From contig CM097888.1 in assembly GCA_044892525.1 (NCBI GenBank), positions 28,024,001 to 28,088,000 on the forward strand: a stretch of 64,000 nucleotides of DNA, given 5' to 3'. The stretch is from Schmidtea polychroa (taxonomy: Eukaryota). Positions 1 through 64,000 of the stretch are shown here, piece by piece. Within the stretch, counting starts at the first letter, position 1; every line of letters begins with the position of its first letter. The position numbers were made by a program, and so were the translations under genes. The notes under the pieces are model-generated. The model was not told where the DNA came from. It saw only the letters and a list, made by a program, of their open reading frames with translations, and did no database searches.

Positions 1-3000
1 ATCAGCCGAATTTTTATTGATTTGTAAAATATCAATAAATTGTGAAGTGCTTTCCTCAATTTTTCCGAGAGGCAAACTTTTAATAGGAGCTGGATGTTCA
101 GTTTCGAATTGATTTGTGTTCATTGTGTTCCATTGAGGGATAAAACTATGATTTTTGAACAGGTTCATTACCACAAATTGTACTATATAGCTTTCTTTTT
201 CTGCATTTTGTTCGTCAATATATTTCGAATTGAGCAACTTGCTGTACTATTTGTGAAATATTACTCATTTATCATCACGGGAATAAATATTCTTACTGCT
301 TCATTATGCGAAGAGATAAGATTCTCTCTTTCATTCTCATGATCAGTAGACAACATTGCTATATAACGACTAACTGTCTGATAGCTATAATTATGGATCT
401 AAAAAAGAAAGATCTAAAAGAACTAAACCGACAAAAAGTAAAGAGGTCAAGAGTAGAAGTGACTAAATTTTAAATTGAAATAGGTTGTCTGATTTATGGC
501 CGTGGTTATTAGGGAAATCAATTTTAAACAATTCAAGCTTTGAATTCATTCCAAACAACTGAGGTCAGTATATTTTACAAAATGACTATTTTCACTTATA
601 TATTTTGTACTTCATGGCTATCTTAAAAAATGAACTAATATTTTCATATTCCATAATTAAAAGTTGTAAAATATTCTAATTAAATAATAAAAAATTTAAT
701 AATAATATTAAAAACAGTCAAAACAAATATTTTAAAATTATTATTGATTTTTCAAAAATATTTCCAAGTAATTTTAAATATAATTATTATTTATTTATTT
801 ATAATTCATATGAAATTTAATTTAAAAAATAATTATTTTTTATTAAATTAAAAAATAATTTTTAAAAATTCTTTTAACTGAATATTTAAATATTTTATGT
901 TTAAATACAGTCAAAACATATTTTAAAATTATTATTGATTTTTTAAAAATAATTCCAAATCATTTTAAATATAGTTATTATTTAATTTTTTAAGATTTTC
1001 TAAAGTAATTATTTCGTTTTTATAATTTAAAATATTTCAAAAAAAACCTATAAACTATTATTTATTTTATTAATTCAATTTAAAAAACTTACGTTTTGAA
1101 AAGACTTTTTGAACCATTTTCTGGTTTTAATTATTTTCCAGAGATCCTCGAATTTGTCCTTGCATTTAAGAACGCAAGCAGCTGTTAATACAATATTGAT
1201 CTCGTGCAAAATGAGAGATAGGCTCTCGTTAAGAGATGTGATGTGCTGATAAGATTTCGAACTTTTTGCTATATCTAATGGGTTACGTTAATCGGATAGT
1301 TAAGCACAGAAAAACTGACCAGTAAAAAGAGTGATTCGAAATTGTTGAAAAAATAATCCAAGAGGTTCAGCCAAATTTGCACAGCTCTTGTCAAATCGAT
1401 TTTGACACCAATTGAGAATATTCCATGATGTTAATGAACGATAAAATCCCCCGGGTCCCAAATCTTTCCATCGAATCGATTCGATTGGAAGAGAGGCCCC
1501 GAATTGTTTAAATTTATCAATATTATGTTGTTCCACTGGTCCATTATAAAAAACATTCTCAGATATGTAATCACTATTTCTTATTGATTCATGCGACTCG
1601 TTTGAGATGATCAACAATCCATTTGGTCTATATGCTGCTTTCCCTACAAATTATGAATACGGATAAGTTTGTTTCCTTACTCATTTTTCAAGCTAAAGTT
1701 CCATTGACAAAAAACGAATTTTTTTATGTATTTTTTGGTATTTGTATTTTTTCGGTACTTGTTCATTTTTTACATTTATTTAAATATTTCAAATTTGAAT
1801 TATCAAAAATTAAAAAAAGAACTGCTTAAGAAATTGTAAAAAAAATAATTTTTATATATTATTAATAAAAAATTAATATTATAGAAAATATATCGAAAAT
1901 TATTATTTTTCATATTTTTATAAATATTAGGTAAATAGGATTACTAAATAGATAATTATAAAATATAATAATAATAATAATAATAATCAGCAATAATTAT
2001 AATAAATAAACATAACAAATAGTTAAATTATAAAATATTAATAATATTTCAATAAATAAATAAATAGTTAAATTATAAAAATAATAATAAACAAGTAAAT
2101 GATAATATAAGCTATTTGCTGCAAAGTATATATTGAATAAAATGAAAAGATATTCCATCATAAAATCAATTTTTATCAATTAGATAAAGATTTTTTTTAT
2201 AATTTAAATTTCATTCAATAATTTAAAAAAATAATATAGATTATAAAATAAAAAAATATGAATTAATTAAAATTAAAATAAAAATAATAATAAAAAAATA
2301 ATTAAATTAAGAAANNNNNNNNNNNNNNNNNNNNNNNNNNNNNNNNNNNNNNNNNNNNNNNNNNNNNNNNNNNNNNNNNNNNNNNNNNNNNNNNNNNNNN
2401 NNNNNNNNNNNNNNNNNNNNNNNNNNNNNNNNNNNNNNNNNNNNNNNNNNNNNNNNNNNNNNNNNNNNNAATACTACTTCTAATAATAATAAACAATAAT
2501 CATAATAAATATAACAAATAGTTAAATTATAAAAATAATAATAAACAAGTAAATGATAATATAAGCTATTTGCTGTAAAGTATATATTGAATTAAATGAA
2601 AAGATATTCCATCATAAAAACAATCTTTATCAATTAGATAATGATTTTTTTTATAATTTAAATTTAATTCAATAATTTAATAAAGAAATATATAATATAA
2701 ATAAAAATATGAAATAATTAAAATTGAAAATAATAATAAGCATACCACATGGAGTGTTAGTACAAACACTGTAAATATTCTCCCAATAATTTACTACATC
2801 AATTTTTGATTTCAATAGCCATTGATATCGAGGAAATTTCATCCAAATAATTTCGTCGGCGATGGGCAATTTTGCTTTACTTGTGTCAGTTAGAAAAACT
2901 TCTCGGTTTAAAAAGAAAAAAGCCTTCAATTGAAAAGTCAGTGAATCGCATTGATAAAAATGACAGTGATTTTACTTTTTCTTTGTGAATTATTGTACGT

Positions 3001-6000
3001 TCGTGGTCACGTTTGGTAATTAAACCCATGTCTATCAATGATTCTAGCAAATCAAATAATCTCCTCATTCCACCTTTCTTTCTGTCGTTGATCAACAATG
3101 ATACGACTGGCAAATGTGATTTGGTCAAGTTTTCCATTGTGGCCAGGCGCAGTTTTGTATCCATCAAGCATTCAAATAATTCTCTATTGCACTTCTTCGG
3201 GATGGTTAAAATACAGAACAACAACAGAGGAATTCGCAAAACAATATCGTTCATATTAAATGTTATGAATTTCTCTTGGGTATCTAATTTGAAATTTCAT
3301 TTCATTTCATTTAAAAATTTTGCGACTTTTACCTTCTTGTATTGGGGCAACATGTCTGTTCCAATCGGAGGAGTTAAAATACACCCTGAATTCGTTATCA
3401 TCTACCTGAACAGGAATTTTCCGATCATTCGATAATTTCTATTATGAAGATTAACTAACAATTTCTTGGATATTCAAATTCGGTTCTTGATGACTTCCAA
3501 TCGAAACGTACCAAATGAATTCGTGAAGTATTTTTCTTCTGAGCATTGAAGGCAATTCGGGAAAAACAAAACCAGGAATTGCCTTTAAACGTTTTGAATT
3601 AAATGTTTTTAATCGAATATAAATCAAATTATTTAGAAGTGTAAACAAAATCAAAAATAGGATAGCGATGTATATTTCCCGTACATTTCATTATAAATAA
3701 TGATATCATTATCAAATGAGCTACTAATAATAGTTTAAATGGTTTTTGAACATTTGATTTTTCAACCAATATTATGCTAGTGATAAATAATCATAAATAT
3801 CACAAAATAACAATAAGGCGGTGTTCAAATTATTTCCAATGTTATTTGCATTCCTAGATATGAGGACAATATAATGTATTATTCAAACCCCAATCGTAAT
3901 GTTTGAGGACAAATTTTATAGATAAGGAAACAAAATCAACACTAATTATATTGACTAGCTATAACCCCCGTCCAAATGCATAATTTTCTTCTAAAGAGCT
4001 ATTTTTATATTTAATTTTTTATATTAAAATAATGATCAATAACTAATAATTAATTAATATTCATTTTAAACGTTTAAATAGTATTACATCGATGCATTGT
4101 TAAATAGAAAATTACGTATTTAGAATAAGAATGATTTCGATATATTTCTTCCAATGAAGGAAATAATGTCATAACGAAAAAGATTAAAAATATACCATAA
4201 TTATTGTCTTTAATAAAATAATTTTTATTTGAATTGTGATTTAAATATTTTAGATTTTGAAAGTTATCTCTAATTTGACACGGAAATTACATTATTCTTT
4301 AGGTATTACGGTTGTTTGGTATATAATTTTCAGCGGGAACAAAACTGAAATCCTGAGTACATCCATTTTATATCAATTTATCAAAACATAACAGTATTGA
4401 AACTATTTTAACCAGCTTAAATATGATAGGATTGAAAAATTAAAACTAAATGAGATAAGGTTTGAATGGGAAAAACTATTAATGGGAAATATTTTGAAAA
4501 TAAAGTATATAATTAGTATTGAATGACATAGAATGCAAATTTACAGAAAATCAATAAATGATTAATTTTTTGAATTTGAATTCGGAAAACTGGTTAGAGA
4601 TATACTAAATAATTGGGAACTACATGATAAGAGTTGAAAACGTTCGGAAACAGTTGAAAAGATATTAAATTATTAATAAAAACTCAATTTGAGTAAACAA
4701 CAAAATAGTCGATTACCCAAATTTTTGAGAGTTATTATCAAGACAGCATAATTTATGATAGAAAAGAAAGAGAATAGGAAACCGAAACATCGCAGGAATT
4801 GTAATGAAAGTGAGAACTCATTAGACGAGTTACTACCAACAGTATAAAAAGAATACGGAAATTTCAACTTTAAACCGTAGTTAAGATTAAGAATAAAAAG
4901 CGAAATTAAGCGAATTATATATGGAAAGTAATAAATTAGAAGATTAAGAATATATTTTGAAATTATTAAGTGATTATTTTTTTAATGCACAATCCAGGTC
5001 GATCAGCTCAAACTAATCGGTTTTTATTAGATTGCATAATTGACTTAATTTTTTTTTGACTTTTTTTTTCTTTTTTTATAAAAGATTCAATATTATAATT
5101 TTAAAAATATATAACATTTTATATTTTAAAAAGTAATTTATAGTAATTTTTATATTTTGCTATAATTTTTAAAAATTTCATTTATCTAATTAAAATTTTA
5201 ATCAACTATATTTTATAAGAACTTAAATATGTAGGTTTTTTCATTTATTTTTCATTTAATTTTTAACCCTTTCTAAGGTGGTGGCAATAAACTGTACACC
5301 CTTTTAAACTAATAAAAATATCTTAGTGTAACGCTGTCGGTAATATTTTTTCTTTTGGTACAACTACTAACATATATTGAGCCACAAGAGAACAAATTTA
5401 TTGTATTCTATGTTTTAATTTTTTTATGATCATTTGTAATTATATAATTATTATTAATAAACTTTGAGTTTTACATCACTTTTAGTTTCCTTTGCCTTAG
5501 AAAGGGTTAAAATATTGAAAAAGTTTTAAATATTTTAAAATGTAGATCAAATGTAAATGTAAAATAGTTAGAATAAAAATAAAACGAATTACCTCATCAT
5601 CAAAATCGACATTTCTCACCAATTTCAGAATGTCTATAGATGAAGTATATTTAACCACCTTTGAAAGTACTTTATTCTTTTTTTGCGATTTCTTTAGTAC
5701 GATATGCTGTTGGATATAGTTTATTCTATCCTGGAATTCTTGGAATTTCTCCTGGAATATTGGATCGTTTCTTGATATTCCTGGCATCACAATCCATTTT
5801 TCTTTGATTGTTCGATTAACCAATTCATGTTCTACTTCAATAACTTTCCAAGTTCGTTCTTTGATGCCATCTTCGATAATTCGATAGAATGATTTCCTGT
5901 CCATAATTTCTTTATACGCTCGACTAGCTTCCCAATCACGGAGTAATTTCTGAGCTTCTGCAAATCCTGTGATAATTTTCTTCTGTCGGATGATATCAGT

Positions 6001-9000
6001 CAAATAAGAATATCGTTCTTGTCGCTTCGGATTACGAAATGAAGAATTAACTGTCAATTGACTTGGAAGCGAATTATTAAAAGCGTATGATCCTATTGGT
6101 TCTTTAATGTCTTCGAACTCTATCGATAGTACAGGATCTAGTCCATCGTTTATCGCAAAATATGGCACCGAATTTCGATAATGGTTTATGTGGTTAATTG
6201 TGATTTGTTTATTTTTTAGCAACCAATTTGTTAATACTCTCAATTCAACTTTGCTGAGATTAAACGCCTTTTTCAATTCAGCGTTATTCATTGGTTGTTT
6301 GGCAAGCATCCTCAGCACTTGGATGTATAAAGGATCCTCAAAGTTTCTGCAAAACTCACCTGGAACATTTTTAATTATTTTTGACGATCACATGGAAAAA
6401 AATATCGAACTTTTAGCCAAGACAACGCTTTGAGTCGGAACGTTATCGTTTTCACAAAGAGACGTCAATCTTTCACAGTGTTCAGTAAGTTCAGCCCAAG
6501 TTTTAGTTGGTCTGATAAAACACGCGTGACAATCTATCAATGATAACGAATGCGGCTCGTTGGGAGATAAACGAAAATCATTGATGTAAAATTGCAGTAA
6601 TTGTTCATTAGAAGAATTCTCGCCGATTTTATAGTTTTTATTCAATTTTCGATATGATGTCATCAATATTTCTAACCATTTCAGTTGTTTGGCTTTATTT
6701 AGAAATTCTTCAGAAAAATGCAAAACCTTGAATATTACAAAAATAAAATTGACAATCACTTCAAATGAATTTACAAATCAACAATACGCAAAGACAAAGA
6801 TAAGAATCCATCAGAGGTCACTGGAAGGGTCTTTAATGTCATCGAACTTTATAAATAGTGCCGAATCTAGTCTCTCGTTTGTAATTATTTATTATGGCAT
6901 AAACTAGCGTATTATGACAATCTCTAAGGAAATTTCCAGCGACAGAATTAAGGTATTGAATATTGTGTAATAGAATATAATATACTGTATCTGTTATTGA
7001 ATCACAACAAGTTCATATTTTTAAGTTGTTTTATCAAATATCTACAAATTTTGGCATGAAAGAAATTGTTATGTTAATATATAAGTAATTTATTTTGAAT
7101 TTGGCCCTACTACATTTGAATATATATCTTTAATCAATTATTATAAAGATGATTGGATAATAAATTTACATTATCTACAACTACAAAACACGACAAATAA
7201 AACTTCTTTAAATATTTCGTAGTATTTCGATTATCATTTGTCAATAACCTTAAATTGTGACCTCCATCGACCCAGGGATGATAAAGTTCTAATTAATTCG
7301 TTAAACTGATTTAACGGATATAATTCAGTCCAAGAACTTACACAATCAGAAACGAATTTTTAAAATGTATTTGAGAACTTTTTTAGATAGAAAAAAGAAC
7401 AATAGTAAAATATAAGTGACGGATATTCCATATAGAAATACGATAATTAAGATTACATCTTTGATTTGCGAGTGAAGCATAGAAACGATCAAATGTTATA
7501 GTTTGATAAAATTTGTCTCACGAATATTTATCAGCTTGAAGGAATATAATAATGATTAATTTTATATTATCCAATTGTAGTCGTTATTTCCATATGGAAT
7601 CTTATATAAAGTTTTAAATTGACTTCATTGTAATAAATTATTATTCCCATTAAACATTTACTGTCCAGTGATATCAATTCAACTGAAACTGACCCAATAG
7701 ATTTGTAGAGTAGCTAGAGGTAGCGGGGAGTGGAGATTTTATGAGTTATATTAAAAATATATATATAAAAATATCTAATTGGTTTCTAATTATCGATTTC
7801 AAGGGATCGCAGTGATGCAGAATAAGATAGAATGATAATGGAGATGGGGGTAGCTTAACTACGTTATGTTGGAGTGCTATTTAGTGCTATTTATTTAGTG
7901 CTATTTTAAGCCTAAAAAGCAAACCAATAGACAGCAACGAAATATGATTATTGTTATCACCCAACCTGTTCCCGGAATTCAATCGGTCTACCTTATTTAT
8001 GTTGCCAGCGTAGCGTTGGGGTAAGGAGGGGCTGGGGAGGGAGGGGCTGGGGAGGGAGGGGCTGGGGAGGGAGGGGGTGATCCCGCAAAATTATTGGTCT
8101 AAATAAATCAAATTACTAATTTTATTATCTGTATAGTATAAATAATAATTTATAATTCAAATTTATTTAATAATTATTATCATTAATATACTGTTACACT
8201 TGACATAGAAATTTATAAGATTACCTCATGAAAAGTGGATTTTAATACTCCAACGCTTTGAATATCAGTCATATATATAAATAGCCTTTCCATGTTCATT
8301 TCTAAGAGGTTATAAAATGGTTTGTAAAATCGATTAATGTGGAAAATAGTGATTTGTCGAATTCCTCCATTTTGCATGAAGTTTACGCGCTGGAATAATG
8401 AAAAATTATTTCACTTAAGCGAGAACACCAATTTCTTCACCTGAATTTTAACGAGATTTTCTATTTTTAGTTTCTTTTTCAAATACCATAAGAAATGTGA
8501 ATCCTTGATAAATTCCAAACAACTATTATTACCAATGGCTTTAATTCCATTATATCGAGATCTATTAGACAAATAAATACTATAATACTTAATTTTTTAA
8601 TACCTTCCGATATATTCAAGCAATGCAAAAGCATTTGGTTTTAATCTCTTTTTTTTCAACCCTAAAAACTCAAGCCTATAATCTTGACATGCAACGAGTA
8701 CTAATTTATTTCCATATCTAAAATTTTCTGTTTTAAAATTATTTTTTTAAAATAATATACTTTTCATGACAATATGCATAAGTACATATGGGATTATTTT
8801 TTAATTCATGATCAATTAATGTACGATTGTAATAACTTGAACAACTTCCAAATATATTTTTCTCCGCCACTAATTTATATGGAAAACTTTGAAACAAAGG
8901 TATATCCTATATTACAATATTTCCCGATTTAAAAAAAATAAATACTAACACTTTCTAAAAAATAATCTTTTTCATAAAAATATTGATTGGTTCGATTTTC

Positions 9001-9213
9001 ATATTTAAAACTGCATTCTCTAGGTTCATTTAATAAATAAAAATTTATTTCTTTTAAGCCTCGAATTGATTTCCATAAATATTCTTTATATGCTTCATCT
9101 AGATTTTTTAAATGTTCGAAGGCACGCAAATTCTCCCATATGCAATCAAGAGTGGACCCTTCTAAACCTTCAGCTGCTATTTCATTTAAAATAATTTCTT
9201 TAAAAGTAAACAT
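1..9213 (-). CDS. GTF3C1: General transcription factor 3C polypeptide 1 (TFIIIC largest subunit); multi-exon, 3' end beyond window start
   Basis: Exon 1 (9213-8950) reads MFTFKEIILNEIAAEGLEGSTLDCIWENL, matching the GTF3C1 N-terminus (LDEVALEGLDG..LW). Downstream exons give further collinear matches: FPYKLVAEKNIFGSC (8906-8761), YGNKLVLVACQDYR..LLEYIG, KRQERYSYLTDIIRQKKII..MPGISRNDPIF (ORF 5497-6318), LPSMLRRKILHEFIWY (~3500), VVNYWENIYSVCTNTPCG (~2760) and IVQFVVMNLFKN (~150). Short GT-AG introns; not every junction was resolved. Confidence 0.88.
2315..2469. other. Assembly gap (further gaps at 11362-11499 and 28474-28659)
   Basis: Runs of N. Confidence 1.
8028..8078 (+). repeat. G-rich tandem repeat (GCTGGGGAGGGAGGG x3) in a GTF3C1 intron
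   Basis: Three 15-bp units seen directly in otherwise very AT-rich intron sequence. Confidence 0.85.
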
Positions 9214-9989
9214 AATTGTATCAAAAAAAATATATTTAAATAAACTCGAATTTCGAACAAATATTAAAACAAAATAGTTTATAACAATAATATCTTGAAA
9301 AAGTATTTAAAAATTTTAGATTATTTCTTTCTATATTTTTTTTGTTTCAAAACATATTTAACAAAATTTAAATATGTTTAAATTTAACCAAAAAAAATAA
9401 TTTAAAAATTAAATAAAATTTTAGTATTAAATATAATCAGATTTTTTATAATTTTTTGTTGTAAATTTAGGAATTTGAAAAATATAAAGTATATTAACTT
9501 TTTAATTTTCAATAATGTCTAAAATCGAATTAAATTAAATTATTTAAAAGTGTAATGATTTTTTGTACTGTGTGGTTATGGTCGTTAACCTACATCACTA
9601 ACTTTTACTACCAGCATAAAAAACACATTTCCCAGTTATTATTATTCCACTGTCATTCACCACAAACCCCAATTAACCACTTAACTCTTTTTAAAAATGA
9701 AAATTTGTGGTAAAAAAAACTATAATTTTTATATTGCATTTTCTGATAGATTATGATGCATATAGATAGAATATTTCCCAAAATGAAAAAACATATGTTT
9801 ATTTGAAAAATTATAACATATTTAATTTTTTTTTAAATCATCAGAGAATAGACGTAAATATTATAGACGCAGAGTTACGGTATTCCCCATAGACTCAATG
9901 GTATAAAGTGCGTAAAATTACGTCACAAATTTTATTTCAACCACATTTTCTTGACGTAAATTTACGTCGATTCTCGTTAAGTGGTTAAA

Positions 9990-11040
9990 ACATGTTATGA
10001 ACAGATTGCACCAAGAAAAATGACGTTGGTAATGTGCAACCTGGATATAGTCCGAAAATAAAGGTGAGACCCCTTGGGTTTACTAAATCTTTCTATTCCA
10101 TAGGTCCATGGAACCGATAGTACACACAATCTCTTTCATTTTTAGAGGTGTCACATCAGAGTTTAACCTAATGAGTTCCTAATTAAGACGAAACTTTGTG
10201 ATTTCACTGTACTTAATACAATGTCACAAAATTGCAAAATTTCAATTTTATAGTTGATGTTCCCAAAGGAACTTCTTTGCCATCTGGTTGGTGGTTTGCA
10301 TCTCCCGACAACGCTGAATGCGTCGTAAGGCCCGCTTAATTTTCCGTTGCAGCCTAGTCCACTGGCCTGTGGCGAGGGTGCCAGTGGAGGCCACATAAAC
10401 TGGTTGTGGTGGAGGAAGTGACGTGGAAGGAAGAGGAATTTCGAGGACTTGTACTAAAATCGACGGACCCACATGACCAGACAAACCCACACCGGATGGG
10501 TTTCGCCGGCTAGATTATCCTCGAAGAAGTACTTGGCCAAACGCTGATTAGCCATTTTAATATTAACAATGCATTTTTTATTTAAAAAGGTTTCAGTTGT
10601 AGTAATATAATCATGATCAGTTAATCTTGTTATTTGATATTTGATTGGTATAAATTTTGGCCGAACTATACTTTTTATATTTTAATTTCCTTTTCTTGTT
10701 CTTTATTGTTAGTTAAATTGTGTATTTGCTTGTTGAGCTCTATATTTCCTCTCTTTTTGGAATTTATCCATTTGTTTTTACTATTTGTTTTTAATATTTA
10801 CTTATTTCATAATTAATTGTTGACTATTGGATTTTTATGGATTCTTTCCTATGTTTTCTGTTTATTTTAGTTTCTCCTAGTTTCTGTTTTATTATTATTC
10901 ACACTTATTTTGTTACTTTTATTTTCTATTTATTTGATAGTTTATTATTTTTATTATATAAATAGGATTTCAATTATTACTTAGATGGTTTTCGGATCTT
11001 GATTATGCATATTTATGTCATGGGTTCAATGCCACATACA
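9990..11040 (-). mobile_element. Probable degenerate LTR-like repeat with a frameshifted small ORF (10555-10248)
   Basis: GC-rich island reading MANQRLAKYFFEDNLAGETHPV, then a frameshift, then GLSGHVG..WTRLQRKIKRALRR. It is followed by a T-rich tract like that of the 4.2-kb LTRs and shares TTGGTAATGT(G/A)CA with repeats at 33590 and 35120. Ends not resolved. Confidence 0.35.
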
Positions 11041-11499
11041 TTGGAATGACTGTCCGTCATCTCCGTTTTCAAGTTCCTGATCACTATCGACTGAAGCAAT
11101 TGATTAATATTAGTAAACACAATTTTGTGGAAATTTTATTAGAATCTTGTTTGATTTCAACTTTTGTGAGTTTTAAAAGTTTTAAAAATTTTGAAACTTT
11201 GATAATTTTTAAATTTTGAATATTAAAAACAGAATTTTGTAAATTTTTAGCGAAATTAATTTTAAAAAATTAATGAATTAGTTAATTAGTTTGTTTAATA
11301 AAAGAGCAATTTCTATTGATTTGGATTGATTTCAATTCTACTCGAAGATGACAGTGATTCTNNNNNNNNNNNNNNNNNNNNNNNNNNNNNNNNNNNNNNN
11401 NNNNNNNNNNNNNNNNNNNNNNNNNNNNNNNNNNNNNNNNNNNNNNNNNNNNNNNNNNNNNNNNNNNNNNNNNNNNNNNNNNNNNNNNNNNNNNNNNNN

Positions 11500-12449
11500 A
11501 TATGTGATCAGTTCATTGATATATTAGGTTCCAAAGTATTGACGCTGATAACTTTTGAAATAAAGAATGCAAAGTATTTTCAAATTAGCATAGATTCAAC
11601 TCCTGATATTGGTGACATGGATCAACTTATACTGGTTATTCTTTAGGTCATCCCAAATGGAAATGTTGTGGAAAGATTTCTTCAGTTTTTTCCAATTGAA
11701 CATCACGACGAAAAATACTTGTTTAACCTTGTAGTGAATACTTTTAATCTTCATTGTATCGATATTACAAATTGCCGGTCTCAATCATATGATAATGCCA
11801 GCAACATGAGTGTAATTTATTTTGGCGATTTCGTGATATTGTTGAGGTCTCGATATTCGAAAACACTCAACTTGTCTGGTTCTTATATAGGTATAAATCA
11901 AAACAAATCTGTATATAAATATTTTTTATAATTAAAATTTACCAAAGTAGACAATTTCAGTTCTAGAATAATTCACACACTCGAACAATTATTTCTTTGA
12001 TCACTTCTTTCAAACTGCTTGTAAAAATATATATGTTGTGTTTTATGTTATGTAGTGCGTGCTATTTCTTAATAAGTTTGGTCAAAATGTGAATCGTTTC
12101 TGTCTGATTCAGGTTTTATAATATTCTTAGGATTAACCTTCGAATAAATGTTTAAACGCTAAATTTTTGGGCGATTACACTGATTTTGTGAGTCGTTTAT
12201 ATACTAAAATATTTTGAATAAATTAATTTTATTTATTTAAATTCTGTATGTGAATTAATTTTATTTATTTCAGTCTCGTCAGACTGATATTAAATTTCAT
12301 TTAACTTGGTCTTAATTATTAACATTTCATTTAACTTGGCCTTAAATATTAATATGAAATTATGGCCTTAATTAATTATTACTTGTAAAAATTAATACTT
12401 TTTAAATTATTATTATTATTTATAGATATCAATTTCTTTTTTAAATACC

Positions 12450-12500
<51 letters not shown>

Positions 12501-14236
12501 TCCAAATTATGAATGTACATAAAATTTATAATAAAATACAACTAAAAATTTATATACAATAGATGGATAAAAATGAAATTCAATAAAGTTTGAAAACACA
12601 GAGAATGTTGATCAATGCCAATAAAATTTGATAAAGTTTAACGCACAGAAAATATTAACAGTTATTGTTATTTGAGGAATTGGATTGTTGGTTATTGTTA
12701 TTGTTTGAGGATTTGGATTGTTGAATTGTTGGGAAATCGGATTGTTGAGCTATTGGAGAGGATTTTGTTTATCTACGCTCTTCGGCGTATACATTGACCC
12801 TGTATCCCTTGGGCCCTGTCTCATAATATCTGTTGAGGTTAAATGTGGTGATGGGCCTACCCTCATCATCCAACAATATCAACACTTTAGCAGATTGGAT
12901 ACCATTCCTTACTCAGCTTAAATTTGGTTGGTTCATTTGCAGTGGAGCATTGTTCAGCATCATTAAACTACTTTGGTAAATTTCAGTGAGTATATATATA
13001 TATTCTTTTCAGCTTCAATACCGAAATGATCAAAATTTAAAGAATTAAGGATAAAGCAAACGCTTCTGTTCTGCAAAGTCTGTCAGAAACAAGATGGTCA
13101 GCACGCAGTGATGCTAAAAAGGCTTTTTATGCAAGCTATTTGGAGATTCGCCTAGCATTTTTTGATATTGCTGAAAGCGAACGCCAACCACCAGCCGCTG
13201 TCCATGAAACAAATTTAGACTATTATGAGACTGCGCTGATGTGTGCGATTTGGGAAGATTTACTTCAATAAATTAATATAGCCAATAAAGCTTTGCAGCA
13301 GCCTGGCATAGCTGTGCACTATCATAATATCGTATGACAGTCTCACAACACACTTTCATGAATCACGTAATAAATCCGAAGTGTTTGAAAGTAATGCAAA
13401 AGATCTTACAAAATCAGATTACAAAGAATGTACAAAGTACAAACATGTCTGAACAAGATTTCACGACGTCGTGATTGATGAGAATCATATCGAAATGAGT
13501 TTAAATTTGAGTGCTAGTGACAATTTCCGTATACAGTTCTTCTATGTGATCATAGACAGACTTATAATTGAGATGAATAAACGGCAAGCAGCTTACACAG
13601 GATTACATTACAGGTTTAGTTTTGTTCTTGGTAGATCTTTGTCAAGTGATGAAATAGTTTCTAAAGCAAATAAATTAATTAAGATATATTCATCAGATCT
13701 GGAAGAGGCATTTGCTGATGAGTTTCTTTGGTTTTCCAAAATGTTCGCCGCCACAAAATCTGTTGCTGAAATGATTACAGCCCAAATAGAAAACAAATTG
13801 GTCACAAGTTTTTCAAATGTAAATATTGCTTTTCGAATTTATCTTTCAATTTTGGAATCAAGCTGTGAAGGTGAACCACCTTTTTCAAAACTGAAACTTA
13901 TCAAAAATTATTTGCGGTCAATGATTGGACAAGATCGATTATCTTTTATTGGACTTCTTTCAATTGAAAACGATTTAATGGGGGAATTATCATTTGAAGA
14001 TGTTATTTGTGATTTTGCTCATGCACAGAGTTTATATAATTTAGTCTATAATTTATTCAGCTGTGTATAAAAACTTAATTAAAACAGTGTCTAATTATAA
14101 AAGTGATTGATTTTGCTTTTATTTCTCTATTTTAATTCACTCAATAAAAAATGATAAACATTTTATTTTATTTTTTTAGAGGCCTCTAATTGTTCGTATA
14201 CCCTAGGCACAGTGCCTACTAGCGAATCCGGCCCTG
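11500..14236 (+). mobile_element. Degenerate hAT DNA transposon (ZMYM1-like transposase), interrupted by a ~1.1-kb insertion
   Basis: YFQISIDSTPD, VERFLQF, RSQSYDNASNMS, NLVGSFAVEHC, LSETRWSAR and the C-terminal dimerisation region (FSKLKLIKNYLRSMIGQDRLS); multiple stops. Right end reads ATCCGGCCCTG (CAGGGCCGG-type TIR) at 14236. Left end not seen (gap). Confidence 0.85.
11811..12890. repeat. Unclassified insertion splitting the hAT transposase; contains a (TA)n microsatellite at ~12453-12496
   Basis: Transposase homology stops after DNASNMS (11810) and resumes near 12900; boundaries approximate. Confidence 0.55.
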
Positions 14237-14933
14237 GGTCTCCTTGTTTCGATCGTTGTACTTGTGAAAGTTTTCTGAAACAAATATCGACTTTCGCTTT
14301 GGTGAAATAGTTTTGAGGTTAAAATATTTAGAAACAATATTCTAAAACGAAAAGAACAAAATTGTATAATAGCATGTATGTTCAATTAATTTATTTATTT
14401 AATGACTTACCTAACTTTATTTACAGCAAGAAAATTAATTTCAATCAATAAGCATACTGATTATAAAATACCTTTAACGTTTTTCAACTACCTTAACCGT
14501 ACAAATTTAAGAAAAAACGCACCTAGTATAACTACAAAAAAATAAAAAACTGATAGAAAATAGAAAAACAGTAAACATTAAAATAATAAAAACTGTTATA
14601 AAAAAGACAAAAAAGGGAATTATGTACATAATTACAGATTTATAAAATATGAATTCCAAATTCCATGGTATATTATTTGGCACTAGAAGTCAAATATAGT
14701 TCAAGTTTTACTTTATTTGTCATGGTATTATAATATGCATTCTACGATATACTTGTTTTTATTTATTTATAATAAATGAAAATTTATTAAAATAGAGTCT
14801 AAAAATTCTATTTATGTATTTGTTTAAATATATACACTTAGTTATATTTGCGGATTTCTGAAGTTCCTTAAAGTGTAATAATTCTGTTATTTTCAATTCT
14901 GCTATTTTAATTTCTAGAATTTATTTATCTTTG

Positions 14934-15518
14934 ATGTCAAATTTTGAATGGCCTTGGCAATATAATTTCCCACCATTTTTCACTCTCCAGCCAAATGCTG
15001 AGACTAGAAAGAAACAAATAGATTCTTGGTGTCAATTGGTATTATCTTATCACCAAAATTTCAAGCAATATACTTTAAATATTAAAGATTCATATCAGTC
15101 ACCATTATTTTCAAATAAGTCTATAGATCGGAAAGTTAGGTCAGATCTATTAACATGTATATTAGATGAATTACAAAAACGTGGTAATCTTGAATGGACC
15201 GATAAGTAAAGATAATCAATCAACTGAAATGTTAAATTAATTTAGTGCATATAATACAGGTCTAAAGTTACATGCAAAATAATTTGGCGAACTACTGAAG
15301 AATGGAGCGATTTGATTTACAAATGGGTTAAAAAAAGTGGAAATGTTAATACAATATGCACTTTATATGAATTAACGGATGGTGATGAAACAGAAAATGA
15401 GCCATTTCATGGATTAGACAAAAGTATACTTATTTCGGCAATTCGAATTCTTGAAAAAAACAAGCGAGCTGAATTGCTAATCTCGGATGATCTTGAAGGT
15501 GTCAAATTTTTTCAGTGA
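14934..15518 (+). CDS. VPS25: ESCRT-II subunit VPS25; exons 14934-15205 and 15260-15518
   Basis: MSNFEWPWQYNFPPFFTLQP signature, 54-bp GT-AG intron, WRTTEEW..IYKWV..ICTLYEL..GVKFFQ*. Confidence 0.96.
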
Positions 15519-16749
15519 TTTGAAATGAATTACAAACGACATGCGTCTTTTATCATTGTATAATTTAAATATTTATAATGTTTATAAATCAAGTATATTA
15601 TCATTATGAATTTAAAATGAAATTTAAAAGTAATGCATACGACAACAAATGAGTATCGCTTAATTATTCTAAATTTGTTTAATGCATTTGTATCCCAAAA
15701 TATTTACTCGTAGTACAATTATAGTAATAAGAAGCAGAATGATTTTAAATGATATTAAAAATGCAAAAGTTAAAGATAAAACAATATAGATTACAAATCT
15801 TTCTCTATCAATTATATTTGCAGAAGGTGGCATGGGAATTTGGTAGATATTGTAAAAATAGTGTATAAAAAATTTGGAGGCATGCAAAAATAAAAATATT
15901 TAATAAATTTATTGACTAAACTTAGAATTAAACAGTTGTATGGGATATATTATGACAGAAAACACACGGAAATTAGATTACATGCTCTTTTAAGAACCCT
16001 GGAAAACGTATGTATTCCACACGTGGGTTAGACCAGCTTGTAAAATTTATTACCCACATTGTTTTGTACCAACAACATTATGTACAATTAACCTCACATT
16101 CCTAAATACTTTTGCACATAATTTAACAAGGAGTTGCAAACTAAAATTTTGAGCTGAAGAATTCAAATTTTAAATATAAATTTACACTTAAATGGAATGT
16201 TCATATTGTTGGTGTATGAGGGGAGAATGGAAAAATAAAATTCATCATCAGCTGTACCATCACGTGTATTCAACTCAGATCTTCCCCGATCATACTCCAA
16301 TTGACTTCATGAATATTCCCTCATGTGAGCCCGTGGCGATGTTCCACGTTGGTCGTGCCCACACGGGTTGGAGTTGGCTAACAGGTGAGCCCCTGCCTTA
16401 GGACTACTGATAACCCACTCGCGGTTCAGGTTCCACGGTGCCTTAGAAGGACTTACCCCTATTCATACATCAACCACGGTCCGATCCTGGTCCAAAGGAA
16501 CGACCTTTATCCTGATTACATTCATCTCACAGCATTATTTCGTTTATCCTGATTTCAAAATCAAACATACGGGAACTTCACAAGACAAAATCGAACAGAA
16601 AAATATATTGACACCGAAAACACAAAAGCAATTACATCGTTACCAATGATAGATTAACAACATTCGATCAATTTGAACATGCAGCATTATCAACGTTTGC
16701 AAGTTGAATCACAACCCGAAGAGAAATCGAGATCGAACGGGGATCGTTT

Positions 16750-17495
16750 CTAGGCAAAGTTTTCTCCGTCGGCGATTATCTCATCGATGTCGACAGGCAA
16801 TCGACAATCCGATATGAATCTGATGCCGTTGGCCGGGACAATCCGGAAAACTTCCTTCGAGGGGATCGAATGAGTGGATGATATTTCTGTTATTTTCGAC
16901 TGCGCCGCAGATAATGACGCTTCGAGCGCCTTCATGGCATTTCTGCGTTTTTTATTCTTCTCGGCCCTGGTTGGATGCTTGCGTTTTTGGGGTTTCAGAT
17001 TTTCTCCTCCAGCCGTGATGACGGTAGGTGCCACTAGAACGGGGGCCAAAATTGGGTCAGAGGTAAATATCCCGACAGCACTGGGGCTGGGATGGGCGGT
17101 AGATGTGAACCGTGCCCTTTACAAGTTGTGGTAGAAGTTGTAGAAGACTGATGGTGGAGAGGGAAAACATTTGTTCCGTCGACGACAGGAAATTCGCGCA
17201 CTCGCTTGGCTAGTTCTGCCTCCGTATAGACTTTATGGAGGGCTTCGGACTGGGCCTTTATTGTGAGCCTTTGGCAGCGGCTCTCTTCCAGTAGGCTGTC
17301 CCTACAGTGTTCTAATCTGAGGATCTTAGTCCTTTCCTCCTTCATTTGTGGCGGGGAGAACCACGTGCCTTCGTAAAGATCTATCCTCTTCTTGAGGGCC
17401 CCGATGTACAAGTGCAGTTGAGCGATGTCCGCGTTCTTGTCGGCACAAGAGAAACACGGGCGAAGTCCTTTGGCTTTGTTGGGCGATGTAGTCAT
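16750..17495 (-). pseudogene. Frameshifted copy of the LTR-encoded ~250-aa ORF
   Basis: ORFs 17034-17495 and 16750-17049 together align with intact ORF 39251-40012. Confidence 0.85.
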
Positions 17496-19953
17496 CTAGA
17501 AGGTCAATCATTTGTTAGGTTTATTCGAAAAAACATCTACTGGTACGATATTGTCGATTCTAGAACTTAGGTTTGGTGTTCTATCAATCGTTCCATACAC
17601 CGATAACTCACCGACCTCATCACCCCTTCCTATTCACAGTCATTCTTTAGCAAACAAACACAATTTCTTCAACTAGCTTAGGCAAATTAAGAAAAACAAA
17701 CGGGGAAAAATACCGAATTAATTTATTCCATAAAAATTAACGTTTAATTTCAGATTGGATGGGCCCCCATCTATTCCCCCTTTTTTGGTGATTGTTGATT
17801 GTTACTTCTATCTCATTTCCATCATTCTACAAATAATTAAAAATCCACTTCTTAGTATTGTGGTTCGTCGATTTGTGTATGACTAGTGCTGGTGAGTCTG
17901 AATTCGGTGACATTTATTTTTACTTGTATGTTATAAACTCTGATCAACGTTAAAAATTCAAAATTAGATTATACCAAAAATGCAGCATGAATTAAAATAC
18001 TAATTGTTTGTAGAACGCGCTATATTCGTTGTCATGGTGACGCCCACTCAGGTGTGCTTGTGTTATGTTTAATTCTTATTATACGAGTTATTATGTTCTG
18101 TTAGATTAGCCCAGCCTTGTGCTTTCATATGTTGTTATTTCTCTATAATAGTCGAGACAATTCGATGTCGTATCAAATCACGGTAAAAACGATCTGTTCT
18201 GTTGTCCATACACATCATCCTACTATCTCAGGAAATTGCGAATAGACTATGATGTAATTATGACGTCGCAGAAAATTCTACTATCTAGAGTACTTTGCTA
18301 TCCTACTGCGAGGAAATCTGCGATAGAGTGTGCAGGTATAAGCAGTTACGAGACGCAATAGATTTGAATTGCTACTAAATGTTCTACGAGCATCAGCCTT
18401 GGACAGTATGTGGCAATTCGGTGAGTAATGAATGAGCTGGAATTTACAATCTACTTCGCTTATCATACGGCCAACGTAAGACAATGTCTACCCACGCGCC
18501 AACTAGACAAATCATCGTGGAAATTAACCTATTATCAGCGCTATCTGATTTCGTCGGTCATTCAATTCGATTAGCTACAATCCGACTGTAGTCCCTTTAC
18601 CAATTATCAGATAACTCCGCAGGCGATTCATCGAGTCAATCAACGATTAGCCGATATTCCTGTCGGTGGTTTCTCTCATCTCTATCGTAAGTATCCTGAT
18701 AATTCTCATGCTTTATTTACTTTATTTGCAGAAAACGGTGCTTATCAGTAACCCGAGTGTCAACAATCAAGTCTAAAAGTACATCCCCTATGGATTTCAT
18801 CGCTAACGTTCTGGCGATCCAAATCAGACGATACCTCGTGAATTTACTATGCTGCAGAAAAACCGTTGGATTTAATCGCAAACGGTGGTCGACAAGATTC
18901 TTTCTTAGCTGCTCTGATCGACAGGCTGATTTTCCTGAAAGATTTTCCTCAATCTATGTGAAGTTTTATTGGATCTATCTAAACACTCATATCGATCTAA
19001 GTCTGGATTATCCTCTGTTGGGAGTTCAAGCTACCTATACGAATATCAGAAATCTCGATATAACTGAACGAAATGATAGAATATCCTCCTAACGATCGCT
19101 CTGGGTGAAGGAAAATTTTACTCCTTAACTGGATTTTTAGCCTACCGAGTCTCATCACCCCTCGTGACCACCCAAGAAGGCATTCATCTCTGCCGCCATT
19201 CTTGCACCGCCATGAGGGACCAATCAACTCCTTCACATTTCATTAAATCAGTAATTTATGACAAAACAATAAATGATGCTCATATGAATAAAAGATAAAA
19301 ATCTACCCGGCGACCCTATCATTTGGACTCCAAGTATGAGGCCTCTTCCCATTAAATCACGCCTTTGAGCATTGCATTGGCGAACATCTCCTCCATCATT
19401 ATCGTATCCTCTCAACACCCTAATGTCTTCTCAACATCGTCGGGATGCATATCATGAAAATCCCTCGTAGCTATCTCATTTGCCATCATACTTGGAGTTA
19501 CCAGATGATACAGTCGCCGGCACCATGAAGAAAAGGCTCTTGTTCATTTAAAATAAATTTATTTCCTGAAATTTGTCTTATTATATTTACAAAGATTAAA
19601 TCCTATAAAATTAAACCATTCAAAAATTTACTAAATTAACTATAAACAACTCAACATACCTAGAGTTTTCGAAAACTAGATCAATCGGTTGAAACTAAAA
19701 TTTGCCTTGAATAGGTTTGTCGCTAAATTCACTATGGATTTCTTTCTAGAGTCGAACTAGTAATTCTTGAACTAGTTTGCCATAATAAAGTTTTGCGTAA
19801 ATCTGTAAATTCTGTAGAGTAGCTTCCAAAATAATGTCCGAAAATGGTTTCTAAGTCTGTAGAGTATAGCGGTTAAATGGTCAAGTTAAAAACAATAAAA
19901 TTTTACCTGTAGGGTATAGCGGTTAAATGGTACTCTACATATATTTTCCGTTG

Positions 19954-19977
19954 CTTATATACTATTTTCCGTCCAAT
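19954..19977 (-). promoter_or_regulatory. LTR promoter: inverted CCAAT box plus TATATAAG
   Basis: ATTGG followed by TATATAAG on the minus strand; conserved in the second LTR at 42419-42442. Confidence 0.55.
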
Positions 19978-21769
19978 CAGGACGCGACTAGCTTGTAATT
20001 TCGTTATTTATTGTTATTTTTATGTTTTTATTATACTATATTAGATTTTTTAATAACTAACTTATTTCTTATTATTAGTTTATTTATTTTCTTATTTTTA
20101 CTATTTTCCTCCTATTTTTCCTGCTGGTTTATTGCTACTTTATAACAATATAATTTTTTTGTTTTAATTAGACTTAAAAACAGTTTTATTTTTATTTATT
20201 GCTTTAATTTCTCATTTATTTTCTCACCTTTTTTTGCTTATTCTAATTCTATTTTATTCATTGTGTGTTTTAAATCGTTTCTCCTTGATTTATCTCGTAA
20301 TCTTAGGGGTTTTATTAATTTGTCCCCTATTCTTATTTCTTTTATGGGTATTTTATTGTTTCTCCTTCTTTACTACTGGGATTTGATGGTAATTTTATTT
20401 TTTATTTTATTTTATTTATTTTTTCGAGGTTCGCTTCTCTATTTGATCCAGTTTTTTCCACTCTAAACTTTAGCCCAACAATATCCGAGCAATATTGGAG
20501 CATTCATTAAGGACTTCTCGAAAAGAGCAACTCAATTGCTTGCCTATAAACCTAGAGCATGCGTCATTGTGATTTATACGTCACAATTGGTTTTTTTGAA
20601 TCGGCAACAGCTACTGCCAAAGTTTTTGGATTTTCCTTTTGTTCTTCATATACAAAATCTATAAAAATCGGTTTAACACTATTGTGCTTTGCAACTTGAC
20701 TGTGTTCTGGGCGTCTTAGTTTCGCTGGAACGACATGCACATCATTTTCCCTTCATTTGAATCAGTTAGAAGACTTTGGAGACATAAGATTTATTAATAC
20801 TAAAAAACTGATTATCCTTCTGAAAATGAAATGCATTGAGGATTAGTTTTAGTAATAGAACTCACCTGGTCATTTATTATCAGCCACTATGTATTTTATC
20901 AACGTGGTTGTTGCTTCGAGTATGTGGATGGTAAAAATAAAATAAGCATGAAAACGTTTAGCTAAGAATCGACGATACATCTAATGACAACTTTAGAGTA
21001 TCTAAATGACGCACCCATAAGCACTAACACAAGTTACAGATAGGGCGCGGTAGGCTCACCCAGAGACACGTCATAGCATTAACAATCCCTGAGCTTGGGT
21101 TCACCTTTTGATTGTGACCACCTCTAATATGCAAGACTAATTTTGCTTGGATCGGGTAACTTAGTGGATAGAAAATAGCGAATGAAATAAATTTTTTCGG
21201 ATTCCGAATGAAAATGAGGATAATTGCAGTTAGACCATATTGTAACCCAATAATAAGGGAAAGTTGATACAACTTTATGTGTGCATAGTTTTTAAAAACA
21301 TAAACTTAAAATAATTAAAAATAGGCGAAATTAATGAAGAGAACAATTGAAAATGAATAAAACACAGAGAAGAAAATGATATTTTCACTGTAGGAGAGAC
21401 CTGTTAGCAAGCCTAGTCTTAATCATATATTTGAATATAGTAATAATAGAACAAAAGCCATGAATAAATATATATTTTCCCGGAAGTTCATCAGTTTTGT
21501 CTTACATTGCAAACACGTCACTAATCTGTTTTAATTAATTTCATTTGAATATTAGATTCCAATAATTCTTTCAGTTAATTTTATAAATTTTTTGACAATT
21601 TTAATATTTTTAAATATAAAATTTATTTTATCAATTATTTAATTGAATCCAAAGTTAGTATAAAGTATTCTCATAATACTAAATCTTTTGTTTTAATAAT
21701 CATTTTTTTCTAGCATTAATTTAATTATTAGATTTCTTTGAGCATATTAGTGAACATTTTTTGTTTGAT

Positions 21770-24700
21770 ATGGGAATCTGGAAAGCAGTTACTTTCTTCC
21801 ACGTTGAATATCAATCAGGTTTAGTCTATATTAATTAAAAAAATTTATTGTTTACGTTTAGGTGATATAATTGGACAATTTTTAGCCTGGTGTAGTTTAA
21901 TTCCGATATTAAGTTATGTCGTTCTCATTACGTTAGTAATATTCCGCAGGGATATTTATACAGTAATTTTATACTCTAGTAATTATGATTCTATATTTTT
22001 TCTAGATATTTTTTCTCTTTGGTGCCTTAATAAATAATTTTTTTAATTTAATTTTAAAATTATTCCTAAAACATGCTCGACCAAATAAGCCAAGTAGAAT
22101 TAAACAATTAATTTTCATATATTATTTGCATTCTGTTTAGACGGTAATGTATTAAGCTCATATGGAATGCCATCAGATCACTCTCAAACTATTTGGTTTT
22201 TATTTTCTTTTCTTTCACTATTTATTTTGCTTCGGTAAGTTTTTTGTTTTGAATTGGAATTCCTTTTATTGAACTGCCACTTAATTGCAATAACAAAGTA
22301 AATAATAACATATCAATTAAAAATTGAATAATTATCAACACTGTTTATTTTTGTAAAACAAAATTATGATGAAATTTTGATTTTTGAACGGCTTGAAATG
22401 TGTGTTATCCCATAACCATATGATTAATGACTGGCTATGCTTTTTATTAGCCTATAATTATCATTGAGTCTTCTCTTTTCATTAACCTTTCTTTCATTTA
22501 AATTATTAGCATCGTAAAGTTAACGTTTTTTTATTTTTTGCTGACTTTAATTTCCTAAAGTTTCAAAAGAAATTTAATACCGATAAAGTGGCGAATTTAA
22601 ATTATTAAATACAATTACAGAAATAAAAGAAACGATAAGAGTTCATTAAAAGAAAACATGTCAATATTAGACAAAGTAAATACTAAGAGAAAAAACTGAT
22701 ATTGCTAAAGAATATGGAATTGCTCTACGAATTTTCAAGTTATCAAAACGATTTAGGTTTTAGATACTCAAATTCATAATGCGCGCTTTTTGAAAATGTT
22801 GATAAGCCGTTTATTTAATACAGATAAAGTGGCGAATTTAAATTATTAAATACAATTACGAGACTTTAGAGTAAGAAATATTTCAATCAACCTCCAAATA
22901 ATACGAGATAAAGTTTTTGAATTTTTGAGACTTTAAGGAGTTTGGAATTTTTAAATGAATTTTGGGAGACTTCATAGATCTAGAGAAACATGTGATGTGG
23001 TTAATGAATAGGAGAATGAATTGTTGAGAATTGAAAAAAAATTAATATCTGAATATAAATTTAAAGATAGTTCTTACTTTGATAAAGTGGGATTATTCTA
23101 CCAGCTTCTTTCCGAGCCGGTATTGTACTGGATATTATTATTATTTGAGGCGAGTAATATTTCGATATTCGTAAAGTTCAAATTCATTCATTTGATCAGA
23201 ATTTGATTTTGTTGTTTATGCATTACCGCCATAGACAATTAAAAGTATTTTCAATATGAAATTAATGTTTCCGGTTTCGTTTCATCATTTTGTCAAGTTT
23301 ATATAGCACGCAATCCTTAACTAAACTTAAAAAATGTTGGCAACGTGATATTCGTATGCATATAGTCATAATCATGTTCATTTAACAAAGTTTGAAGTTT
23401 GGATAGAATGATGTGTCATACCATAAACACTTGAATGCTAGTATAGTAATTAAGATTAATTTTTTATCTAAATTAATTCACCAATGTCATTATGTTAATA
23501 TTTTGTGATACTAACTGTATACGCTTACTGGGAAATTTGTCATTACAAAAACAATGAATACATCATGGATATATCTTTTAATAACTCTCAAAATATGACT
23601 GAAGTCTGCTGAAATGAAACATTATATTTTTCTTGTTTTCCGAGAAAGGCCAATATTCTACTGAAATAATACTATATCTATGCTTACAGGGTTTCAAGTC
23701 GTATTATGACAAACATAACATATTTTTTGAATATTTTAATATAATCTTTGACAATGTTAAATACATTAATGACAATATTAATAAAATAAATGCCAATTTA
23801 AATAATATTAATGACAATAATACATATATTAATGTAATATATTACAAAAAATGTAATGACAAAAAAATTAAGTGACATTTAATTAAGAATAATTTCTCCC
23901 TCAATACATCTTGGTATATATGACCACATATTTCGCACATAATTACTACAGTCTTGTGAAGATATTAGGGTACTTCCATTTTCAATTGCTCGCATAAGAT
24001 CATCTTCATTTCTGGGGTTGGTTCTTTTGGTGATTTCCTTCCACTTGCTGAACATGTTCTCAATAGGATTGAGAAAAGGGGAGTACGGCGGAAGAAATTT
24101 TACAGTTGTATTTTCATTATTTATAGCGCTAAGCACTTCAGGACTTTTATGGAACTTAACATTATCCATTATGAATACGCATCTGTGAATCTCTTTATCA
24201 ATTAAAACTTCCTTTAGCTCTGTTATATATTCGATAAACTTATCTTTATTGAGGGCCCGATTAAAAGATTTATAAAACAATAACCCATTTTTGTTCATTG
24301 CACATGCTAAAGATATATTTCTTGATCGTATGGTCGGTACATTTAATGTTGCAGGAGTGCCTATTTGTGATCTTCCTCTTGTTGTTCTCAAAGAAACGTT
24401 GAATCCCACCTCATCAATAAATATTAATTCTTGTTCTGAATATATACTTAGTATAGAAGAGAATTTAAGTGCATATTCTTTTCTTGTTTCAATTACTTCT
24501 GTTGAATTACTTCTCTCTGGAATTAAATGAAGTCTTTTCATTGAATAATGAAAACGAGATAATAAATTATATACATAAGTTGTGGATATTCTAATTTGAA
24601 ACTCTGTAAATACCTTTTCCGCTAAAACTTTCAACGATAATTGGCAGTTATTATCAACCCACTCTTTTACTTGATTTTTTTGATCCTCTGTCAATTTTTG

Positions 24701-27700
24701 TGGATGATCGCCGCCTCTCTTATCAGCTTCCACCACTCCAGTGTTATGGTACTTCTTCAAAATACCATAAATTGTAGTTCTTTTTATTGATAAAATTCGA
24801 GAAATATCAACTATTGAAGTCCCGTCATCGTATGCTGTAATAACACGATCTCTATCAGCATTTGAAGTTGTACTATTTCTTCGTTGTACTCGAAAAGTGT
24901 TACGGATAGCTGGTTCGGCAGTGTTATCACTTTCGACTAGGGTTGTTAAACGAAAATCGGAAATCCGATTTTCGATTTTGAAAACGAATATCGGTTTCTT
25001 TATTTCACAAAACGATAATCGGTTTTGTTTGTCTTTTACATATTATACAGATAAATTGAATGCCGGGAATTTAATTTTGTTCATTGTTTACTACTGTATC
25101 CATTCAATTTTACCGACAGAAAGGGGCAGTTTTTTTCAACTCGTCAAAACTCCTTACAACGTGTTTGTACATGAGTCAATCTTTTCAATTATCAGATTCC
25201 TGTAACAACGGCAAGAGGTTGCTCTAGTATTCCAACATATCTCACCGACTGACCAGTTATTTGTCAGTTGATGTCCGTAATCGGCAACCGCTGATTTGTT
25301 TTATACAGCCCCTGACAGGTACTGTGCCCATTAAATCTTTTAATCGGGACCAGCTGAGGCCAAGGTTGTGGTTGTGTGTTTTAGTATTTGCATTTTGCCG
25401 GTTTTGTTTGGCAACCTGATGTTTGTTGCCGAAATCGGCCACCAAAGATTTGATTACTGCAGTCCATAACAGAAGCTTAGCTATTAACCCCCTTGACAGG
25501 GACTAGATGTGGCCGAGGTCGGCGATTTTGTGTTTAGTCCGTGAAGGTCTATTTTGCAATCTGATATCTTGCATCTGCGAACCGGTTAAAAGTTTATTCT
25601 GGTTTTAACTTAAAACCAGAATAAACTAAATTGCATACCGCATCATCTTCATGAAAGCCAGATGTAAAGAGATCGAAAGACATGTGCCATTCCTCGAATC
25701 ATAATGTTTGGTTGTTTACCCATTGAAATATGGAAGAGAGTTGGACACTAGGACAAACTTCAAGTTTGGGTGACGACCATTCTCAAATTTATTCAGTTTG
25801 TTGATCTTTTGACAATGTTTAAGAGGCTGCTCAGGTCGAAGTAAATTGATTTTCGGGATTTTAATTTATGACAAGATTTTGGAAAGTCCAATCCATGGTT
25901 CAAATCTACTATAAACATATAAACTGTTATATAATTTCCATTCATTCAGTTAGTTGCTCTTGTAGTAGCTGTTATTAATCCATATAATTGAAAATTGCGG
26001 TTTAGTTTGAATATTACGTAATATTCAATAAACATTTTTTATATTATCTAAATCAATACAAAATCAGTTTAAATTTATGGGTTTCCGTATAAATAAGTCT
26101 GACGTCTGGGACAATTTTGATAAAATTTCGGCGACGATGGCACAATGTAAGCTCTGTGCACAGCAAATAAGTAGGAATGGAGGTACTACGACTGGTTTGC
26201 ATGCACATTTGCGTAGCAAACATGGTGGATTAACAACATCTTCAAATACTCAAACACGATTGACTGCATTGATTACAACACAAAGAAATTGTCCGAGTAG
26301 TAAACAGGAAAAAATTACGGCTGCTGTTGGGTGATTGATTTCCGAAAATATGTTGGCAATTTCGCTCGTGGAATCGAAATCCTTCCGTGAATTGATGGCG
26401 ATAGTGGAGCCAGGATATCGTCCTCCGTGTCGTCAGACGATGACAGCACGACTAACAGCAATGAAAAATAATTTAGTGGTCAAAATGTCGAAATATATCC
26501 ATGAAAATGTCAAGGACATTGCGATCACTACCGACATCTGGTCTAGTGTCACCAATGAAGCTTATCTCAGTTTTACTGCAAGCTACATTGATACAGACTG
26601 GAATATGATGACGAACAATTCTGATGACTCAACGCCACACACAAGCCGTCATTGCTGACCATCTATGTAGTATAGCTGATGAATGGTCAATAAAAGAAAA
26701 AATTGTTGCATGTGTCCATGATGGTGCATCCAACATCAATCATGCAGGCAATCTCAATGGATGGTTTGACGTTCACTGTGCGGCGCATAAATTGCAACTT
26801 TGCATCAATAATGCAATGGGCTCCCATGTTGTCACGGATCATCAAATTTCCAAATGTATATCAGCTGCAGCACGACTAGTCGGACATTTCTCACATAGCC
26901 CAATGGCAACGGGGGAGCTCCTGAAAAGACAGTTGTCCATGGACAAGGATAAAACGCCACTAAAACTTATTCAGCACTGTAAGACTCGTTGGAACAGCGT
27001 CTATGACATGTTTGAACGACTAGTAGAACTGAGATGGCCAGTAGTTGCAGTATTGAGCGACAAAAAAGTGGTGAAATTGAACGATGCCAAAACGTTGGGC
27101 ATGAAGGACGATTATTGGCAACTGATGACTGAATTGCTCCCTGTTTTAAAAGCGTTGCAGATCGTGACGTCCGTCATGTCAGCCGAAAGCCAGCCATCAG
27201 CCTCTTGTGTTTTTCCCATGTTATGGGGACTCGTGAAAAATCATTTAACCATTAAAAAAGAAGATTCTGACATTATGGGTGAATTTAAGAGAGATCTTGC
27301 TAAGAATATTTCACGTCGTTTTGGATTAGAAAATAATGAAACAGCAAAAAACGAATGCGTTGTTGCATCAATTCTCGATCCGATGTATAAGCATCTTCCT
27401 GGATTTCCTGACGATTTCAAAAAGCTGGCGTATGAAAATGTCCGTCATCTCATCAGACAGCTGCCAGATTGCCCCGAACAGCCGAAGACGAGTCGGGATG
27501 AAGATAACATGATCCCACCAACTAAAAGATCACGACCAAATCATGATGCAGTTAAATTTCTCCTTGGTGATAGTGCAGCACAACAGGCGCCAGAGGAATC
27601 CGACTTTGAATATTACGTCAAATCATCATGGTCGACAAACTCAAGTGAAACAGCCCTGGAGTGGTGGAAACATAATATGAAACTTTTCCCCAAAACAGCT

Positions 27701-30700
27701 ATTCTTGCCCGGAAGTTCTTATGCATTCCTGCAACCTCAGTGCAATCGGAACGATTATTTTCGGCCACTGGACGTCTGATAACCAAGCTTCGTAACCGGC
27801 TCCTTCCAGATCATGCAGAATCTTTGGTCTTTTTGAATATGAACCAGGACTTGTCTGATATTTAAAAATAAAATCGAATTTAGTACTTACTTTTAAATGT
27901 TTACACTTTGGAATCTTTGTTTTTGATATCTATGGTTTCGATATGTTTATGTTTAATTTTAAAATAAGGCCGCCGCAGCACCGGAAAGTTTTATTTTGAT
28001 TTATACTTTAGTATATACAGGGAAAATTACCGAAGAAATTGAAAACAAATTTACTTATATGCTTTAACTTTTTACATAAACAGTCAGTTCATATTCTCCT
28101 TGTGTGTGGTATAAACTTTGAATAAAACTAATTATACTATACACGTGCGTGAATAGTAATAATGTAAGTAGCTTTGGTTATGCAAAGTGCAAACGATAAT
28201 CGGTTTAAAATCGGATTTATACAAACGATAATCAGATTGCTCGAAAAACCGATATTAACAACCCTACTTTCGACTACTATTTCTGTATTATTTGCTATGG
28301 AAGCAGGAAATTGATATATTGGTCGAGCCATGCATAGAATGTCTAAAAATATATTTATAATGTCATTAATAAAGCTTTTATTGTTATTAATTTAGTATAT
28401 ATTGTCAATAATAGATTTAATATTGTTTATTATCTGGTTAATATTGTCAAAAAATATATTATGTTTGTCAAAANNNNNNNNNNNNNNNNNNNNNNNNNNN
28501 NNNNNNNNNNNNNNNNNNNNNNNNNNNNNNNNNNNNNNNNNNNNNNNNNNNNNNNNNNNNNNNNNNNNNNNNNNNNNNNNNNNNNNNNNNNNNNNNNNNN
28601 NNNNNNNNNNNNNNNNNNNNNNNNNNNNNNNNNNNNNNNNNNNNNNNNNNNNNNNNNNNGACGGAAATTTATTAATTATACGTTATATCCATAATCGGGT
28701 CGCCAGGGAAAACCACATATAAACGCGATATCTTTCTTTTAATCACACCTTTTCTCTCTTAATATTATTTTAGTTTTTTAAGACGTTCTGTATATCATTG
28801 TAGTTATGGAATTGATGTAAAGATGCATCGAAATTTGTTTATTTTCGGGTTTTCTGTGAGCACAGGGCATAAGAGGGAAACTTTGAATTTTTAATAACAC
28901 AACAATAAAAATTTATTTACATATACAGGAATACCTCGCATAGTACGGTTTCGATCAATACGGTTTCTCTATAGTACGGTTTTGAAATTTTGAATTTAAG
29001 TGAATTGCTTTTGTTGATCTTTTTTAAATTAAATTGTTGTGTTTATTTAATTTTATTTACTTGTTTTTCATCAGCTATTTTTAATATTTTTAAAATGAAA
29101 TAAATTCTTTTTTTTGATTTAGTTGCAATGAATTGGTATTGGCGGCTTATAAATTTCAATAAATATATATTTAAATGTACAACTGTGTTAAATATGCTTG
29201 TTTTGCTCTTGAATATCAGAAAAATAAAAATACATAAAAAAATATTTTTTGTTTACTAGATTATAATCACGATTTTTAAATTTCTTAATAGGGGTACTAA
29301 GCCGTAAATTTATTAGTGCCAGAATGCCTCGAATAGTCCGGTTTCAAATAGTACGGCTAAATTCCAGAACCGATTAACCACACTGTTCGAGGTATTCCTG
29401 TACATTTTTTTTACCATGTAGACATCATATATTTATCAAAAAATTCTAAATAATTTTCGCGTTCAGAAGAAACTCCATATAGAAATTTGATAGTCAGATA
29501 CTTTCTTCGAACCAAAAATCGGATGGTTTGTGTTGTTATGTAAATCAGCCTCACTGCACTGTAATTTGGCATTTCATGACTTTTCCATTGACCAACAAAT
29601 CTTAGGCTGATACTACTAGTTTAAAAATCTTGCACCCATGCGTTCGGGATAAATGTCCAATTAAACCATATATTACCGACGTAAACCATACACTCTGAAA
29701 TATGCATATTTTGACGCAATAAACCAGGTGATTGTCTAGAAATATATATTTTGATTTCGAATGACACTAAAATAGCTTTGAACTTATTTTATCTATTACA
29801 TAAAACAAGGTTGTTTAATTTAAAAAATAGTGTAATTAAGTTGTTTAATTTGAATTGAGTCAAGTAATGTACCTGTCTAGAGTTTATCTACAAGCTCGTT
29901 GGATACATATAGAGAATTAAACAATTAAATAGCTTGACTATGCCCTTTACACTTTATTAAAAGTTGAATATTATGCCAAGATCTAAAATCTTACATATTA
30001 CAACTGCATTTATAGTTTGTAGTAGGATATAAATCAATGCTTCTACGCTTCATATAATTTTCTCTTTCGAAACCCTTGAATTATCTACAGAAATAAATAC
30101 AAAAAAGGAACGCCTGAATTTACTTCTTCGGGCTTAAATTCGATATTCCTCTGACGACTATATACATACAAGTAAGTGAAACGTTTTTTGGAAATAATTG
30201 AATGCATAGGAATCTCATGAATCCGTGGTAGTCCATATAATTTAGCTGGATTAACACTTGCAAAGTATTGTACAAAATCTATGTGTGCAATAAATTAAAC
30301 GACGCACATTTTAAAATTTATGACGATTTATTTGCAAAAATATTTCTTTAAATGCCACAAATATTTACTGATTAATTTTTATCGTTTTCTTGCCACTAAA
30401 TATCCAATTTTCTCCAGTGATTTTCGGTGCCATTCGCCAGGAATAATCTGACAACCTACTTATAAGTTATCAGCGATTATTTGCAATTACTTCAGATGCC
30501 GGTTTTTCTTATTCAATTTAAGATATATAAAATAGTTCATTTTCAATTTTTCGCTCCAAATCTTCATTAGCAATTAGCAGGGATATTTTTCTTTTTAGAG
30601 CAAATGCAAAAAATATTTTCAGATGGTTTTATATCAAATTCAAACTCCATTGACTTCCATTAATGTTCTTAACATATTGTTTTTCTATAGTTGCTTTAAC

Positions 30701-33012
30701 ATTAGATTTACGGGTAAAAATAGCCGTAAAAATAAGTATACCTAATTCGATATGCGAAATGAGGGAGTCGGTTGGGTAGAGTAATTAATATTTACCTATA
30801 TTTCATGATGTATCTAAAAACCAACATATGTATTCAAAAAATAATAAATCAGTATTATATAGATGTAGCAATAGAATTTTAAATGAGTGAAATTGGCTCA
30901 CTCAGTAAATCTAGTGTTAAAATTGAAATAAGATTTATAAATATTTTGTTGGCATCTGCGACTTGAAACATAATAATTTTTATTTGAAACCGTTTATGAA
31001 ACTACGTAATTTGTCTTTATGCCGAGGTTCAAGATTTAGCTTATTCAAGAAATTCATGAAATCTGAATCCAAATATTGTTTAATAGTCAGTAATAGTTCG
31101 CGTATAACATAAGTTTATGATATTTCAACTCCATTCTTATATTTTTCTTCACCTTATTATATTCCAGTAATATAATCCTTATAATTAGTATAAATAGCGC
31201 ATAAAATTAGCCCATGATTTTATACAGAAAAATTTAAAAAACTTGCCAGTGGCTGAGGGTTTACCATTCACTGTCAGAAAGATCAAATCTCGTTCTTTTT
31301 TATAAAAACTTTATTAAGATCAGTTTTTTAATTTTATGGCACAGTGATCATAATGTTTATTTAAATACTTGTATCATTACTAACTTTATTGTAGATTACA
31401 TCATACAAAAAACAATTTGAGTGAATTATGGCGTCCACTCGTACTGATTGTGGGATTTATATTATCGGTCCTAGTGTCATTCAGTCGGTAATTTAGTGCC
31501 GGTTGGTATTATCTATATCTAACATATGCCTATTTTAGAGTATATCTTTATTATCATTTTACCAGTCAAGTAGTCACTGGAGCTATGATAGGAACAATAA
31601 TAGCTTGTCTGTATTTTTTTGTTGTTGAAAGATATTTTATTACACTATTTCCAATAATATCTTCATCGTAAGTTTTTAATTTGTATGATTCATATTTTTA
31701 TCATTAAATAAAATAATTAATTATCTATATTAACCAATTATTTAGCAGCTTCTCCCTATATAATTTTCTTAGCATTTAATTAAAAGTGTCTTTCATATAT
31801 TTAACAAATAATTTTAATATTTCATTTATTTTCAATATTTCATTTATAGATAAAAAATTTATTTTTATTTAATTTCATTTTTAATCAATAGTCATAATGA
31901 AAATAAATGAAATATCAAAGGAAAACAGATTAATAGTGAACACTACTAACAAATAATATTAGCGGAATTCAATTGAAAATAACACATTTCCCACCGTGAA
32001 TGTGGAATACAAAAACATGCAATATTTCGTTTTAGCACAATAAGTAAGCGTCTAAATGTCATCAGAGAAAACATATGGTTATTTTATTTCGTAGATAGTT
32101 AAAAGTATCAATTTTTAATATTGTTTTCCCTATACACGTATTTTGCCATTCTAATAAAGGAATTACTGCTCTGTACATGTAAAAGTGGATATCAGTGAAG
32201 AGCTTGTTTTTTCTTCATTCAACTGGCCACACTAGTGTCTTAAGGATTTTTGAAATAAAATGATGAGTTTGAGAGACCCGTCTTGAATTAGAGTAAGAGT
32301 GTCGGAATATGCACAAATGGTACTGAAAACATAACTGGGGTTTAAAAATAATAATGGTTGCCCATCTCGACATTTTGTACACTCATTATTTAATTCATCT
32401 GGCACATTACCTTAATTTAATCAAGTGTGCAATGAGGCTGTAAAGATCGCAAATAATTGGATTCTTAACTCTCAAATGTTTAAAGTTATGTCATTCAATT
32501 TGAACTTTGTTTCATCACTCAAGATATTTAAAACTGAAAAAATATCGATTTTTTTCCTTACAGATCATTTGGACTATTCTCTATTTTATTTTCCTCTATT
32601 TTATTTTCCTCTATTTTATTTTCCCTCTATTTTATTTTCCCTCTATTTTATTTTTCCTCTATTTTATTTTCCCTCTATTTTATTTTTCCTCTATTTTATT
32701 TTTCCAATAAACTTTCTTAAATTTGTCCATGTGTTGTCTTTGGATTCTAGTATTTACCCGATCGAGAACACGAAATATAAATTAAATTTTCAATAATTTA
32801 TTTCGATATAATTGCAGAATAATTGGTGAATTTTTCATGTTGCGAGATACGACAATGATTCCAAATATTTTGTATTTTGAATACATAACCACAAGAAATG
32901 AGGCCAAGTAAGACTTAATCATAAATTATATTATTTTAATGGTTAATATATAATTAATATATAATTTATTAGATGGAGGCAAAGATCTCAGAAACATAAA
33001 AAGTCCATGTAA
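21770..33012 (+). CDS. DOLPP1: Dolichyldiphosphatase 1 (PAP2 family); exons 21770-21818, 21862-21962, 22006-22093, 22141-22234, 31395-31487, 31539-31667, 32818-32907, 32973-33012
   Basis: WKAVTFFHVEYQSGD, K..HARP, YGMPSDHSQ, SFSRVYLYYH..SQV, EFFMLRDTTMIPNILYFEY. All introns are GT-AG and join in frame. Confidence 0.93.
23687..28473 (-). mobile_element. Tc1-like (IS630-Tc1-mariner, DD34E) transposon with long TIRs, split by a hAT insertion
   Basis: FIDEVGFN / MDNVKFH / YSPFLNPIE with 34 residues between D and E. TA|CAGGG left end; GACAAACATAA..ATTTTTTGA inverted repeat at ~23708 and ~28445-28470. Right end lies in the gap. Removing the hAT and one TSD restores a 371-aa ORF (28331-28267 + 24929-23879). 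Confidence 0.9.
24938..28266 (+). mobile_element. hAT transposon (ZBED1-like BED-finger transposase, 26077-27865, one stop and one frameshift)
   Basis: 12-bp TIR TAGGGTTGTTAA, 8-bp TSD CTTTCGAC, BED finger (WDNF..CKLC..HLRSKH), TTDIWSS, CAAHKLQL, TRWNS, PATSVQSERLFS. Confidence 0.95.
28926..29400. mobile_element. Tigger/pogo-type MITE
   Basis: 13-bp TIR CAGGAATACCTCG flanked by TA on both sides; no ORF. Confidence 0.85.
29950..30700 (-). mobile_element. Possible highly decayed Penelope-like retroelement fragment
   Basis: Minus-strand PAKLYGLPRIHE-IPMHSIIS (~30190-30255) resembles the PLE RT motif LYGLPKIHK..PLRPIVS; the remainder is heavily degraded. Confidence 0.35.
32578..32705 (+). repeat. 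15-17-bp tandem repeat (CTCTATTTTATTTTC) in a DOLPP1 intron
   Basis: About 8 units seen directly. Confidence 0.85.
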
Positions 33013-33466
33013 TAATGAAATATGTATTTCTGTACTTATTTTGTTTTATGTTAGTTGTCCTTGACAACTGGCATTATTTGCAATATATTTTTAAAAATTC
33101 GTTTTTATTTGTTATGAATTTTTTCGGAATTTAGATATAATTTGAATTGAAATATTTTATTCATTAATAATCGAAAAACAATTGTTGGAAATAGATAGAT
33201 CAATAAAATTCTTAACGATGACGACATTTTGATTATGACATTTACCAAATGTAAGTCAGCTAATAACACAACTCTAATAGAAATTAATTAACACGTTGAC
33301 TATGGGTAGAAAGTATGTACATTTGCATCGTACCCCAAGTTATTATTATTTAGCTTTGTTTTTTTACCATATCAAAAATTACGAGGGATAGAGAATTTCA
33401 TTAATGCCATTTGACAGTGAATGGAGGGGATATTGAAGTGGAATTCAGAAATTTACGTGACAGTAA

Positions 33467-35150
33467 TGTTGGGGCTTAGACGGTGTCTGCTTTAAATGTT
33501 CTAGGGTTTCTTATGGATTTGGCATCGACTCATCCCTAAACGCCTTCATGATTATTCCACTTATCATCTGTATGCCCATGACAAAGACCATATTGGTAAT
33601 GTACATTGGCTGAAAATCAATGATCAACTCATCACGCTAGTCACACATACACATCATTTTCATCAATTCAGTCACGCACGCATCCTTCTTAGGGCAAATT
33701 TTCAGTGAACATTCCTAATTATTTATTCGACCACAACTCGTGATTCAAGTTCATGCGGGTTAATTTCCAATTTTTGAGCAGCATTGGCCAGTCGAAGTCT
33801 CTTCAACTTTTCCCGCATGTCGCGTCCCACCCTTTTACGTAAAGGCTGCTAGGTTGAGCCGGTGGGTAAATTTCGGCCAGCTCGGTTGGCAGAGGCCGGA
33901 TCCGCTCAATCATCTATCGATCGATGACCCGTTGGTTGAGATGGGTCTCCTGAGTACATACCTGGATCTTTAGGACGCGAATCTCCGTCTAATCCTGGGC
34001 TGCTTGGAGTTGGAGTTGTTTTATGAGCATCAATCGTTTTTTCATTTCGATGGGGCTGAACCCAGGTTCTCTCAAGCTATTGACATCACCCCTTGAACTT
34101 GGAGATTCGGGCCTTGAATACTTCCACTTGTTGCTGGGCTTGCTCTCGGTCTTTCCGTAAATTCACTAGGAGTTTGAACACTAAAAAACAAAGGGGTAAA
34201 CGAACTGGCCACGAAATTTAATCAGTTTCTACATTTTGGTTAAATATTTATTCCAATCGTACTGACATCCCAACATTTGTCATGAAGTGATTTCCAATCT
34301 AACCGACGGCCAAATGCCACCTATACCAAACCAAGCACAAGATCCCAAATCTTTAATATATTACAATCAATATGAATAGAACTATTTACCCTTAACATCG
34401 TAACTCTGATATAATGCCGTTAAATTATCATACACAATTGCAATTATCAAGATTCACAATTAATGAAAAAATATAAAAAACAGCACATATACATACGAGC
34501 ACATATACACCGATGCCCAGAAAGAACCTACAGGGTACTAAGATCAAAGCTATAAATATGTCCGTCGTATTTGATAGGGGTTGTAATCCAATTCTAGTTA
34601 ACACTCGTCTTAATTGGCGGCCTTCCTCGTTTCCGAGGGGTCGGCTCCTTTTCGGCCTCTATTGATATGTCCGCTGCGACGGCACAAATCTGAGCTTTGA
34701 TTCGTTGGAGTTTGCGTTTAGCCTCGGCAACCTCTATCTCAGCCTTTGCGCGGGCTGTTGTATGGTTCCTGTATGACCCTAACCGGAGCTCAAGGTTCTG
34801 GTCCGGTTCGGATGACTGGACCAAGATCCTCCAGTCCACATCTCATTAAATCATGGATATGATACCAAATCCATCTGGTTCTGAGTCTCGTGATGGATTC
34901 AGCTTGTCGTTCCTCTTAGTCGTGATTGCTCTGTTGGGGCATTTCTAAATTTTATGGTTAAAGTTCAATTTGCTAAAAATGTTCGTTTACAAAATTATTA
35001 GCTTTCCGGTTCCCTGGTCTGTCAAACTTATGCCTAGCTTTTAATTTACCAACAACTCCTTCCTAAACGCCTTCATGACTATTTTCTTTATGCCATCTGT
35101 GTACCCATGACGACGACCATGTTGGTACTGTACATAATAGTTGAAAAACA
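33467..35150 (-). mobile_element. Cluster of LTR-like fragments with small decayed ORFs
   Basis: TGTTGGGGC starts at 33467 and 34932 are followed by homologous CCTAAACGCCTTCATGA..CCCATGAC..ACCAT(A/G)TTGGTA; CCCAACA end at 34275. No TSD found. Confidence 0.45.
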
Positions 35151-35520
35151 ATAAGCAGGTGAGCTCTATTGCTAAAACTACACATTATATTTTCGTTTCG
35201 GGTTTTGGAGCCCTTGGATTTCCACTGCGTGTATATTGTAAGTTGTCAGAATGCTTTTACGTATTGATCAAATTTGAAAATTTATCCTTGAATTTACGAT
35301 AGATACCTATTTCTCCCGCTAGAAGATATGGAGTCAACTCACCGGGTGTGAGGCGTTTTGTAATTTGTATTTAAATAATGGTATGATGTTGTGCATGTTT
35401 GATTGTATGTTGAAATCCTTACTTATACATTAATTATTATTTTTAGAAACTCCTCAAACAAATTAACGTTATAATTTGTTTTAATAATATTTGTGTTTTT
35501 ATAATAAACGTGTTTTTGTT

Positions 35521-38500
35521 ATGGATTCTATTAATACCCGTAGCTCTGTGGCTAATATGGCGACCACGATTGTAAATTTTATCAAGCCACCAGAAACATA
35601 TGACATGGATTCAGACGTGGAAGATTTTATCTTAGAAACGGAACGATTCTTCGAGATGACAAATATTGTCGATGAATACAGAAGCAAATTCGTCAAAGCT
35701 TTTCTATCAATCAATTCAACGAAGAAATATGAGTTGACTAATGAAACTCTGCATTATACAGAAAGATTAAGAAACGCTTTTGCTAAGAACAAAAGTCTTA
35801 TCGATGATCTCAACGAAGCGCTAAATTATCGTCAAGGAAATGAGGCTGCCGAAGAATTCTGCTCAAAAATTGAGAAACTTGCAAAAAATATTTTGAAGCA
35901 TAAACTTGATGAAGAAGAACTAAAGAAATTTTTGCTATTCAATTCGCTTGAAGATAAAGAAGTTAAAAAAGATCTCAAAATGCAAGATTTAAAATCATTT
36001 GATGAAATGAAAGAAAGATTAAAGAGACACGATCAAGTTTCAAAAGAAATTAATGTATTTCATGCTGATGTAGCTTCAATGAATAAAACACAACGCTATG
36101 CTGATGCTGTTAAGAAGAGCTTACCAAGATATAGTTATGATAACAGATCAATTCGAGAACGAGAAGCTAATCCCAGATTCAAAGATGAATATACAAGAGA
36201 ACCTCAACATAATACAAGATTCAAAGGCGATCTTACCAGAGAACATCGATATGCTATTTCAAATGGATGGAAACCTATGAATAGAAGTAAGCCTTATAAT
36301 ACCAGGGAATTTCATTCGCGAGATCATGTCCGAACAAATCAAATTTTGCGATGTTGGGCGTGCCACGAAGAAGGTCATAGAAGATCTGAATGCCCCAATA
36401 TTCAATGTGCCCATTGTAAAAGATCTGGACATTTCAAACATCAGTGCCATGAGTTATTTCCAGGCAGACGTCGAAAATTCCATAAATCAGTGGCTGCATT
36501 CGGTGACGAGGATCCAGAGGCTGATTTTGAGTACCCAAATGGGAATGCTCCACCACACGAGGAGGTGATCGGAGCAATAAATTAAAGGTAATTAATGATA
36601 TGAGTAAGGGTTGTATGATTTTGAATGATTGTGATAGTTTGAATGATTGTGATAATTTGAATGATTGTGATAGTTTGAATGATAACTGTTGTGATGGTGT
36701 TTTTGATTATAGAAATTATATTAATAACATTAATAAATTTTGTATGGATGAAGTTTTTAAAGATCCACCCCTAACCTCTAATGAAATAAATGTTCTTAAT
36801 CGTGATAAACGGAATGATATAATAGTATACGATAAAATGCAGGGAAGGCCCAGTGTTACCGTGATGATTAATAATGTAAAATTAGTATGCCTATTAGATA
36901 CTTGAGCTAAAATAAGTGTGATTGATTATAATATTTTTAAAAAACTTGGAAATTTGAATATGACTACAAGTAATTTAAAATTAAGATGTGCGAATGATAG
37001 CCCGATTGAAATTTGCGGTAAAACTTTATTAAATGTAAAAGTTGATAAAATTTCTGATATTAAAAAAGTAGAATTCGTTGTAGCCAAAGATATAAACCCA
37101 AAGTTAATAGGAGGTATAGATTTTCTCGAAAGATTTGGAATGCAATTGGAAATAGAAAACCGTACAGACGAAATAAATACAATTATGGAAAATTCATTTA
37201 AGAACCACATAAGTGAAGATAAGATTATAAATAATTTAATTTCCACGTTTGACGGTATTTTTATGAAACATAAATGGGATGTCGGAAAAACCGATCTATT
37301 AAAGCATGAAATACTTACTAAAGGTAGTCCGATTGTAATAAACCCAAGACGACAACCTATACATTTAATAGAAAAAATTGAAGAAAATATTCAAGAAATG
37401 TTGAAATATGGCATTATATCAGAATGTACATCTCCTTGGAATTCTCCATTAGTATGTGTTAAAAAGAAAGACAGAAGTGATATAAGAATATGCTTGGACT
37501 ACCGTGCTTTAAATAATATAACCGAAAGACCGATTTTTCCCATTCCAAATACTGATGAATTATTAGATATTCTTGACGGAGCAAAGTTTTCTCGACAATT
37601 GATTTAGGCAATGCTTATTATCAAGTAGAACTCGATGATGCATCAAAATTGAAAACAGCATTTTCGACAAAAAGCAAGCAATATTACTTTAACAGAATGC
37701 CATTTGGAATAGCAGCCGCACCAGCAACATTTCAAAGACTTATGAATTTGGTTCTTGGAGAATTAAATTGGAATGGAACAATTGTATATCTCGATATTAT
37801 TATCTGTATTATCTGTATATCTGGATGATATCCTTATATTTTCAAAGACATTGAATGAACATTATAGTACCATTGAAAAAGTTTTCAAAAGATTAAATTA
37901 GCAAATCTTAAAATAAGTCCAGCAAAATGTCAATTCAAAAGGAAAGAAGTAAAATTTTTGGGTCATATCATTGGTGAAGATGGAATACGTACGGATGAAA
38001 GCAAGATTGAAACTATTAAAAATTTTGAAAGACCTAAATGCGTAAAAAGTTTGAGAGGATTTTTAGGCTTGGCAAATTACTATCGCAGATTTATAGAAAA
38101 TTACACCAAAGATTCCAAAGTATTAGAAGCGTTAACAAAAGAAGCTTATGTGGACTGATGAGTGTGAAACTTCATTTCAAAATTTAAAACTGAAATTGAC
38201 GTCTACACCTGTATTGAAGTTCCCAGATTTTTCTAAGCCATTCATTTTGGATACAGATGCAAGTTTTGACCGCATTGGTGCTGTTCTGTCTCAAAAAGAT
38301 GGAAGTAAAGAAAGAGTAATCGCATATGGATCCCGAGCTATGAATAAACACGAGTTGGGTTATTTTATAACAAGAAAGGAATTACTATCTATATTTTATT
38401 TTACTGGTCATTTTAAGCATTATCTATATGGTAAAAAGTTTATTTTGAGGACGGATCACAAAGCAATTACATTTATGATGAAGACAAAGAAAGCTATTAC

Positions 38501-38711
38501 CCCACAATTTCAAACTTGGATTAACCATCTTAGTGGTCTGGACATGGAGATTCAATACAGAAAAGGTGATAACCACAATAATGCCGACGCTTTATCTAGA
38601 AAAGAATGTGAAACATGTGTTCAATGTCAAATGATTCATGAAAATCCTAAAATGGGTAAATTAAAAACAAGATTGTTGACACTGATGACTGATAATATTG
38701 AAAATATATGG
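35521..38711 (+). mobile_element. Degenerate Ty3/Gypsy element (gag 35521-36585; pol with stops and frameshifts), truncated at 38711 by the giant element's LTR
   Basis: Two CCHC knuckles (CWACHEEGHRRSEC, CAHCKRSGHFKHQC); protease DTG mutated to DT*; ICLDYRALN, MPFG, YLDD; RNase H LDTDAS/TDHKA/NADALSR. Integrase absent. Confidence 0.92.
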
Positions 38712-39250
38712 TGTTGGCGTATGTGGAGAAGAAAAAAAATTATACATGCCTTTCCATCACACCTATCAAGCATCCTGGCTCCGTTATACATTTTCTACAC
38801 ATACTCCAAATGATTGATTGCATATTCCCACATATGAGCCCATGGTGATGTTCCATGTTGGTGCTGCTCACACGGGTCGGAAAAGGTTAGCAGGTGAGCC
38901 CCTGCCTTAGGACTACTCCTAACCCTTTCTCAGTTCGGGTCCCACGGTGCCTTAGAAGGACTTACCCATATACATGCGTGTCACTCGGTCTGATCCTGGT
39001 CCAAAGGAACAACCTTCAACCTTAATTATCTCCATTCCGCAGCATTATCTCATCTACTCTAATTGCGCAAACAAATATATGAAAGCTCGACAAAACTAAA
39101 ATCAAACAGAAAATTTTATTGACACTGAAACGATAAAAATATCATTACTACTAACAGATCAACAACAGTCAAAAAGATATAACATTAGCAACATTCACGA
39201 GATAATTTACAACTCAATGAAGAGGAAATCAAGCTCAATTTTACATCACA

Positions 39251-40012
39251 TTAAACAAAGTTATCCCCATCGGCCAGTATCTCATCTATGTCGACCGGTA
39301 ATCGGCTATCTACAATGTATTTGATGCCCTCAGCTGGAACAATGCGGAAGACTTCCTTTGAGGGGATTGAATGGGAGGACGTTATCTCTTGGATTTTTGA
39401 TTTCGCCGCCGATAAGGACGTCTCGAGTGCTGTCATCGCATCTCGGCGTTTTTGGTTCTTCTCGGCTCGAGTTGGCCGTTTCCGTTTGCGGGTAGTCGGG
39501 GGTTTTTCGGTGTTCGTGGTACCGATTGGTGCTACCAAGATTGGAGCTACGATGGGATCAGTAGGTCCACCTATCTTTGGCTGGTGACATGACAACACCG
39601 GGGGTGGAATGGGCGGCAGTTGTGAGCCGTGCCCCTGGCAGTGCGAGCCGGAAGATGTAGGAGACGGGTGGTGACGAGGAAAGACATTCGTCCCATCCAG
39701 AACGGGGAATTCTCGCACCCGCTTAGCCAATTCTGCCTCCGTATATACCTTATGGAGGGCTTCTGACTGTGCTTTGATGGTGAGCCGCTGACAACGGCTT
39801 TCCTCTAGCAGGCTGTCCCTGCAATGCTCTAATCGGAGAATTTTCTTGCGTTCCTCTTTCATTTGTGGCGGGGAGAACCACGTTCCTTCATAGAGATCAA
39901 TTCTCTTTTTGAGAGCCCCGATATATAAGTGGAGTTGGGCGATATCCGCGTTCTTGTCCGCACAAGAAAAACACGGGCGAAGTTCTTTGGCGTTGTTGGA
40001 CGATGTAGCCAT
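39251..40012 (-). CDS. LTR-encoded 253-aa protein of unknown function (CxxC, coiled coil, Pro-rich linker, basic region)
   Basis: Intact ORF; nearly identical protein in the solo LTR despite many synonymous changes. Confidence 0.8.
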   Translation of the reverse strand: MATSSNNAKELRPCFSCADKNADIAQLHLYIGALKKRIDLYEGTWFSPPQMKEERKKILRLEHCRDSLLEESRCQRLTIKAQSEALHKVYTEAELAKRVREFPVLDGTNVFPRHHPSPTSSGSHCQGHGSQLPPIPPPVLSCHQPKIGGPTDPIVAPILVAPIGTTNTEKPPTTRKRKRPTRAEKNQKRRDAMTALETSLSAAKSKIQEITSSHSIPSKEVFRIVPAEGIKYIVDSRLPVDIDEILADGDNFV

Positions 40013-42418
40013 CTAGAAAATCAATCATTGTTTATATTTACTCGAAGAAACCTCTATCAGTGTGAAGAAAAATCAAATTTTTGGGCATGGTTTTGGAGTT
40101 TGATCAAACATACCACCCAACGATGACCCACACACTTCTTCATCCATCTCTATACGCAGTCATTCAGTTGCAAACATTCAAATCTCTTCACCTGATTCGT
40201 GTAATTTAAGAAAAGGAAACGGGGATTCGTATACCAAAAATTCTTTCTACACAAACCTCGCCCTTTGAGTTTAATTTCGGATGGGCCATTCCCAGGTAAA
40301 ACCCGTCTTTTACTTTATCCCCTTCAACCTTGTTCCCATTAGTATATTTTAATTAAGAATTTTTGCCGATATCATTATGGCAATTCGTCGAGGTAGGCCT
40401 GCCTAACATTACAGAGAAATAATTCACGGCGACGGAATAGATTATTTATGTTTTTATCTCGTTCAAAATTATGGAATTGATCGTGTAATCAGTTGAAAAT
40501 TCAGCTCTAATCTACATCTAATTAATTCCAACAACGCGTCGAAAATCGTCGTCATGGAAAACGTTTACTTGTGATTATGCATTATGATTGACTGTGTAGG
40601 TGTGTCATTACTCCTGGTGGTATCTGTAACTGTATGTTGGCTATCTCCGCGAATGATGGTTTATGCTGTTATGATAAATTATTGTATATCGAGTTGTGTA
40701 GGGGAAATCCATCCCCTTACTTCATCCTATTATCTCGCTATTCTAGAGAAATTTATACCATCATGCCGCTATTACATCACCAAAATCGTTGATTTCCTTT
40801 TACACTGCCCTATGCATATTTGACTGTGGTGCGTGTGTATGTGCATGCTCAAGTCGGAATATTAGCGGTTGCGTAATAGATTCCTCAAATAAGCAGCCGT
40901 AGATGAATCGAAAAATCAGATTAATCAATCTGAGTGGGCGACAACTTCATAGATTATTGGGTAAGCTCAACAATATCATCTAATTTCCTTTTACGATATT
41001 AATTCAGATCAATGACTATCAGCTTATTCATTTGACATTTTCCCAGAAAAGTTAACATGTTATCTCCTTCTCCAGGACGTTATCAGATATCTCCTGTCGA
41101 CTAACTCTACGCAGGCTAATGCAAATCAACTGATTTCGTTATCGTTGACAACTACTGTCTGCGGGCTCGAAGTAAGAATTTTGATAATTTCACTACAAGA
41201 TGTTTACTTCCCTGTCAGCGAGAGATTCTTTATCACTGGCATTGGTGACTCAAGGACGACAATCAAATCGTAAGAGTACATCGACAATGGATGTAGCCGC
41301 TAACATCATGACGGCACAAATCAGACAGAACCTTGTAAACGCAGAGCGTCACCGCAAAATCGTTGGATTTACTTGCAATCTATGGTCGACACCGTTCTTT
41401 CCTAACTACGTCGATTGACCGGCTGAATATCACGAAAAGAATTTTCCTCCTATCTATGTGGATTATCATCGAATCTGTACGAACGTCACTGCCTATCTCG
41501 CTCTGAATTGTCTGCATTCGGAATTCAAATCATCTCTACATCTACTGGGAATCTCGATTTAACTAAATGAACCGATGGTACGCTCTACAGACGATCGCGC
41601 TTGATGAAGGAACGGTCATTTATTAACTGGATGTTCCACCTACTGAGTTTCTTCACCCCTCACGACACACCCAAGAAGGCATTCATTGCTGCCACCTCCT
41701 TGCACCGTCATGAGGGACCAATCAACTCTTTTCCATTCAATCAAATCAACAATATAATAATCAAACTGAATGATAGAAAATGCATAAATAAAATTTACCC
41801 GGCGACCATATCATTTGGATCTCCGAGTATGATGTTGCTCCTCCTACATGATCGAAACCTCATCGTCTCCTTGGTGGATCTCTAATATGACAAATATCAC
41901 TCTCTACAAATATCACATTCTCTTTTCAGCATGTTCGTGATTTCTTATGCATACCAACCTTTCCACGGTGGTGTCCTCTACTGCAGTGCAATTCCAACTC
42001 GTCCACATCATACTGGGAGCTCTCAGATGGTACAGTCGTCGGTACCATGAAGAAAGGCAACTTTTCATTTAAATAAATTTATTATAAGAAATTGTTTTAT
42101 TATATTTATAATGATTAACTAAATTAAACTAATAACCATAAATAAAACAACTGTCGAGGCATACCTTGAGTTTCGAAAACTGAAGTTAAATCGGTTGAAT
42201 TTAAAATTTTTCCCGAATGGATTTGTAGTTTGGCCTCTATATATTTCTTCCTCGGTTTGGTTTGGTAATCTCTGAACTAGTTCGCTGTAGGATAATTAAA
42301 GATTCCGAAATCTGTCAAGTCTGTAGAAAAATTTTTTAAAAGTGGTCGTATATAACGAACCGAAGTTTACCTGTAGAAAAATTTTTTAAAAGTGGTAATC
42401 TACAGATATTTTCCGTTC

Positions 42419-42442
42419 CTTATATATTATTTTTCGTCCAAT
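42419..42442 (-). promoter_or_regulatory. LTR promoter: inverted CCAAT box plus TATATAAG
   Basis: Conserved in both LTR copies; a ~25-bp direct repeat pair lies just downstream in both. Confidence 0.55.
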
Positions 42443-43176
42443 CAGGACACGACTTGTTTGTATTTTTACTATTTATTATTATTTTTATGTTTTTTATTAT
42501 AATATATTAGATTTTAATGACTTAACTTATTTCCTATTATTATTTTATTTATTTTCTTATTTTTATTATTTTCCTCCTATTTTTCCTGTGGATTTATTGC
42601 TACTTTATTGTAATATAATTTTTTGTTTTAATTAGACTTAAAGATAGTTTTATTTTTTATTTATTTCTTAAATTTCTCTTTTATTTGTTGTCACTTTTTT
42701 ACTTATTTTATTCTATTTCATCTGCTGGGTCCTAAATCGCTTTATTTCTAAATCTCAAGGGGTTTATTGGGTTTTATTTAGTTTGTTTTACTTATTCTTA
42801 TTCTCTTATTGATATTTTATTGTTCCTTTTTGATTTATTAGCGAGAATTTGATGGTACTTTATATTTTTATTTTATTTCGTTTATTTTTCAAGGATTACT
42901 TTTCTATTCGCTCCAGTTTTCGAAACTCCACGTTTTAGCCCAACAAATCACTCCGGGGCCCGTTAAAATTGCGCCCCGCAATTCACATAATATCATACGT
43001 TTAACTCATACCTTTTTTCGGCATAACAACTAATTTCACGGTCAACATTCACACAAACATAAAATTAAAATAACTAAATAATACTTTAATTAAACAGATA
43101 AAAGGACAAATATAAGCAAGCAGTGGCCACTTTAGGTGACCGGATTTATACACACAAAGTTTATGAATGGTCGATG

Positions 43177-43803
43177 TCACATGATCTCAAGGTTCGGAAT
43201 GTCTTGGTTGGTTGAATTCTGGGTCGGATGGCTGGTTGAAGTTGTTATCGTGGGGAGCTGGATTGTAACAGGCATTTGGTCAGGAGATAGATTTTGTTGC
43301 ATTTGGTCGGGTGGGTTTGGTTGTTGAAAATATACTGCTCGTTTATGTTTATTTTTCGATCGTGGGTTCTTTCTTTCGTGTTTCTCGGATAGTGACTGGT
43401 TTCTTCTCCATGTTCGATGAATATCATACGCTTTCCAGATGACTAGTGCGCAGATGATAAGAGTTTCACTGATGGTAGTATAGAGTAAGACTTGGCTTTC
43501 TTTTACTTCCTTCTTCATGATGATTTCCTTCAAGGATTGTTGGGTGGTTTGTTCTTGTAAGAGAATTTCGAGCTGTTCGATTTTTTGGGTTTGTAGGTGG
43601 AGTTGCATTTGAAGTTTTTGCCAGACGGCTTTGTTCCAGCATTGTTTCGGGATGTTGTTGGAGAGCTTTCTTTCGCTTTTCAGTTTGGTTAACGGGTTTT
43701 GCTGTTTCTCGGGATTCTCCCAGAATGTTGGGATTGGCTGCCACATGGGTATTCCGTTTATCGCTATCATCATTATTGTCACCAGGGTTGCTCCGAACCA
43801 CAT
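43177..43803 (-). CDS. Accessory ORF, predicted type-I membrane protein (208 aa)
   Basis: N-terminal hydrophobic signal MWFGATLVTIMMIAING; TM LLYTTISETLIICALVIW followed by a basic and then Q/P/T-rich tail. Confidence 0.65.
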   Translation of the reverse strand: MWFGATLVTIMMIAINGIPMWQPIPTFWENPEKQQNPLTKLKSERKLSNNIPKQCWNKAVWQKLQMQLHLQTQKIEQLEILLQEQTTQQSLKEIIMKKEVKESQVLLYTTISETLIICALVIWKAYDIHRTWRRNQSLSEKHERKNPRSKNKHKRAVYFQQPNPPDQMQQNLSPDQMPVTIQLPTITTSTSHPTQNSTNQDIPNLEIM

Positions 43804-43858
43804 ACTACTATACGAAAATTTTTATTTACAATTATTTACATTGATCATTCATCTTTAA

Positions 43859-44560
43859 TTATTGCCGGGTTTTCTTTTTACGGGTTTTCTCGGATGTTCT
43901 CATCACTCTCGTTTCTGCTTTTATTACTCGTTTTCTCAATTCGGGTAGTACTTTTAATTGTTTGTCTCTTTCGTCTAACTGTTGCCTTAGGGTTATTATT
44001 TTTTCTTTTAGTGCTTTTATTTCTTGTGTTGCTCTTTCGAGGTTTTTATGGTTCATTATCTGTAGAAAATCATTTTCCCTTTCCCCGTCTTCTTCGTTGT
44101 CTATTTCCTGGTATTTGTTGTTCATTCGTCTCATTATCTCACATTCTTTCTGTTTTTGGTGTAGTTGGAGTTGTAACTCTTTCAGGCTTTCTTGGTGTTT
44201 CCGTGCCTCGGTTTTCCAATAGTCACTAATCACTTCGTCGGCCTTTCGACTGGCCCTCTCCTGCCATAATTCTTCCGCGATCTTTTCCCAATTTCTCCCT
44301 CGCTTTCTTTGCTCGTGAAGCCATTCGTTTTCTTTCTCTACTTCTTTCTTTACTCCTTCTAACAAGATATATTCTCTTTTCAATACTTTAATCCTTTTTC
44401 GATTATCTCTCCACCTTTCAACTAATCTTTCGTTTTCCTGTCTCTCTTCTTGTAATTCTTCCTTGATAGTTTTCTTCCTCTCCACTTCATCAACTTCAAT
44501 TTCTCCCTCTTCTAACTCGATTATAGATGTTATGCTGGGTTGTCCGTTTTCAGTGTTCAT
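43859..44560 (-). CDS. Accessory coiled-coil protein (233 aa)
   Basis: Intact ATG ORF, E/K/R-rich heptads, same A-rich strand bias as the polyprotein. Confidence 0.7.
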   Translation of the reverse strand: MNTENGQPSITSIIELEEGEIEVDEVERKKTIKEELQEERQENERLVERWRDNRKRIKVLKREYILLEGVKKEVEKENEWLHEQRKRGRNWEKIAEELWQERASRKADEVISDYWKTEARKHQESLKELQLQLHQKQKECEIMRRMNNKYQEIDNEEDGERENDFLQIMNHKNLERATQEIKALKEKIITLRQQLDERDKQLKVLPELRKRVIKAETRVMRTSEKTRKKKTRQ

Positions 44561-44734
44561 TTTCTATAATATATACATAATTAATAATTGCGCTACAGTG
44601 CGGCTTATACTTATACATTTATATGTTATTTTATAATCAGGGTTACAGTCCCTTTCATACTTTTACTGTACCATTAATTTTTTTGGTTGGGATACAGGTC
44701 CCGATTTTTATATTTTTTATCTTTCCTTTTATCT

Positions 44735-45772
44735 TTATACAAAGGTCTCTTCCTGGCCTACATATCCCTCATCGCTTTCTACTGACGTTTGTAATTGGAG
44801 TGCGATGGGATCAAATGGGATGTAGTACCGGGGAATCTGCGCTCTAAGTTCTTGCACTTCGTCTCTTAGTGCTCTTGACACGTTAAGTTCCTCGTCCAAC
44901 AGGTATGTTAGATACCTGGTTTCATCGTCTCTTACCTCTATCTGTTTTTCTAGCTCTTCCGCTTTTTCGCCGTTTTCCCATTTCTTGATCTCTATCTCCA
45001 GATTTTTAAGATTTTCGTTATACATTTTCCTTTCGTTTTCTAACTTTTTGTTTTTCCCCGCCAGTACCATATTTCTCTGCTCCAGAGCTCCTTGGTATCC
45101 GTTGACATCTCGTTCTAGTTCTGCGACCTTATTCACCAGTTCCACGAGTCGTCCTGACTGTTGAAGTATCAGTTCTTCCATTGCGGCATTCTCGTGCTCC
45201 CTTATGGAGATTTTCATGGCTAGATGTCTTTCAAATTCCATGGCTTTGGTCTGCCATGTTTGGCTTCGGGCCGCAATCTTTCTGAGCCGTTTCAGTTCTT
45301 CTCTCATGACCAGATTTTCCTCCCATTTGCCTTGTTCGCTTTCGTATTCTAATCTCATAGGCAATTCTTTCATTTCTTTTTTCATCTCTTTGTTCTGCCG
45401 CTTCCAGTTTCGGGCTTCTGCCAATAGGTGATTCATTTTCCTTCCTTCCTTTTGTTTTTCTGCTTCTCGTTTTGTGTTTTCGTCCGTCAATCGTTTCCGT
45501 GCTTCCTGCACTAACTGTTTTAAATAGTGGCTGTGCGCTTCTTGGCGAGTGTTTTCCAATGATGCCCACTTAGAGGCTCTTTTGCATGCTTCTGCTTCGG
45601 CTCTTAAATTGTTTACTAACCACTGATATTTGTTATTCTCGTATTCCCTGGCCTCTTCGAGATGGTTGTGGGTCTGGTTCGTCAATTGTAACATTACTTT
45701 GACCCATTTTCCCTTATGGATTTTATTGACTTTGGTTTCGTGGTTTGGGGCTTCAGTTCCTTCTTGTGTCAT
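44735..45772 (-). CDS. Accessory coiled-coil protein (345 aa)
   Basis: Intact ATG ORF, long heptad-rich helical sequence. Confidence 0.72.
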   Translation of the reverse strand: MTQEGTEAPNHETKVNKIHKGKWVKVMLQLTNQTHNHLEEAREYENNKYQWLVNNLRAEAEACKRASKWASLENTRQEAHSHYLKQLVQEARKRLTDENTKREAEKQKEGRKMNHLLAEARNWKRQNKEMKKEMKELPMRLEYESEQGKWEENLVMREELKRLRKIAARSQTWQTKAMEFERHLAMKISIREHENAAMEELILQQSGRLVELVNKVAELERDVNGYQGALEQRNMVLAGKNKKLENERKMYNENLKNLEIEIKKWENGEKAEELEKQIEVRDDETRYLTYLLDEELNVSRALRDEVQELRAQIPRYYIPFDPIALQLQTSVESDEGYVGQEETFV

Positions 45773-45992
45773 CTTTGTCTAAATAACGATATCATTAACT
45801 TAACGTTGTACGCTTATATCTGGTTTATTAGTTATTTATTTTTATAATTCGTTATAGGAGTTGTTTTAGGAGTTTTTCGCTTAAGTTTACCTTTGGTAGA
45901 TTTGGGGGGAATTTTTCTACACTACTATATAATATTTTACTGGATATATACGCCGATATTTACAATTAGTATATACAAAATTATTCGTCTCT

Positions 45993-47381
45993 CTACTCAG
46001 TCCTACTCTTCCCGTCTCGCCTCACCGCTATTTTCATGTATATAGTGTCGTTTCTCGTCATGTCTTCTACTTTCCGCTGTAGGATGAAATTTGGTGCTCC
46101 AGTTGCTGGTCCTTCTTCTTCCAAGGGCCTTTGGTAACATACGAGGTTTCCCGCTGTATGGAAACTCTGTTCGTGTATACTTTGATAGTTCATCATTGCG
46201 AGGTCTATTTTTGCTTTGAATGGCCATTCTATTAACTCGTCGTATGGCCCTTTGCACATCAAGAAGAATACTGAGAAATGCGTTCCGTATGCACTTCCAT
46301 CCCCATTGGGGTATGCTTTCATTTTCATTTTATACCCGTTTTTCCATGAGTAGAATGCTGGACTTAGTAATGTTGTATCCTTTCCATTTCTCGCTCTCTG
46401 CATCTTCTCTTTTACTCCCGTTATTTTCCATATGTACGGAGCCGTAGGTATTAATTCGTTGAGGTTTAATTCGCTTACTTTTTGATGTAGTTCTTTCACC
46501 ATAATGTTGCTAGTTTCTACTAGATCTGTCTGTATCTTTGTACTTGTTCTCGCCTCTTCAAATGCTTCCTTTTCTTCCAATAGTTCTTTTACCAACGCTT
46601 TTAGCGAGACTATTTCTCTTTCTAAGTTTTCGGTTTTCCTTTCGTTTTCCTGTAATACCGTTGACCATATTTCCGCGTGTGTTGATACGTTTTCTGCTAG
46701 ATGTTGGGGTAATTCCCCTCGGTGTAATTGTTTCGGACATCCCCATTTTCCTAGCACACACGTTATCTTTTTTCTTTCACACTCTTTTAGATGTTGAGCG
46801 AGTTTTATTACTCCGGGTTTATCGCATTTGTTGGGGCATTCTCCTCTGAATTCTGCGCACACTTTCTCCTCTTGTATGTTGTGATGTTGACTGATTAGTT
46901 TCTTCCAGGTGTCGTTTTCTCCGCAATACTCGCATTTCTCTAGTCTTTCTTCGCATCGACTTTGATGTTCTGCTTCTTCATTGACTTTAATCTCTTCTTG
47001 GCAACGTTTGCATTGACTGATTTTATACTCACATTGCTCCATATGTTGCCTCACTTCCCATATCACTCCTCGCCAATTACATGGGGTGTTTTTACATCCT
47101 AGGTTTGCATTCAACATATCTTTTACAGCTGCTTTATCTTCGTTTGTATCTCCCAAACTTGTTATCATTGTTTCTTTGCATACTGGGCACCATTGTGGTC
47201 CCTTCTTTATTATCTCCTCTACACATTCTCTGCACATTCTGCATCCACATCTGGTTTGGTGAGGTTCTCTTAATAAGCTCTTGCATATTCCACACGTTAC
47301 ATGGTTGTGTATTCGAATTGTGGTGGACTTTCTGATTTGTTCAACAATTTCTCTGAATTCTTCTCGTTGTCGCTTATCCAT
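45993..47381 (-). CDS. Intronless TRAF-family protein (RING, TRAF zinc fingers, coiled coil, MATH), 462 aa
   Basis: CGICKSLLREPHQTRCGCRMCRECV..CPVC; zinc fingers HMEQCEY..CKRC; MATH YIWKI..SPAFYS..GYKMKM..YPNGDG..GTHFSVFF..KGPYDELIEWPF. Confidence 0.95.
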   Translation of the reverse strand: MDKRQREEFREIVEQIRKSTTIRIHNHVTCGICKSLLREPHQTRCGCRMCRECVEEIIKKGPQWCPVCKETMITSLGDTNEDKAAVKDMLNANLGCKNTPCNWRGVIWEVRQHMEQCEYKISQCKRCQEEIKVNEEAEHQSRCEERLEKCEYCGENDTWKKLISQHHNIQEEKVCAEFRGECPNKCDKPGVIKLAQHLKECERKKITCVLGKWGCPKQLHRGELPQHLAENVSTHAEIWSTVLQENERKTENLEREIVSLKALVKELLEEKEAFEEARTSTKIQTDLVETSNIMVKELHQKVSELNLNELIPTAPYIWKITGVKEKMQRARNGKDTTLLSPAFYSWKNGYKMKMKAYPNGDGSAYGTHFSVFFLMCKGPYDELIEWPFKAKIDLAMMNYQSIHEQSFHTAGNLVCYQRPLEEEGPATGAPNFILQRKVEDMTRNDTIYMKIAVRRDGKSRTE

Positions 47382-47470
47382 TTCTATAATTATATATATA
47401 CATATATTCGTTACTGGTACAGTTTCGTATTTTTATTTACATTTATTTACATTGCTATTTTAGGTTATAT

Positions 47471-47830
47471 TTATTGGCTGGAAGAGTCGGCCTCTTGTCC
47501 GCCCTCTTCCCTGTTGGTTAACCATTCTGACCAGTCTTCTATCTCCTCTCGCTCCATCTCTTCCGCGATTCTTATTAACTCCTCTTCTTGCACCTGGCTG
47601 TATCGTGATATTCGGTCTATCTCTCGCTGCATTTGTTCTATTTTCATTCGTTGGTCTTCGATTATTCTTACATAATTGAAGCCTTTATTTAAACTTTCGA
47701 CTAAGCTTCTTTGTACAGCGAGTCCTTGTTCCTGTAAATTCGAAATCACTTGAGTTAACATTGCACATTGTTGTTTCCACATCTCCTCGGTTGTTGTACT
47801 GTGGTTTACTTCCTCGCCTATTCGCTCCAT
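47471..47830 (-). CDS. Accessory small coiled-coil/acidic ORF (~119 aa from ATG 47830)
   Basis: Open frame 47471-47854; first ATG at 47830; helical, acidic C-terminus. Confidence 0.55.
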   Translation of the reverse strand: MERIGEEVNHSTTTEEMWKQQCAMLTQVISNLQEQGLAVQRSLVESLNKGFNYVRIIEDQRMKIEQMQREIDRISRYSQVQEEELIRIAEEMEREEIEDWSEWLTNREEGGQEADSSSQ

Positions 47831-47998
47831 TCTTAATTTATATATACTTTTCAATCCTTATCTAATTTTATTTTCATATTAATTATCCCCATCATTATAT
47901 ACTATTGATACCGCGCTTATATAAAAATATAGAATACTGTTATATAAATAAATATTTCCTACTTACTTTTTACAATCTATATACAGTCATAATCCTTT

Positions 47999-50900
47999 CT
48001 ATATACGTGAGCTTGGAGGGCGCTGAGCATTCCAGGCCTCCACCCACTGTTCCTGCTTGATATTACTTGGTCGTTTTACACGATGTTGAAAATTTCTTAT
48101 TCTGGCCATTTCTAGTTCTCCGTGATGCCGTCTATCTTTGATTATTTTTATTGTCCCCCCCGTTATGATTAAAAAGGCCCCTGTTATTATTATGCCGCTG
48201 ATCCACATCATCTGTTTTATGCTTATAATTTCCGCTTTTTCCTTGCTCGTTATTGTTGATATTGCTTCTGTGCTTTTTAGATTACCGTCTTTGCCATTTC
48301 CTTTCATCATTCCTCGTATTCTTGCTATTTCCTCGTTCATACCTTCCTTTGCCATTTTTTGTATTTTCTCCATCTCCTCCTCGGATACATAATTGTCTTG
48401 ATGTTTCTCACTGTTTTTCTTGCGTTTTCCTTGCTCATCTTTTTCATCATCGATTTTTCTTTTCTTCCCTCTTTTCCCAGGGTATCGTCGACATTCTCTC
48501 GCTGTATCTTTTCTCCAGATGCATATTGTGTATTCTTTTGGAGGTTGTTGCTGTATTACATATTGTAGACAGTCTTCACCCGGTCTTAATCTTGCGATGC
48601 AGACTTTGTGTTCTTTTCTTGGCTGGAGTTGCGTTATCACTACCTCACCTCCTTTTCCCAGGTGTACCTCCTTCCCTTTGACTTTCGTTATTCTCTTTCC
48701 TTCTCGATTTCGGTATGCTTCTTGTATTCTTACTTCCGTTATTGGTTCTGCATCTTCATTTTTTAACACTAGTCTCTGATAAGCTCTAGACATACATCTT
48801 CCTAATATACACCTTTCTTTTAAATCCCATTCTTCTTTTAGATCCCATTGCTGCTCTTGTACTTGTTTTTTCTTTTCTTGTTTTAGTTCTTCCTCTTTGT
48901 TGTCCTTATTTTCCGTTTCTTTGGCTTCTTTTATCGTTCTCATTCCTCCCTGGGCTGTTATCATTTCCACCATTGTTAATACGAGTATCATTATCATCAT
49001 ATTTGTCTCCATTTCTTTGTTGGTAAAAAGTAGACATACCCTCTGTTTTCCACTATTCGTCTTTTCTTCTTGCTTTATTCGGTTTCTCGGGTTGTTTTCC
49101 TCTTTTTTCCTACTCGCGTCGTTATTTTCTTGATTATTCTCCTCTGATTTCTCTTTCTCTTTATTCCCGTTTCGACTTTTTTCATTATTATCGTCGTCTT
49201 TATCGTCTTTATCTCCCCCGCTATCGTTTATAATGTCGTCCTCGACATTTATATCATTCAACAATCTGCGGTATGCCGTTAGCACTCTGTTTCTTGCTAA
49301 TTTTGCTTCGAGTTCGAACTCCTTTCTGCCTGTTGCTACATGTCTCTTTCTATTCCATTCTTTCACTAATTCTCTTAATTGTATCCGACGATGTTTCCCG
49401 ATTCGCTTTTGTTCGTTTAGATTCTGCGTGAATTTGAGATCTTCCCTGTTTAATACGATCATTATGATTTTCGGAGTTCCTCCTTTTGTTAGTGTATTTT
49501 TAACCATAGCATTTTCTCCGTTTTCGTAGAACTCATTTATATTTATTGCATATTTATTGCTTTGTGGTATTCTCCATGTTAGCAGCAACTTCATGGCTTC
49601 TAAGTTCATCCGTATCGTGTTCCATTGGAACTGTGACGTGTTTTTACAGATATTTTCTACCTCAGTTCTTGTAGCATTTTTACAAATGAATCTAATCATT
49701 TCCAAGTTTGGTTGTATTGTTGCCCAATCCATGGCAGAATTTCCTTCGTTTGATATTTCGTCAAGTCTTGATCCCGATCGATGTAGTATATGTAATGTTT
49801 TCGGGTGTATATTTGTTATGGCTGCATACATCATTGCTGTTTCTCCTTGTTCATTTTTTGCATTAGATTCTTCTCCGAAGTCTCTAAGGATTCTTATGAT
49901 GGTTATTGCTCTGTTTTCTTTTGCTGCTAAAATGGCTTGTTGTAATGGTGTTCTTGAGTCTTTTGTTGGTAAGGTGAATGCTAGTGGTATAAATGTTTTT
50001 ATTTTTCCTATGTCTAGATTTGTGGTCTGATCTCTTGCGTAGGTGTGTACTGTTTTGGTTATTTTTGCTAGTATCGCTTCATCGGATAGATCTTGCATTT
50101 CTTCAAAGAATACTTCTTTAGCCTTACGTACTACTATCTCTTGGTCGGAGTTTATTGTCTTTGGTTTACTTGTTGTTGCTATATCGGTTATTGGTTGATC
50201 GACTTGTTCCTCAGACTCTCTTGCTTTTACTTTCTTCCTTTTTATCTTTTTCTTGTTCGAATTGTTAATGCGTTCCTCTGCCGTTAGAACTTGAATAATG
50301 CTTAGGTAAGTTTCTCGAATGTTGTTCATATTTTCCATCATATATAATACATTCACGGTTTCCCAAAATTTTACTTGTACTTTATCGGTAAATTGAGATA
50401 TAGCTTTTTCGAAGTTGATAATTCGTTTTCTGATTAGTTGTTCGTCTTTGTGATTTGAGAACTTTATGCCACGTTGTAGTAGTTGATTTGGAATTTCGAA
50501 TAGGTGATGTCCTCTCATCGCTTCTCTCATCAAGGTATTTTCTCCTTTGGTAAATGTTTCGTTTATATCTACCATATAATCGTTTTTGATCGGGTTCCTC
50601 CATGCAATTAGTATTCCAGTAATTGTTATTAATTTCTCTTTGATTGCAGTTAATAGCCCGTCATACATGTTTCCTATCTCTCTATTATCCTCATATGATA
50701 ATAGATCTACTAAGATTATGAAGGCTTCCGTACTTTTCCCTTCGATTGCATGATGTAGTGCATTTTTCTGGTTGTGGTCTTGTGTGGTTATCTTTGACCC
50801 AGTTTCAAGTAATGCGATGATAATATCTTTAGCTTTATCCCGATTGGCTGCTATCATTAGTGGAGTGTAACCTTGGTTGTTTTCTTGATCTGTCGAAATG

Positions 50901-53900
50901 TTACAATCGCGAAATGCTTCAATTGTTTCTAATATCTGTTCGTTACTACCCACCTTTAAAAGCTTGTGCAGGGGTGTGTCTCCGTAATGGTCTGTGATCG
51001 TGAATAATATAGGCCATTGACTTTTAACTACCCTGAGCAATGGGTGTGTTCTTTCTCGGTTTGCATAATTTTCGATCATTGTTAGCAGACCTCCCAATAT
51101 CTCAAAATCTAATCTGTCTTCTGCCCATCCGGGCATTTTAACTTTTACTTCCTTTATGATTTTCTCGGCTTCTGATGGTTGTAACCCTAATCGATTACCT
51201 GTTGGTTCGTTTATTTGCTGTAACATGTTTATTCTATACGTTTGTGATCTTGTCGTTAGTGTACGTCCTTCTGGTTGACTGGTGGCGGTTTTCGGAATTG
51301 GCTTACATCGTGCAACATTTACGTATATTGGTCTTGTAAAAGGGTTGTTCACTAATCGTACTCTTACATTAGTTTCTCCGACGAATAGAATCTCATACGG
51401 CCCTTTACCGTTTCGTTGTAATTTTTTGGTGGTTCCTGGAATTAATTCTGGTGTTTCAATCATCACCCAATCGCCTGTTTGAAACGTATGCTGTTTGACG
51501 TTTTTCTTTCTATCATGTAACTCTTTGTAACTTTCTTGATAAAATTTTATATTCAATCCTGCGGTTTCCCAGATTTCCTGCATTCTTTCCTTGAACTTGG
51601 TTACATAATCGTCTATTTCCATGTATTGTGATATCGGTGGCTGATATTCTAAATCCATTGGCATATTGCATTCTCTGCCGTACATCAACTTGAACGGACT
51701 CATCTTTGTGGACGCGTGAATCGACATTCTGTAAGCCATTAGACATAATTTTATATATTCATCCCAGTCTCGTTGATGACGATCGACATAATTTGATAAC
51801 ATTTGAATCAGTGTTCCATTGAATCTTTCTGTCATACCATTAGTTTGTGGATGGTACGGTGATGTTCTTAATTTTGCGATCTTGAAGTAGTTGGTGACTT
51901 CGCTCATTATTTCGCTCATGAAATTCGTTCCTTGATCCGTCAGTATTTGTTTCGGCGTTCCATATCGACAACATATTTCCTCTACTAATATTTTTGCGAT
52001 TGTTCTTGCTTTCTGATCTGCCATTGCGAATGCTTCGGGGAATTTTGTCAAATAATCTGTGATTACCAATATATATATATTTCCTCTATCTGATTCTGGT
52101 AGTGGACCGACTACGTCCATTGATATCATTGTCATTGGTTCTGCTGGTACTGGCATTGGCTTTAATGGTGCCTTCCATTTTGTTCCCGTGTTTTTTCTGG
52201 TTGCGCAAGTTATGCAATTTTTCACCCATTCCGTTACATCCTCGGTCAATGTAGGCCAAAAATATTTTTGTTTCATTCGTGCCAACGTCTTTTTAGATGA
52301 CATATGTCCTCCGAGTCTTCCGTCATGGTATTGTGTTAGTAGATCTTTACGTCTATTCTCGGGAATGCACATCAGTCTTTTCTCGCCATCCATTATCAAT
52401 AACCAATCTTTCTCGATAATATATCGATGTCGATGTTTATCCATATGCTCCTTCAATTTTTGATCTTTCTCATATACCTCTGCTTTCCCTGTTTTCGCAT
52501 ATTCAATGATTTGCTTCAACTCTGTATCCTCTTGTTGGTCTTTCCGTAATTGGCAAAAATCTAAATCTTCTGCTACCATCAGACATATTCGTTGCATTTC
52601 GTGATCTACTAAATCTGGAAAGATAAATCTGGACATACAATCCGCATTGGCATTCGCTCTTCCCGCTTTGAATTTTATGAACGGTGAATATTCTTGTAAC
52701 TGCATTGCCCATCGCATCAATCTACTTGAAGCTTCTTTGTGTTGACCAAGCCATACTAATGGTTGATGATCCGTGGTGATACATATTTCGTGTCCCCATA
52801 ACAAATATCGAAAATGTTTAATTGCTTGTATGATTGCTAACGCTTCTCTCTCGGTTACGGAATAGTTTTTCTCGTGCTTTTTAAACGTTCTACTGTAGTA
52901 TCCAATCACTCTTTCTTTTCCTTCTTCATCCAGTTGTCCTAATATTGCTCCGGCTGCATATCCACTTGCATCTGTTGCTAATAGGAACGGTTTCTTGAAA
53001 TCAGGATGTACTAGTATTGGGGCTTCAATTAATTTATCTCGCAATGTCTCAAACGCTTTTTGTTGTTCTGCACCCCAAATAAATGAAATATCCTTTTTCA
53101 CTAATTCCTGTATTGGTTTCGCAATACCTGCATAGTTTTTGATGAATTTTCGATAATATCCGCATAATCCGAGAAATTCTTGAACTTGGGTGACAGTTTT
53201 TGGTGCTGGACATGTTTTTATTTTTTCTATGTTTCTTGGATCTGGTTCTTTGCCTTTTGCTGACACTATGTGTCCTAAGAACGTAACCTTTTCTTTTGCC
53301 CAATCACATTTGGATGGTTTAAGTTTCAGTTTCCATTGTCGTAATCGAACGAACACGTTTCTGATATCTTCCAAATGTTGTTCGAAAGTTGCTGAATATA
53401 TTAATAAATCATCAATATATACCATACATTGCTTGATCCCGTGTGTGACAAAATTCATACATCTCTGGAATGATGCTGGGGCATTGGTCAGTCCGAACGG
53501 CATTTTCCTGAATTGGTATAGATCTCGGCCCAATGTGAATGCTGTTTTCTCTTTGTCTTCCTCCTTGACTTTGATCTGCCAATATCCACTTTTCAGATCT
53601 AAAGATGTAAAATATGCGGCCCCCTGTAACATAAGTAACATCTCATTGATGTCTGGTAAAGGGTATGTGTCTCTTTTTGTTACTGCATTTAATTTCCGAT
53701 AATCGATACAGAATCTCTGAGTACCGTCTTTTTTCTTCACCATGACTACTGGAAATTGCCATGGCGAACAACTTGGTTCGATCACTTGTGCATCTAGCAT
53801 TTTTTGTACTTCTGCTTCGGCTATCTCTTTTTGCTTCTCTGCTAGTTTGTATGGACGTAGTGCGATTGGAGTTTCGTCTATTAATGGTATTGCGTGTAGT

Positions 53901-56900
53901 GTAACATCGCATGCTCCCAAATCTAAATCCGAAATTGCGAATATATCTTTATATTCTATCAATAATTGTTGAAGTCTCTCCTTTTCTTTTTCCGTTAGCA
54001 AGGTGCTATCAATTATCCATAATTCGTCCGCTTTCGTTGTTTCGTTGGTGATTTTTGGTAATTCGATGTCTATCATGGGTGTCAATCTACCCAATCTTTC
54101 ATTTTCATATATGATCTTGTCTTCTTCCTCGAAATTTGTGATGTTAATTGGTATTTCCCCGTCTTCATTTATTGTTATTATTTCTCTTGCTAATGGTAAT
54201 TCTCGTCGTTTTTCGAATGATTTGCTTGGCTCAAAAATGACTTCTCCTTCCATTCCTGCATCCACTTTTATTTGACATATCATCTGTGATTTTGCGGGTA
54301 CAATTATTTTCTCCGGACATCTAATTATTGCGTTCATCTTGCATATTCTACCCATTTTGTCTTTTAGACACATTGTTGTTAAATCGATTACTACTTCCTT
54401 AAACAATTCCGGCATTAAATCCGTTCCGATTATACATGGTTCACTCAGTTTGGGTATCACCGCTAGATACGTTTCAATTTCGTTATCCTGATATCGTAAC
54501 GTAGTCCACCATCTTCCTACTACGTCTACGGTTTCTTTACTGCATGCAATAATATGGATAGTTGTTTGTTCGATATCTTTCCAACATTTACTGGGTATTT
54601 GGTTTATTGCTATTGCTGATACGTTTGCTCCGGTATCTATCATTGCGCTTGTCTCTTTCCCGTTGATTTGGATCATGACTGTTACTGCCGCACCTCCTGG
54701 TGAACTCATCACTGCTATCGTTCTTACGTCGTCCGCTTGGTCTACACTTTTCGTTCTTCGGGTCGGCATATAGTTCATCCCTGGTTGACTTGGTAACTGT
54801 GGATACATATTTTGTGTCATGGTCAAAGCTGTTTGTTGTCCAACGATATCTGGTGGTATATAACTTCCGTTGGCTATCCAGGTATTTGTTTTTTCTTTCT
54901 CCCAATATGGTGCTGTTTCTATTGGCTTTTCATTCGGGTTTCTACTTGGATATGGGTATTTGTCATTCCCGTTGTCGTCATCATCACTATCGCTGCTGTT
55001 TGATCGATTCCTAAATCTGTCTAAGAATTTTGGTTTGTTCTTTTTCAGTTGCGTCCTTGTTGCTTCATCATACATTGTTTTCCGAAATCGTCTACCGACT
55101 TCCTCGTCAGTTCCTTTTATTTTTGTCAGTATTTTGATCAATCGTTTTATTCTATGTATGTCTTTAGAATGACCGTGCAACACCATTGTTTTTGCCAAAA
55201 ATGGTAGAAAGCCTACTATCAATTTCCAATTTACCTTCTTTTCTCTCTTATAGATATCAAAACACGCTAACATTTGAGTCAATATTACTCTAACTATCTG
55301 GATAATAAGAATGATTCCCAATATTCCTGCCATCATTTGACCGAACACTAGAAATCTTCCCCACATTGCTTTCATCATGTTTGACGTGGCTTGTTGAAAA
55401 TGATCAGGTGACAATAATAGTTCGTAATTGGGGCCTGACTGGAAATTCGTTCCCCCAGTTATGGTAACCATATTCGATAGAATGGATTCCCGTCTTGCTG
55501 GGAATAATACGTTTAATCGTGCCGTTTCTAAATCCTCTGGTGAGTACATACCTGCTTTTGACACATCAATTGGTTTGAAATCTTGTTCTGTTGCGAGTTC
55601 TATTAGTCCAAACTTTTTAGGCTCTTGTACTTCGGTTTTTACTGGTAACATTATCCATTTCCCATCGGGTTTTTCATATAACGGTCCGTATGCATTTGAA
55701 CAGTTAAAGGTGTTCGGATAAAATCCAATTGGGTTCATGATTCGAGTGACGGGTTGAACGAATCTGTTTCGCCCTTTGTAACTAATTTCCAACTCGTTTG
55801 CGCATTTCCCTGGTGGAATTGTGGGCTTTCTTGGCAGTCGCGCAAATGTCTTGGTACATGCATATGTATACATTACCTCTCCCACCATTCTACCAAAATG
55901 TCCATCCGGTAACGGGAGTGATGGCATTGTGTTATCTGGGTGTGTTATTGCGATGGCTAATTTTGTTTTTAGTATCTCTTTATTCAATGAACAGTCATTT
56001 TGTATAAGATCGTAATACACTTTTTGCATTGTCGTTTGTCCTCGGTGGAACAAGAAGTCCATCTTATTATTGGCATACAGGTACAATTTTACGTCCTCCG
56101 TTGCTACCTTTCCCACTGCTCGGTCTATTACTTGCCTTGACATGTAGATACCTGCGTAGTTCGTCCGGTATACTATACTGTCACATTTGGTGGTCTCTTT
56201 TTCTCTAATGAATCTCATGCCGATGTCTGGATCATCGGTAATTAATGCCGTTGGTGTTTTTTGGGTTGTGAGTCTCTTTTCTTTGGGGGATGGCGGAACT
56301 GGTTTCCCATTTCGCATCCTTACGTTTCCATTCTCTTCATCGTCATCCTCGTTTTCGTAAATTTCTCCTTTTACTTCATTGAATAGAGCACTTTTTAACA
56401 ATTGGAGTCGGCATTTTTGGGTGTTAGCTTCATATATTATAGTCGAAATCCCCGTTCTACACACGTTTTCCGTAGCTCTGCATGCTGGGTTGGTTTTCAT
56501 TTGATAGTTGTTTGCGTCGAATTGTGCTTCGTATTCCTTCAACTCCACTGTGTAGGACTCAATTACTACTACTCCTGATATCACCTCTCCTCTGATCGTA
56601 TATGTGCCTCCGTTACATGATCCATCCGTTGATTTTACTCGTCCGGCTACATAGATACTTTCCGTCTTGATCATTCCGCTTTGTCCGTGTATTGTTACTC
56701 CATCCCTGATTCTCATCGCTCCGGTTCTAAAAAGCTCTTTACAGTCTTCCCGTTGTATAGGTACTATTTCTTTATCTAATCCAGGTAATATGAGGGTTGA
56801 ATATGAGTATTGTCCACAGTAATATGCCAACACTTTCTTCGATACTACGCATTCTCTAGCTTGCGTTCTAATGAAATCTGATTCTTGGTATACGTGATAG

Positions 56901-59900
56901 GAGACTTTCTTTTTTACTATATCTAATTTATTCGGAGACGCCTGTCTACATTCCTCTATATCTCTCAGGGAGTATCTTTCTCCTATTATCGAATTGTCAC
57001 AGTCGTAAATAGTAAATCCCGCGGCTCCACTGGTGCAGAGCATCCATATCATCATGGTCATCATTAGTGAATTAATCGACGCTTTTCTGCTGGCTGGGTC
57101 TTTCAATGGCAATTCCCATTCTAGCTTGTTTAGTAATTTCTTCAACCGAATTTGCATTGATCTCTCTTGCTCGTTTTTTCGTGGCGCTTGTATGAGTCTT
57201 TTCCACCCACCGGCGCGGATAATATGTGGTTCGATTGTATTTTCGATGATTGTAACGGTCATTTCTACATGATTTGCGAATTGTTTGTTAGGTATTTTCC
57301 TCGCTGCTAATCCCATCAAATTGTACATTAGATACGTTAATACTACTAAATGATGTTCGTCGTCGTTTGCGTTTAAAGTTAATTGTTCAATTACTCTTCT
57401 TGTCTCTTCCCAATCGGTTTTAGTGGTTTTTGTCTTCTCTTTGATTAATTTCGGAATTATTCCGGATATTGTATTCCATAGTTGTCTGGCGTCTACGCTT
57501 GCTACTTTTCGTTGCCATAACCGTCGCAATTGTGGGTTCGTTATTATTAGCATATCTTTTACTAGCTCTCGTATCCATTTTTCGCCTCTTTCGATAGTTG
57601 GCTGGGCCTCTTTTAGATCCCACACTATTTTATCCAGTTTCTCTAATCTGACTTGTCCTTGTTCTTGTTTCAGTTGTTCTCTAGTTTTAAATTCCGGTTT
57701 TTCTCCTTGCTTCTTGGGTCTCCCTTTTGCCCGTTTTTCCATCATTGTTCCGGCTTCCCTTGTATTTTCATAATTCGGGTTTCTCTCGTTATCCGTTCTT
57801 GGCAATGAGCTATCGTTGTTTCTCAGCCATTCGTTCCATTCGTCTATTATTTTGTCCGTTTGACCTTCTGGTGTTGCTTTCGTTGGTCCTTTCTGTCGTT
57901 GGAATTGTTCGTCGGTTTCGGTTTCTGTTGTATTATCGATAATCTCCTCGATACTCAGCTTATTTGGCTGCTGATAGCTAGTTGACGGTTGGCTTGTTGT
58001 CCATATTTCGGCTCCTGTCGGCCATCTTACCAGAATTGGTGATCTTTCTCCAGCTCCTTCATCGCTGTCTTCCAATATAATTTCCTCGATTTCCTCGGTT
58101 TCATTCGTTTTACTTGCCACTTTGTTAGGGCTTGGTGTACTCAAGCTACCTTTCGTAGGTTTACTGGATTTGCTCTTCCTTTTAATCGGTTTTCCCAATG
58201 TTTCTGCCATTGTCAATACATTGATCTCCCCCAATCTCATGGGTGTTATTCCGACATCTGCATTATCATCCAACGATTTTCCGAATAGTTGTAGGTGAAA
58301 TGGAGTTTCGTATGCTAATTTCTTTTTTAACTCTCTGATCTTTGTTGTTGGATGTACTTCTGTATCCTCAATGCTTTTGTCGGGATACTTGACTCGGATA
58401 CGATACCTTTCCTGGGTATCTTGTGCCCATTCTTGGTTTCTCCATTTCCTAATAATTTGTTCTAGCTGTTCTGGGTACCATTCGTTATATTGTCTGTATT
58501 CCTCAATCGCTTTCGCCATTTCTCTTAGATTGTGGATATTCTCTGATGTCTTTAGGATGATGTTAGCCAATGCTATTACTTGACGTTTTTGATTTTTTGT
58601 TCCCGTTGCTAAGATATCACCTAATTGTTTATATCTTTCCTTCTCTTCTCGTTCTCGAGCTTCCATCGCTTCTTCGCTGTCCATATCGGCATATTCGCGT
58701 TCTTTCTTTCTCATCGCATGAATATGTCTGGTTTCCGTTTCACTTTCTGATGTAACATCCGTTTCGCTTTCGTCGTCCGATGTCGATTCTATTTCGTCCT
58801 CTTCGTATTTTGGAGGTTCATCTTCCTCTTCTTCTGATTCGCTTTCTATCTCACCAATGTCTGTTTCCACGAAAATCCCTTTCCTGATTTCCCATTCTTT
58901 GTTTTCCGCATTCCACGTCCTTTCCCATGGGGTTCGTCTGCAGGATCTAACACTTAGTTTCTTTATTTTTCCTTGAAGCTCTTTTTCTTTTAGCCACTGT
59001 TGATGAATTTCAATTATCTCTACTGATTTTTGATATAGCGTTTTCATCCTGTCTCGTATTTCTTTCTGGTATGTTATATCTCTTGTTCGGAATTCGTCCA
59101 TGGGCAATATTCTGATGATTTGATGATTATCCCACATTCCCATTTCGCTTAGCGAGGTGTCGTCTTCGGCCCGTAATATTATTTTATCGTACATCATGAC
59201 TACGTCATCTATCATCCCGTCGCTACTCTCGCTTCGTACTTTTTCCGTTATCTCTTGGTTTATCTTGGTTACTAAGTCATCCACCGTACTCTGATTACTC
59301 ATCTTTATTCGTCGTTTCTCCTCGTTTGGTAACCATATGGTTATTTCTAATTTCTGCGGTTGCGTTTCTTTCAACCTTCCATATTTGTGGATCAAATTTA
59401 TGGTTCTCCAATCGCTCATCCTGAGCAATTCTGTATCTCGTAATCGGCTCATTAGTTCATGCATGTCTGGAGTTCGTCTTGCTATGAGTAAATCCCAGTT
59501 ATCTTCGACTTGTTCTTGAATTTGTTTGATTAATTTATCTAGATTTCGTCGCAAGGTGCATTGTTTTATTTGTTCCAGCTTCAGCTTGATGTTAAAATCA
59601 TACTCGGCCTTGGCGTCTTTAGCCCATTCGTGAATATTTGCTGGTTGCTTCTCTTTATACAATTTCAATATTTGAGTTTCTCCTGGCCAGATCAATGCAT
59701 CTATTAGGTGCATGTCTGGCTTAATTTGTTCTCCTTGATATTGATATAAATACTCTTTCTTTCTCGAGCTGCCCAAATGTTCTCTTATCCAATCAAAAAG
59801 CTCGTCTGTGACTGCATTTTTTATCCATATTCTCTCGAGTCCTTTACTCGTTCCGATTTTTATTACATAGCGTGTTGTCTCCGCTTGTTTCATTTTTTCC

Positions 59901-62425
59901 ATATACTTCTTTATTATCGCTTTTTCCTCGTTTGGTATTAGATCTTTTTCGTTTCTTTCTAGTTTCATTATCTTTTGTAAGAAGCGTTTATATGGTATAA
60001 GGTCGATGAACTCCTGGTTTCTTACTACTACTGGAAGTATTTCCTTTACTTGTTTTATCGCTTCTTCTCTTTCTTTTCTCAATTTCATTTCGATATTCTC
60101 GTCTTCGCTTTCGCTTGTCACGTCGCTTTCTCTTTCATCCTCATCTGCTCCGATCTTTTCTCTTAGTTGGTCGATATTTTCATTTAACTGTAACATTTCT
60201 CCACCAAGGCTACTCACATAATCCTCATCGTCATCTGTTGACAACACCTTCTTTGTTGTCCTCATCATATTAATTCGTAAATTTTTCATTCTTGGTACTT
60301 TCTTTAACTTTTTGTTCTCGAGTATCGTTAGCTCCTCTGAGTCTAATTCTCGTATCATATTATGCTTTAGATGATTAATCTGTTTTCCATTTTCGTTATT
60401 TTCTGCTTCTGCTTCTGTTTTTGTTTGCTCATTTTCTCTTTCGATTTTATCTTTTATCTTTTTCCAAAATATTTTCTGAATTCTCTGATTTCCTTTTAGC
60501 GGTGTTGTTGAATTTTCCTTTTTTGCTGCTGGAATTGTTTCTTTCGGTTTCTCTGGTTCGCTCATAGGTACAACTCTTGGATTTTTACCGTAATTGTAAC
60601 AATATTGCTCCTTTATCTCCTTTACCATCCTCATCATATTTATTCGTAGTGGTTGTTCTTGTCGCTGCTGAATTCGCTCTCTTTTTATCCTTTCTTCTTC
60701 AGCTTGTAGTCTTTGCCATTCTTGTGCATGTTGTTGCACTTCATAATTGTTAAGATTCTCGGTGCTTCTCATCATGCGTATATTCTGGGTTTGTTGTGGT
60801 ACTTGCTCTTGTCTCGGTCTCATCATTTGTTGCATCATCTGCTTCATTTGTGAAATTTCTTGCATCACATTCATTTGCTTTCCCTCACTAGGATTACTTT
60901 GTCGTTGCGGATTTGGTGCATAGTTATTATTTCGCTGTGGTGGTCGTTGCTGTTGGCTCCTTTCTCGACAGTCTCTTGAGATATGACCTGGTTGCCCGCA
61001 GTTAAAACATCCTCTCGATTGGCATATATTTTCCGTGTGTCCTCGTCGTCCACACCTATTGCAATTTGCGTTTCGGTAACAATCTCTATCCCAATGTCCT
61101 GGTTTACCGCATGTTCGGCATTGTTTGTTATCGTTCATATTTCGTCGATTATTAAAGTTGTTCCCATTGTTTGAGTTGTTGCGTTCACTGTTATTCCCGT
61201 TTGATCGTCCTTGTGGTGGTTTGAAAATTTGATGCGCACCTGGTATAAACTGATTCATCTTTGGTTCATGATTATTGTTATCTCCATTTTCCGTTTTCAC
61301 CGCTGCTGTTGCGATTCTTCCTTCCTCCTGCATGACATTCATTTGTGCCGGGAGGTGTAGTTCGCATCTTGTGGCCCAATCTATAGCTTCCTCTAGTGTT
61401 TTACACATTTGACATCCCACCGAGGCCCTTACCTCTTCTCGGCGTAGTCCTTCTATGAAGTACCCAATTAAGTTTTCCTCCGGCAAGTTTCCGTTCATGG
61501 CCTTCTTTGCCAATCTTCGCAATTCACTTGCGTATAACGTAATTGACTCGTTTGCTCTTTGTTTTCTACTTGCCAGTTCACCTAACGCTTGATTTATCGG
61601 TTTGCTGGCTCCGAATGTTTTTCTCAAGAATGTTTTGATGTTTTCCCAATTGTCTAATTTCGTATTTCTTTCTTTTGCTTCCAGATACACTTCGAGTGCG
61701 CTATCGCACAAAAACAGAGGCATTCGTTTACTAATTGCTTCGGATGTCCATCCACACACATCGATATAGACTTCAAAATTGGTTATGAACGTTGCCAACT
61801 TGTTCGCATTCCCGTTGAACGGTTCGCCTCTAAATTTTTCTTTATATTCGTCGGTTTTTGCTACATTCATCTTGATTGGTTCTTGAAATGCTAAAATTTC
61901 TTTTAAATTTTCTAATGATGTAGCTAAATTATGGACGGATAATTCTTCTGTTGACCCGGTTAGGTTGTTTGTTATATCGGATAGACTTTCTCTACTTCTA
62001 GATCGACTGGGCGTATGTCCGGCTGTGGGGTTTTCTTGATCGTATATCGGTGTTTTGTGGGGTCTTTTTGCTCCTTGTGATATTCCTCTCTGCTGCCTAA
62101 ATGATCGTCCTCTTTTGAGTTGATCTAATTCGTCTCCTGAAAATAATACGTCTCCTGGCTTACTTGAAGATCTAAGGTTGGGTTTATCCGTGATTTTCCT
62201 TTTACTCTTTTCTGTCTTTTCACGTGGATTTTCTACGGTTAGCGTCTGCTGAATTGGTCGAGTTCGGTTTTGATATTGTCTTCCTTTGTGCGGGTTCTGA
62301 ATTGCTTTTCCTGGGTTGTTTGTATATTCTCTGGATTCCTCTTGAGCTGGTTCTGAATTGACTTGGTTGGATTGATGTCTACAATGAAAATATGATATCG
62401 TGTTGCCTTTGCTTACACGAATCAA
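47999..62425 (-). CDS. 4808-aa Gag-Env-Pol-ankyrin polyprotein
   Basis: Gag MHR-like RKQRANESITLYASELRRLA; 3 CCHC knuckles (~60965-61130); glycoprotein from 57016; protease IDTGA (D at 54637); RT YIDD (53419); RNase H (~53010-52620); integrase HHCC, D-D-E and GPY; ankyrin repeats; terminal TM. First ATG is at 61870. Confidence 0.95.
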   Translation of the reverse strand: MIRVSKGNTISYFHCRHQSNQVNSEPAQEESREYTNNPGKAIQNPHKGRQYQNRTRPIQQTLTVENPREKTEKSKRKITDKPNLRSSSKPGDVLFSGDELDQLKRGRSFRQQRGISQGAKRPHKTPIYDQENPTAGHTPSRSRSRESLSDITNNLTGSTEELSVHNLATSLENLKEILAFQEPIKMNVAKTDEYKEKFRGEPFNGNANKLATFITNFEVYIDVCGWTSEAISKRMPLFLCDSALEVYLEAKERNTKLDNWENIKTFLRKTFGASKPINQALGELASRKQRANESITLYASELRRLAKKAMNGNLPEENLIGYFIEGLRREEVRASVGCQMCKTLEEAIDWATRCELHLPAQMNVMQEEGRIATAAVKTENGDNNNHEPKMNQFIPGAHQIFKPPQGRSNGNNSERNNSNNGNNFNNRRNMNDNKQCRTCGKPGHWDRDCYRNANCNRCGRRGHTENICQSRGCFNCGQPGHISRDCRERSQQQRPPQRNNNYAPNPQRQSNPSEGKQMNVMQEISQMKQMMQQMMRPRQEQVPQQTQNIRMMRSTENLNNYEVQQHAQEWQRLQAEEERIKRERIQQRQEQPLRINMMRMVKEIKEQYCYNYGKNPRVVPMSEPEKPKETIPAAKKENSTTPLKGNQRIQKIFWKKIKDKIERENEQTKTEAEAENNENGKQINHLKHNMIRELDSEELTILENKKLKKVPRMKNLRINMMRTTKKVLSTDDDEDYVSSLGGEMLQLNENIDQLREKIGADEDERESDVTSESEDENIEMKLRKEREEAIKQVKEILPVVVRNQEFIDLIPYKRFLQKIMKLERNEKDLIPNEEKAIIKKYMEKMKQAETTRYVIKIGTSKGLERIWIKNAVTDELFDWIREHLGSSRKKEYLYQYQGEQIKPDMHLIDALIWPGETQILKLYKEKQPANIHEWAKDAKAEYDFNIKLKLEQIKQCTLRRNLDKLIKQIQEQVEDNWDLLIARRTPDMHELMSRLRDTELLRMSDWRTINLIHKYGRLKETQPQKLEITIWLPNEEKRRIKMSNQSTVDDLVTKINQEITEKVRSESSDGMIDDVVMMYDKIILRAEDDTSLSEMGMWDNHQIIRILPMDEFRTRDITYQKEIRDRMKTLYQKSVEIIEIHQQWLKEKELQGKIKKLSVRSCRRTPWERTWNAENKEWEIRKGIFVETDIGEIESESEEEEDEPPKYEEDEIESTSDDESETDVTSESETETRHIHAMRKKEREYADMDSEEAMEAREREEKERYKQLGDILATGTKNQKRQVIALANIILKTSENIHNLREMAKAIEEYRQYNEWYPEQLEQIIRKWRNQEWAQDTQERYRIRVKYPDKSIEDTEVHPTTKIRELKKKLAYETPFHLQLFGKSLDDNADVGITPMRLGEINVLTMAETLGKPIKRKSKSSKPTKGSLSTPSPNKVASKTNETEEIEEIILEDSDEGAGERSPILVRWPTGAEIWTTSQPSTSYQQPNKLSIEEIIDNTTETETDEQFQRQKGPTKATPEGQTDKIIDEWNEWLRNNDSSLPRTDNERNPNYENTREAGTMMEKRAKGRPKKQGEKPEFKTREQLKQEQGQVRLEKLDKIVWDLKEAQPTIERGEKWIRELVKDMLIITNPQLRRLWQRKVASVDARQLWNTISGIIPKLIKEKTKTTKTDWEETRRVIEQLTLNANDDEHHLVVLTYLMYNLMGLAARKIPNKQFANHVEMTVTIIENTIEPHIIRAGGWKRLIQAPRKNEQERSMQIRLKKLLNKLEWELPLKDPASRKASINSLMMTMMIWMLCTSGAAGFTIYDCDNSIIGERYSLRDIEECRQASPNKLDIVKKKVSYHVYQESDFIRTQARECVVSKKVLAYYCGQYSYSTLILPGLDKEIVPIQREDCKELFRTGAMRIRDGVTIHGQSGMIKTESIYVAGRVKSTDGSCNGGTYTIRGEVISGVVVIESYTVELKEYEAQFDANNYQMKTNPACRATENVCRTGISTIIYEANTQKCRLQLLKSALFNEVKGEIYENEDDDEENGNVRMRNGKPVPPSPKEKRLTTQKTPTALITDDPDIGMRFIREKETTKCDSIVYRTNYAGIYMSRQVIDRAVGKVATEDVKLYLYANNKMDFLFHRGQTTMQKVYYDLIQNDCSLNKEILKTKLAIAITHPDNTMPSLPLPDGHFGRMVGEVMYTYACTKTFARLPRKPTIPPGKCANELEISYKGRNRFVQPVTRIMNPIGFYPNTFNCSNAYGPLYEKPDGKWIMLPVKTEVQEPKKFGLIELATEQDFKPIDVSKAGMYSPEDLETARLNVLFPARRESILSNMVTITGGTNFQSGPNYELLLSPDHFQQATSNMMKAMWGRFLVFGQMMAGILGIILIIQIVRVILTQMLACFDIYKREKKVNWKLIVGFLPFLAKTMVLHGHSKDIHRIKRLIKILTKIKGTDEEVGRRFRKTMYDEATRTQLKKNKPKFLDRFRNRSNSSDSDDDDNGNDKYPYPSRNPNEKPIETAPYWEKEKTNTWIANGSYIPPDIVGQQTALTMTQNMYPQLPSQPGMNYMPTRRTKSVDQADDVRTIAVMSSPGGAAVTVMIQINGKETSAMIDTGANVSAIAINQIPSKCWKDIEQTTIHIIACSKETVDVVGRWWTTLRYQDNEIETYLAVIPKLSEPCIIGTDLMPELFKEVVIDLTTMCLKDKMGRICKMNAIIRCPEKIIVPAKSQMICQIKVDAGMEGEVIFEPSKSFEKRRELPLAREIITINEDGEIPINITNFEEEDKIIYENERLGRLTPMIDIELPKITNETTKADELWIIDSTLLTEKEKERLQQLLIEYKDIFAISDLDLGACDVTLHAIPLIDETPIALRPYKLAEKQKEIAEAEVQKMLDAQVIEPSCSPWQFPVVMVKKKDGTQRFCIDYRKLNAVTKRDTYPLPDINEMLLMLQGAAYFTSLDLKSGYWQIKVKEEDKEKTAFTLGRDLYQFRKMPFGLTNAPASFQRCMNFVTHGIKQCMVYIDDLLIYSATFEQHLEDIRNVFVRLRQWKLKLKPSKCDWAKEKVTFLGHIVSAKGKEPDPRNIEKIKTCPAPKTVTQVQEFLGLCGYYRKFIKNYAGIAKPIQELVKKDISFIWGAEQQKAFETLRDKLIEAPILVHPDFKKPFLLATDASGYAAGAILGQLDEEGKERVIGYYSRTFKKHEKNYSVTEREALAIIQAIKHFRYLLWGHEICITTDHQPLVWLGQHKEASSRLMRWAMQLQEYSPFIKFKAGRANANADCMSRFIFPDLVDHEMQRICLMVAEDLDFCQLRKDQQEDTELKQIIEYAKTGKAEVYEKDQKLKEHMDKHRHRYIIEKDWLLIMDGEKRLMCIPENRRKDLLTQYHDGRLGGHMSSKKTLARMKQKYFWPTLTEDVTEWVKNCITCATRKNTGTKWKAPLKPMPVPAEPMTMISMDVVGPLPESDRGNIYILVITDYLTKFPEAFAMADQKARTIAKILVEEICCRYGTPKQILTDQGTNFMSEIMSEVTNYFKIAKLRTSPYHPQTNGMTERFNGTLIQMLSNYVDRHQRDWDEYIKLCLMAYRMSIHASTKMSPFKLMYGRECNMPMDLEYQPPISQYMEIDDYVTKFKERMQEIWETAGLNIKFYQESYKELHDRKKNVKQHTFQTGDWVMIETPELIPGTTKKLQRNGKGPYEILFVGETNVRVRLVNNPFTRPIYVNVARCKPIPKTATSQPEGRTLTTRSQTYRINMLQQINEPTGNRLGLQPSEAEKIIKEVKVKMPGWAEDRLDFEILGGLLTMIENYANRERTHPLLRVVKSQWPILFTITDHYGDTPLHKLLKVGSNEQILETIEAFRDCNISTDQENNQGYTPLMIAANRDKAKDIIIALLETGSKITTQDHNQKNALHHAIEGKSTEAFIILVDLLSYEDNREIGNMYDGLLTAIKEKLITITGILIAWRNPIKNDYMVDINETFTKGENTLMREAMRGHHLFEIPNQLLQRGIKFSNHKDEQLIRKRIINFEKAISQFTDKVQVKFWETVNVLYMMENMNNIRETYLSIIQVLTAEERINNSNKKKIKRKKVKARESEEQVDQPITDIATTSKPKTINSDQEIVVRKAKEVFFEEMQDLSDEAILAKITKTVHTYARDQTTNLDIGKIKTFIPLAFTLPTKDSRTPLQQAILAAKENRAITIIRILRDFGEESNAKNEQGETAMMYAAITNIHPKTLHILHRSGSRLDEISNEGNSAMDWATIQPNLEMIRFICKNATRTEVENICKNTSQFQWNTIRMNLEAMKLLLTWRIPQSNKYAININEFYENGENAMVKNTLTKGGTPKIIMIVLNREDLKFTQNLNEQKRIGKHRRIQLRELVKEWNRKRHVATGRKEFELEAKLARNRVLTAYRRLLNDINVEDDIINDSGGDKDDKDDDNNEKSRNGNKEKEKSEENNQENNDASRKKEENNPRNRIKQEEKTNSGKQRVCLLFTNKEMETNMMIMILVLTMVEMITAQGGMRTIKEAKETENKDNKEEELKQEKKKQVQEQQWDLKEEWDLKERCILGRCMSRAYQRLVLKNEDAEPITEVRIQEAYRNREGKRITKVKGKEVHLGKGGEVVITQLQPRKEHKVCIARLRPGEDCLQYVIQQQPPKEYTICIWRKDTARECRRYPGKRGKKRKIDDEKDEQGKRKKNSEKHQDNYVSEEEMEKIQKMAKEGMNEEIARIRGMMKGNGKDGNLKSTEAISTITSKEKAEIISIKQMMWISGIIITGAFLIITGGTIKIIKDRRHHGELEMARIRNFQHRVKRPSNIKQEQWVEAWNAQRPPSSRI

Positions 62426-63089
62426 TCATTCCTTTTTGCCACATTCAAGCACAGACACCGTTTTAGGGCCTCTGTTATACTTCTCTTCATTTCCCCTCAT
62501 ACACTTCTTCGCGGAATATAATTACCCATCAACCCATATTTTTCGTCGATTTTAAATTATCTACTTGGGGTAGTAACAATTATCTATATAGTCGTATAAA
62601 TTATCTATAGTTAGCATTTATAATATCGATAGGTCGTTGTCAGTTACTGCTTATTACCTCCCATATTTTCTTAATCCTTTTACGCGGTTCCGCTATTTTA
62701 CTTAATCTTTCATCTCTGTTTCCCCTTATTTGGTTCTACTCTGTAACCAAAACAAAATTCGTTTAACCGGTTTAAACCAAAAAAATTCTGTAGAACTTTG
62801 TCTACTTATCTGGGATCCCTTTTAATTAATTAATCACCTTCCTCTTTTACTCATCACTTATTCTTTATTTTCATTATCTCTTTAATTCATTTTCCTTTTC
62901 AGTTTCTCTTTCTCACTGAAAAAAAAATTTCATTATTACCTCCCACGAGCTCGTTTAATCCTTTCTAAATTCAAATACCATATTTCAAACTCACTTTGCT
63001 TCTAGCTAGCTTTAATATTCCATCTCACTAGTAATTTAAATGTTATCAACTTGTAGCTTGAATGCTATCTCACTATTACTTTAGGCCTT

Positions 63090-63440
63090 TACGACTGGCT
63101 GGCACTTTTCAACAGCTCAATCTTCTTCTCCTGACCGGTTGGACTATTCAACAACTCGATCTTACGACTGGCTGGCACTATTCAACAGCTCAATCTTCTT
63201 CATCTCCGAACTGGCTGGACTTTTCACAGCTCAGTTTTAATTTTTCCTGACCGGCTGGACTTTTCAACAGCTCGGCCTTAATATCTCCGACTGGCTGGAC
63301 TTTTCACAGCTCAGTTTTAATTTTTCCTGACCGGCTGGACTTTTCAACAGCTCGGCCTTAATATCTCCGACTGGCTGGACTTTTCACAGCTCAGTTTCAA
63401 TTTCCCTGACCGGCTGGACTTTTCAACAGCTCGGCCTTAA
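63090..63440. repeat. Tandem repeat in the element's 5' leader (alternating ~39-40-bp subunits with core GAC(T/C)GGCTGGACTTTTC(A)ACAGCTC)
   Basis: About 9 subunits seen directly; the later ones form near-identical ~79-bp dimers. Confidence 0.9.
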
Positions 63441-64000
63441 TGTCTCTAACTCTGCATGCTTCCGTTCCTTTTCTGTCTTTATTCTATACTGTCATCTTCC
63501 TATTTTTACTTTTATTTGTCGACTTAATCTGTACCGCTTTGGAAGGTTTCCCCTTTCCCCCCTTGCTTAAAACGCAAAACGATCGCATTGATCCATTTCT
63601 ACATTGGTATGGTGATCAGCCATACCGCAGAAACTTTTCAATATTCGCGATGGTACCTCGCCTTACATCTCTTACTCGGGGTGATCGGTTGTCCCTTCCC
63701 AAATGGTTCCAATATCGTACCTCCCGAAGGTGGCTCGGTTTATTCCCCCTTTAGCACTATGATGGGACTAGTTCCACTTTAAATAATCAATTTAAATTTT
63801 TAAAATGCCCTTTCTTCATGGTGAAAATTATAACAACACAAATCGATTTATAACTTCGTATAATGAAATGAATGCACAGAAAGGATTTATTAGTTATTTA
63901 CTCCACATTACAGATAATATACGCTATCATTATAAAACATTACCGAATTAATTCAGAACAAAAATATCAAAAATGTTTAATCTAATTGTTAATCATCCAG

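Follow-up and report, generated by a model that had tools for sequence, protein, structure and literature searches.

A recent, intact Burro-type Ty3/Gypsy element of Schmidtea polychroa with a predicted gB-type envelope and Bcl-2-like, ubiquitin-like, ankyrin and TRAF cargo

The closest described systems are the Burro1-4/GYPSM1 elements, for which the available text of a 2019 review (PMC6431247) gives Jurka 2007 and Grohme 2018 as the sources. According to that text, Burro/GYPSM1 carry MATH_TRAF_C, BIR, ankyrin, BCL2, Ubi2/SUMO-like and Smc domains with an in-frame env between gag and pol, and a reading as proviruses tinkering with apoptosis and ubiquitin has already been proposed for them. 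A second related group is formed by errantiviruses with a gB-type envelope; such GAG-ENV-POL elements occur in Platyhelminthes, Nematoda and Bryozoa (PMC13524379). The words "Burro" and "accessory" are absent from the main text of that paper.

The window, a 64,000-nt stretch of S. polychroa DNA, contains an element of 30,491 bp on the minus strand, which starts at 38712 and extends 5.2 kb past the window end. The original prediction had placed it at 38712..64000; the start was correct, and the end was too early, since the following 5.2 kb (designated L001) still belong to it and hold the RING ORF, the primer site and the 5′ LTR. The three N stretches of the window all fall outside the element. 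The 3′ LTR (38712..42945, minus strand, 4234 bp) has the ends TGTTGG...CCAACA and is flanked by a 4-bp target duplication, ATGG on the plus strand at 38708-38711. The 5′ LTR (L001:968-5202) differs from it by one substitution and one indel. The primer-binding site (L001:943-960) is an exact 18-nt complement of the host tRNA-Pro(TGG) with CCA. The 5′ leader region (63447..64000, minus strand) runs on into L001; tandem repeats of 40/80 bp (63089..63446, minus strand) also belong to the leader region. LTR pairs of the window copy and of all five fetched copies showed 0-2 differences, each with a 4-bp target duplication. The window copy is a giant retroelement that is intact and inserted very recently, and the recent activity predicted for it was borne out. 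No purine run was found in the 255 nt examined next to the 3′ LTR, a polypurine tract being a usual and not a diagnostic Ty3/Gypsy feature; a GC-rich motif common to family E of the same genome stands in its place.

The TG...CA LTRs, target duplication, tRNA primer site, PR-RT-RH-IN order and Ty3-type RT place the element in the Ty3/Gypsy group (Metaviridae). In a comparison made with PDB entries only, the RT was closest to the Ty3 RT (E 4e-90, versus 1e-34 for the best retroviral RT). Like Burro/GYPSM1 in the published text available, it exceeds 30 kb with large LTRs and encodes one polyprotein of about 4,800 codons (reference near 4,900 aa) in the order Gag-Ubl-BCL2-Env-PR, with three CCHC in Gag, an in-frame env, ankyrins after IN, MATH/TRAF cargo, tandem repeats and accessory ORFs. 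Judged against the published descriptions, its Burro-type membership is very probable. A Burro relationship had been suggested at the outset, and size, layout and cargo agree with the description in PMC6431247; whether the domain set had been reported had been left open, and the same set is published there. Publications of 2007-2019 already cover the family, its domain set and the provirus hypothesis, so the finding itself is no discovery. Family E, a sister family (RT-RH 90% identical, 100/100 support), has the published Burro1 layout, with a 4,791-codon frame, an internal MATH and a BIR gene. The window element has two ankyrin blocks and lacks both the MATH inside ORF1 and the BIR, so it is not Burro1 itself. 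Downstream of pol it has a whole TRAF gene, whereas the accessible part of PMC6431247 puts the MATH within ORF1 or, for Dugesia tigrina, in an ORF upstream.

A stop-free frame of 4808 codons (14,424 nt) occupies 48002-62425 on the minus strand, in agreement with the 14.4-kb frame without a stop that had been noted. The polyprotein ORF (47999..61870, minus strand) encodes 4623 aa from the first ATG at 61870, the frame being open from 62425. The order in the frame is Gag, three ubiquitin-like domains, a Bcl-2-like domain, Env, PR-RT-RH-IN, ankyrins and a membrane tail. The predicted union of gag/pol, envelope, Bcl-2-like, ubiquitin-like and ankyrin domains and a full TRAF in one element was recovered with Pfam and profiles, and its layout was refined: env lies within the polyprotein between gag and protease, and the ubiquitin-like repeats number three. 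Retrotrans_gag, zf-CCHC, Monjiviricetes_fusion (E 6.5e-72), RVP, RVT_1, RT_RNaseH, Integrase_H2C2, rve and Ank_2 scored above the Pfam cut-off. Gag (60926..61870, minus strand) has three CCHC knuckles. The catalytic motifs of PR-RT-RNase H-integrase (51296..54679, minus strand) are intact, with DTG in PR, YIDD in RT and HHCC, DDE and GPY in integrase. The PR-RT spacer of ~100 aa, described as dUTPase-like in the accessible account of Burro/GYPSM1 (PMC6431247), is conserved across families and had no Pfam match at E 1. The two ankyrin-repeat blocks (49436..51058, minus strand) follow integrase, and the C-terminal region (48140..49000, minus strand) has two hydrophobic segments, one signal-like and one transmembrane-like. 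Large DNA viruses carry Bcl-2-fold, ankyrin and IAP proteins, the same kinds of host-derived modules; here it is a retroelement that carries them, some as parts of its polyprotein, and the likeness noted is one of module kind.

Env (55271..57070, minus strand) contains an internal signal-like segment, a 554-aa ectodomain with 14 Cys and a transmembrane helix. The structural model (pLDDT 89.8) had HSV-1 gB as its top Foldseek match (E 1e-13), and as modelled the ectodomain is a class III fusogen fold of the herpesvirus gB type, placed before pol. A single-sequence PDB search missed gB. A full HMMER search gave 1007 env relatives, of which the best were polyproteins that carry env ahead of the protease, and a word-index search found no long homologues of residues 600-2250. 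The element resembles the gB-type errantiviruses, as presented in the available text of PMC13524379, in its Ty3/Gypsy pol, gB-type env, GAG-ENV-POL order, signal and transmembrane segments around the ectodomain and many near-identical copies, but death or ubiquitin cargo is not treated for them there. The modelled gB-type env also differs from the review's account, which in the part available calls env gypsy-Env-like with mononegavirus glycoprotein matches (PMC6431247).

Cell-to-cell spread would be somewhat probable. An alternative, less probable and still substantial, is that retrotransposition takes place only inside the expressing cell, Env serving budding into internal membranes and the particles being non-infecting. 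Such a restricted cycle would fit the Env ectodomain, in which no furin-type R-x-R/K-R site was found, and the single frame, which gives a one-to-one Gag:Env:Pol output unlike that of most infectious retroviruses; infection data were also not found by our literature search in the accessible parts of the sources. Against it, the gB-type ectodomain appears complete in the model, with conserved cysteines, and env dN/dS is 0.01 among family members and 0.05 against the sister family. In addition, gB-type Env does not always keep the furin site, according to the available text of PMC13524379.

The Bcl-2-like domain (57176..57643, minus strand) keeps a BH2-like GGW, and the three ubiquitin-like domains lie within 58202..59869 on the minus strand (about 58202-58405, 59096-59356 and 59651-59869). 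Single-sequence Pfam matches were weak (E 0.024 for Bcl-2-like; E 0.02 for ubiquitin-like), and neither phmmer nor the single-sequence PDB search gave a Bcl-2 match. With follow-up profiles built from element sequences alone, the best 60 PDB matches listed were all Bcl-2/Bcl-xL in the first case (best E 1.3e-3) and all ubiquitin-fold in the second (single-domain best E 6e-8). The Bcl-2-like model was poor (pLDDT 51; Foldseek best E 0.09, TM about 0.35), with Bcl-2 family proteins in 19 of the first 20 Foldseek rows. The BH1 NWGR, which lines the BH3-binding groove, was replaced in all five element rows, and the domain is therefore classed as Bcl-2-like in fold only and not as an anti-apoptotic Bcl-2.

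As estimated from codon comparisons, every measurable cargo ORF is under purifying selection (dN/dS 0.01-0.27). With a sister-family copy as the reference, dN/dS was 0.04 for the Bcl-2-like domain, 0.01-0.05 for the ubiquitin-like domains, 0.04-0.05 for the ankyrins, 0.10 for TRAF and 0.11 for the RING ORF. Values for the small ORFs of 208, 233 and 345 aa were 0.27, 0.08 and 0.05, the last with dS near saturation; the LTR-borne ORF is kept as a protein (dN 0.12), its synonymous sites being saturated between LTR types. The linkers are equally constrained (0.10 for the gag-Ubl linker, 0.02 for the env-PR linker), so selection does not set host-modulating functions apart. It shows that the cargo matters to the element and says nothing of what the cargo does. 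The cargo could serve the element's own assembly, as scaffolds that target membranes, help budding or shield Gag from degradation, and affect host death or immunity little. We consider this rather unlikely. Loss of the BH1 motif and the constraint on the linkers speak for it, as does the Bcl-2-like domain, fixed just before the Env signal in families with RTs only about 50% alike (the signal-like segment follows it in 4/4 families where inspected). However, TRAF is a complete separate gene, and family E adds a BIR+RING IAP gene and a second MATH, a recurring death/immunity theme. A host-signalling role for at least some of the cargo is probable.

Outside the polyprotein frame there are seven small ORFs, one of them a full TRAF. 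The intronless TRAF ORF (45993..47381, minus strand, 462 aa) has the RING, zinc fingers, coiled coil and MATH of a TRAF protein; Pfam detected the RING and MATH (E 8e-25), and the TRAF-type zinc fingers weakly (E 0.002). Its best solved relatives were TRAF3/TRAF2. The upstream RING ORF (L001:29-526) has a C-terminal C3HC4 RING and no BIR. The LTR-borne ORF of 253 aa (39251..40012) has CxxC, a coiled coil and a basic patch, with no Pfam match. Four accessory ORFs complete the set, all five of these last being on the minus strand: one of 208 aa (43177..43803) with a hydrophobic N-terminus and one membrane-like segment, two that are charged and coiled-coil-like (233 aa, 43859..44560; 345 aa, 44735..45772), and a helical one of 119 aa (47471..47830) that sister families have too.

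Three signals on the minus strand of the LTR are present in 4/4 LTR types of the family: a TATATA box (42421..42426, LTR position 520), a splice-donor-like CAG|GTAAA (42364..42373, LTR position 576) and an AATAAA (42078..42083, LTR position 863). The 5′ LTR copy of the TATA box would be the working promoter, and the donor, 56 nt after it, is the predicted end of a short leader exon. If AATAAA, a candidate poly(A) signal, is used as such, U5 is about 3.3 kb long. A YAG within 6 nt before the first ATG was found in 15 of 20 small ORFs from three families (6/7 in this copy; background 21-25%) and was missing in five. The LTR donor was not seen in the more distant family E. Taken with the acceptors before the small ORFs, the conserved TATA box and donor point to expression through spliced mRNAs, in which leader splicing would be the probable route. 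No paper on Burro splicing was found in the accessible literature on trans-splicing and planarian retrotransposons. The stretch 44001-64000 was covered by contigs of four runs, two of them only guessed to be RNA, which is no evidence on expression either way. Alternatively, though unlikely, the small ORFs may form an operon-like cassette expressed by SL trans-splicing with internal 3′-end formation, or from internal promoters, and not by cis-splicing of an LTR leader. SL trans-splicing is reported in planarians in the available text of PMC12582326, and the spacers of 55-220 nt between the small ORFs match the flatworm operon candidates there (<300 nt). The motif TGTA[AT]A occurs within 45 nt after 11/12 stop codons, against 22/561 background windows and 3/31 host-type MATH genes, but it was picked from the same spacers, so the enrichment is not an independent test. 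The donor conserved downstream of the LTR TATA box speaks against such a cassette.

With leader splicing as the preferred reading, transcription would start near the LTR TATA box, the short leader would be joined to the acceptor before each small ORF, and unspliced RNA would be packaged. The polyprotein would enter the ER at the internal signal segment, so that Gag-Ubl-Bcl2 would remain cytosolic and membrane-tethered with Env in the lumen, and the Env transmembrane helix would return PR-RT-RH-IN-Ank to the cytosol. Signal peptidase and PR would then cut the chain, giving enveloped particles that may enter other cells, presumably stem or germ cells. The TRAF, RING, ankyrin, ubiquitin-like and Bcl-2-like products may hold down both cell death and TRAF/ubiquitin signalling in the cell that makes them. 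The modules likely serve spread between cells and keeping cells alive, and this intact, recent element probably behaves as a complex enveloped endogenous retrovirus. According to the available text of PMC8532177, BURRO1 RNAi left the smedwi-2 phenotype of the model planarian unchanged, and this null result is counted against the retrovirus-like explanation. No particle or cargo-function study of Burro was found in the accessible parts of the literature searched (including PMC8532177, PMC11410931, PMC13238120 and PMC8797187). Only tentatively do we suggest that Burro elements are infectious complex invertebrate retroviruses that evolved independently of the vertebrate ones. In such viruses about seven accessory genes, one of them within the 3.3-kb U5, would receive the short LTR leader by splicing, and Gag together with a Bcl-2-fold protein would be held to the membrane by the Env signal in a flavivirus-like topology. 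Plus-strand priming would be non-canonical, and an exchangeable set of TRAF, IAP and RING genes would rewire the death signalling of planarian cells.

Exact LTR-PBS junctions numbered 93, and a TRAF match lay 14.4-14.5 kb downstream of 33 of 40 gag matches. All five fetched copies were collinear, with the polyprotein frame open in four, and sister families keep the same domain order. The domain order expected to be shared among genomic copies was thus found, and neither a chimeric assembly nor other copies without the domains and ORFs came to light. A chimera, or chance adjacency of host genes and a retroelement, is refuted by the independent collinear copies with different target duplications, as well as by the junctions, the gag-TRAF pairing and the order in sister families, and is exceedingly improbable.

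This analysis adds the modelled gB-type fold, the purifying selection on cargo, the BH1 NWGR loss and the conserved LTR TATA box and donor with the acceptors. The standing hypothesis becomes testable through precise predictions of leader and acceptor sites, the definition of a gB-type fusogen and the selection found on the cargo. Should infectivity and death suppression be confirmed, an abundant endogenous virus would act on apoptosis in animals that serve for the study of regeneration from stem cells, and planarian annotations would have to keep element-borne TRAF and Bcl-2-like ORFs apart from host genes.

The idea that the host TRAF expansion arose from element TRAFs was not supported by a MATH tree of 38 rows, made of the 30 best-scoring loci of 150 scored (1551 candidates) and 8 chosen rows. 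In this tree 22 clustered host-type loci formed their own clade (100/99), and the element MATHs joined two host-type tandem genes, weakly (76/73).

The minus strand of the window carries a stop-free polyprotein frame (48002-62425; 4808 codons, or 4623 amino acids from the ATG at 61870). Five smaller ORFs lie on the same strand between this frame and 43177; one of them, at 45993-47381 (minus strand), is a TRAF gene with RING, zinc finger and MATH domains. Pfam searches gave the polyprotein order gag, CCHC knuckles, fusion glycoprotein, protease, reverse transcriptase (RT), RNase H, integrase and ankyrins; env is therefore in frame between gag and pol. The Env is a fusion glycoprotein of the Monjiviricetes type (E 6.5e-72), and the catalytic motifs of the pol enzymes are all intact. 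ORFs, Pfam and profile searches thus bear out the original prediction that one element combines gag/pol, an envelope, Bcl-2-like, ubiquitin-like and ankyrin domains and a full TRAF.

Of the span first proposed, 38712..64000, the element stood but the end point did not: the element extends into L001, the next 10 kb of genome, where an ORF encoding a C3HC4 RING (E 6e-8), the primer site and the second LTR are found. The total length is 30,491 bp with a 4-bp target duplication, and a single substitution and a single indel separate the LTRs (4234 and 4235 bp). The insertion lies within the pol of a second, smaller Gypsy element. This smaller element lies on the plus strand (window 34823-38711 and L001:5203-6935), with a broken pol and LTRs of ~680 bp that are 98-99% alike. 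The primer site of the giant element is an exact 18-nt complement of host tRNA-Pro(TGG) with CCA. Genes for this tRNA form a tandem array with a 475-bp period in L105, a stretch at G000:C1:130.9 Mb, and their pattern has 1577 genome matches. No polypurine tract was found in the 255 nt inspected 5′ of the 3′ LTR; a GC-rich self-complementary motif common to two families is located there (window 42946-42985; L093:2781-2815). A solo LTR of the same family (window 16207-20480; target duplication ATAT) is 70-73% identical to the 3′ LTR and holds a shortened LTR ORF (17034-17495).

DNA searches with gag and TRAF gave 343 and 358 candidate places; 40 of each were scored, all at 98-100% identity. Among the matches listed, a TRAF place lay 14.4-14.5 kb downstream of at least 33 of the 40 gag places, and the partners of the other 7 may fall outside those matches. 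The exact LTR-primer junction occurs 93 times in the genome. Five copies, a biased choice taken from the top matches, were fetched, and all were collinear with the window element. The polyprotein frame was open in four (with one or two codons not read where a stretch ends) and had one stop in the fifth; the TRAF frame was whole in four and straddled a stretch border in the fifth; the accessory 233-aa frame was not open in one copy. Their LTR pairs differed at 1, 1, 0, 0 and 0 positions, each copy having its own 4-bp duplication. With 0-2 differences per LTR pair, the proposed recent activity is supported; the copies make up a genuine and very young family. One copy (L056-L059, G000:C3:125.88 Mb) is 98% identical in its interior and bears another LTR type, at 68-86% where blocks align; this points to subfamilies having exchanged LTRs.

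As single sequences, the Bcl-2-like and ubiquitin-like segments were under Pfam cut-offs, and phmmer with a single Bcl-2-like sequence gave no Bcl-2 match. Profiles built from element sequences only retrieved Bcl-2/Bcl-xL and ubiquitin-fold proteins, respectively, in all of the best 60 rows listed. The Bcl-2-like structure model was poor (pLDDT 51); a structure search placed Bcl-xL first, with no match under E 0.001. The domain retains a BH2-like GGW and is missing the BH1 NWGR, so BH3-groove binding should not be assumed. The Env ectodomain model was good (pLDDT 89.8) and matched herpesvirus gB at E 1e-13, the sequence profile at E 0.003.

Pairwise Nei-Gojobori dN/dS was counted against one sister-family copy, dropping unaligned codons and those in windows below 50% identity (no region lost more than 24 of 253 codons). 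Gag and the pol enzymes gave 0.00-0.06, env 0.05, the Bcl-2-like domain 0.04, the ubiquitin-like domains 0.01-0.05 and the ankyrins 0.04-0.05; TRAF had 0.10, the RING ORF 0.11 and the remaining small ORFs 0.05-0.27, and the LTR ORF had dN 0.12 with saturated dS. Linkers were as low as domains (0.02-0.10); selection therefore marks the proteins as important for the element without telling their function.

Burro/GYPSM1 is described (PMC6431247, section 7) as elements of >30 kb with an ORF1 of 4,873 aa, MATH_TRAF_C, BIR, Smc, ankyrin, BCL2-like, Ubi2/SUMO-like and dUTPase-like domains, an in-frame env placed after gag and before pol, and accessory ORFs that may alternate with polyprotein subdomains. 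The suspected Burro link is supported by this domain set and env position. The same source already proposes a provirus that tinkers with apoptosis and ubiquitin, and the virus and host-manipulation interpretation made from the sequence repeats that hypothesis. Other papers report gB-type GAG-ENV-POL elements in Platyhelminthes (PMC13524379) and PIWI control of BURRO1 transcripts (PMC8532177). The layout of the window element recurs in a sister family (RT 97%). Family E (RT-RH 90%) groups with the window element at 100/100 support; its 4,791-codon polyprotein frame includes a MATH domain, and a whole TRAF plus a BIR+RING gene follow downstream, which is how Burro1 has been described. The window element is intact and very young, and belongs to a known family without being Burro1 proper. 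Judged by its elements, the host is probably a flatworm of planarian type. Three families with RTs ~50% alike retain the order gag, Bcl-2-like, signal, env, pol, and env precedes protease in public proteins too. One of these records, P0006, is a 2627-aa env-pol polyprotein filed under a Flavobacteriaceae MAG, and is likely animal DNA in the bin.

A hydrophobic segment lies between the Bcl-2-like domain and Env in all four families inspected, and a transmembrane helix closes Env. Because of these two features, the polyprotein is predicted to insert into the ER so that Gag-Ubl-Bcl2 is anchored facing the cytosol, Env is lumenal and pol is back in the cytosol. Spacers between small ORFs are 55-220 nt. 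YAG occurs within 6 nt upstream of the first ATG in 15 of 20 small ORFs (background 21-25%) from three families that are related and so not independent. SL trans-splicing of the small ORFs is less favoured than cis-splicing from a short LTR leader, since TATATA (position 520), the donor CAG|GTAAA (576) and AATAAA (863) are kept in 4/4 LTR types of the family. Two more donor-like sites and several other AATAAA are kept there as well. The family E LTR cannot be aligned with these, and the motifs at 520, 576 and 863 are not conserved in it. Cis-splicing from the leader would then express the small ORFs. A TGTA[AT]A motif follows 11 of 12 stops versus 3 of 31 host-type genes.

Host-type TRAF genes form a large clustered expansion with its own clade (L066-L089; mostly G000:C2:110-122 Mb and 4-5 Mb); derivation of these from element TRAFs was not supported by a tree of 38 MATH rows. 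A planarian TRAF expansion is reported in PMC6109357. Four fetched stretches (L035, L036, L037, L039) hold short Bcl-2-like frames that are multi-copy and in some cases have a TAG in common; no gag, env or pol matches lay within the 10 kb fetched, and the frames are probably another repeat. Elsewhere in the window, a host exon matching the GTF3C1 winged-helix domain lies at 5497-6387 (minus strand), and inverted arms of 116 nt (73%; 23704-28473) enclose a Tc1/IS630-type transposase ORF (23879-25042, minus strand) and a hAT-type ORF (26612-27865, plus strand).

What the first reader, a model, noticed from the sequence alone, without database searches (positions are those of the whole stretch)
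39251..40012. Protein-coding gene inside the LTR under strong purifying selection
Seen: the two diverged LTR copies encode proteins differing at only 2 of ~100 residues from LRPCFSC to TNVFP, while one 22-codon stretch (ADKN..RID) has 10 synonymous and 0 nonsynonymous changes. Architecture: CFSC, coiled coil, Pro-rich linker, basic RKRKRPTRAEKNQKRR, short heptads. It lies ~2.4 kb downstream of the LTR TATA box behind a conserved acceptor (with a CTAAC branch-like motif in the solo copy). Inference: a nuclear regulatory protein that even solo LTRs could express.
Basis: partly seen in the sequence, partly recalled or inferred. Interest (0 to 1): 0.72.

Follow-up and report, generated by a model that had tools for sequence, protein, structure and literature searches.

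The report
Orphan gene inside giant retroelement LTR
A giant virus-like jumping gene carries, inside its own terminal repeat and downstream of its likely start site, a strongly conserved protein-coding frame with no known relative, which is predicted to be spliced into its own short message and likely makes a nuclear protein that switches the element on.

Summary
Observation confirmed to the digit: the 253-codon frame at 39251-40012 (minus strand) lies in the 4.2 kb 3' LTR of an intact 30.5 kb Burro-like Ty3/gypsy element; the two window copies differ at 2 of 102 core residues against about 51 synonymous changes. Across subfamilies dN/dS is 0.07-0.19; a distant family keeps the frame at 34-37% identity in the same place. 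No homologue was found in any library. Sequence anatomy puts the gene downstream of the inferred transcription start (R or U5, not U3 as MMTV sag), behind an ATG-depleted leader, a donor, a 2.15 kb intron with a covarying hairpin, an acceptor abutting the ATG, and before its own poly(A) signal. The protein is a predicted coiled-coil dimer with a basic helix and an acidic tail. Best guess: an early nuclear trans-activator (0.4); Rev-like export is the main rival (0.25). No RNA or peptide evidence was obtained. The window's own solo LTR copy is frameshifted. The scan noted this gene before on another piece of this genome (e1-9240899, Rev-like reading). Two key Burro papers could not be read.

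The parts
38712..42945 (-). 3' LTR (4234 bp, TG..CA) of a 30.5 kb Burro-like element; 4-bp target duplication CCAT
39251..40012 (-). LTR gene, 253 aa: CxxC (C14, C17), coiled-coil core 15-101, Pro/Ser linker 113-173, basic helix 175-190, acidic-hydrophobic tail 237-253
42420..42442 (-). Promoter: inverted CCAAT box and TATA box, shared by near and distant families
42371..42396 (-). Predicted exon 1a, starting at the inferred transcription start about 30 nt after the TATA box
   Evidence: duplication starts 29-30 nt after TATA in 25 of the 30 LTRs that have it
42321..42370 (-). Predicted 50-nt mini-intron whose tail duplicates exon 1a
   Evidence: 30 of 36 LTR rows
42165..42320 (-). Predicted ATG-free leader exon 1b, ending at donor-like site D2
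40013..42164 (-). Predicted 2152-nt intron, donor D2 to the AG that abuts the ATG
   Evidence: no RNA confirmation
42078..42083 (-). AATAAA (candidate poly(A) signal 1, candidate end of R), inside the predicted intron
   Evidence: 14 of 14 LTRs in this zone; AT-rich, no null computed
41797..42050 (-). Long-range inverted repeat (stem A) seen by eye in the LTR alignment
   Evidence: not scored
41645..41728 (-). Conserved hairpin B with compensatory changes (packaging or export element candidate)
   Evidence: no Rfam family
39115..39120 (-). Candidate poly(A) signal 2, about 130 nt after the stop codon
   Evidence: AATA[A/T/C]A in 14 of 14 at 142-156 nt before D3
38959..38965 (-). Conserved donor-like GTAAG (D3), about 250 nt before the LTR end
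   Evidence: 13 of 14
16207..20480 (-). Solo LTR of a diverged subfamily, duplication ATAT
16750..17495 (-). Frameshifted copy of the LTR gene in the solo LTR (16-nt deletion near codon 141; 153 aa)
47999..62425 (-). 4808-codon Gag-Env-Pol frame with CCHC knuckles, weak Bcl-2, fusion glycoprotein, PR, RT, RNase H, integrase, ankyrin
43177..47857 (-). Five accessory frames between polyprotein and 3' LTR, including RING-TRAF-MATH (45993-47381); four have an AG within 10 nt before the ATG

Best explanation
The frame is a conserved accessory gene of a Burro-like LTR retroelement, predicted to be spliced from the LTR promoter into a short self-contained message and likely to encode a dimeric nuclear protein that activates the element's own transcription. 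Shown from sequence: the frame sits in both LTRs, is under strong purifying selection, lies 2.4 kb downstream of a conserved CCAAT/TATA promoter and has no detectable relative. Inferred: transcription starts near 42396; a leader of about 180 nt is spliced at D2 (42164) to the AG at 40013, skipping poly(A) signal 1 and the hairpins; the message ends at poly(A) signal 2; being fully spliced and independent of the internal region it would be the earliest product. Predicted: residues 14-93 form a parallel coiled-coil dimer capped by CxxC. Guessed by analogy: the basic helix gives nuclear entry and nucleic-acid contact, and the acidic-hydrophobic tail recruits co-activators, as foamy-virus Tas does for its LTR.
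For: Selection: dN/dS 0.065-0.19 for 15 copies at 77-82% identity, 0.18-0.37 for 9 copies at 88-96%; mean pN/pS over 45 pairs of 10 copies is 0.063 in the core, 0.11 in the basic helix, 0.24 in the tail, 0.37 in the linker. Five copies of a distant family keep the frame at 34-37% identity and the same LTR position. Of 16 stretches chosen by an internal-region match, 11 hold the frame, 10 of them full length. Splicing design: 4 ATG in 3331 nt of predicted leader over 14 LTRs against 45 expected, the most depleted of 64 triplets, with leaders only 41-69% alike; 138 against 75 expected just inside the intron. Dimer: complex score 0.61, best of 3 controls 0.09; the mark was reached by 21 of 30 proteins solved as pairs and 0 of 23 single chains; on eukaryotes 17 of 29 (animals 7 of 16; 1 of 7 without an older solved relative) and 0 of 30 single chains; runs agree in 100% of contacts, pLDDT at least 83. 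Tail: net charge -3 to -7 in the last 22 residues in 13 of 13 copies, with a shared hydrophobic-D-hydrophobic-x-E-hydrophobic-hydrophobic pattern across both families. No NES consensus match is shared by the two families, which favours this reading over Rev.
Against: No transcript, junction, peptide, localisation or activity data. No sequence or fold match to Tas, Tax, Tat or any transcription factor. Donor D2 was picked by eye in each copy; TG-containing triplets are also low in the leader and in U3 (ATG 16 against 42 in U3), so part of the ATG deficit is compositional. The most conserved part is the coiled coil, not the basic or acidic segments. Coiled-coil dimers can score from memory. The acidic activation-domain pattern is recalled, not tested with a predictor. 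A covarying hairpin in the intron fits a Rev-type design equally well.
Confidence: 0.4

Rival explanations
1. Rev/Rex-like post-transcriptional switch: the protein binds hairpin B or another structure in the intron through its basic helix and lets intron-retaining genomic RNA escape splicing, 5' polyadenylation or nuclear retention.
For: Arg/Lys-rich helix with pN/pS 0.11; hairpin B has 28 pairs, 8 with compensatory change in 9 copies, and lies in the intron removed from the protein's own predicted message; two candidate poly(A) signals each paired with a donor must be bypassed in the 5' LTR; predicted oligomer. Same reading in unchecked note e1-9240899.
Against: No NES consensus shared by both families; one distant copy has none at all, and near-family matches fall in coiled-coil heptads. 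The distant family has a different hairpin. A hairpin downstream of the major donor is as well explained as a packaging signal or a host-factor export element. PMC3694450 (Background) states that no retroviral protein is known to affect polyadenylation.
Confidence: 0.25
2. Host-directed modulator: a nuclear coiled-coil adaptor that counters silencing, apoptosis or innate signalling, like the element's other cargo genes.
For: The element carries RING-TRAF-MATH, a Bcl-2-like segment, ankyrin repeats and a RING gene; Burro1 is PIWI-controlled (PMC8532177, passages) and its IAP-like protein protects stem cells (Lee 2026 as cited in PMC13465017). The near-invariant dimer surface suggests a fixed partner.
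Against: No host homologue or domain match, unlike the other cargo genes; nothing points to a host target.
Confidence: 0.22
3. Structural or replication factor: a particle-associated, nucleic-acid-binding protein that helps package, or copy across, the unusually long (3.7 kb) R-U5 segment or brings the integration complex into the nucleus.
For: Basic helix plus dimer; the smaller env-bearing family with 1.06 kb LTRs lacks the gene, so gene and long LTR go together in 1 of 1 comparison with a clear full element.
Against: Gag already has CCHC knuckles; an acidic tail and an early spliced message are not needed for this role; the gene itself is part of why the LTR is long.
Confidence: 0.1
4. Not a working gene: the conservation reflects a DNA or RNA element or recent copying.
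For: No expression evidence; four codons (F46-P49) are also invariant at synonymous sites in 10 of 10 near-family copies.
Against: Synonymous sites are near saturation (pS about 0.7) while residues are kept; third-position bias 62 of 83; frame kept at 35% identity; flanking LTR sequence is barely alignable.
Confidence: 0.03

Closest known systems
Burro / GYPSM1 giant gypsy-like LTR elements of planarians (PMC6431247, section 7 read whole)
   Same: Over 30 kb, one polyprotein near 4.8-5.1 thousand aa with env in frame between gag and pol, Bcl-2-like and ankyrin motifs, TRAF/MATH, accessory ORFs.
   Different: That section describes no gene inside the LTR. Here TRAF is a separate frame downstream of the polyprotein, and no BIR domain was hit in the 8 proteins scanned. 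Grohme 2018 and Lee 2026 could not be read and may annotate the LTR frame.
MMTV sag and HIV-1 nef, genes in the LTR (PMC12789967, passages)
   Same: Coding sequence duplicated in both LTRs, expressed from spliced RNA.
   Different: Both lie in U3, upstream of the start site, and are read from the 3' LTR; this gene lies downstream of the inferred start (R or U5) with its own acceptor and poly(A) signal, so one LTR would suffice. No sequence likeness.
Foamy virus Tas and HTLV Tax trans-activators (PMC12789967, passages; domain layout recalled)
   Same: Early regulatory product of a spliced message in a complex retroelement; basic and acidic segments (recalled for Tas).
   Different: Encoded between env and the 3' LTR, not inside the LTR; no homology found; activity untested here.
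Rev / Rex / Rem export proteins with their response elements (PMC12789967, passages)
   Same: Basic helix, predicted oligomer, structured RNA in intron-retaining transcripts.
   Different: No conserved leucine-rich export signal; 253 aa with a 90-residue coiled coil; no homology.
Additional ORFs of plant LTR retrotransposons such as Grande gene23 (PMC7264820, parts 1-2 of 3 read)
   Same: Orphan proteins conserved like gag-pol, some nuclear, function unknown.
   Different: Those lie in the internal region, mostly between pol and the 3' LTR, often antisense.

Membership tests
Burro-like giant Ty3/gypsy elements | Total length over 30 kb with long LTRs | tested here: met
   30.5 kb, LTRs 4.2 kb
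Burro-like giant Ty3/gypsy elements | Single giant polyprotein with env in frame between gag and PR-RT-RH-IN, plus ankyrin | tested here: met
   gag 236-329, fusion glycoprotein 2054-2393, protease 2583, RT 2896, integrase 3428, ankyrin 3833
Burro-like giant Ty3/gypsy elements | TRAF/MATH, Bcl-2-like and BIR cargo | tested here: inconclusive
   MATH E 8e-25; Bcl-2 only E 0.095; no BIR hit; RING gene present
Burro-like giant Ty3/gypsy elements | Sequence identity to named Burro1-4 | not testable with these tools
   No Burro sequence was available
U3-encoded LTR genes (sag, nef) | Frame lies in U3, upstream of the transcription start | tested here: not met
   Frame starts 2414 nt downstream of the conserved TATA box and about 2380 nt downstream of the inferred start; start site inferred, not mapped
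Rev/Rex/Rem | Arginine-rich RNA-binding motif | tested here: inconclusive
   Conserved mixed Lys/Arg helix; could be a nuclear localisation signal only
Rev/Rex/Rem | Conserved leucine-rich nuclear export signal | tested here: not met
   No consensus match shared by both families (consensus classes recalled)
Rev/Rex/Rem | Structured response element in intron-retaining RNA, bound by the protein | tested here: inconclusive
   Covarying hairpin present; binding not testable
Tas/Tax/Tat trans-activators | Sequence or fold homology | tested here: not met
Tas/Tax/Tat trans-activators | Activates the cognate LTR promoter in trans | not testable with these tools
   Needs a reporter assay
bZIP factors | N-x7-R/K-x9-L basic region followed by a leucine zipper (consensus recalled) | tested here: not met
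   N186 is followed at +8 by T194; heptads after the basic helix are absent in the distant family; no Pfam bZIP hit; Atlas bZIP rows score only 0.77 and 0.83

The most novel reading that the evidence does not exclude
The LTR is itself a complete spliced gene: promoter, ATG-free leader, intron carrying the genomic RNA structures, a new protein family and a poly(A) signal all lie inside it, downstream of the start site. Every intact 5', 3' and solo LTR, likely hundreds to thousands in this genome, is then a free-standing source of a nuclear trans-regulator that controls the full elements and possibly host genes, which makes solo-LTR formation a way of amplifying a regulator instead of disabling the element.
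Probability: 0.3. Interest if true: 0.82.

Novelty: new variant of a known kind. Interest (0 to 1): 0.62.

Why it matters
LTR-borne genes that I could document (sag, nef) sit in U3 and need the rest of the provirus or special promoters. A gene placed downstream of the start site, inside R or U5, forces a 3.7 kb first reverse-transcription product and a read-through of two candidate poly(A) signals, and makes solo LTRs potential coding units. The protein has no relative in the libraries searched. Burro1 is reported to support planarian stem cells and regeneration (Lee 2026, seen only as cited in PMC13465017), so how such elements regulate themselves is a live question, and this gene is a direct RNAi and reporter target in a tractable animal.

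Tried and rejected
Expression: no RNA holder listed. Four runs only guessed to be RNA and one unlabelled run, all contigs, were laid on the LTR: no joint matched the predicted splice; coverage followed sequence conservation and included U3, so these calls say nothing for or against expression. Homology: none in Pfam, the 5.8-billion set, metagenome contigs, PDB sequences (best E 0.16); the 1.84-billion representative search gave 2 hits, both repeat proteins whose scores are sums of 9 and 6 weak stretches (a TPR protein and a tandem repeat), rejected. Atlas hits all under 0.9. Foldseek: none at E 0.001 in PDB or viral models; the wide structural search never ran. Rfam: nothing. Spliced (intron-less) LTR copies: none among 10 outlier copies; L094 has an upstream deletion of about 1 kb, not examined further. 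A conserved donor inside the frame that would fuse it to Gag: none. Exchange of the LTR gene for the RING gene in L062: rejected, it is a deleted and rearranged copy. A TAR-like hairpin at the start site: rejected, its 5' arm lies upstream of the inferred start. Selection on solo copies after insertion: 13 5'/3' pairs gave only 3 changed codons (2 synonymous, 1 not), and private changes (core ratio 0.06-0.08) come from copies picked by best score, so this is undecided. R versus U5 could not be decided. Papers not held: Lee 2026 and Grohme 2018; their text and supplements may already annotate this frame.

Full report
Observation. The frame at 39251-40012 on the minus strand is open for 253 codons. 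It lies in a 4234-bp LTR (38712-42945), the 3' LTR of an element whose 5' LTR lies just beyond the window; the two differ by 1 mismatch and 1 gap and are flanked by the duplication CCAT, giving about 30.5 kb. A diverged solo LTR lies at 16207-20480 with the duplication ATAT. In the core there are 51.5 changes at 70.4 synonymous sites and 3.5 at 235.6 non-synonymous sites, p 9e-38.

The element. The internal region holds a 4808-codon frame with gag, CCHC knuckles, a weak Bcl-2 match, a mononegavirus-type fusion glycoprotein, protease, RT, RNase H, integrase and ankyrin repeats, and downstream a RING-TRAF-MATH gene and four more frames. A 159-aa RING gene lies behind the 5' LTR. This matches the Burro/GYPSM1 elements of planarians as described in PMC6431247 (passages; section 7 whole). 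The planarian-like host is my inference from this likeness.

Larger sample. A genome search gave 7051 first-look candidates; of the 150 best, 145 have no internal stop (biased to intact copies). An internal-region probe gave 1157 candidates, as expected if solo LTRs are in excess. Against the window type, dN/dS is 0.065-0.19 for 15 copies at 77-82% identity and 0.18-0.37 for 9 copies at 88-96%. Over 45 pairs of 10 diverged copies pN/pS is 0.063 for residues 12-112, 0.11 for the basic helix, 0.24 for the tail and 0.37 for the linker, with pS about 0.7 throughout. Of 16 stretches chosen through the internal region, 11 hold the frame, 10 full length and 1 rearranged; of the other 5, one has the region deleted and four showed no LTR in the stretch. 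Five of the 11 belong to a distant family at 34-37% identity, with the frame at the same place in the LTR. A smaller env-bearing family with 1.06-kb LTRs lacks it. Nine of 20 fetched LTRs are solo copies with an open frame.

Where in the LTR. An inverted CCAAT box and TATA box are shared by both families. Right behind them a 24-30-nt unit is duplicated around a 45-52-nt GT..AG mini-intron in 30 of 36 LTR rows (3 copies have a single unit, 2 rows were anchored on the wrong site, 1 failed the repeat test); the two units match within a copy and differ between subfamilies, and the match begins 29-30 nt after the TATA box in 25 of 30. I had noted the duplication; the idea that the second unit is rewritten from the 5' end of spliced genomic RNA comes from the unchecked note e1-8146218. 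If right, the boundary marks the start of genomic RNA near 42396, and the gene lies downstream of it, in R or U5. About 230 nt after the start, each of 14 LTRs has a donor-like site (D2, picked by eye). The leader up to D2 has 4 ATG in 3331 nt against 45 expected, the lowest of 64 triplets, although leaders are only 41-69% alike; the first 240 nt after D2 have 138 against 75. U3 is also low (16 against 42), so the deficit is partly compositional. An AG lies 0-1 nt before the gene's ATG in 12 of 14. An AATA[A/T/C]A hexamer follows the stop codon in 14 of 14, 142-156 nt before a GTAAG site kept in 13 of 14. A second AATAAA lies inside the predicted intron in 14 of 14 (AT-rich, no null). Each signal thus has a donor nearby: upstream as in foamy virus, and downstream as in HIV-1, the two layouts by which U1 binding suppresses 5' polyadenylation (PMC3694450, Background read). 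The intron also holds a hairpin with 28 pairs, 8 with compensatory change in 9 of the 11 near-family copies tried, unknown to Rfam. All of this is prediction; contigs of five public runs showed no matching joint and cannot decide.

The protein. No relative was found; the two hits among 1.84 billion representatives are repeat artefacts. AlphaFold2 gives helices 15-41, 50-101 and 182-213 with disordered linker and tail (core alone pLDDT 81) and no fold match. Two copies of the core fold as an in-register parallel dimer over residues 14-93, score 0.61 against a best control of 0.09 (21 of 30 paired and 0 of 23 single-chain proteins reach the mark; on eukaryotes 17 of 29 and 0 of 30, and only 1 of 7 without an older solved relative; contacts agree 100%, pLDDT at least 83). 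Both families keep C14, C17, GTWFSP, EHCRD, a basic helix centred on [ST]RAE[KR] and an acidic-hydrophobic end (DIDEIL, DLDELL; net -3 to -7 in the last 22 residues). No export-signal consensus is shared by the two families, and the bZIP spacing (recalled) is not met.

Mechanism. Shown: a selected coding frame inside the LTR. Inferred: a three-exon message of about 1.1 kb made from the LTR alone. Predicted: a dimer. Committed guess (0.4): a nuclear trans-activator made early from the fully spliced message, by analogy with Tas (PMC12789967, passages; the basic-plus-acidic layout is recalled). Rivals: Rev-like export or processing switch acting on the intron hairpin (0.25, also the reading of note e1-9240899; the missing export signal and the alternative of a packaging signal lower it), host-directed modulator (0.22), particle or replication factor (0.1), no working gene (0.03).

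Novelty. Genes in LTRs are known in U3: all of MMTV sag and part of HIV-1 nef (PMC12789967, passages). Orphan extra frames of plant elements lie in the internal region (PMC7264820, parts 1-2 of 3). Nine searches (listings only unless named above) showed no description of a gene in R or U5 or of a Burro LTR frame. Grohme 2018 and Lee 2026 were not held; of the latter I saw only citing passages in PMC13465017. Passages of PMC8532177 and PMC11410931 add nothing on the LTR. The scan itself noted this gene, the common leader, the mini-intron and the hairpin on other pieces of this genome, and an LTR gene in another genome; these are unchecked notes, not support. Verdict: real, a new variant of a known kind (accessory gene of a complex LTR element, in an unusual place, with a protein of no known family), function open; interest 0.62.

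Noticed in passing
window 42321-42396 (-) and 29 other LTR rows: 50-nt mini-intron whose tail duplicates exon 1a and changes in step with it; three copies (L037, L039, L060) have a single unit and no intron.
   Followed up: partly
window about 42152-42185 (-): A degenerate inverted copy of the LTR's own 5' end lies just before donor D2; best hit at this place in 14 of 14 LTRs, above 30 shuffles in 8 of 14. Possible 5'-3' pairing of genomic RNA or relic of an older LTR end.
   Followed up: partly
window 39866-39877 (-), codons 46-49: FSPP codons are invariant even at synonymous sites in 10 of 10 near-family copies but not in the distant family: an overlapping DNA or RNA signal.
   Followed up: no
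window 62194 (-): An ACG codon with A at -3 and G at +4 opens a conserved, Met-free 108-codon stretch before the polyprotein's first ATG in 8 of 8 copies; the frame upstream is not kept. Possible non-AUG start of Gag.
   Followed up: partly
L031:1533-2009 (-), just beyond the window: 159-aa RING gene (PF13920, E 6e-8) between the primer site and gag, behind an acceptor-like AG; kept in the distant family; no BIR hit.
   Followed up: partly
window 38712-39020 (-): Highly conserved block at the LTR end with repeated GGGCTCA motifs resembling the primer-binding site that follows the 5' LTR after a short spacer (tRNA-Pro likeness recalled).
   Followed up: no
window 35488-38711 (+): The giant element is inserted into the integrase region of an older, broken Ty3/gypsy element.
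   Followed up: no
L066 and G000:C1 152.8-153.5 Mb: Cluster of similar rearranged copies; L066 has a 215-codon open frame lacking the CxxC start and the linker.
   Followed up: no
window 23704-28473: Inverted arms enclose a Tc1/IS630-like transposase frame (23879-25042) and a hAT-like frame (26612-27865); names recalled from motifs, not searched.
   Followed up: no
window 63089-63448: Tandem units of about 80 nt in the leader before the polyprotein.
   Followed up: no
window 2886-9306 (-): Exon-like frames that resemble a TFIIIC large subunit (recalled, not searched).
   Followed up: no
L067-L071: A second env-bearing Ty3/gypsy family: 17.7 kb, 1.06-kb LTRs, 3334-codon polyprotein, no LTR gene.
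   Followed up: partly

Follow-up and report, generated by a model that had tools for sequence, protein, structure and literature searches.

A 64,000-nucleotide stretch of the planarian Schmidtea polychroa (contig CM097888.1, positions 28,024,001 to 28,088,000; hereafter the window) contains a giant Gypsy-type retroelement, and inside it lies what reads as an entire TRAF gene. TRAFs trimerise, bind adaptor tails through MATH, their receptor-binding part, and recruit or act as ubiquitin ligases. The locus raises the question of whether such a gene is a passenger or a working part of the element, where it came from, and what it could do in a host cell.

The initial annotation, made from the letters alone, had claimed a complete RING-zinc finger-coiled coil-MATH gene without introns, and the translation bears this out: a single open frame of 462 aa runs on the minus strand from an ATG at 47381 to a stop at 45993, uninterrupted by a stop codon or intron, and Pfam recognises its domains (Table 1). 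The RING reads CGCRMC, as claimed, and its zinc ligands are eight cysteines (C30, 33, 45, 47, 50, 53, 65 and 68). Behind it we count five zinc fingers, a number read from the ligand pattern; a zf-TRAF_2 match at aa 167-230 is below cut-off, and the Cys/His columns are near-invariant in an alignment of 89 TRAFs. The Pfam MATH match spans aa 316-453 (E 9e-25). The frame thus has the features of the family, a C-terminal coiled coil with MATH/TRAF-C and an N-terminal RING, here an all-Cys variant, followed by zinc fingers. Among solved structures, the C-terminal half is closest to TRAF3, TRAF2, TRAF1 and TRAF5, and the RING-zinc finger half to TRAF6, TRAF5 and TRAF2.

Table 1. Features of the TRAF gene and the surrounding element, in window coordinates.
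Feature	Position	Strand	Evidence
TRAF ORF, 462 aa, accessory ORF 2 of 5	45993..47381	-	Pfam, solved relatives, model
RING, aa 30-68	47178..47294	-	zf-C3HC4 Pfam match above cut-off
Five TRAF-type zinc fingers, aa 96-235	46677..47096	-	Cys/His columns
Coiled coil (long helix), aa 232-310	46452..46688	-	structure model; trimer interface in model
MATH / TRAF-C domain, aa 316-455	46017..46436	-	Pfam, solved relatives, Foldseek
AT-rich spacer, 89 nt, with TGTA/AATAAA motifs	47382..47470	-	copy comparison
ORF1, 4808 codons stop to stop, first Met 61870	47999..62425	-	Pfam
Accessory ORF 1, 119 aa from ATG, helical	47471..47830	-	family B homologue, same slot
Accessory ORF 3, 345 aa	44735..45772	-	homologue in family B
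Accessory ORF 4, 233 aa	43859..44560	-	weak family B homologue, E 3e-5 to 1e-4
Accessory ORF 5, 208 aa, hydrophobic stretches	43177..43803	-	reading frame
3' LTR, 4234 bp, TGTTGG...CCAACA ends	38712..42945	-	partner LTR comparison
Target-site duplication ATGG, 4 bp	38708..38711	.	repeated beyond far LTR

We modelled the protein from the 89-row alignment (mean pLDDT 93; a model from a 5-row alignment had reached only 49 and was replaced) and obtained a 79-residue helix followed by a MATH sandwich that Foldseek matched to TRAF2 and TRAF3 (E ~1e-17). Three copies of aa 250-457 were predicted to form a homotrimer with a score of 0.84, where the best of three controls scored 0.00, with contact agreement of at least 98% and pLDDT 87. 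Of 30 solved pairs, 21 passed the mark applied (7 of 16 among animal pairs), and of 23 single chains none did. Because TRAF trimers have already been solved, this pass may come from model memory; the model shows likeness to TRAF trimers and is not proof of binding.

The surrounding element is 30.5 kb long and has the design of the giant Burro-type Gypsy elements of planarians. Its LTRs (4234 and 4235 bp, the 5' one just outside the window at window-equivalent 64968-69202) differ at 2 positions and are flanked by the duplication ATGG, and the element is very young; 4-bp target duplications were found at three further copies too. ORF1 encodes, in order, gag, zinc knuckles, a weak Bcl-2-like stretch, a mononegavirus-type fusion glycoprotein as env, protease, reverse transcriptase, RNase H, integrase and ankyrins. 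The Bcl-2 Pfam match, at aa 1691-1741 before env, is under cut-off (E 0.095), and Pfam gave no MATH match in this ORF1. The TRAF had been placed between pol and the LTR: it is indeed co-oriented and ahead of the 3' LTR, but as the second of five accessory ORFs and so not directly between the two. Accessory ORF 3 matched no Pfam family, and the 3' LTR itself contains a 253-aa ORF (39251-40012). The claim that the TRAF has the A-rich strand bias of the element also stood. Its AT skew is 0.40, with third-position A 0.48 and T 0.14, and that of ORF1 is 0.37 (A 0.47, T 0.18), whereas seven host single-frame TRAFs have skews of 0.095-0.14; in coding-strand composition the gene matches ORF1 and is unlike each of the 13 host genes measured.

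Several other features lie in the window. The leader region of the element, ahead of ORF1, has tandem repeats of 73-80 nt (63089-63448). At about 16200-20480 there is an older relic of a related LTR, apparently solo and ~73% identical to the element's own, and pieces of another Gypsy element (35488-38813, plus strand) adjoin the insertion site. We further noted a Tc1/mariner-type transposase (23879-25042, minus strand), a piece of a hAT transposase (26612-27865, plus strand) and an exon with a GTF3C1 winged-helix match (5497-6387, minus strand).

The refuting outcome named in the initial annotation, a TRAF unique to this locus, did not occur; the genome shows it at more than a hundred others. 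Of 361 DNA candidates 40 were scored, and every one is full length at 99-100% identity; the same holds, at 91-100%, for all 92 scored protein matches (the best of 1870 candidates), 84 of which have no stop. An exact 20-mer from the TRAF occurs at 113 sites and one from the integrase at 109, with none for the controls. We fetched 40 copies from the middle and bottom of the scored protein-match list: integrase and ankyrin lie upstream in 38 of them, and the neighbouring small element ORF is present in all 40. On contigs C1-C3, where the list of sites is complete, 85 of 99 TRAF sites pair with 85 of 96 integrase sites at a spacing of 3.8-4.6 kb. Every one of the 14 unpaired TRAF sites is embedded in element sequence, ten as judged from their fetched surroundings and the other four from the copy comparisons; none is free-standing. 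The 11 integrase sites without a pair comprise eight that do have a TRAF, two in truncated elements and one that has lost it, so that the TRAF is found downstream of integrase at 93 of the 96 sites. The TRAF is a fixed part of this Burro family, which we call family A, in more than 100 copies. Not every copy needs it, since it can be lost (as at locus L130, where it is absent, and at 3 of 96 integrase sites overall). We rejected a free-standing host gene struck by the element, as the TRAF copies move together with the element.

Two side observations concern variation within the family. Loci L068, L134 and L135 form a diverged subfamily with unchanged gene order and an open TRAF frame, in which the TRAF is 69% identical and synonymous sites are saturated. 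In addition, two public runs have contigs that join sequence ~3640 bases apart (window 43792-47481), skipping the TRAF and two neighbours; the junction falls between similar spacer motifs, with short sides of 22 nt, and could represent a TRAF-less variant.

A Pfam MATH search (1551 candidates, 150 scored) brought out a second Burro family, family B. In the two copies fetched, a MATH domain lies inside ORF1, and a separate full TRAF occupies the same slot as in the window element, preceded by a homologue of accessory ORF 1 (28.8% identity, E 1e-14). The two families are 57% identical in the ORF1 core and 32-33% in the TRAF. One family B element (L062-L066, G000:C1:21.53-21.56 Mb) is 35 kb long with LTRs of 4755 bp at 99.98% identity. 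In the copy scanned, a 391-aa gene with BIR and RING domains (IAP) directly follows the TRAF (L064:8607-9785, plus strand). The window element has neither BIR in its scanned ORFs nor MATH in ORF1, and family B carries both; because of this difference we regard the window element as a sister family to Burro1/GYPSM1, compared by its published description.

In a 40-row tree of hand-picked sequences (4 Burro, 11 host and 25 library proteins), the TRAFs of the two families form one clade (100/98). This clade is sister to a clade of single-frame host genes (including L067) that contains Dendrocoelum TRAFs (91/87, unstarred). Composition is a caveat, as the Burro proteins fail the tree's test for it and A and B may be drawn together artefactually, and a tree of MATH alone gave no resolution. 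An AU test did not reject nesting of an intron-bearing host array with family A (p 0.075). The Dendrocoelum TRAFs are the nearest named relatives; among the best 150 library representatives there was no close relative, and the homologous-protein search returned 21 distant proteins at 23-29% identity. Since the A and B TRAFs share a slot and form one clade, it is likely that the gene was captured a single time, from among flatworm TRAFs and before the families split. That the capture was old also accords with a TRAF less alike between the families than the ORF1 core, and with its wholly element-like composition.

That the TRAF is a host-derived gene carried as cargo, as the initial annotation proposed, is supported by the Dendrocoelum relatives, by the shared Cys-for-His RING and by the 113 exact-motif sites. 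Two of the marks it had offered did not hold. Cysteine in place of histidine does not distinguish the element, since 27 of 27 host RING frames examined have it too, and lack of introns does not mark transduction, since in nine host TRAFs a single frame spans RING through MATH. Among library relatives that match the motif, 15 of 99 have the substitution, including Dendrocoelum and a crinoid TRAF3-like record. We rejected the variant as an innovation of the element, given its presence in host RINGs and in the crinoid record; the element TRAF inherited it.

The copies allowed us to ask how strongly the protein is constrained. Counts were Nei-Gojobori-type tallies against the window copy, with one of 41 sequences (1388 nt) dropped. 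Variants common to at least 2 of the 39 other copies gave a pN/pS of 0.135 and singletons 0.33; MATH is the most constrained TRAF domain, at 0.071 for shared variants. These copies had been chosen by protein score, which biases the ratio downward, and for this reason we repeated the count on six copies reached through the integrase motif instead of the TRAF, obtaining 0.044-0.123. The family B pair gave 0.105. At the same 40 loci the integrase has a ratio of 0.012, the ankyrins 0.054-0.085 and the ORF1 tail 0.164, so that selection on the TRAF is weaker than on the integrase. The 28 zinc ligands are retained in 39-40 of 40 copies, and at L068 the frame is open at a saturated synonymous distance (dS ~3.7). 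Across copies, then, the ratio is 0.04-0.16, that of purifying selection: the TRAF is selected during element replication and does not hitchhike.

The gene may also be equipped for separate expression. A splice-acceptor-like TTATAG stands 2 nt ahead of its ATG, with an AG conserved in 40 of 40 copies as well as at L068. Acceptor-like AGs occur 0-6 nt ahead of all five accessory ATGs in family A and all six in family B (shuffle p 0.010 and 0.012; one family B start codon was picked after the sequence had been seen), and 9 of these 11 sites read YAG. The AG follows an AT-rich tract, and most spacers (window 43804-47998) have TGTA and AATAAA-type signals. The LTR ORF likewise has an AG 0-6 nt ahead of its ATG (40013-40030), and the spacer layout resembles that of an operon resolved by splicing. 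Contigs from public runs (three guessed to be RNA, one of unknown kind) cover the stretch, a coverage that cannot show transcription or splicing. From the sequence we infer that each accessory ORF may give a separate spliced or trans-spliced mRNA, using the AG ahead of its ATG.

What would the protein do? The reading we favour, and hold to be probable, is that the TRAF is a fixed, selected accessory gene, likely from a single old capture, that likely acts as a trimeric adaptor or ubiquitin ligase and so alters cell-death or innate-immune signalling in the host. The protein is predicted to trimerise and to bind adaptor tails through MATH, and would then recruit, or itself act as, a ubiquitin ligase, so that host cell-death or innate-immune signalling, the candidate pathways, would be altered in cells that express the element. 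Judged from the accompanying cargo (Bcl-2-like, ankyrin and, in family B, IAP; family A is without an IAP gene), the effect would most likely be pro-survival or immune-damping. The one published viral TRAF is pro-apoptotic (PMC3352826), and the effect could also go in that direction.

The most serious competitor, which we think unlikely, is that the TRAF serves the life cycle of the element itself and leaves host death and immune signalling as they are; it could ubiquitylate or scaffold Gag or Env, assist budding or drive the turnover of restriction factors. Purifying selection by itself shows no more than a need for the protein in the element lineage, and ubiquitin-like domains are reported in Burro ORF1 (PMC6431247). 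The receptor-groove motifs, moreover, are unlike those of vertebrate TRAF2-like rows, but these differences are partly common to host planarian TRAFs. That MATH is the most constrained domain speaks against this reading, and the Bcl-2-like and IAP co-cargo points to death signalling.

The initial annotation had further suggested that part of the planarian TRAF expansion could be retroelement cargo. We found at least 631 element-borne MATH sites: 113 in family A (exact), 236 family B TRAFs and 282 MATH domains in family B ORF1, the last two counts allowing up to one mismatch and having their surroundings checked in just two elements. A search with a host-type query yielded 1477 candidates, of which 150 were scored; 91 of these were short-frame rows, one of them probably Burro, so that host-type loci number at least ~90, about 35 of which we inspected. 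Large host-type arrays, with RING and MATH in separate frames, lie at 1-5 Mb and 105-124 Mb of G000:C2, and ~70 of the 91 short-frame rows, counted by eye, are on C2. Most TRAF-domain DNA copies found are element cargo. The published S. mediterranea expansion is given as 121 MATH domains in 99 transcripts (PMC6109357) or as 282 MATH contigs (PMC7586133). Near-identical element copies would collapse in such transcript sets and ~90 diverse host loci would not; since these loci, mostly in C2 arrays, exist apart from the element, Burro is not needed to explain the published expansion.

An alternative that we consider improbable is the reverse flow, in which Burro seeded the host expansion and the host TRAFs, both those in a single frame and those in arrays, descend from element copies that were domesticated. 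Single-frame host TRAFs are numerous, their clade is the sister of the Burro TRAFs at 91/87, the AU test does not reject the nested array, and three host-type loci (L074, L075 and L077) have Burro-LTR-like pieces within a few kb. In the free tree, however, no host row falls inside the A+B clade; the host genes are host-like in composition (7 of 7 and 6 of 6); none of the 14 TRAF sites without a motif-paired integrase is free of element sequence; and the sister clade is old, as it includes Dendrocoelum genes. Weakest is the idea of a recently transduced host mRNA without function for the element: single-frame host TRAFs could serve as donors, yet unless copy choice is to blame, against which the integrase-selected copies speak, the selection counts (0.04-0.16) refute it, the frame has stayed open across a saturated synonymous distance and two families at 32% identity, and the host rows compared, on long tree branches, include no close donor, so that it has hardly any standing.

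Much of this fits what is known of Burro. Passages of PMC6431247 describe Burro/GYPSM1 as longer than 30 kb, with LTRs of 4-5 kb and an ORF1 of ~4800 aa that comprises gag, pol, ankyrins and a Bcl-2-like motif, with env placed between gag and protease; MATH_TRAF_C is reported at two places, the ORF1 polyprotein of Burro1 and an accessory ORF of the element from Dugesia tigrina, and interference with apoptosis and ubiquitylation is proposed. The window element matches this account in size, long LTRs, target-site duplication, single ORF1 order and MATH cargo in an accessory ORF. It differs in that those passages speak of the MATH_TRAF_C domain only, whereas here there is a whole RING-zinc finger-coiled coil-MATH gene, and in that the D. 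tigrina ORF is called upstream, whereas the window TRAF is downstream of pol. The passages on Burro are without a copy census, selection test or tree, which are given here. MATH/TRAF cargo in Burro is thus already published, and a whole, selected TRAF is a fuller form of that known cargo. Our literature search, which covered few subscription papers, found only PMC6431247 to tie TRAF to Burro-type elements. PMC11410931, PMC8532177 and PMC13563047, as far as their relevant parts go, provide context: BURRO1 is expressed in the intestine after smedwi-2 loss, in a passage that does not mention TRAF (PMC8532177), and TRAF homologues are TBK1-induced, in one that does not mention Burro (PMC13563047).

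Planarian host TRAFs (Dendrocoelum TRAF-2/-4/-5, and Smed-TRAF-1/2 and -2A/B, PMC7586133) share architecture, a length of 450-490 aa and the Cys-for-His RING with the Burro TRAF, which is set apart by its long branch, its A-rich coding strand and its many copies inside LTRs. Vertebrate TRAF2/3/5 are the best sequence and fold matches for its coiled coil and MATH, with a like predicted trimer; their serine-rich groove loop is replaced in the Burro protein, and at RING ligand 4, where Burro has Cys, 84 of 99 motif-matching library relatives have His. ISKNV ORF111L, of a large DNA virus of fish, is likewise a TRAF-like protein of a genetic parasite acting on host death signalling; it is reported to bind TRADD and promote apoptosis (PMC3352826), and the likeness is one of description.

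A wider reading can be put forward tentatively: Burro would be both the main store of TRAF-domain DNA and a virus-style counter-defence, in which the TRAF, with IAP and Bcl-2-like partners and through separately spliced or trans-spliced mRNAs, might keep element-expressing cells alive, and its transcripts might figure in published TRAF lists and in PIWI-loss phenotypes. Planarian TRAF counts, probes and RNAi constructs are worth checking against Burro ORFs. To a specialist, the cargo as such will be unsurprising. A 2019 review called for a test of Burro meddling with apoptosis or ubiquitylation; our selection counts are indirect support, and the stand-alone TRAF is a clean gene for testing it. 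An element that keeps a signalling E3 adaptor, its activity predicted, under selection in two deeply split families resembles a large virus with host-modulating genes.

Follow-up and report, generated by a model that had tools for sequence, protein, structure and literature searches.

Bcl-2 homologues are typical of large DNA viruses. Viral homologues such as herpesviral BHRF1/ORF16, ASFV A179L, adenoviral E1B-19K, and poxviral F1L (PMC11209288) are stand-alone genes of DNA viruses with an anchor of their own. The domain considered here resembles them in its fold, a predicted one, at 10–15% identity, in its eroded BH motifs, and in a hydrophobic C-terminal segment; it differs in being a segment of a retroelement polyprotein whose only candidate anchor is the signal peptide of Env.

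Among retroelements, a BCL2-like motif has been reported in Burro-2, -3, and -4, after Grohme et al. 2018, in a review (Arkhipova & Yushenova 2019, PMC6431247) whose section on Burro and GYPSM1 cites Grohme et al. 2018 and Jurka 2007. In Burro, a ubiquitin-like motif precedes BCL2, and Env lies in frame between BCL2 and the protease; the review proposes that BCL2 meddles with host apoptosis, as an untested idea worth experimental confirmation (PMC6431247). The Burro section gives the motif annotation alone, with no treatment in it of fold, selection, anchoring, AT-hook-like motif, or functional test. Within the library searched, this 2019 review was the sole relevant paper, and no structural or functional study of the domain was found. 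Both the motif and the BCL2–Env–protease order are, then, already in print for planarian Burro (PMC6431247); what is added here is the support for the fold, the breadth across lineages, the selection, and a conserved AT-hook-like motif upstream. The flatworm GAG-ENV-POL errantiviruses of the HSV/gB type (Chary & Hayashi 2026, PMC13524379) are likewise multi-copy Ty3/gypsy elements of Platyhelminthes with Env between Gag and Pol; two Schmidtea rows span ~14.8 kb, half of the element described below, and "Bcl" is absent from the main text and supplements of that paper.

A retroelement that keeps a Bcl-2 domain under strong selection at the Env signal peptide, and does so in many lineages, suggests either a management of host cell death or a reuse of the fold for assembly, and the boundaries, the model, and the selection data given below make the isolated domain testable.

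The window (the whole stretch of 64,000 nucleotides of Schmidtea polychroa DNA that was analysed) harbors a virus-like, Burro-like LTR retroelement carrying a Bcl-2-fold domain. Its features are the following (window positions unless otherwise stated):

G000:C4 ~28088968–28093202, just outside the window: 5′ LTR
47999–62425, minus strand: ORF1 polyprotein, 4808 codons from stop to stop, 4623 aa counted from the first ATG
58202–58414, minus strand: weak ubiquitin-like domain (PF00240, E 0.011), ending in a protease-site-like motif at aa 1400, where the Bcl-2 piece likely begins
57011–57085, minus strand: internal Env signal peptide, with a basic n-region, a hydrophobic core of ~13 residues, and small residues before FTIYDC; putative cut site
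55250–57016, minus strand: Env, a Monjiviricetes-type fusion glycoprotein (PF24664, E 6.5e-72)
55363–55250, minus strand: single transmembrane segment of Env, from sequence
45993–47432, minus strand: accessory TRAF-like ORF (RING, TRAF zinc finger, and MATH by Pfam), separate and downstream of ORF1
38712–42945, minus strand: 3′ LTR of 4.2 kb with TG...CA ends

The element is 30.5 kb in total and young, since its twin LTR is nearly identical (one mismatch and one gap between the 5′ and 3′ copies) and a 4-bp target duplication (ATGG) flanks it. According to Pfam and sequence, ORF1 contains Gag, CCHC knuckles, a long insert, the Bcl-2 fold, Env, protease, RT, RNase H, integrase, and ankyrin repeats, in the order Gag–insert–Bcl-2–signal peptide–Env–PR–RT–RH–IN–ankyrin. 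The search of its own genome (G000) returned 731 candidates, the best 150 of which were scored; all 150 are 93–100% identical and 146 have a stop-free domain, so that at least 150 near-identical copies are counted.

With ~30 kb, long LTRs, many copies, a single ORF1 in this order, and ankyrin and MATH/TRAF cargo, the element is Burro-like in its layout, as matched to the published description. It shares with Burro/GYPSM1, as described in PMC6431247, a length of more than 30 kb, the single ORF1 of ~4,800 aa, Gag with CCHC knuckles, the ankyrin and MATH/TRAF cargo, the ubiquitin-like motif before BCL2, and Env between BCL2 and the protease; unlike them, it encodes TRAF in an ORF of its own downstream of ORF1, and its scanned ORFs yielded no BIR, which is a variable cargo.

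Three segments of the insert look ubiquitin-like (59884–59648, 59359–59093, and 58414–58202, minus strand), with weak Pfam support: E 0.011 for the third, 0.035–0.17 for the second, and none for the first. The motif [IVM][NCAH][AMVL][MLI] recurs in ORF1 at aa 361, 517, 594, 717, 1400, 2569, 2696, 3279, 3731, and 4462, falling on the borders of Gag, of the protease, of RNase H/integrase, and of integrase; two more matches (aa 1008 and 4023) have no clear border. As judged from the sequence, these are likely sites for the element's own protease. The C-terminal end of ORF1 (49000–48137, minus strand) holds a second signal-peptide-like stretch (aa 4476–4495) and a membrane segment (aa 4736–4763), possibly a second surface protein. 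Further frames lie within the LTR (253 codons, 39251–40012, minus strand), between the TRAF ORF and the 3′ LTR (three accessory frames, 43177–45778, minus strand), and just outside the window (a RING-finger frame, L061:1035–1526, minus strand). A stretch that follows the 5′ LTR by a few bases on its inner side (L061 tile) is, by resemblance, a putative tRNA-Pro primer-binding site.

The domain preceding the Env signal peptide

The domain and the motifs in and around it are located as follows (minus strand throughout; helices as predicted):

57710–57736: AT-hook-like basic motif (KGRPK), found nowhere else in the frame and preceding helix a1 by ~45 aa
57188–57590: Bcl-2-fold domain, aa ~1613–1746 of the 4808-codon frame (Pfam, profile, AF2)
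57583–57539: helix a1
57496–57464: helix a2
57457–57440: helix a3
57412–57377: helix a4
57350–57367: BH1-equivalent loop, DDEH in place of the NWGR of Bcl-xL
57361–57302: helix a5
57289–57215: helix a6/7
57205–57188: helix a8
57188–57232: BH2 motif (HIxxxGGWxxL)

A sequence-only reading of this DNA had placed a Bcl-2-like segment at 57190..57640, inside the polyprotein. The segment does lie in this frame, on the minus strand (its aa 1596–1746 being counted in the stop-to-stop frame 47999–62425), and the domain is real, but its predicted fold starts nearer nucleotide 57590 (aa 1612–1615), the first ~18 residues of that range forming a separate helix of low confidence.

The BH2-pattern motif was recovered at 57232–57188 as EPHIIRAGGWKRLIQ, with GGW in it and, in the window's family, His in place of the first Trp. 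The whole ORF1 frame holds a single GGW; alone this tripeptide is not rare, being present in 277 of 2000 shuffled frames, whereas the pattern [WHY][IVL]xxxGGWxx[FLI], written after the motif was seen, occurs in none of the 2000. The degenerate BH1 was also read correctly: NWGR is absent from the window's domain, and the DDEH at its place is unchanged in the four family-A variants compared. DWEETRR is found at 57415–57395 (minus strand), and the Gly/Ala-Asp of BH3 is absent from predicted helix a2.

The single sequence is barely informative by itself. Pfam on the 150-aa piece matched Bcl-2 as the sole family, weakly (16.1 bits, E 0.017) and below the gathering score of PF00452 (31.4 bits); phmmer of the PDB retrieved no Bcl-2 and two weak unrelated rows, word-index protein searches no relative at E 0.01, and the ESM Atlas a best score of 0.84 with no family. 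Profiles built from related elements perform differently. The profile of families B, E, and F finds its best site in the whole frame at aa 1613–1747 (25.9 bits) and gives 34.3 bits against the domain alone, a score reached by none of 1000 shuffles; with GGW masked it still gives 17.6 bits, compared to 7.9 at most for 1000 shuffles made without masking the domain, so that the likeness extends beyond this tripeptide. Families E and F alone yield 23.4 bits, and a family-B-only profile barely recognises the domain (6.2 bits, reached by 4 of 1000 shuffles). In the reverse direction, the PF00452 model matches 11 of the 12 aligned element domains (best E 8.8e-7), and a 14-row element-only profile matched 142 PDB rows, the best 60 of which are all Bcl-2 or Bcl-xL (best E 2e-4). 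When the families found through Bcl-2 queries (B, H, and I) are left out, the element profile places eight of nine stand-alone Bcl-2 frames above all of their 300 shuffles each, the one missed being the Bok-like L029.

The fold was predicted with AF2 from 14 element-only sequences (window 57188–57583, aa 1615–1746), which gave eight helical segments at a pLDDT of 84.5 and a pTM of 0.82. A first model, from 12 rows and with 20 extra N-terminal residues, had been poor (pLDDT 55); the better one has a trimmed N-terminus and family G added. All 41 among the PDB fold matches listed for the better model belong to the Bcl-2 family (Bcl-xL, BHRF1, Bfl-1, Mcl-1, and Bak), with a best TMq of 0.72 and a best E of 0.005, none reaching 0.001; among the viral matches, the named rows of the best 30 are mostly vBcl-2 or E1B small-T (best E 0.014). 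The poor model had given Bcl-2-family members in 34 of 34 matches listed, at E 0.05 or worse. The predicted model is a helical Bcl-2 bundle with a central, hydrophobic helix a5; given these family matches, the outcome foreseen as fatal by the sequence-only reading, no bundle and a likeness confined to GGW, did not occur.

According to the profiles and the predicted model, the domain is a much-diverged homologue of the Bcl-2 fold and, since NWGR is missing, not a canonical member of the family. It is like cellular Bcl-xL, Bcl-2, and Mcl-1, its best profile and fold matches, in the helix order, the BH2, and a likely disordered arm before the domain; unlike Bcl-xL, it lacks NWGR, has Tyr and large residues in a5 instead of Phe-Gly-Gly and a short a3, and falls under the Pfam cut-off.

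The Env signal peptide, 40 residues past BH2, is the single hydrophobic stretch that follows the domain. Its mean hydropathy over 19 residues is 1.36, compared to 1.0–1.6 in the tails of three stand-alone Bcl-2 proteins. The suggestion that this stretch could act as a C-terminal anchor may hold: it is as hydrophobic as true tail anchors, and the signal peptide is a putative membrane tether of the Bcl-2 piece; being the signal peptide of Env, it would put the domain at the ER rather than at mitochondria.

Distribution, origin, and selective constraint

The domain lies directly before the Env signal peptide in all seven element lineages examined in G000 and in four outside proteins. Family B, which came from the Pfam Bcl-2 genome search, has it at the same place as the window's element; families E and F were retrieved by an Env search, where all 10 loci examined carry the domain, family G by a BIR search, where both loci examined do, and families H and I by a search with a stand-alone Bcl-2. 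Since E, F, and G were reached through Env or BIR, they are independent of any Bcl-2 query; families lacking the domain could have been missed, as only the best candidates were scored in the genome searches. A profile search of 1.84 billion proteins gave nine matches, namely five in a retroelement context, three short context-free pieces, and one stand-alone Bcl-2 above the Pfam cut-off; among the five, Env lies behind the domain in four, a zinc knuckle and a ubiquitin-like segment before it in two, and one has both. The distance from GGW to the YDC motif of Env is 44–72 aa in 11 of 15 lineages, the other four proteins being short or ending there, without an Env start.

The further Env-bearing families in G000 number at least six (L041–L051 for B, L088–L097 for E and F, L098–L103 for G, and L104–L115 for H and I), with open frames of up to ~3050–3440 aa in families B, E, and I. 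Accessory ORFs of the BIR-RING and TRAF-zinc-finger types are found in family G, and family H has the most canonical BH1 (NGDR or NGDK).

Across the lineages, BH2 and the fold-core residues are conserved. Of NWGR, the W is lost in all 15 lineages, and the G persists nowhere but in P0007 and single copies from families E and I. At the basic position, 11 of the 15 have K or R, with Arg kept in families G and H; the window's family has His there, and E, F, and I have Val. The AT-hook-like motif [RK]GRP[RK] occurs once per polyprotein, 156–175 aa before the end of BH2, in five of the nine lineages with enough upstream sequence (besides the window, in L047, L098, L101, P0005, and P0011), whereas families E, F, H, and I lack it. 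Such a motif turns up, at any position, in 34 of 2000 shuffled frames.

The domain is under purifying selection, with a dN/dS of ~0.02–0.04 in the window's family. Compared to a subfamily A2 copy, the window's domain has 13.7 non-synonymous changes over 375 sites and 73.3 synonymous over 105, that is a dN/dS of 0.019 with dS near saturation; for the same A–A2 pair the ratio is 0.038 in Env, 0.013 in the protease, 0.005 in RT, and 0.04–0.08 in the insert. A closer family-A pair gives 0.035 for the domain. The values in family B are 0.105 (domain), 0.036 (Env), and 0.173 (insert), and the domain of family G has 0.11; the ratios of E (0.49), I (0.51), and H (1.08) say little, since they come from young pairs with few changes.

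Each of two unrooted trees (27 and 21 rows) has a branch that keeps the element domains together on one side, with support of 98/98 and 95/89, respectively. For the second tree, three pieces without context, three near-copies, and two rows from the host were left out, and H and I were brought in; in both, the outside rows were chosen by the element profile and the branches are long. This topology fits a single old capture of a Bcl-2 domain. The derivation from the Bcl-2 family, which the sequence-only reading had put forward, is supported by the trees together with the matches of the element profile to Bcl-2/Bcl-xL and the scores of the stand-alone frames; since the trees are unrooted and their branches long, the donor gene could not be fixed. 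By profile score, the nearest stand-alone relative in G000 is L032 (33 bits), which groups with Maverick-type Bcl-2 genes and whose link to the element clade is weakly supported (78/88).

Possible roles of the domain

The captured domain was also read at first sight as an apoptosis regulator, and by its homology it may be one, although sequence cannot settle the function. The reading that we prefer, with a probability of about 0.45, is that it works as a membrane-tethered, virus-style pro-survival decoy inhibiting host cell death. The following steps can be depicted, both cleavage sites being placed from motifs:

i. Signal peptidase would cut before Env, which would enter the ER lumen; the upstream chain would retain the signal peptide as a C-terminal tether, with the domain on the cytosolic side of the ER, and the single membrane segment of Env would return Pol to the cytosol.

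ii. The element protease may cut near aa 1400, since a border-type motif is found there too, and free a piece of ~400 aa, whose layout (disordered arm, Bcl-2 fold, and anchor) would be like that of Mcl-1.

iii. The remodelled groove would hold the BH3 helices of host Bak- or Bok-type proteins, and the particle-making cells would survive.

The predicted fold, the profile matches, the constant position before Env, the purifying selection, and the basic BH1 residue kept in most lineages speak for this reading. The cargo is in line with such a role (the TRAF ORF here, BIR-RING in family G), and a Bak-like gene of the host includes a BH3 exon (L116:9532–9627) in which the BH3 Gly/Ala-Asp is present, next to Bok-like genes (L029 and L031). 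On the other side, the location suggested by a signal peptide is the ER, and Bak is active at mitochondria; in NWGR the W is gone, the G is rarely kept, and the Arg is replaced by His in the window's family; no fold match reaches E 0.001 and the first model was poor. As for precedents, clear BH motifs are missing from vaccinia F1L and deerpox DPV022, which bind BH3 all the same (PMC11209288; PMC2836074), and viral proteins devoid of BH motifs that still bind Bak, Bax, or Bim are described in a review (PMC11209288); for a placozoan protein lacking the Gly of NWGR, a review reads a working BH3 groove as unlikely (PMC8998228). When the domain was modelled together with the BH3 exon of the host's Bak-like gene, the score was 0.00, with the alignment unused and the controls not folded, which speaks neither for nor against binding.

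A structural role would also fit the constant place of the domain, which contrasts with TRAF and BIR cargo that is gained and lost. The Bcl-2 fold might have been reused as an assembly adaptor that joins Env and the membrane with Gag or RNA and holds nucleic acid by its AT-hook-like motif; it would be left in the membrane by the Env signal peptide, like the leader peptide of foamy-virus Env. We regard this main rival as doubtful, yet it would account for the fixed place before Env in every lineage examined, for the loss of NWGR next to retained fold-core residues, for a basic motif that is rare in shuffled frames, and for a family-A constraint on the domain close to that on the protease. It is weakened by the families that miss the AT-hook-like motif and by the mostly kept basic residue of BH1, and the need for an anchor explains the position just as well. 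In a bolder form, which we consider unlikely, an ancient flatworm retroelement lineage would have made the captured fold a core virion part, namely a signal-peptide-tethered leader with an AT-hook arm, coupling Env and membrane on one side to capsid or RNA on the other; this would explain why the domain never moves or vanishes while other cargo does.

Also rather improbable, in our judgement, is a modulating role at the ER outside apoptosis, in autophagy, calcium release, or innate signalling of the TRAF/NF-kB type, such as several viral proteins with the Bcl-2 fold have. The ER-type tether, the altered groove, and the TRAF, RING, ankyrin, and ubiquitin-like cargo of the same element would suit it, and poxviral Bcl-2-fold proteins without a defined role in apoptosis, as well as links to IP3R and Beclin 1, have been described (PMC11209288); but Bcl-xL, Bcl-2, and herpesviral vBcl-2, and not the poxviral signalling inhibitors, head the matches in both fold and sequence.

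That the domain is a pro-death or pore-forming module helping particles to leave the cell is very unlikely: the fold is common to Bak and Bax, and helix a5 is hydrophobic, but helix a2 lacks the Gly/Ala-Asp found in the host Bak-like exon, the inheritance of the element needs living cells, and family G carries an IAP-type gene. Finally, a chance helical segment resembling Bcl-2 only in GGW, for which the poor single-sequence searches (Pfam, PDB, protein databases, and Atlas) could speak, is largely refuted by the masked-profile scores, the AF2 fold and its matches, the relatives in the protein databases, and the recognition of stand-alone Bcl-2 frames.

Other Bcl-2 genes and further observations

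Stand-alone Bcl-2 genes with a hydrophobic tail of their own are present in G000 in multi-copy elements of the Maverick/Polinton type, which carry an A32-type ATPase, an integrase, and PolB (L036–L040, L052–L055, L059–L060, L074–L075, and tiles L069–L070); Bcl2 in adintoviruses has already been published (PMC8502044). A TAG in these multi-copy matches was considered as a read-through stop, an idea that was rejected: the matches are Maverick-type elements and the TAG lies in an apparent short intron. L032 was seen once among the matches of the Pfam Bcl-2 genome search and has a likely intron after GGW. Moreover, seven near-identical copies of a canonical, NWGR-bearing Bcl-2 exon (L021–L027) lie in one region, G000:C4 89.9–90.8 Mb.

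Contigs from sequencing runs, whose RNA nature is a guess and which have no silent-stretch control, cover 30 of 30 bins for X1, 17 for X6, 12 for X7, and none for X8.

The element appears to have inserted into an older Gypsy-type element (34823–38712; Gag, protease, and RNase H pieces, with matching repeats on the far side). An older relic at 16291–20482, with ~71–73% identity to parts of the LTR, is possibly a solo LTR of a related family. Elsewhere, the window harbors a host exon resembling GTF3C1, two pieces of hAT transposase, and a DDE_3 transposase that carries HTH domains (5497–6387, 13453–14070, 23879–25042, and 26612–27865).
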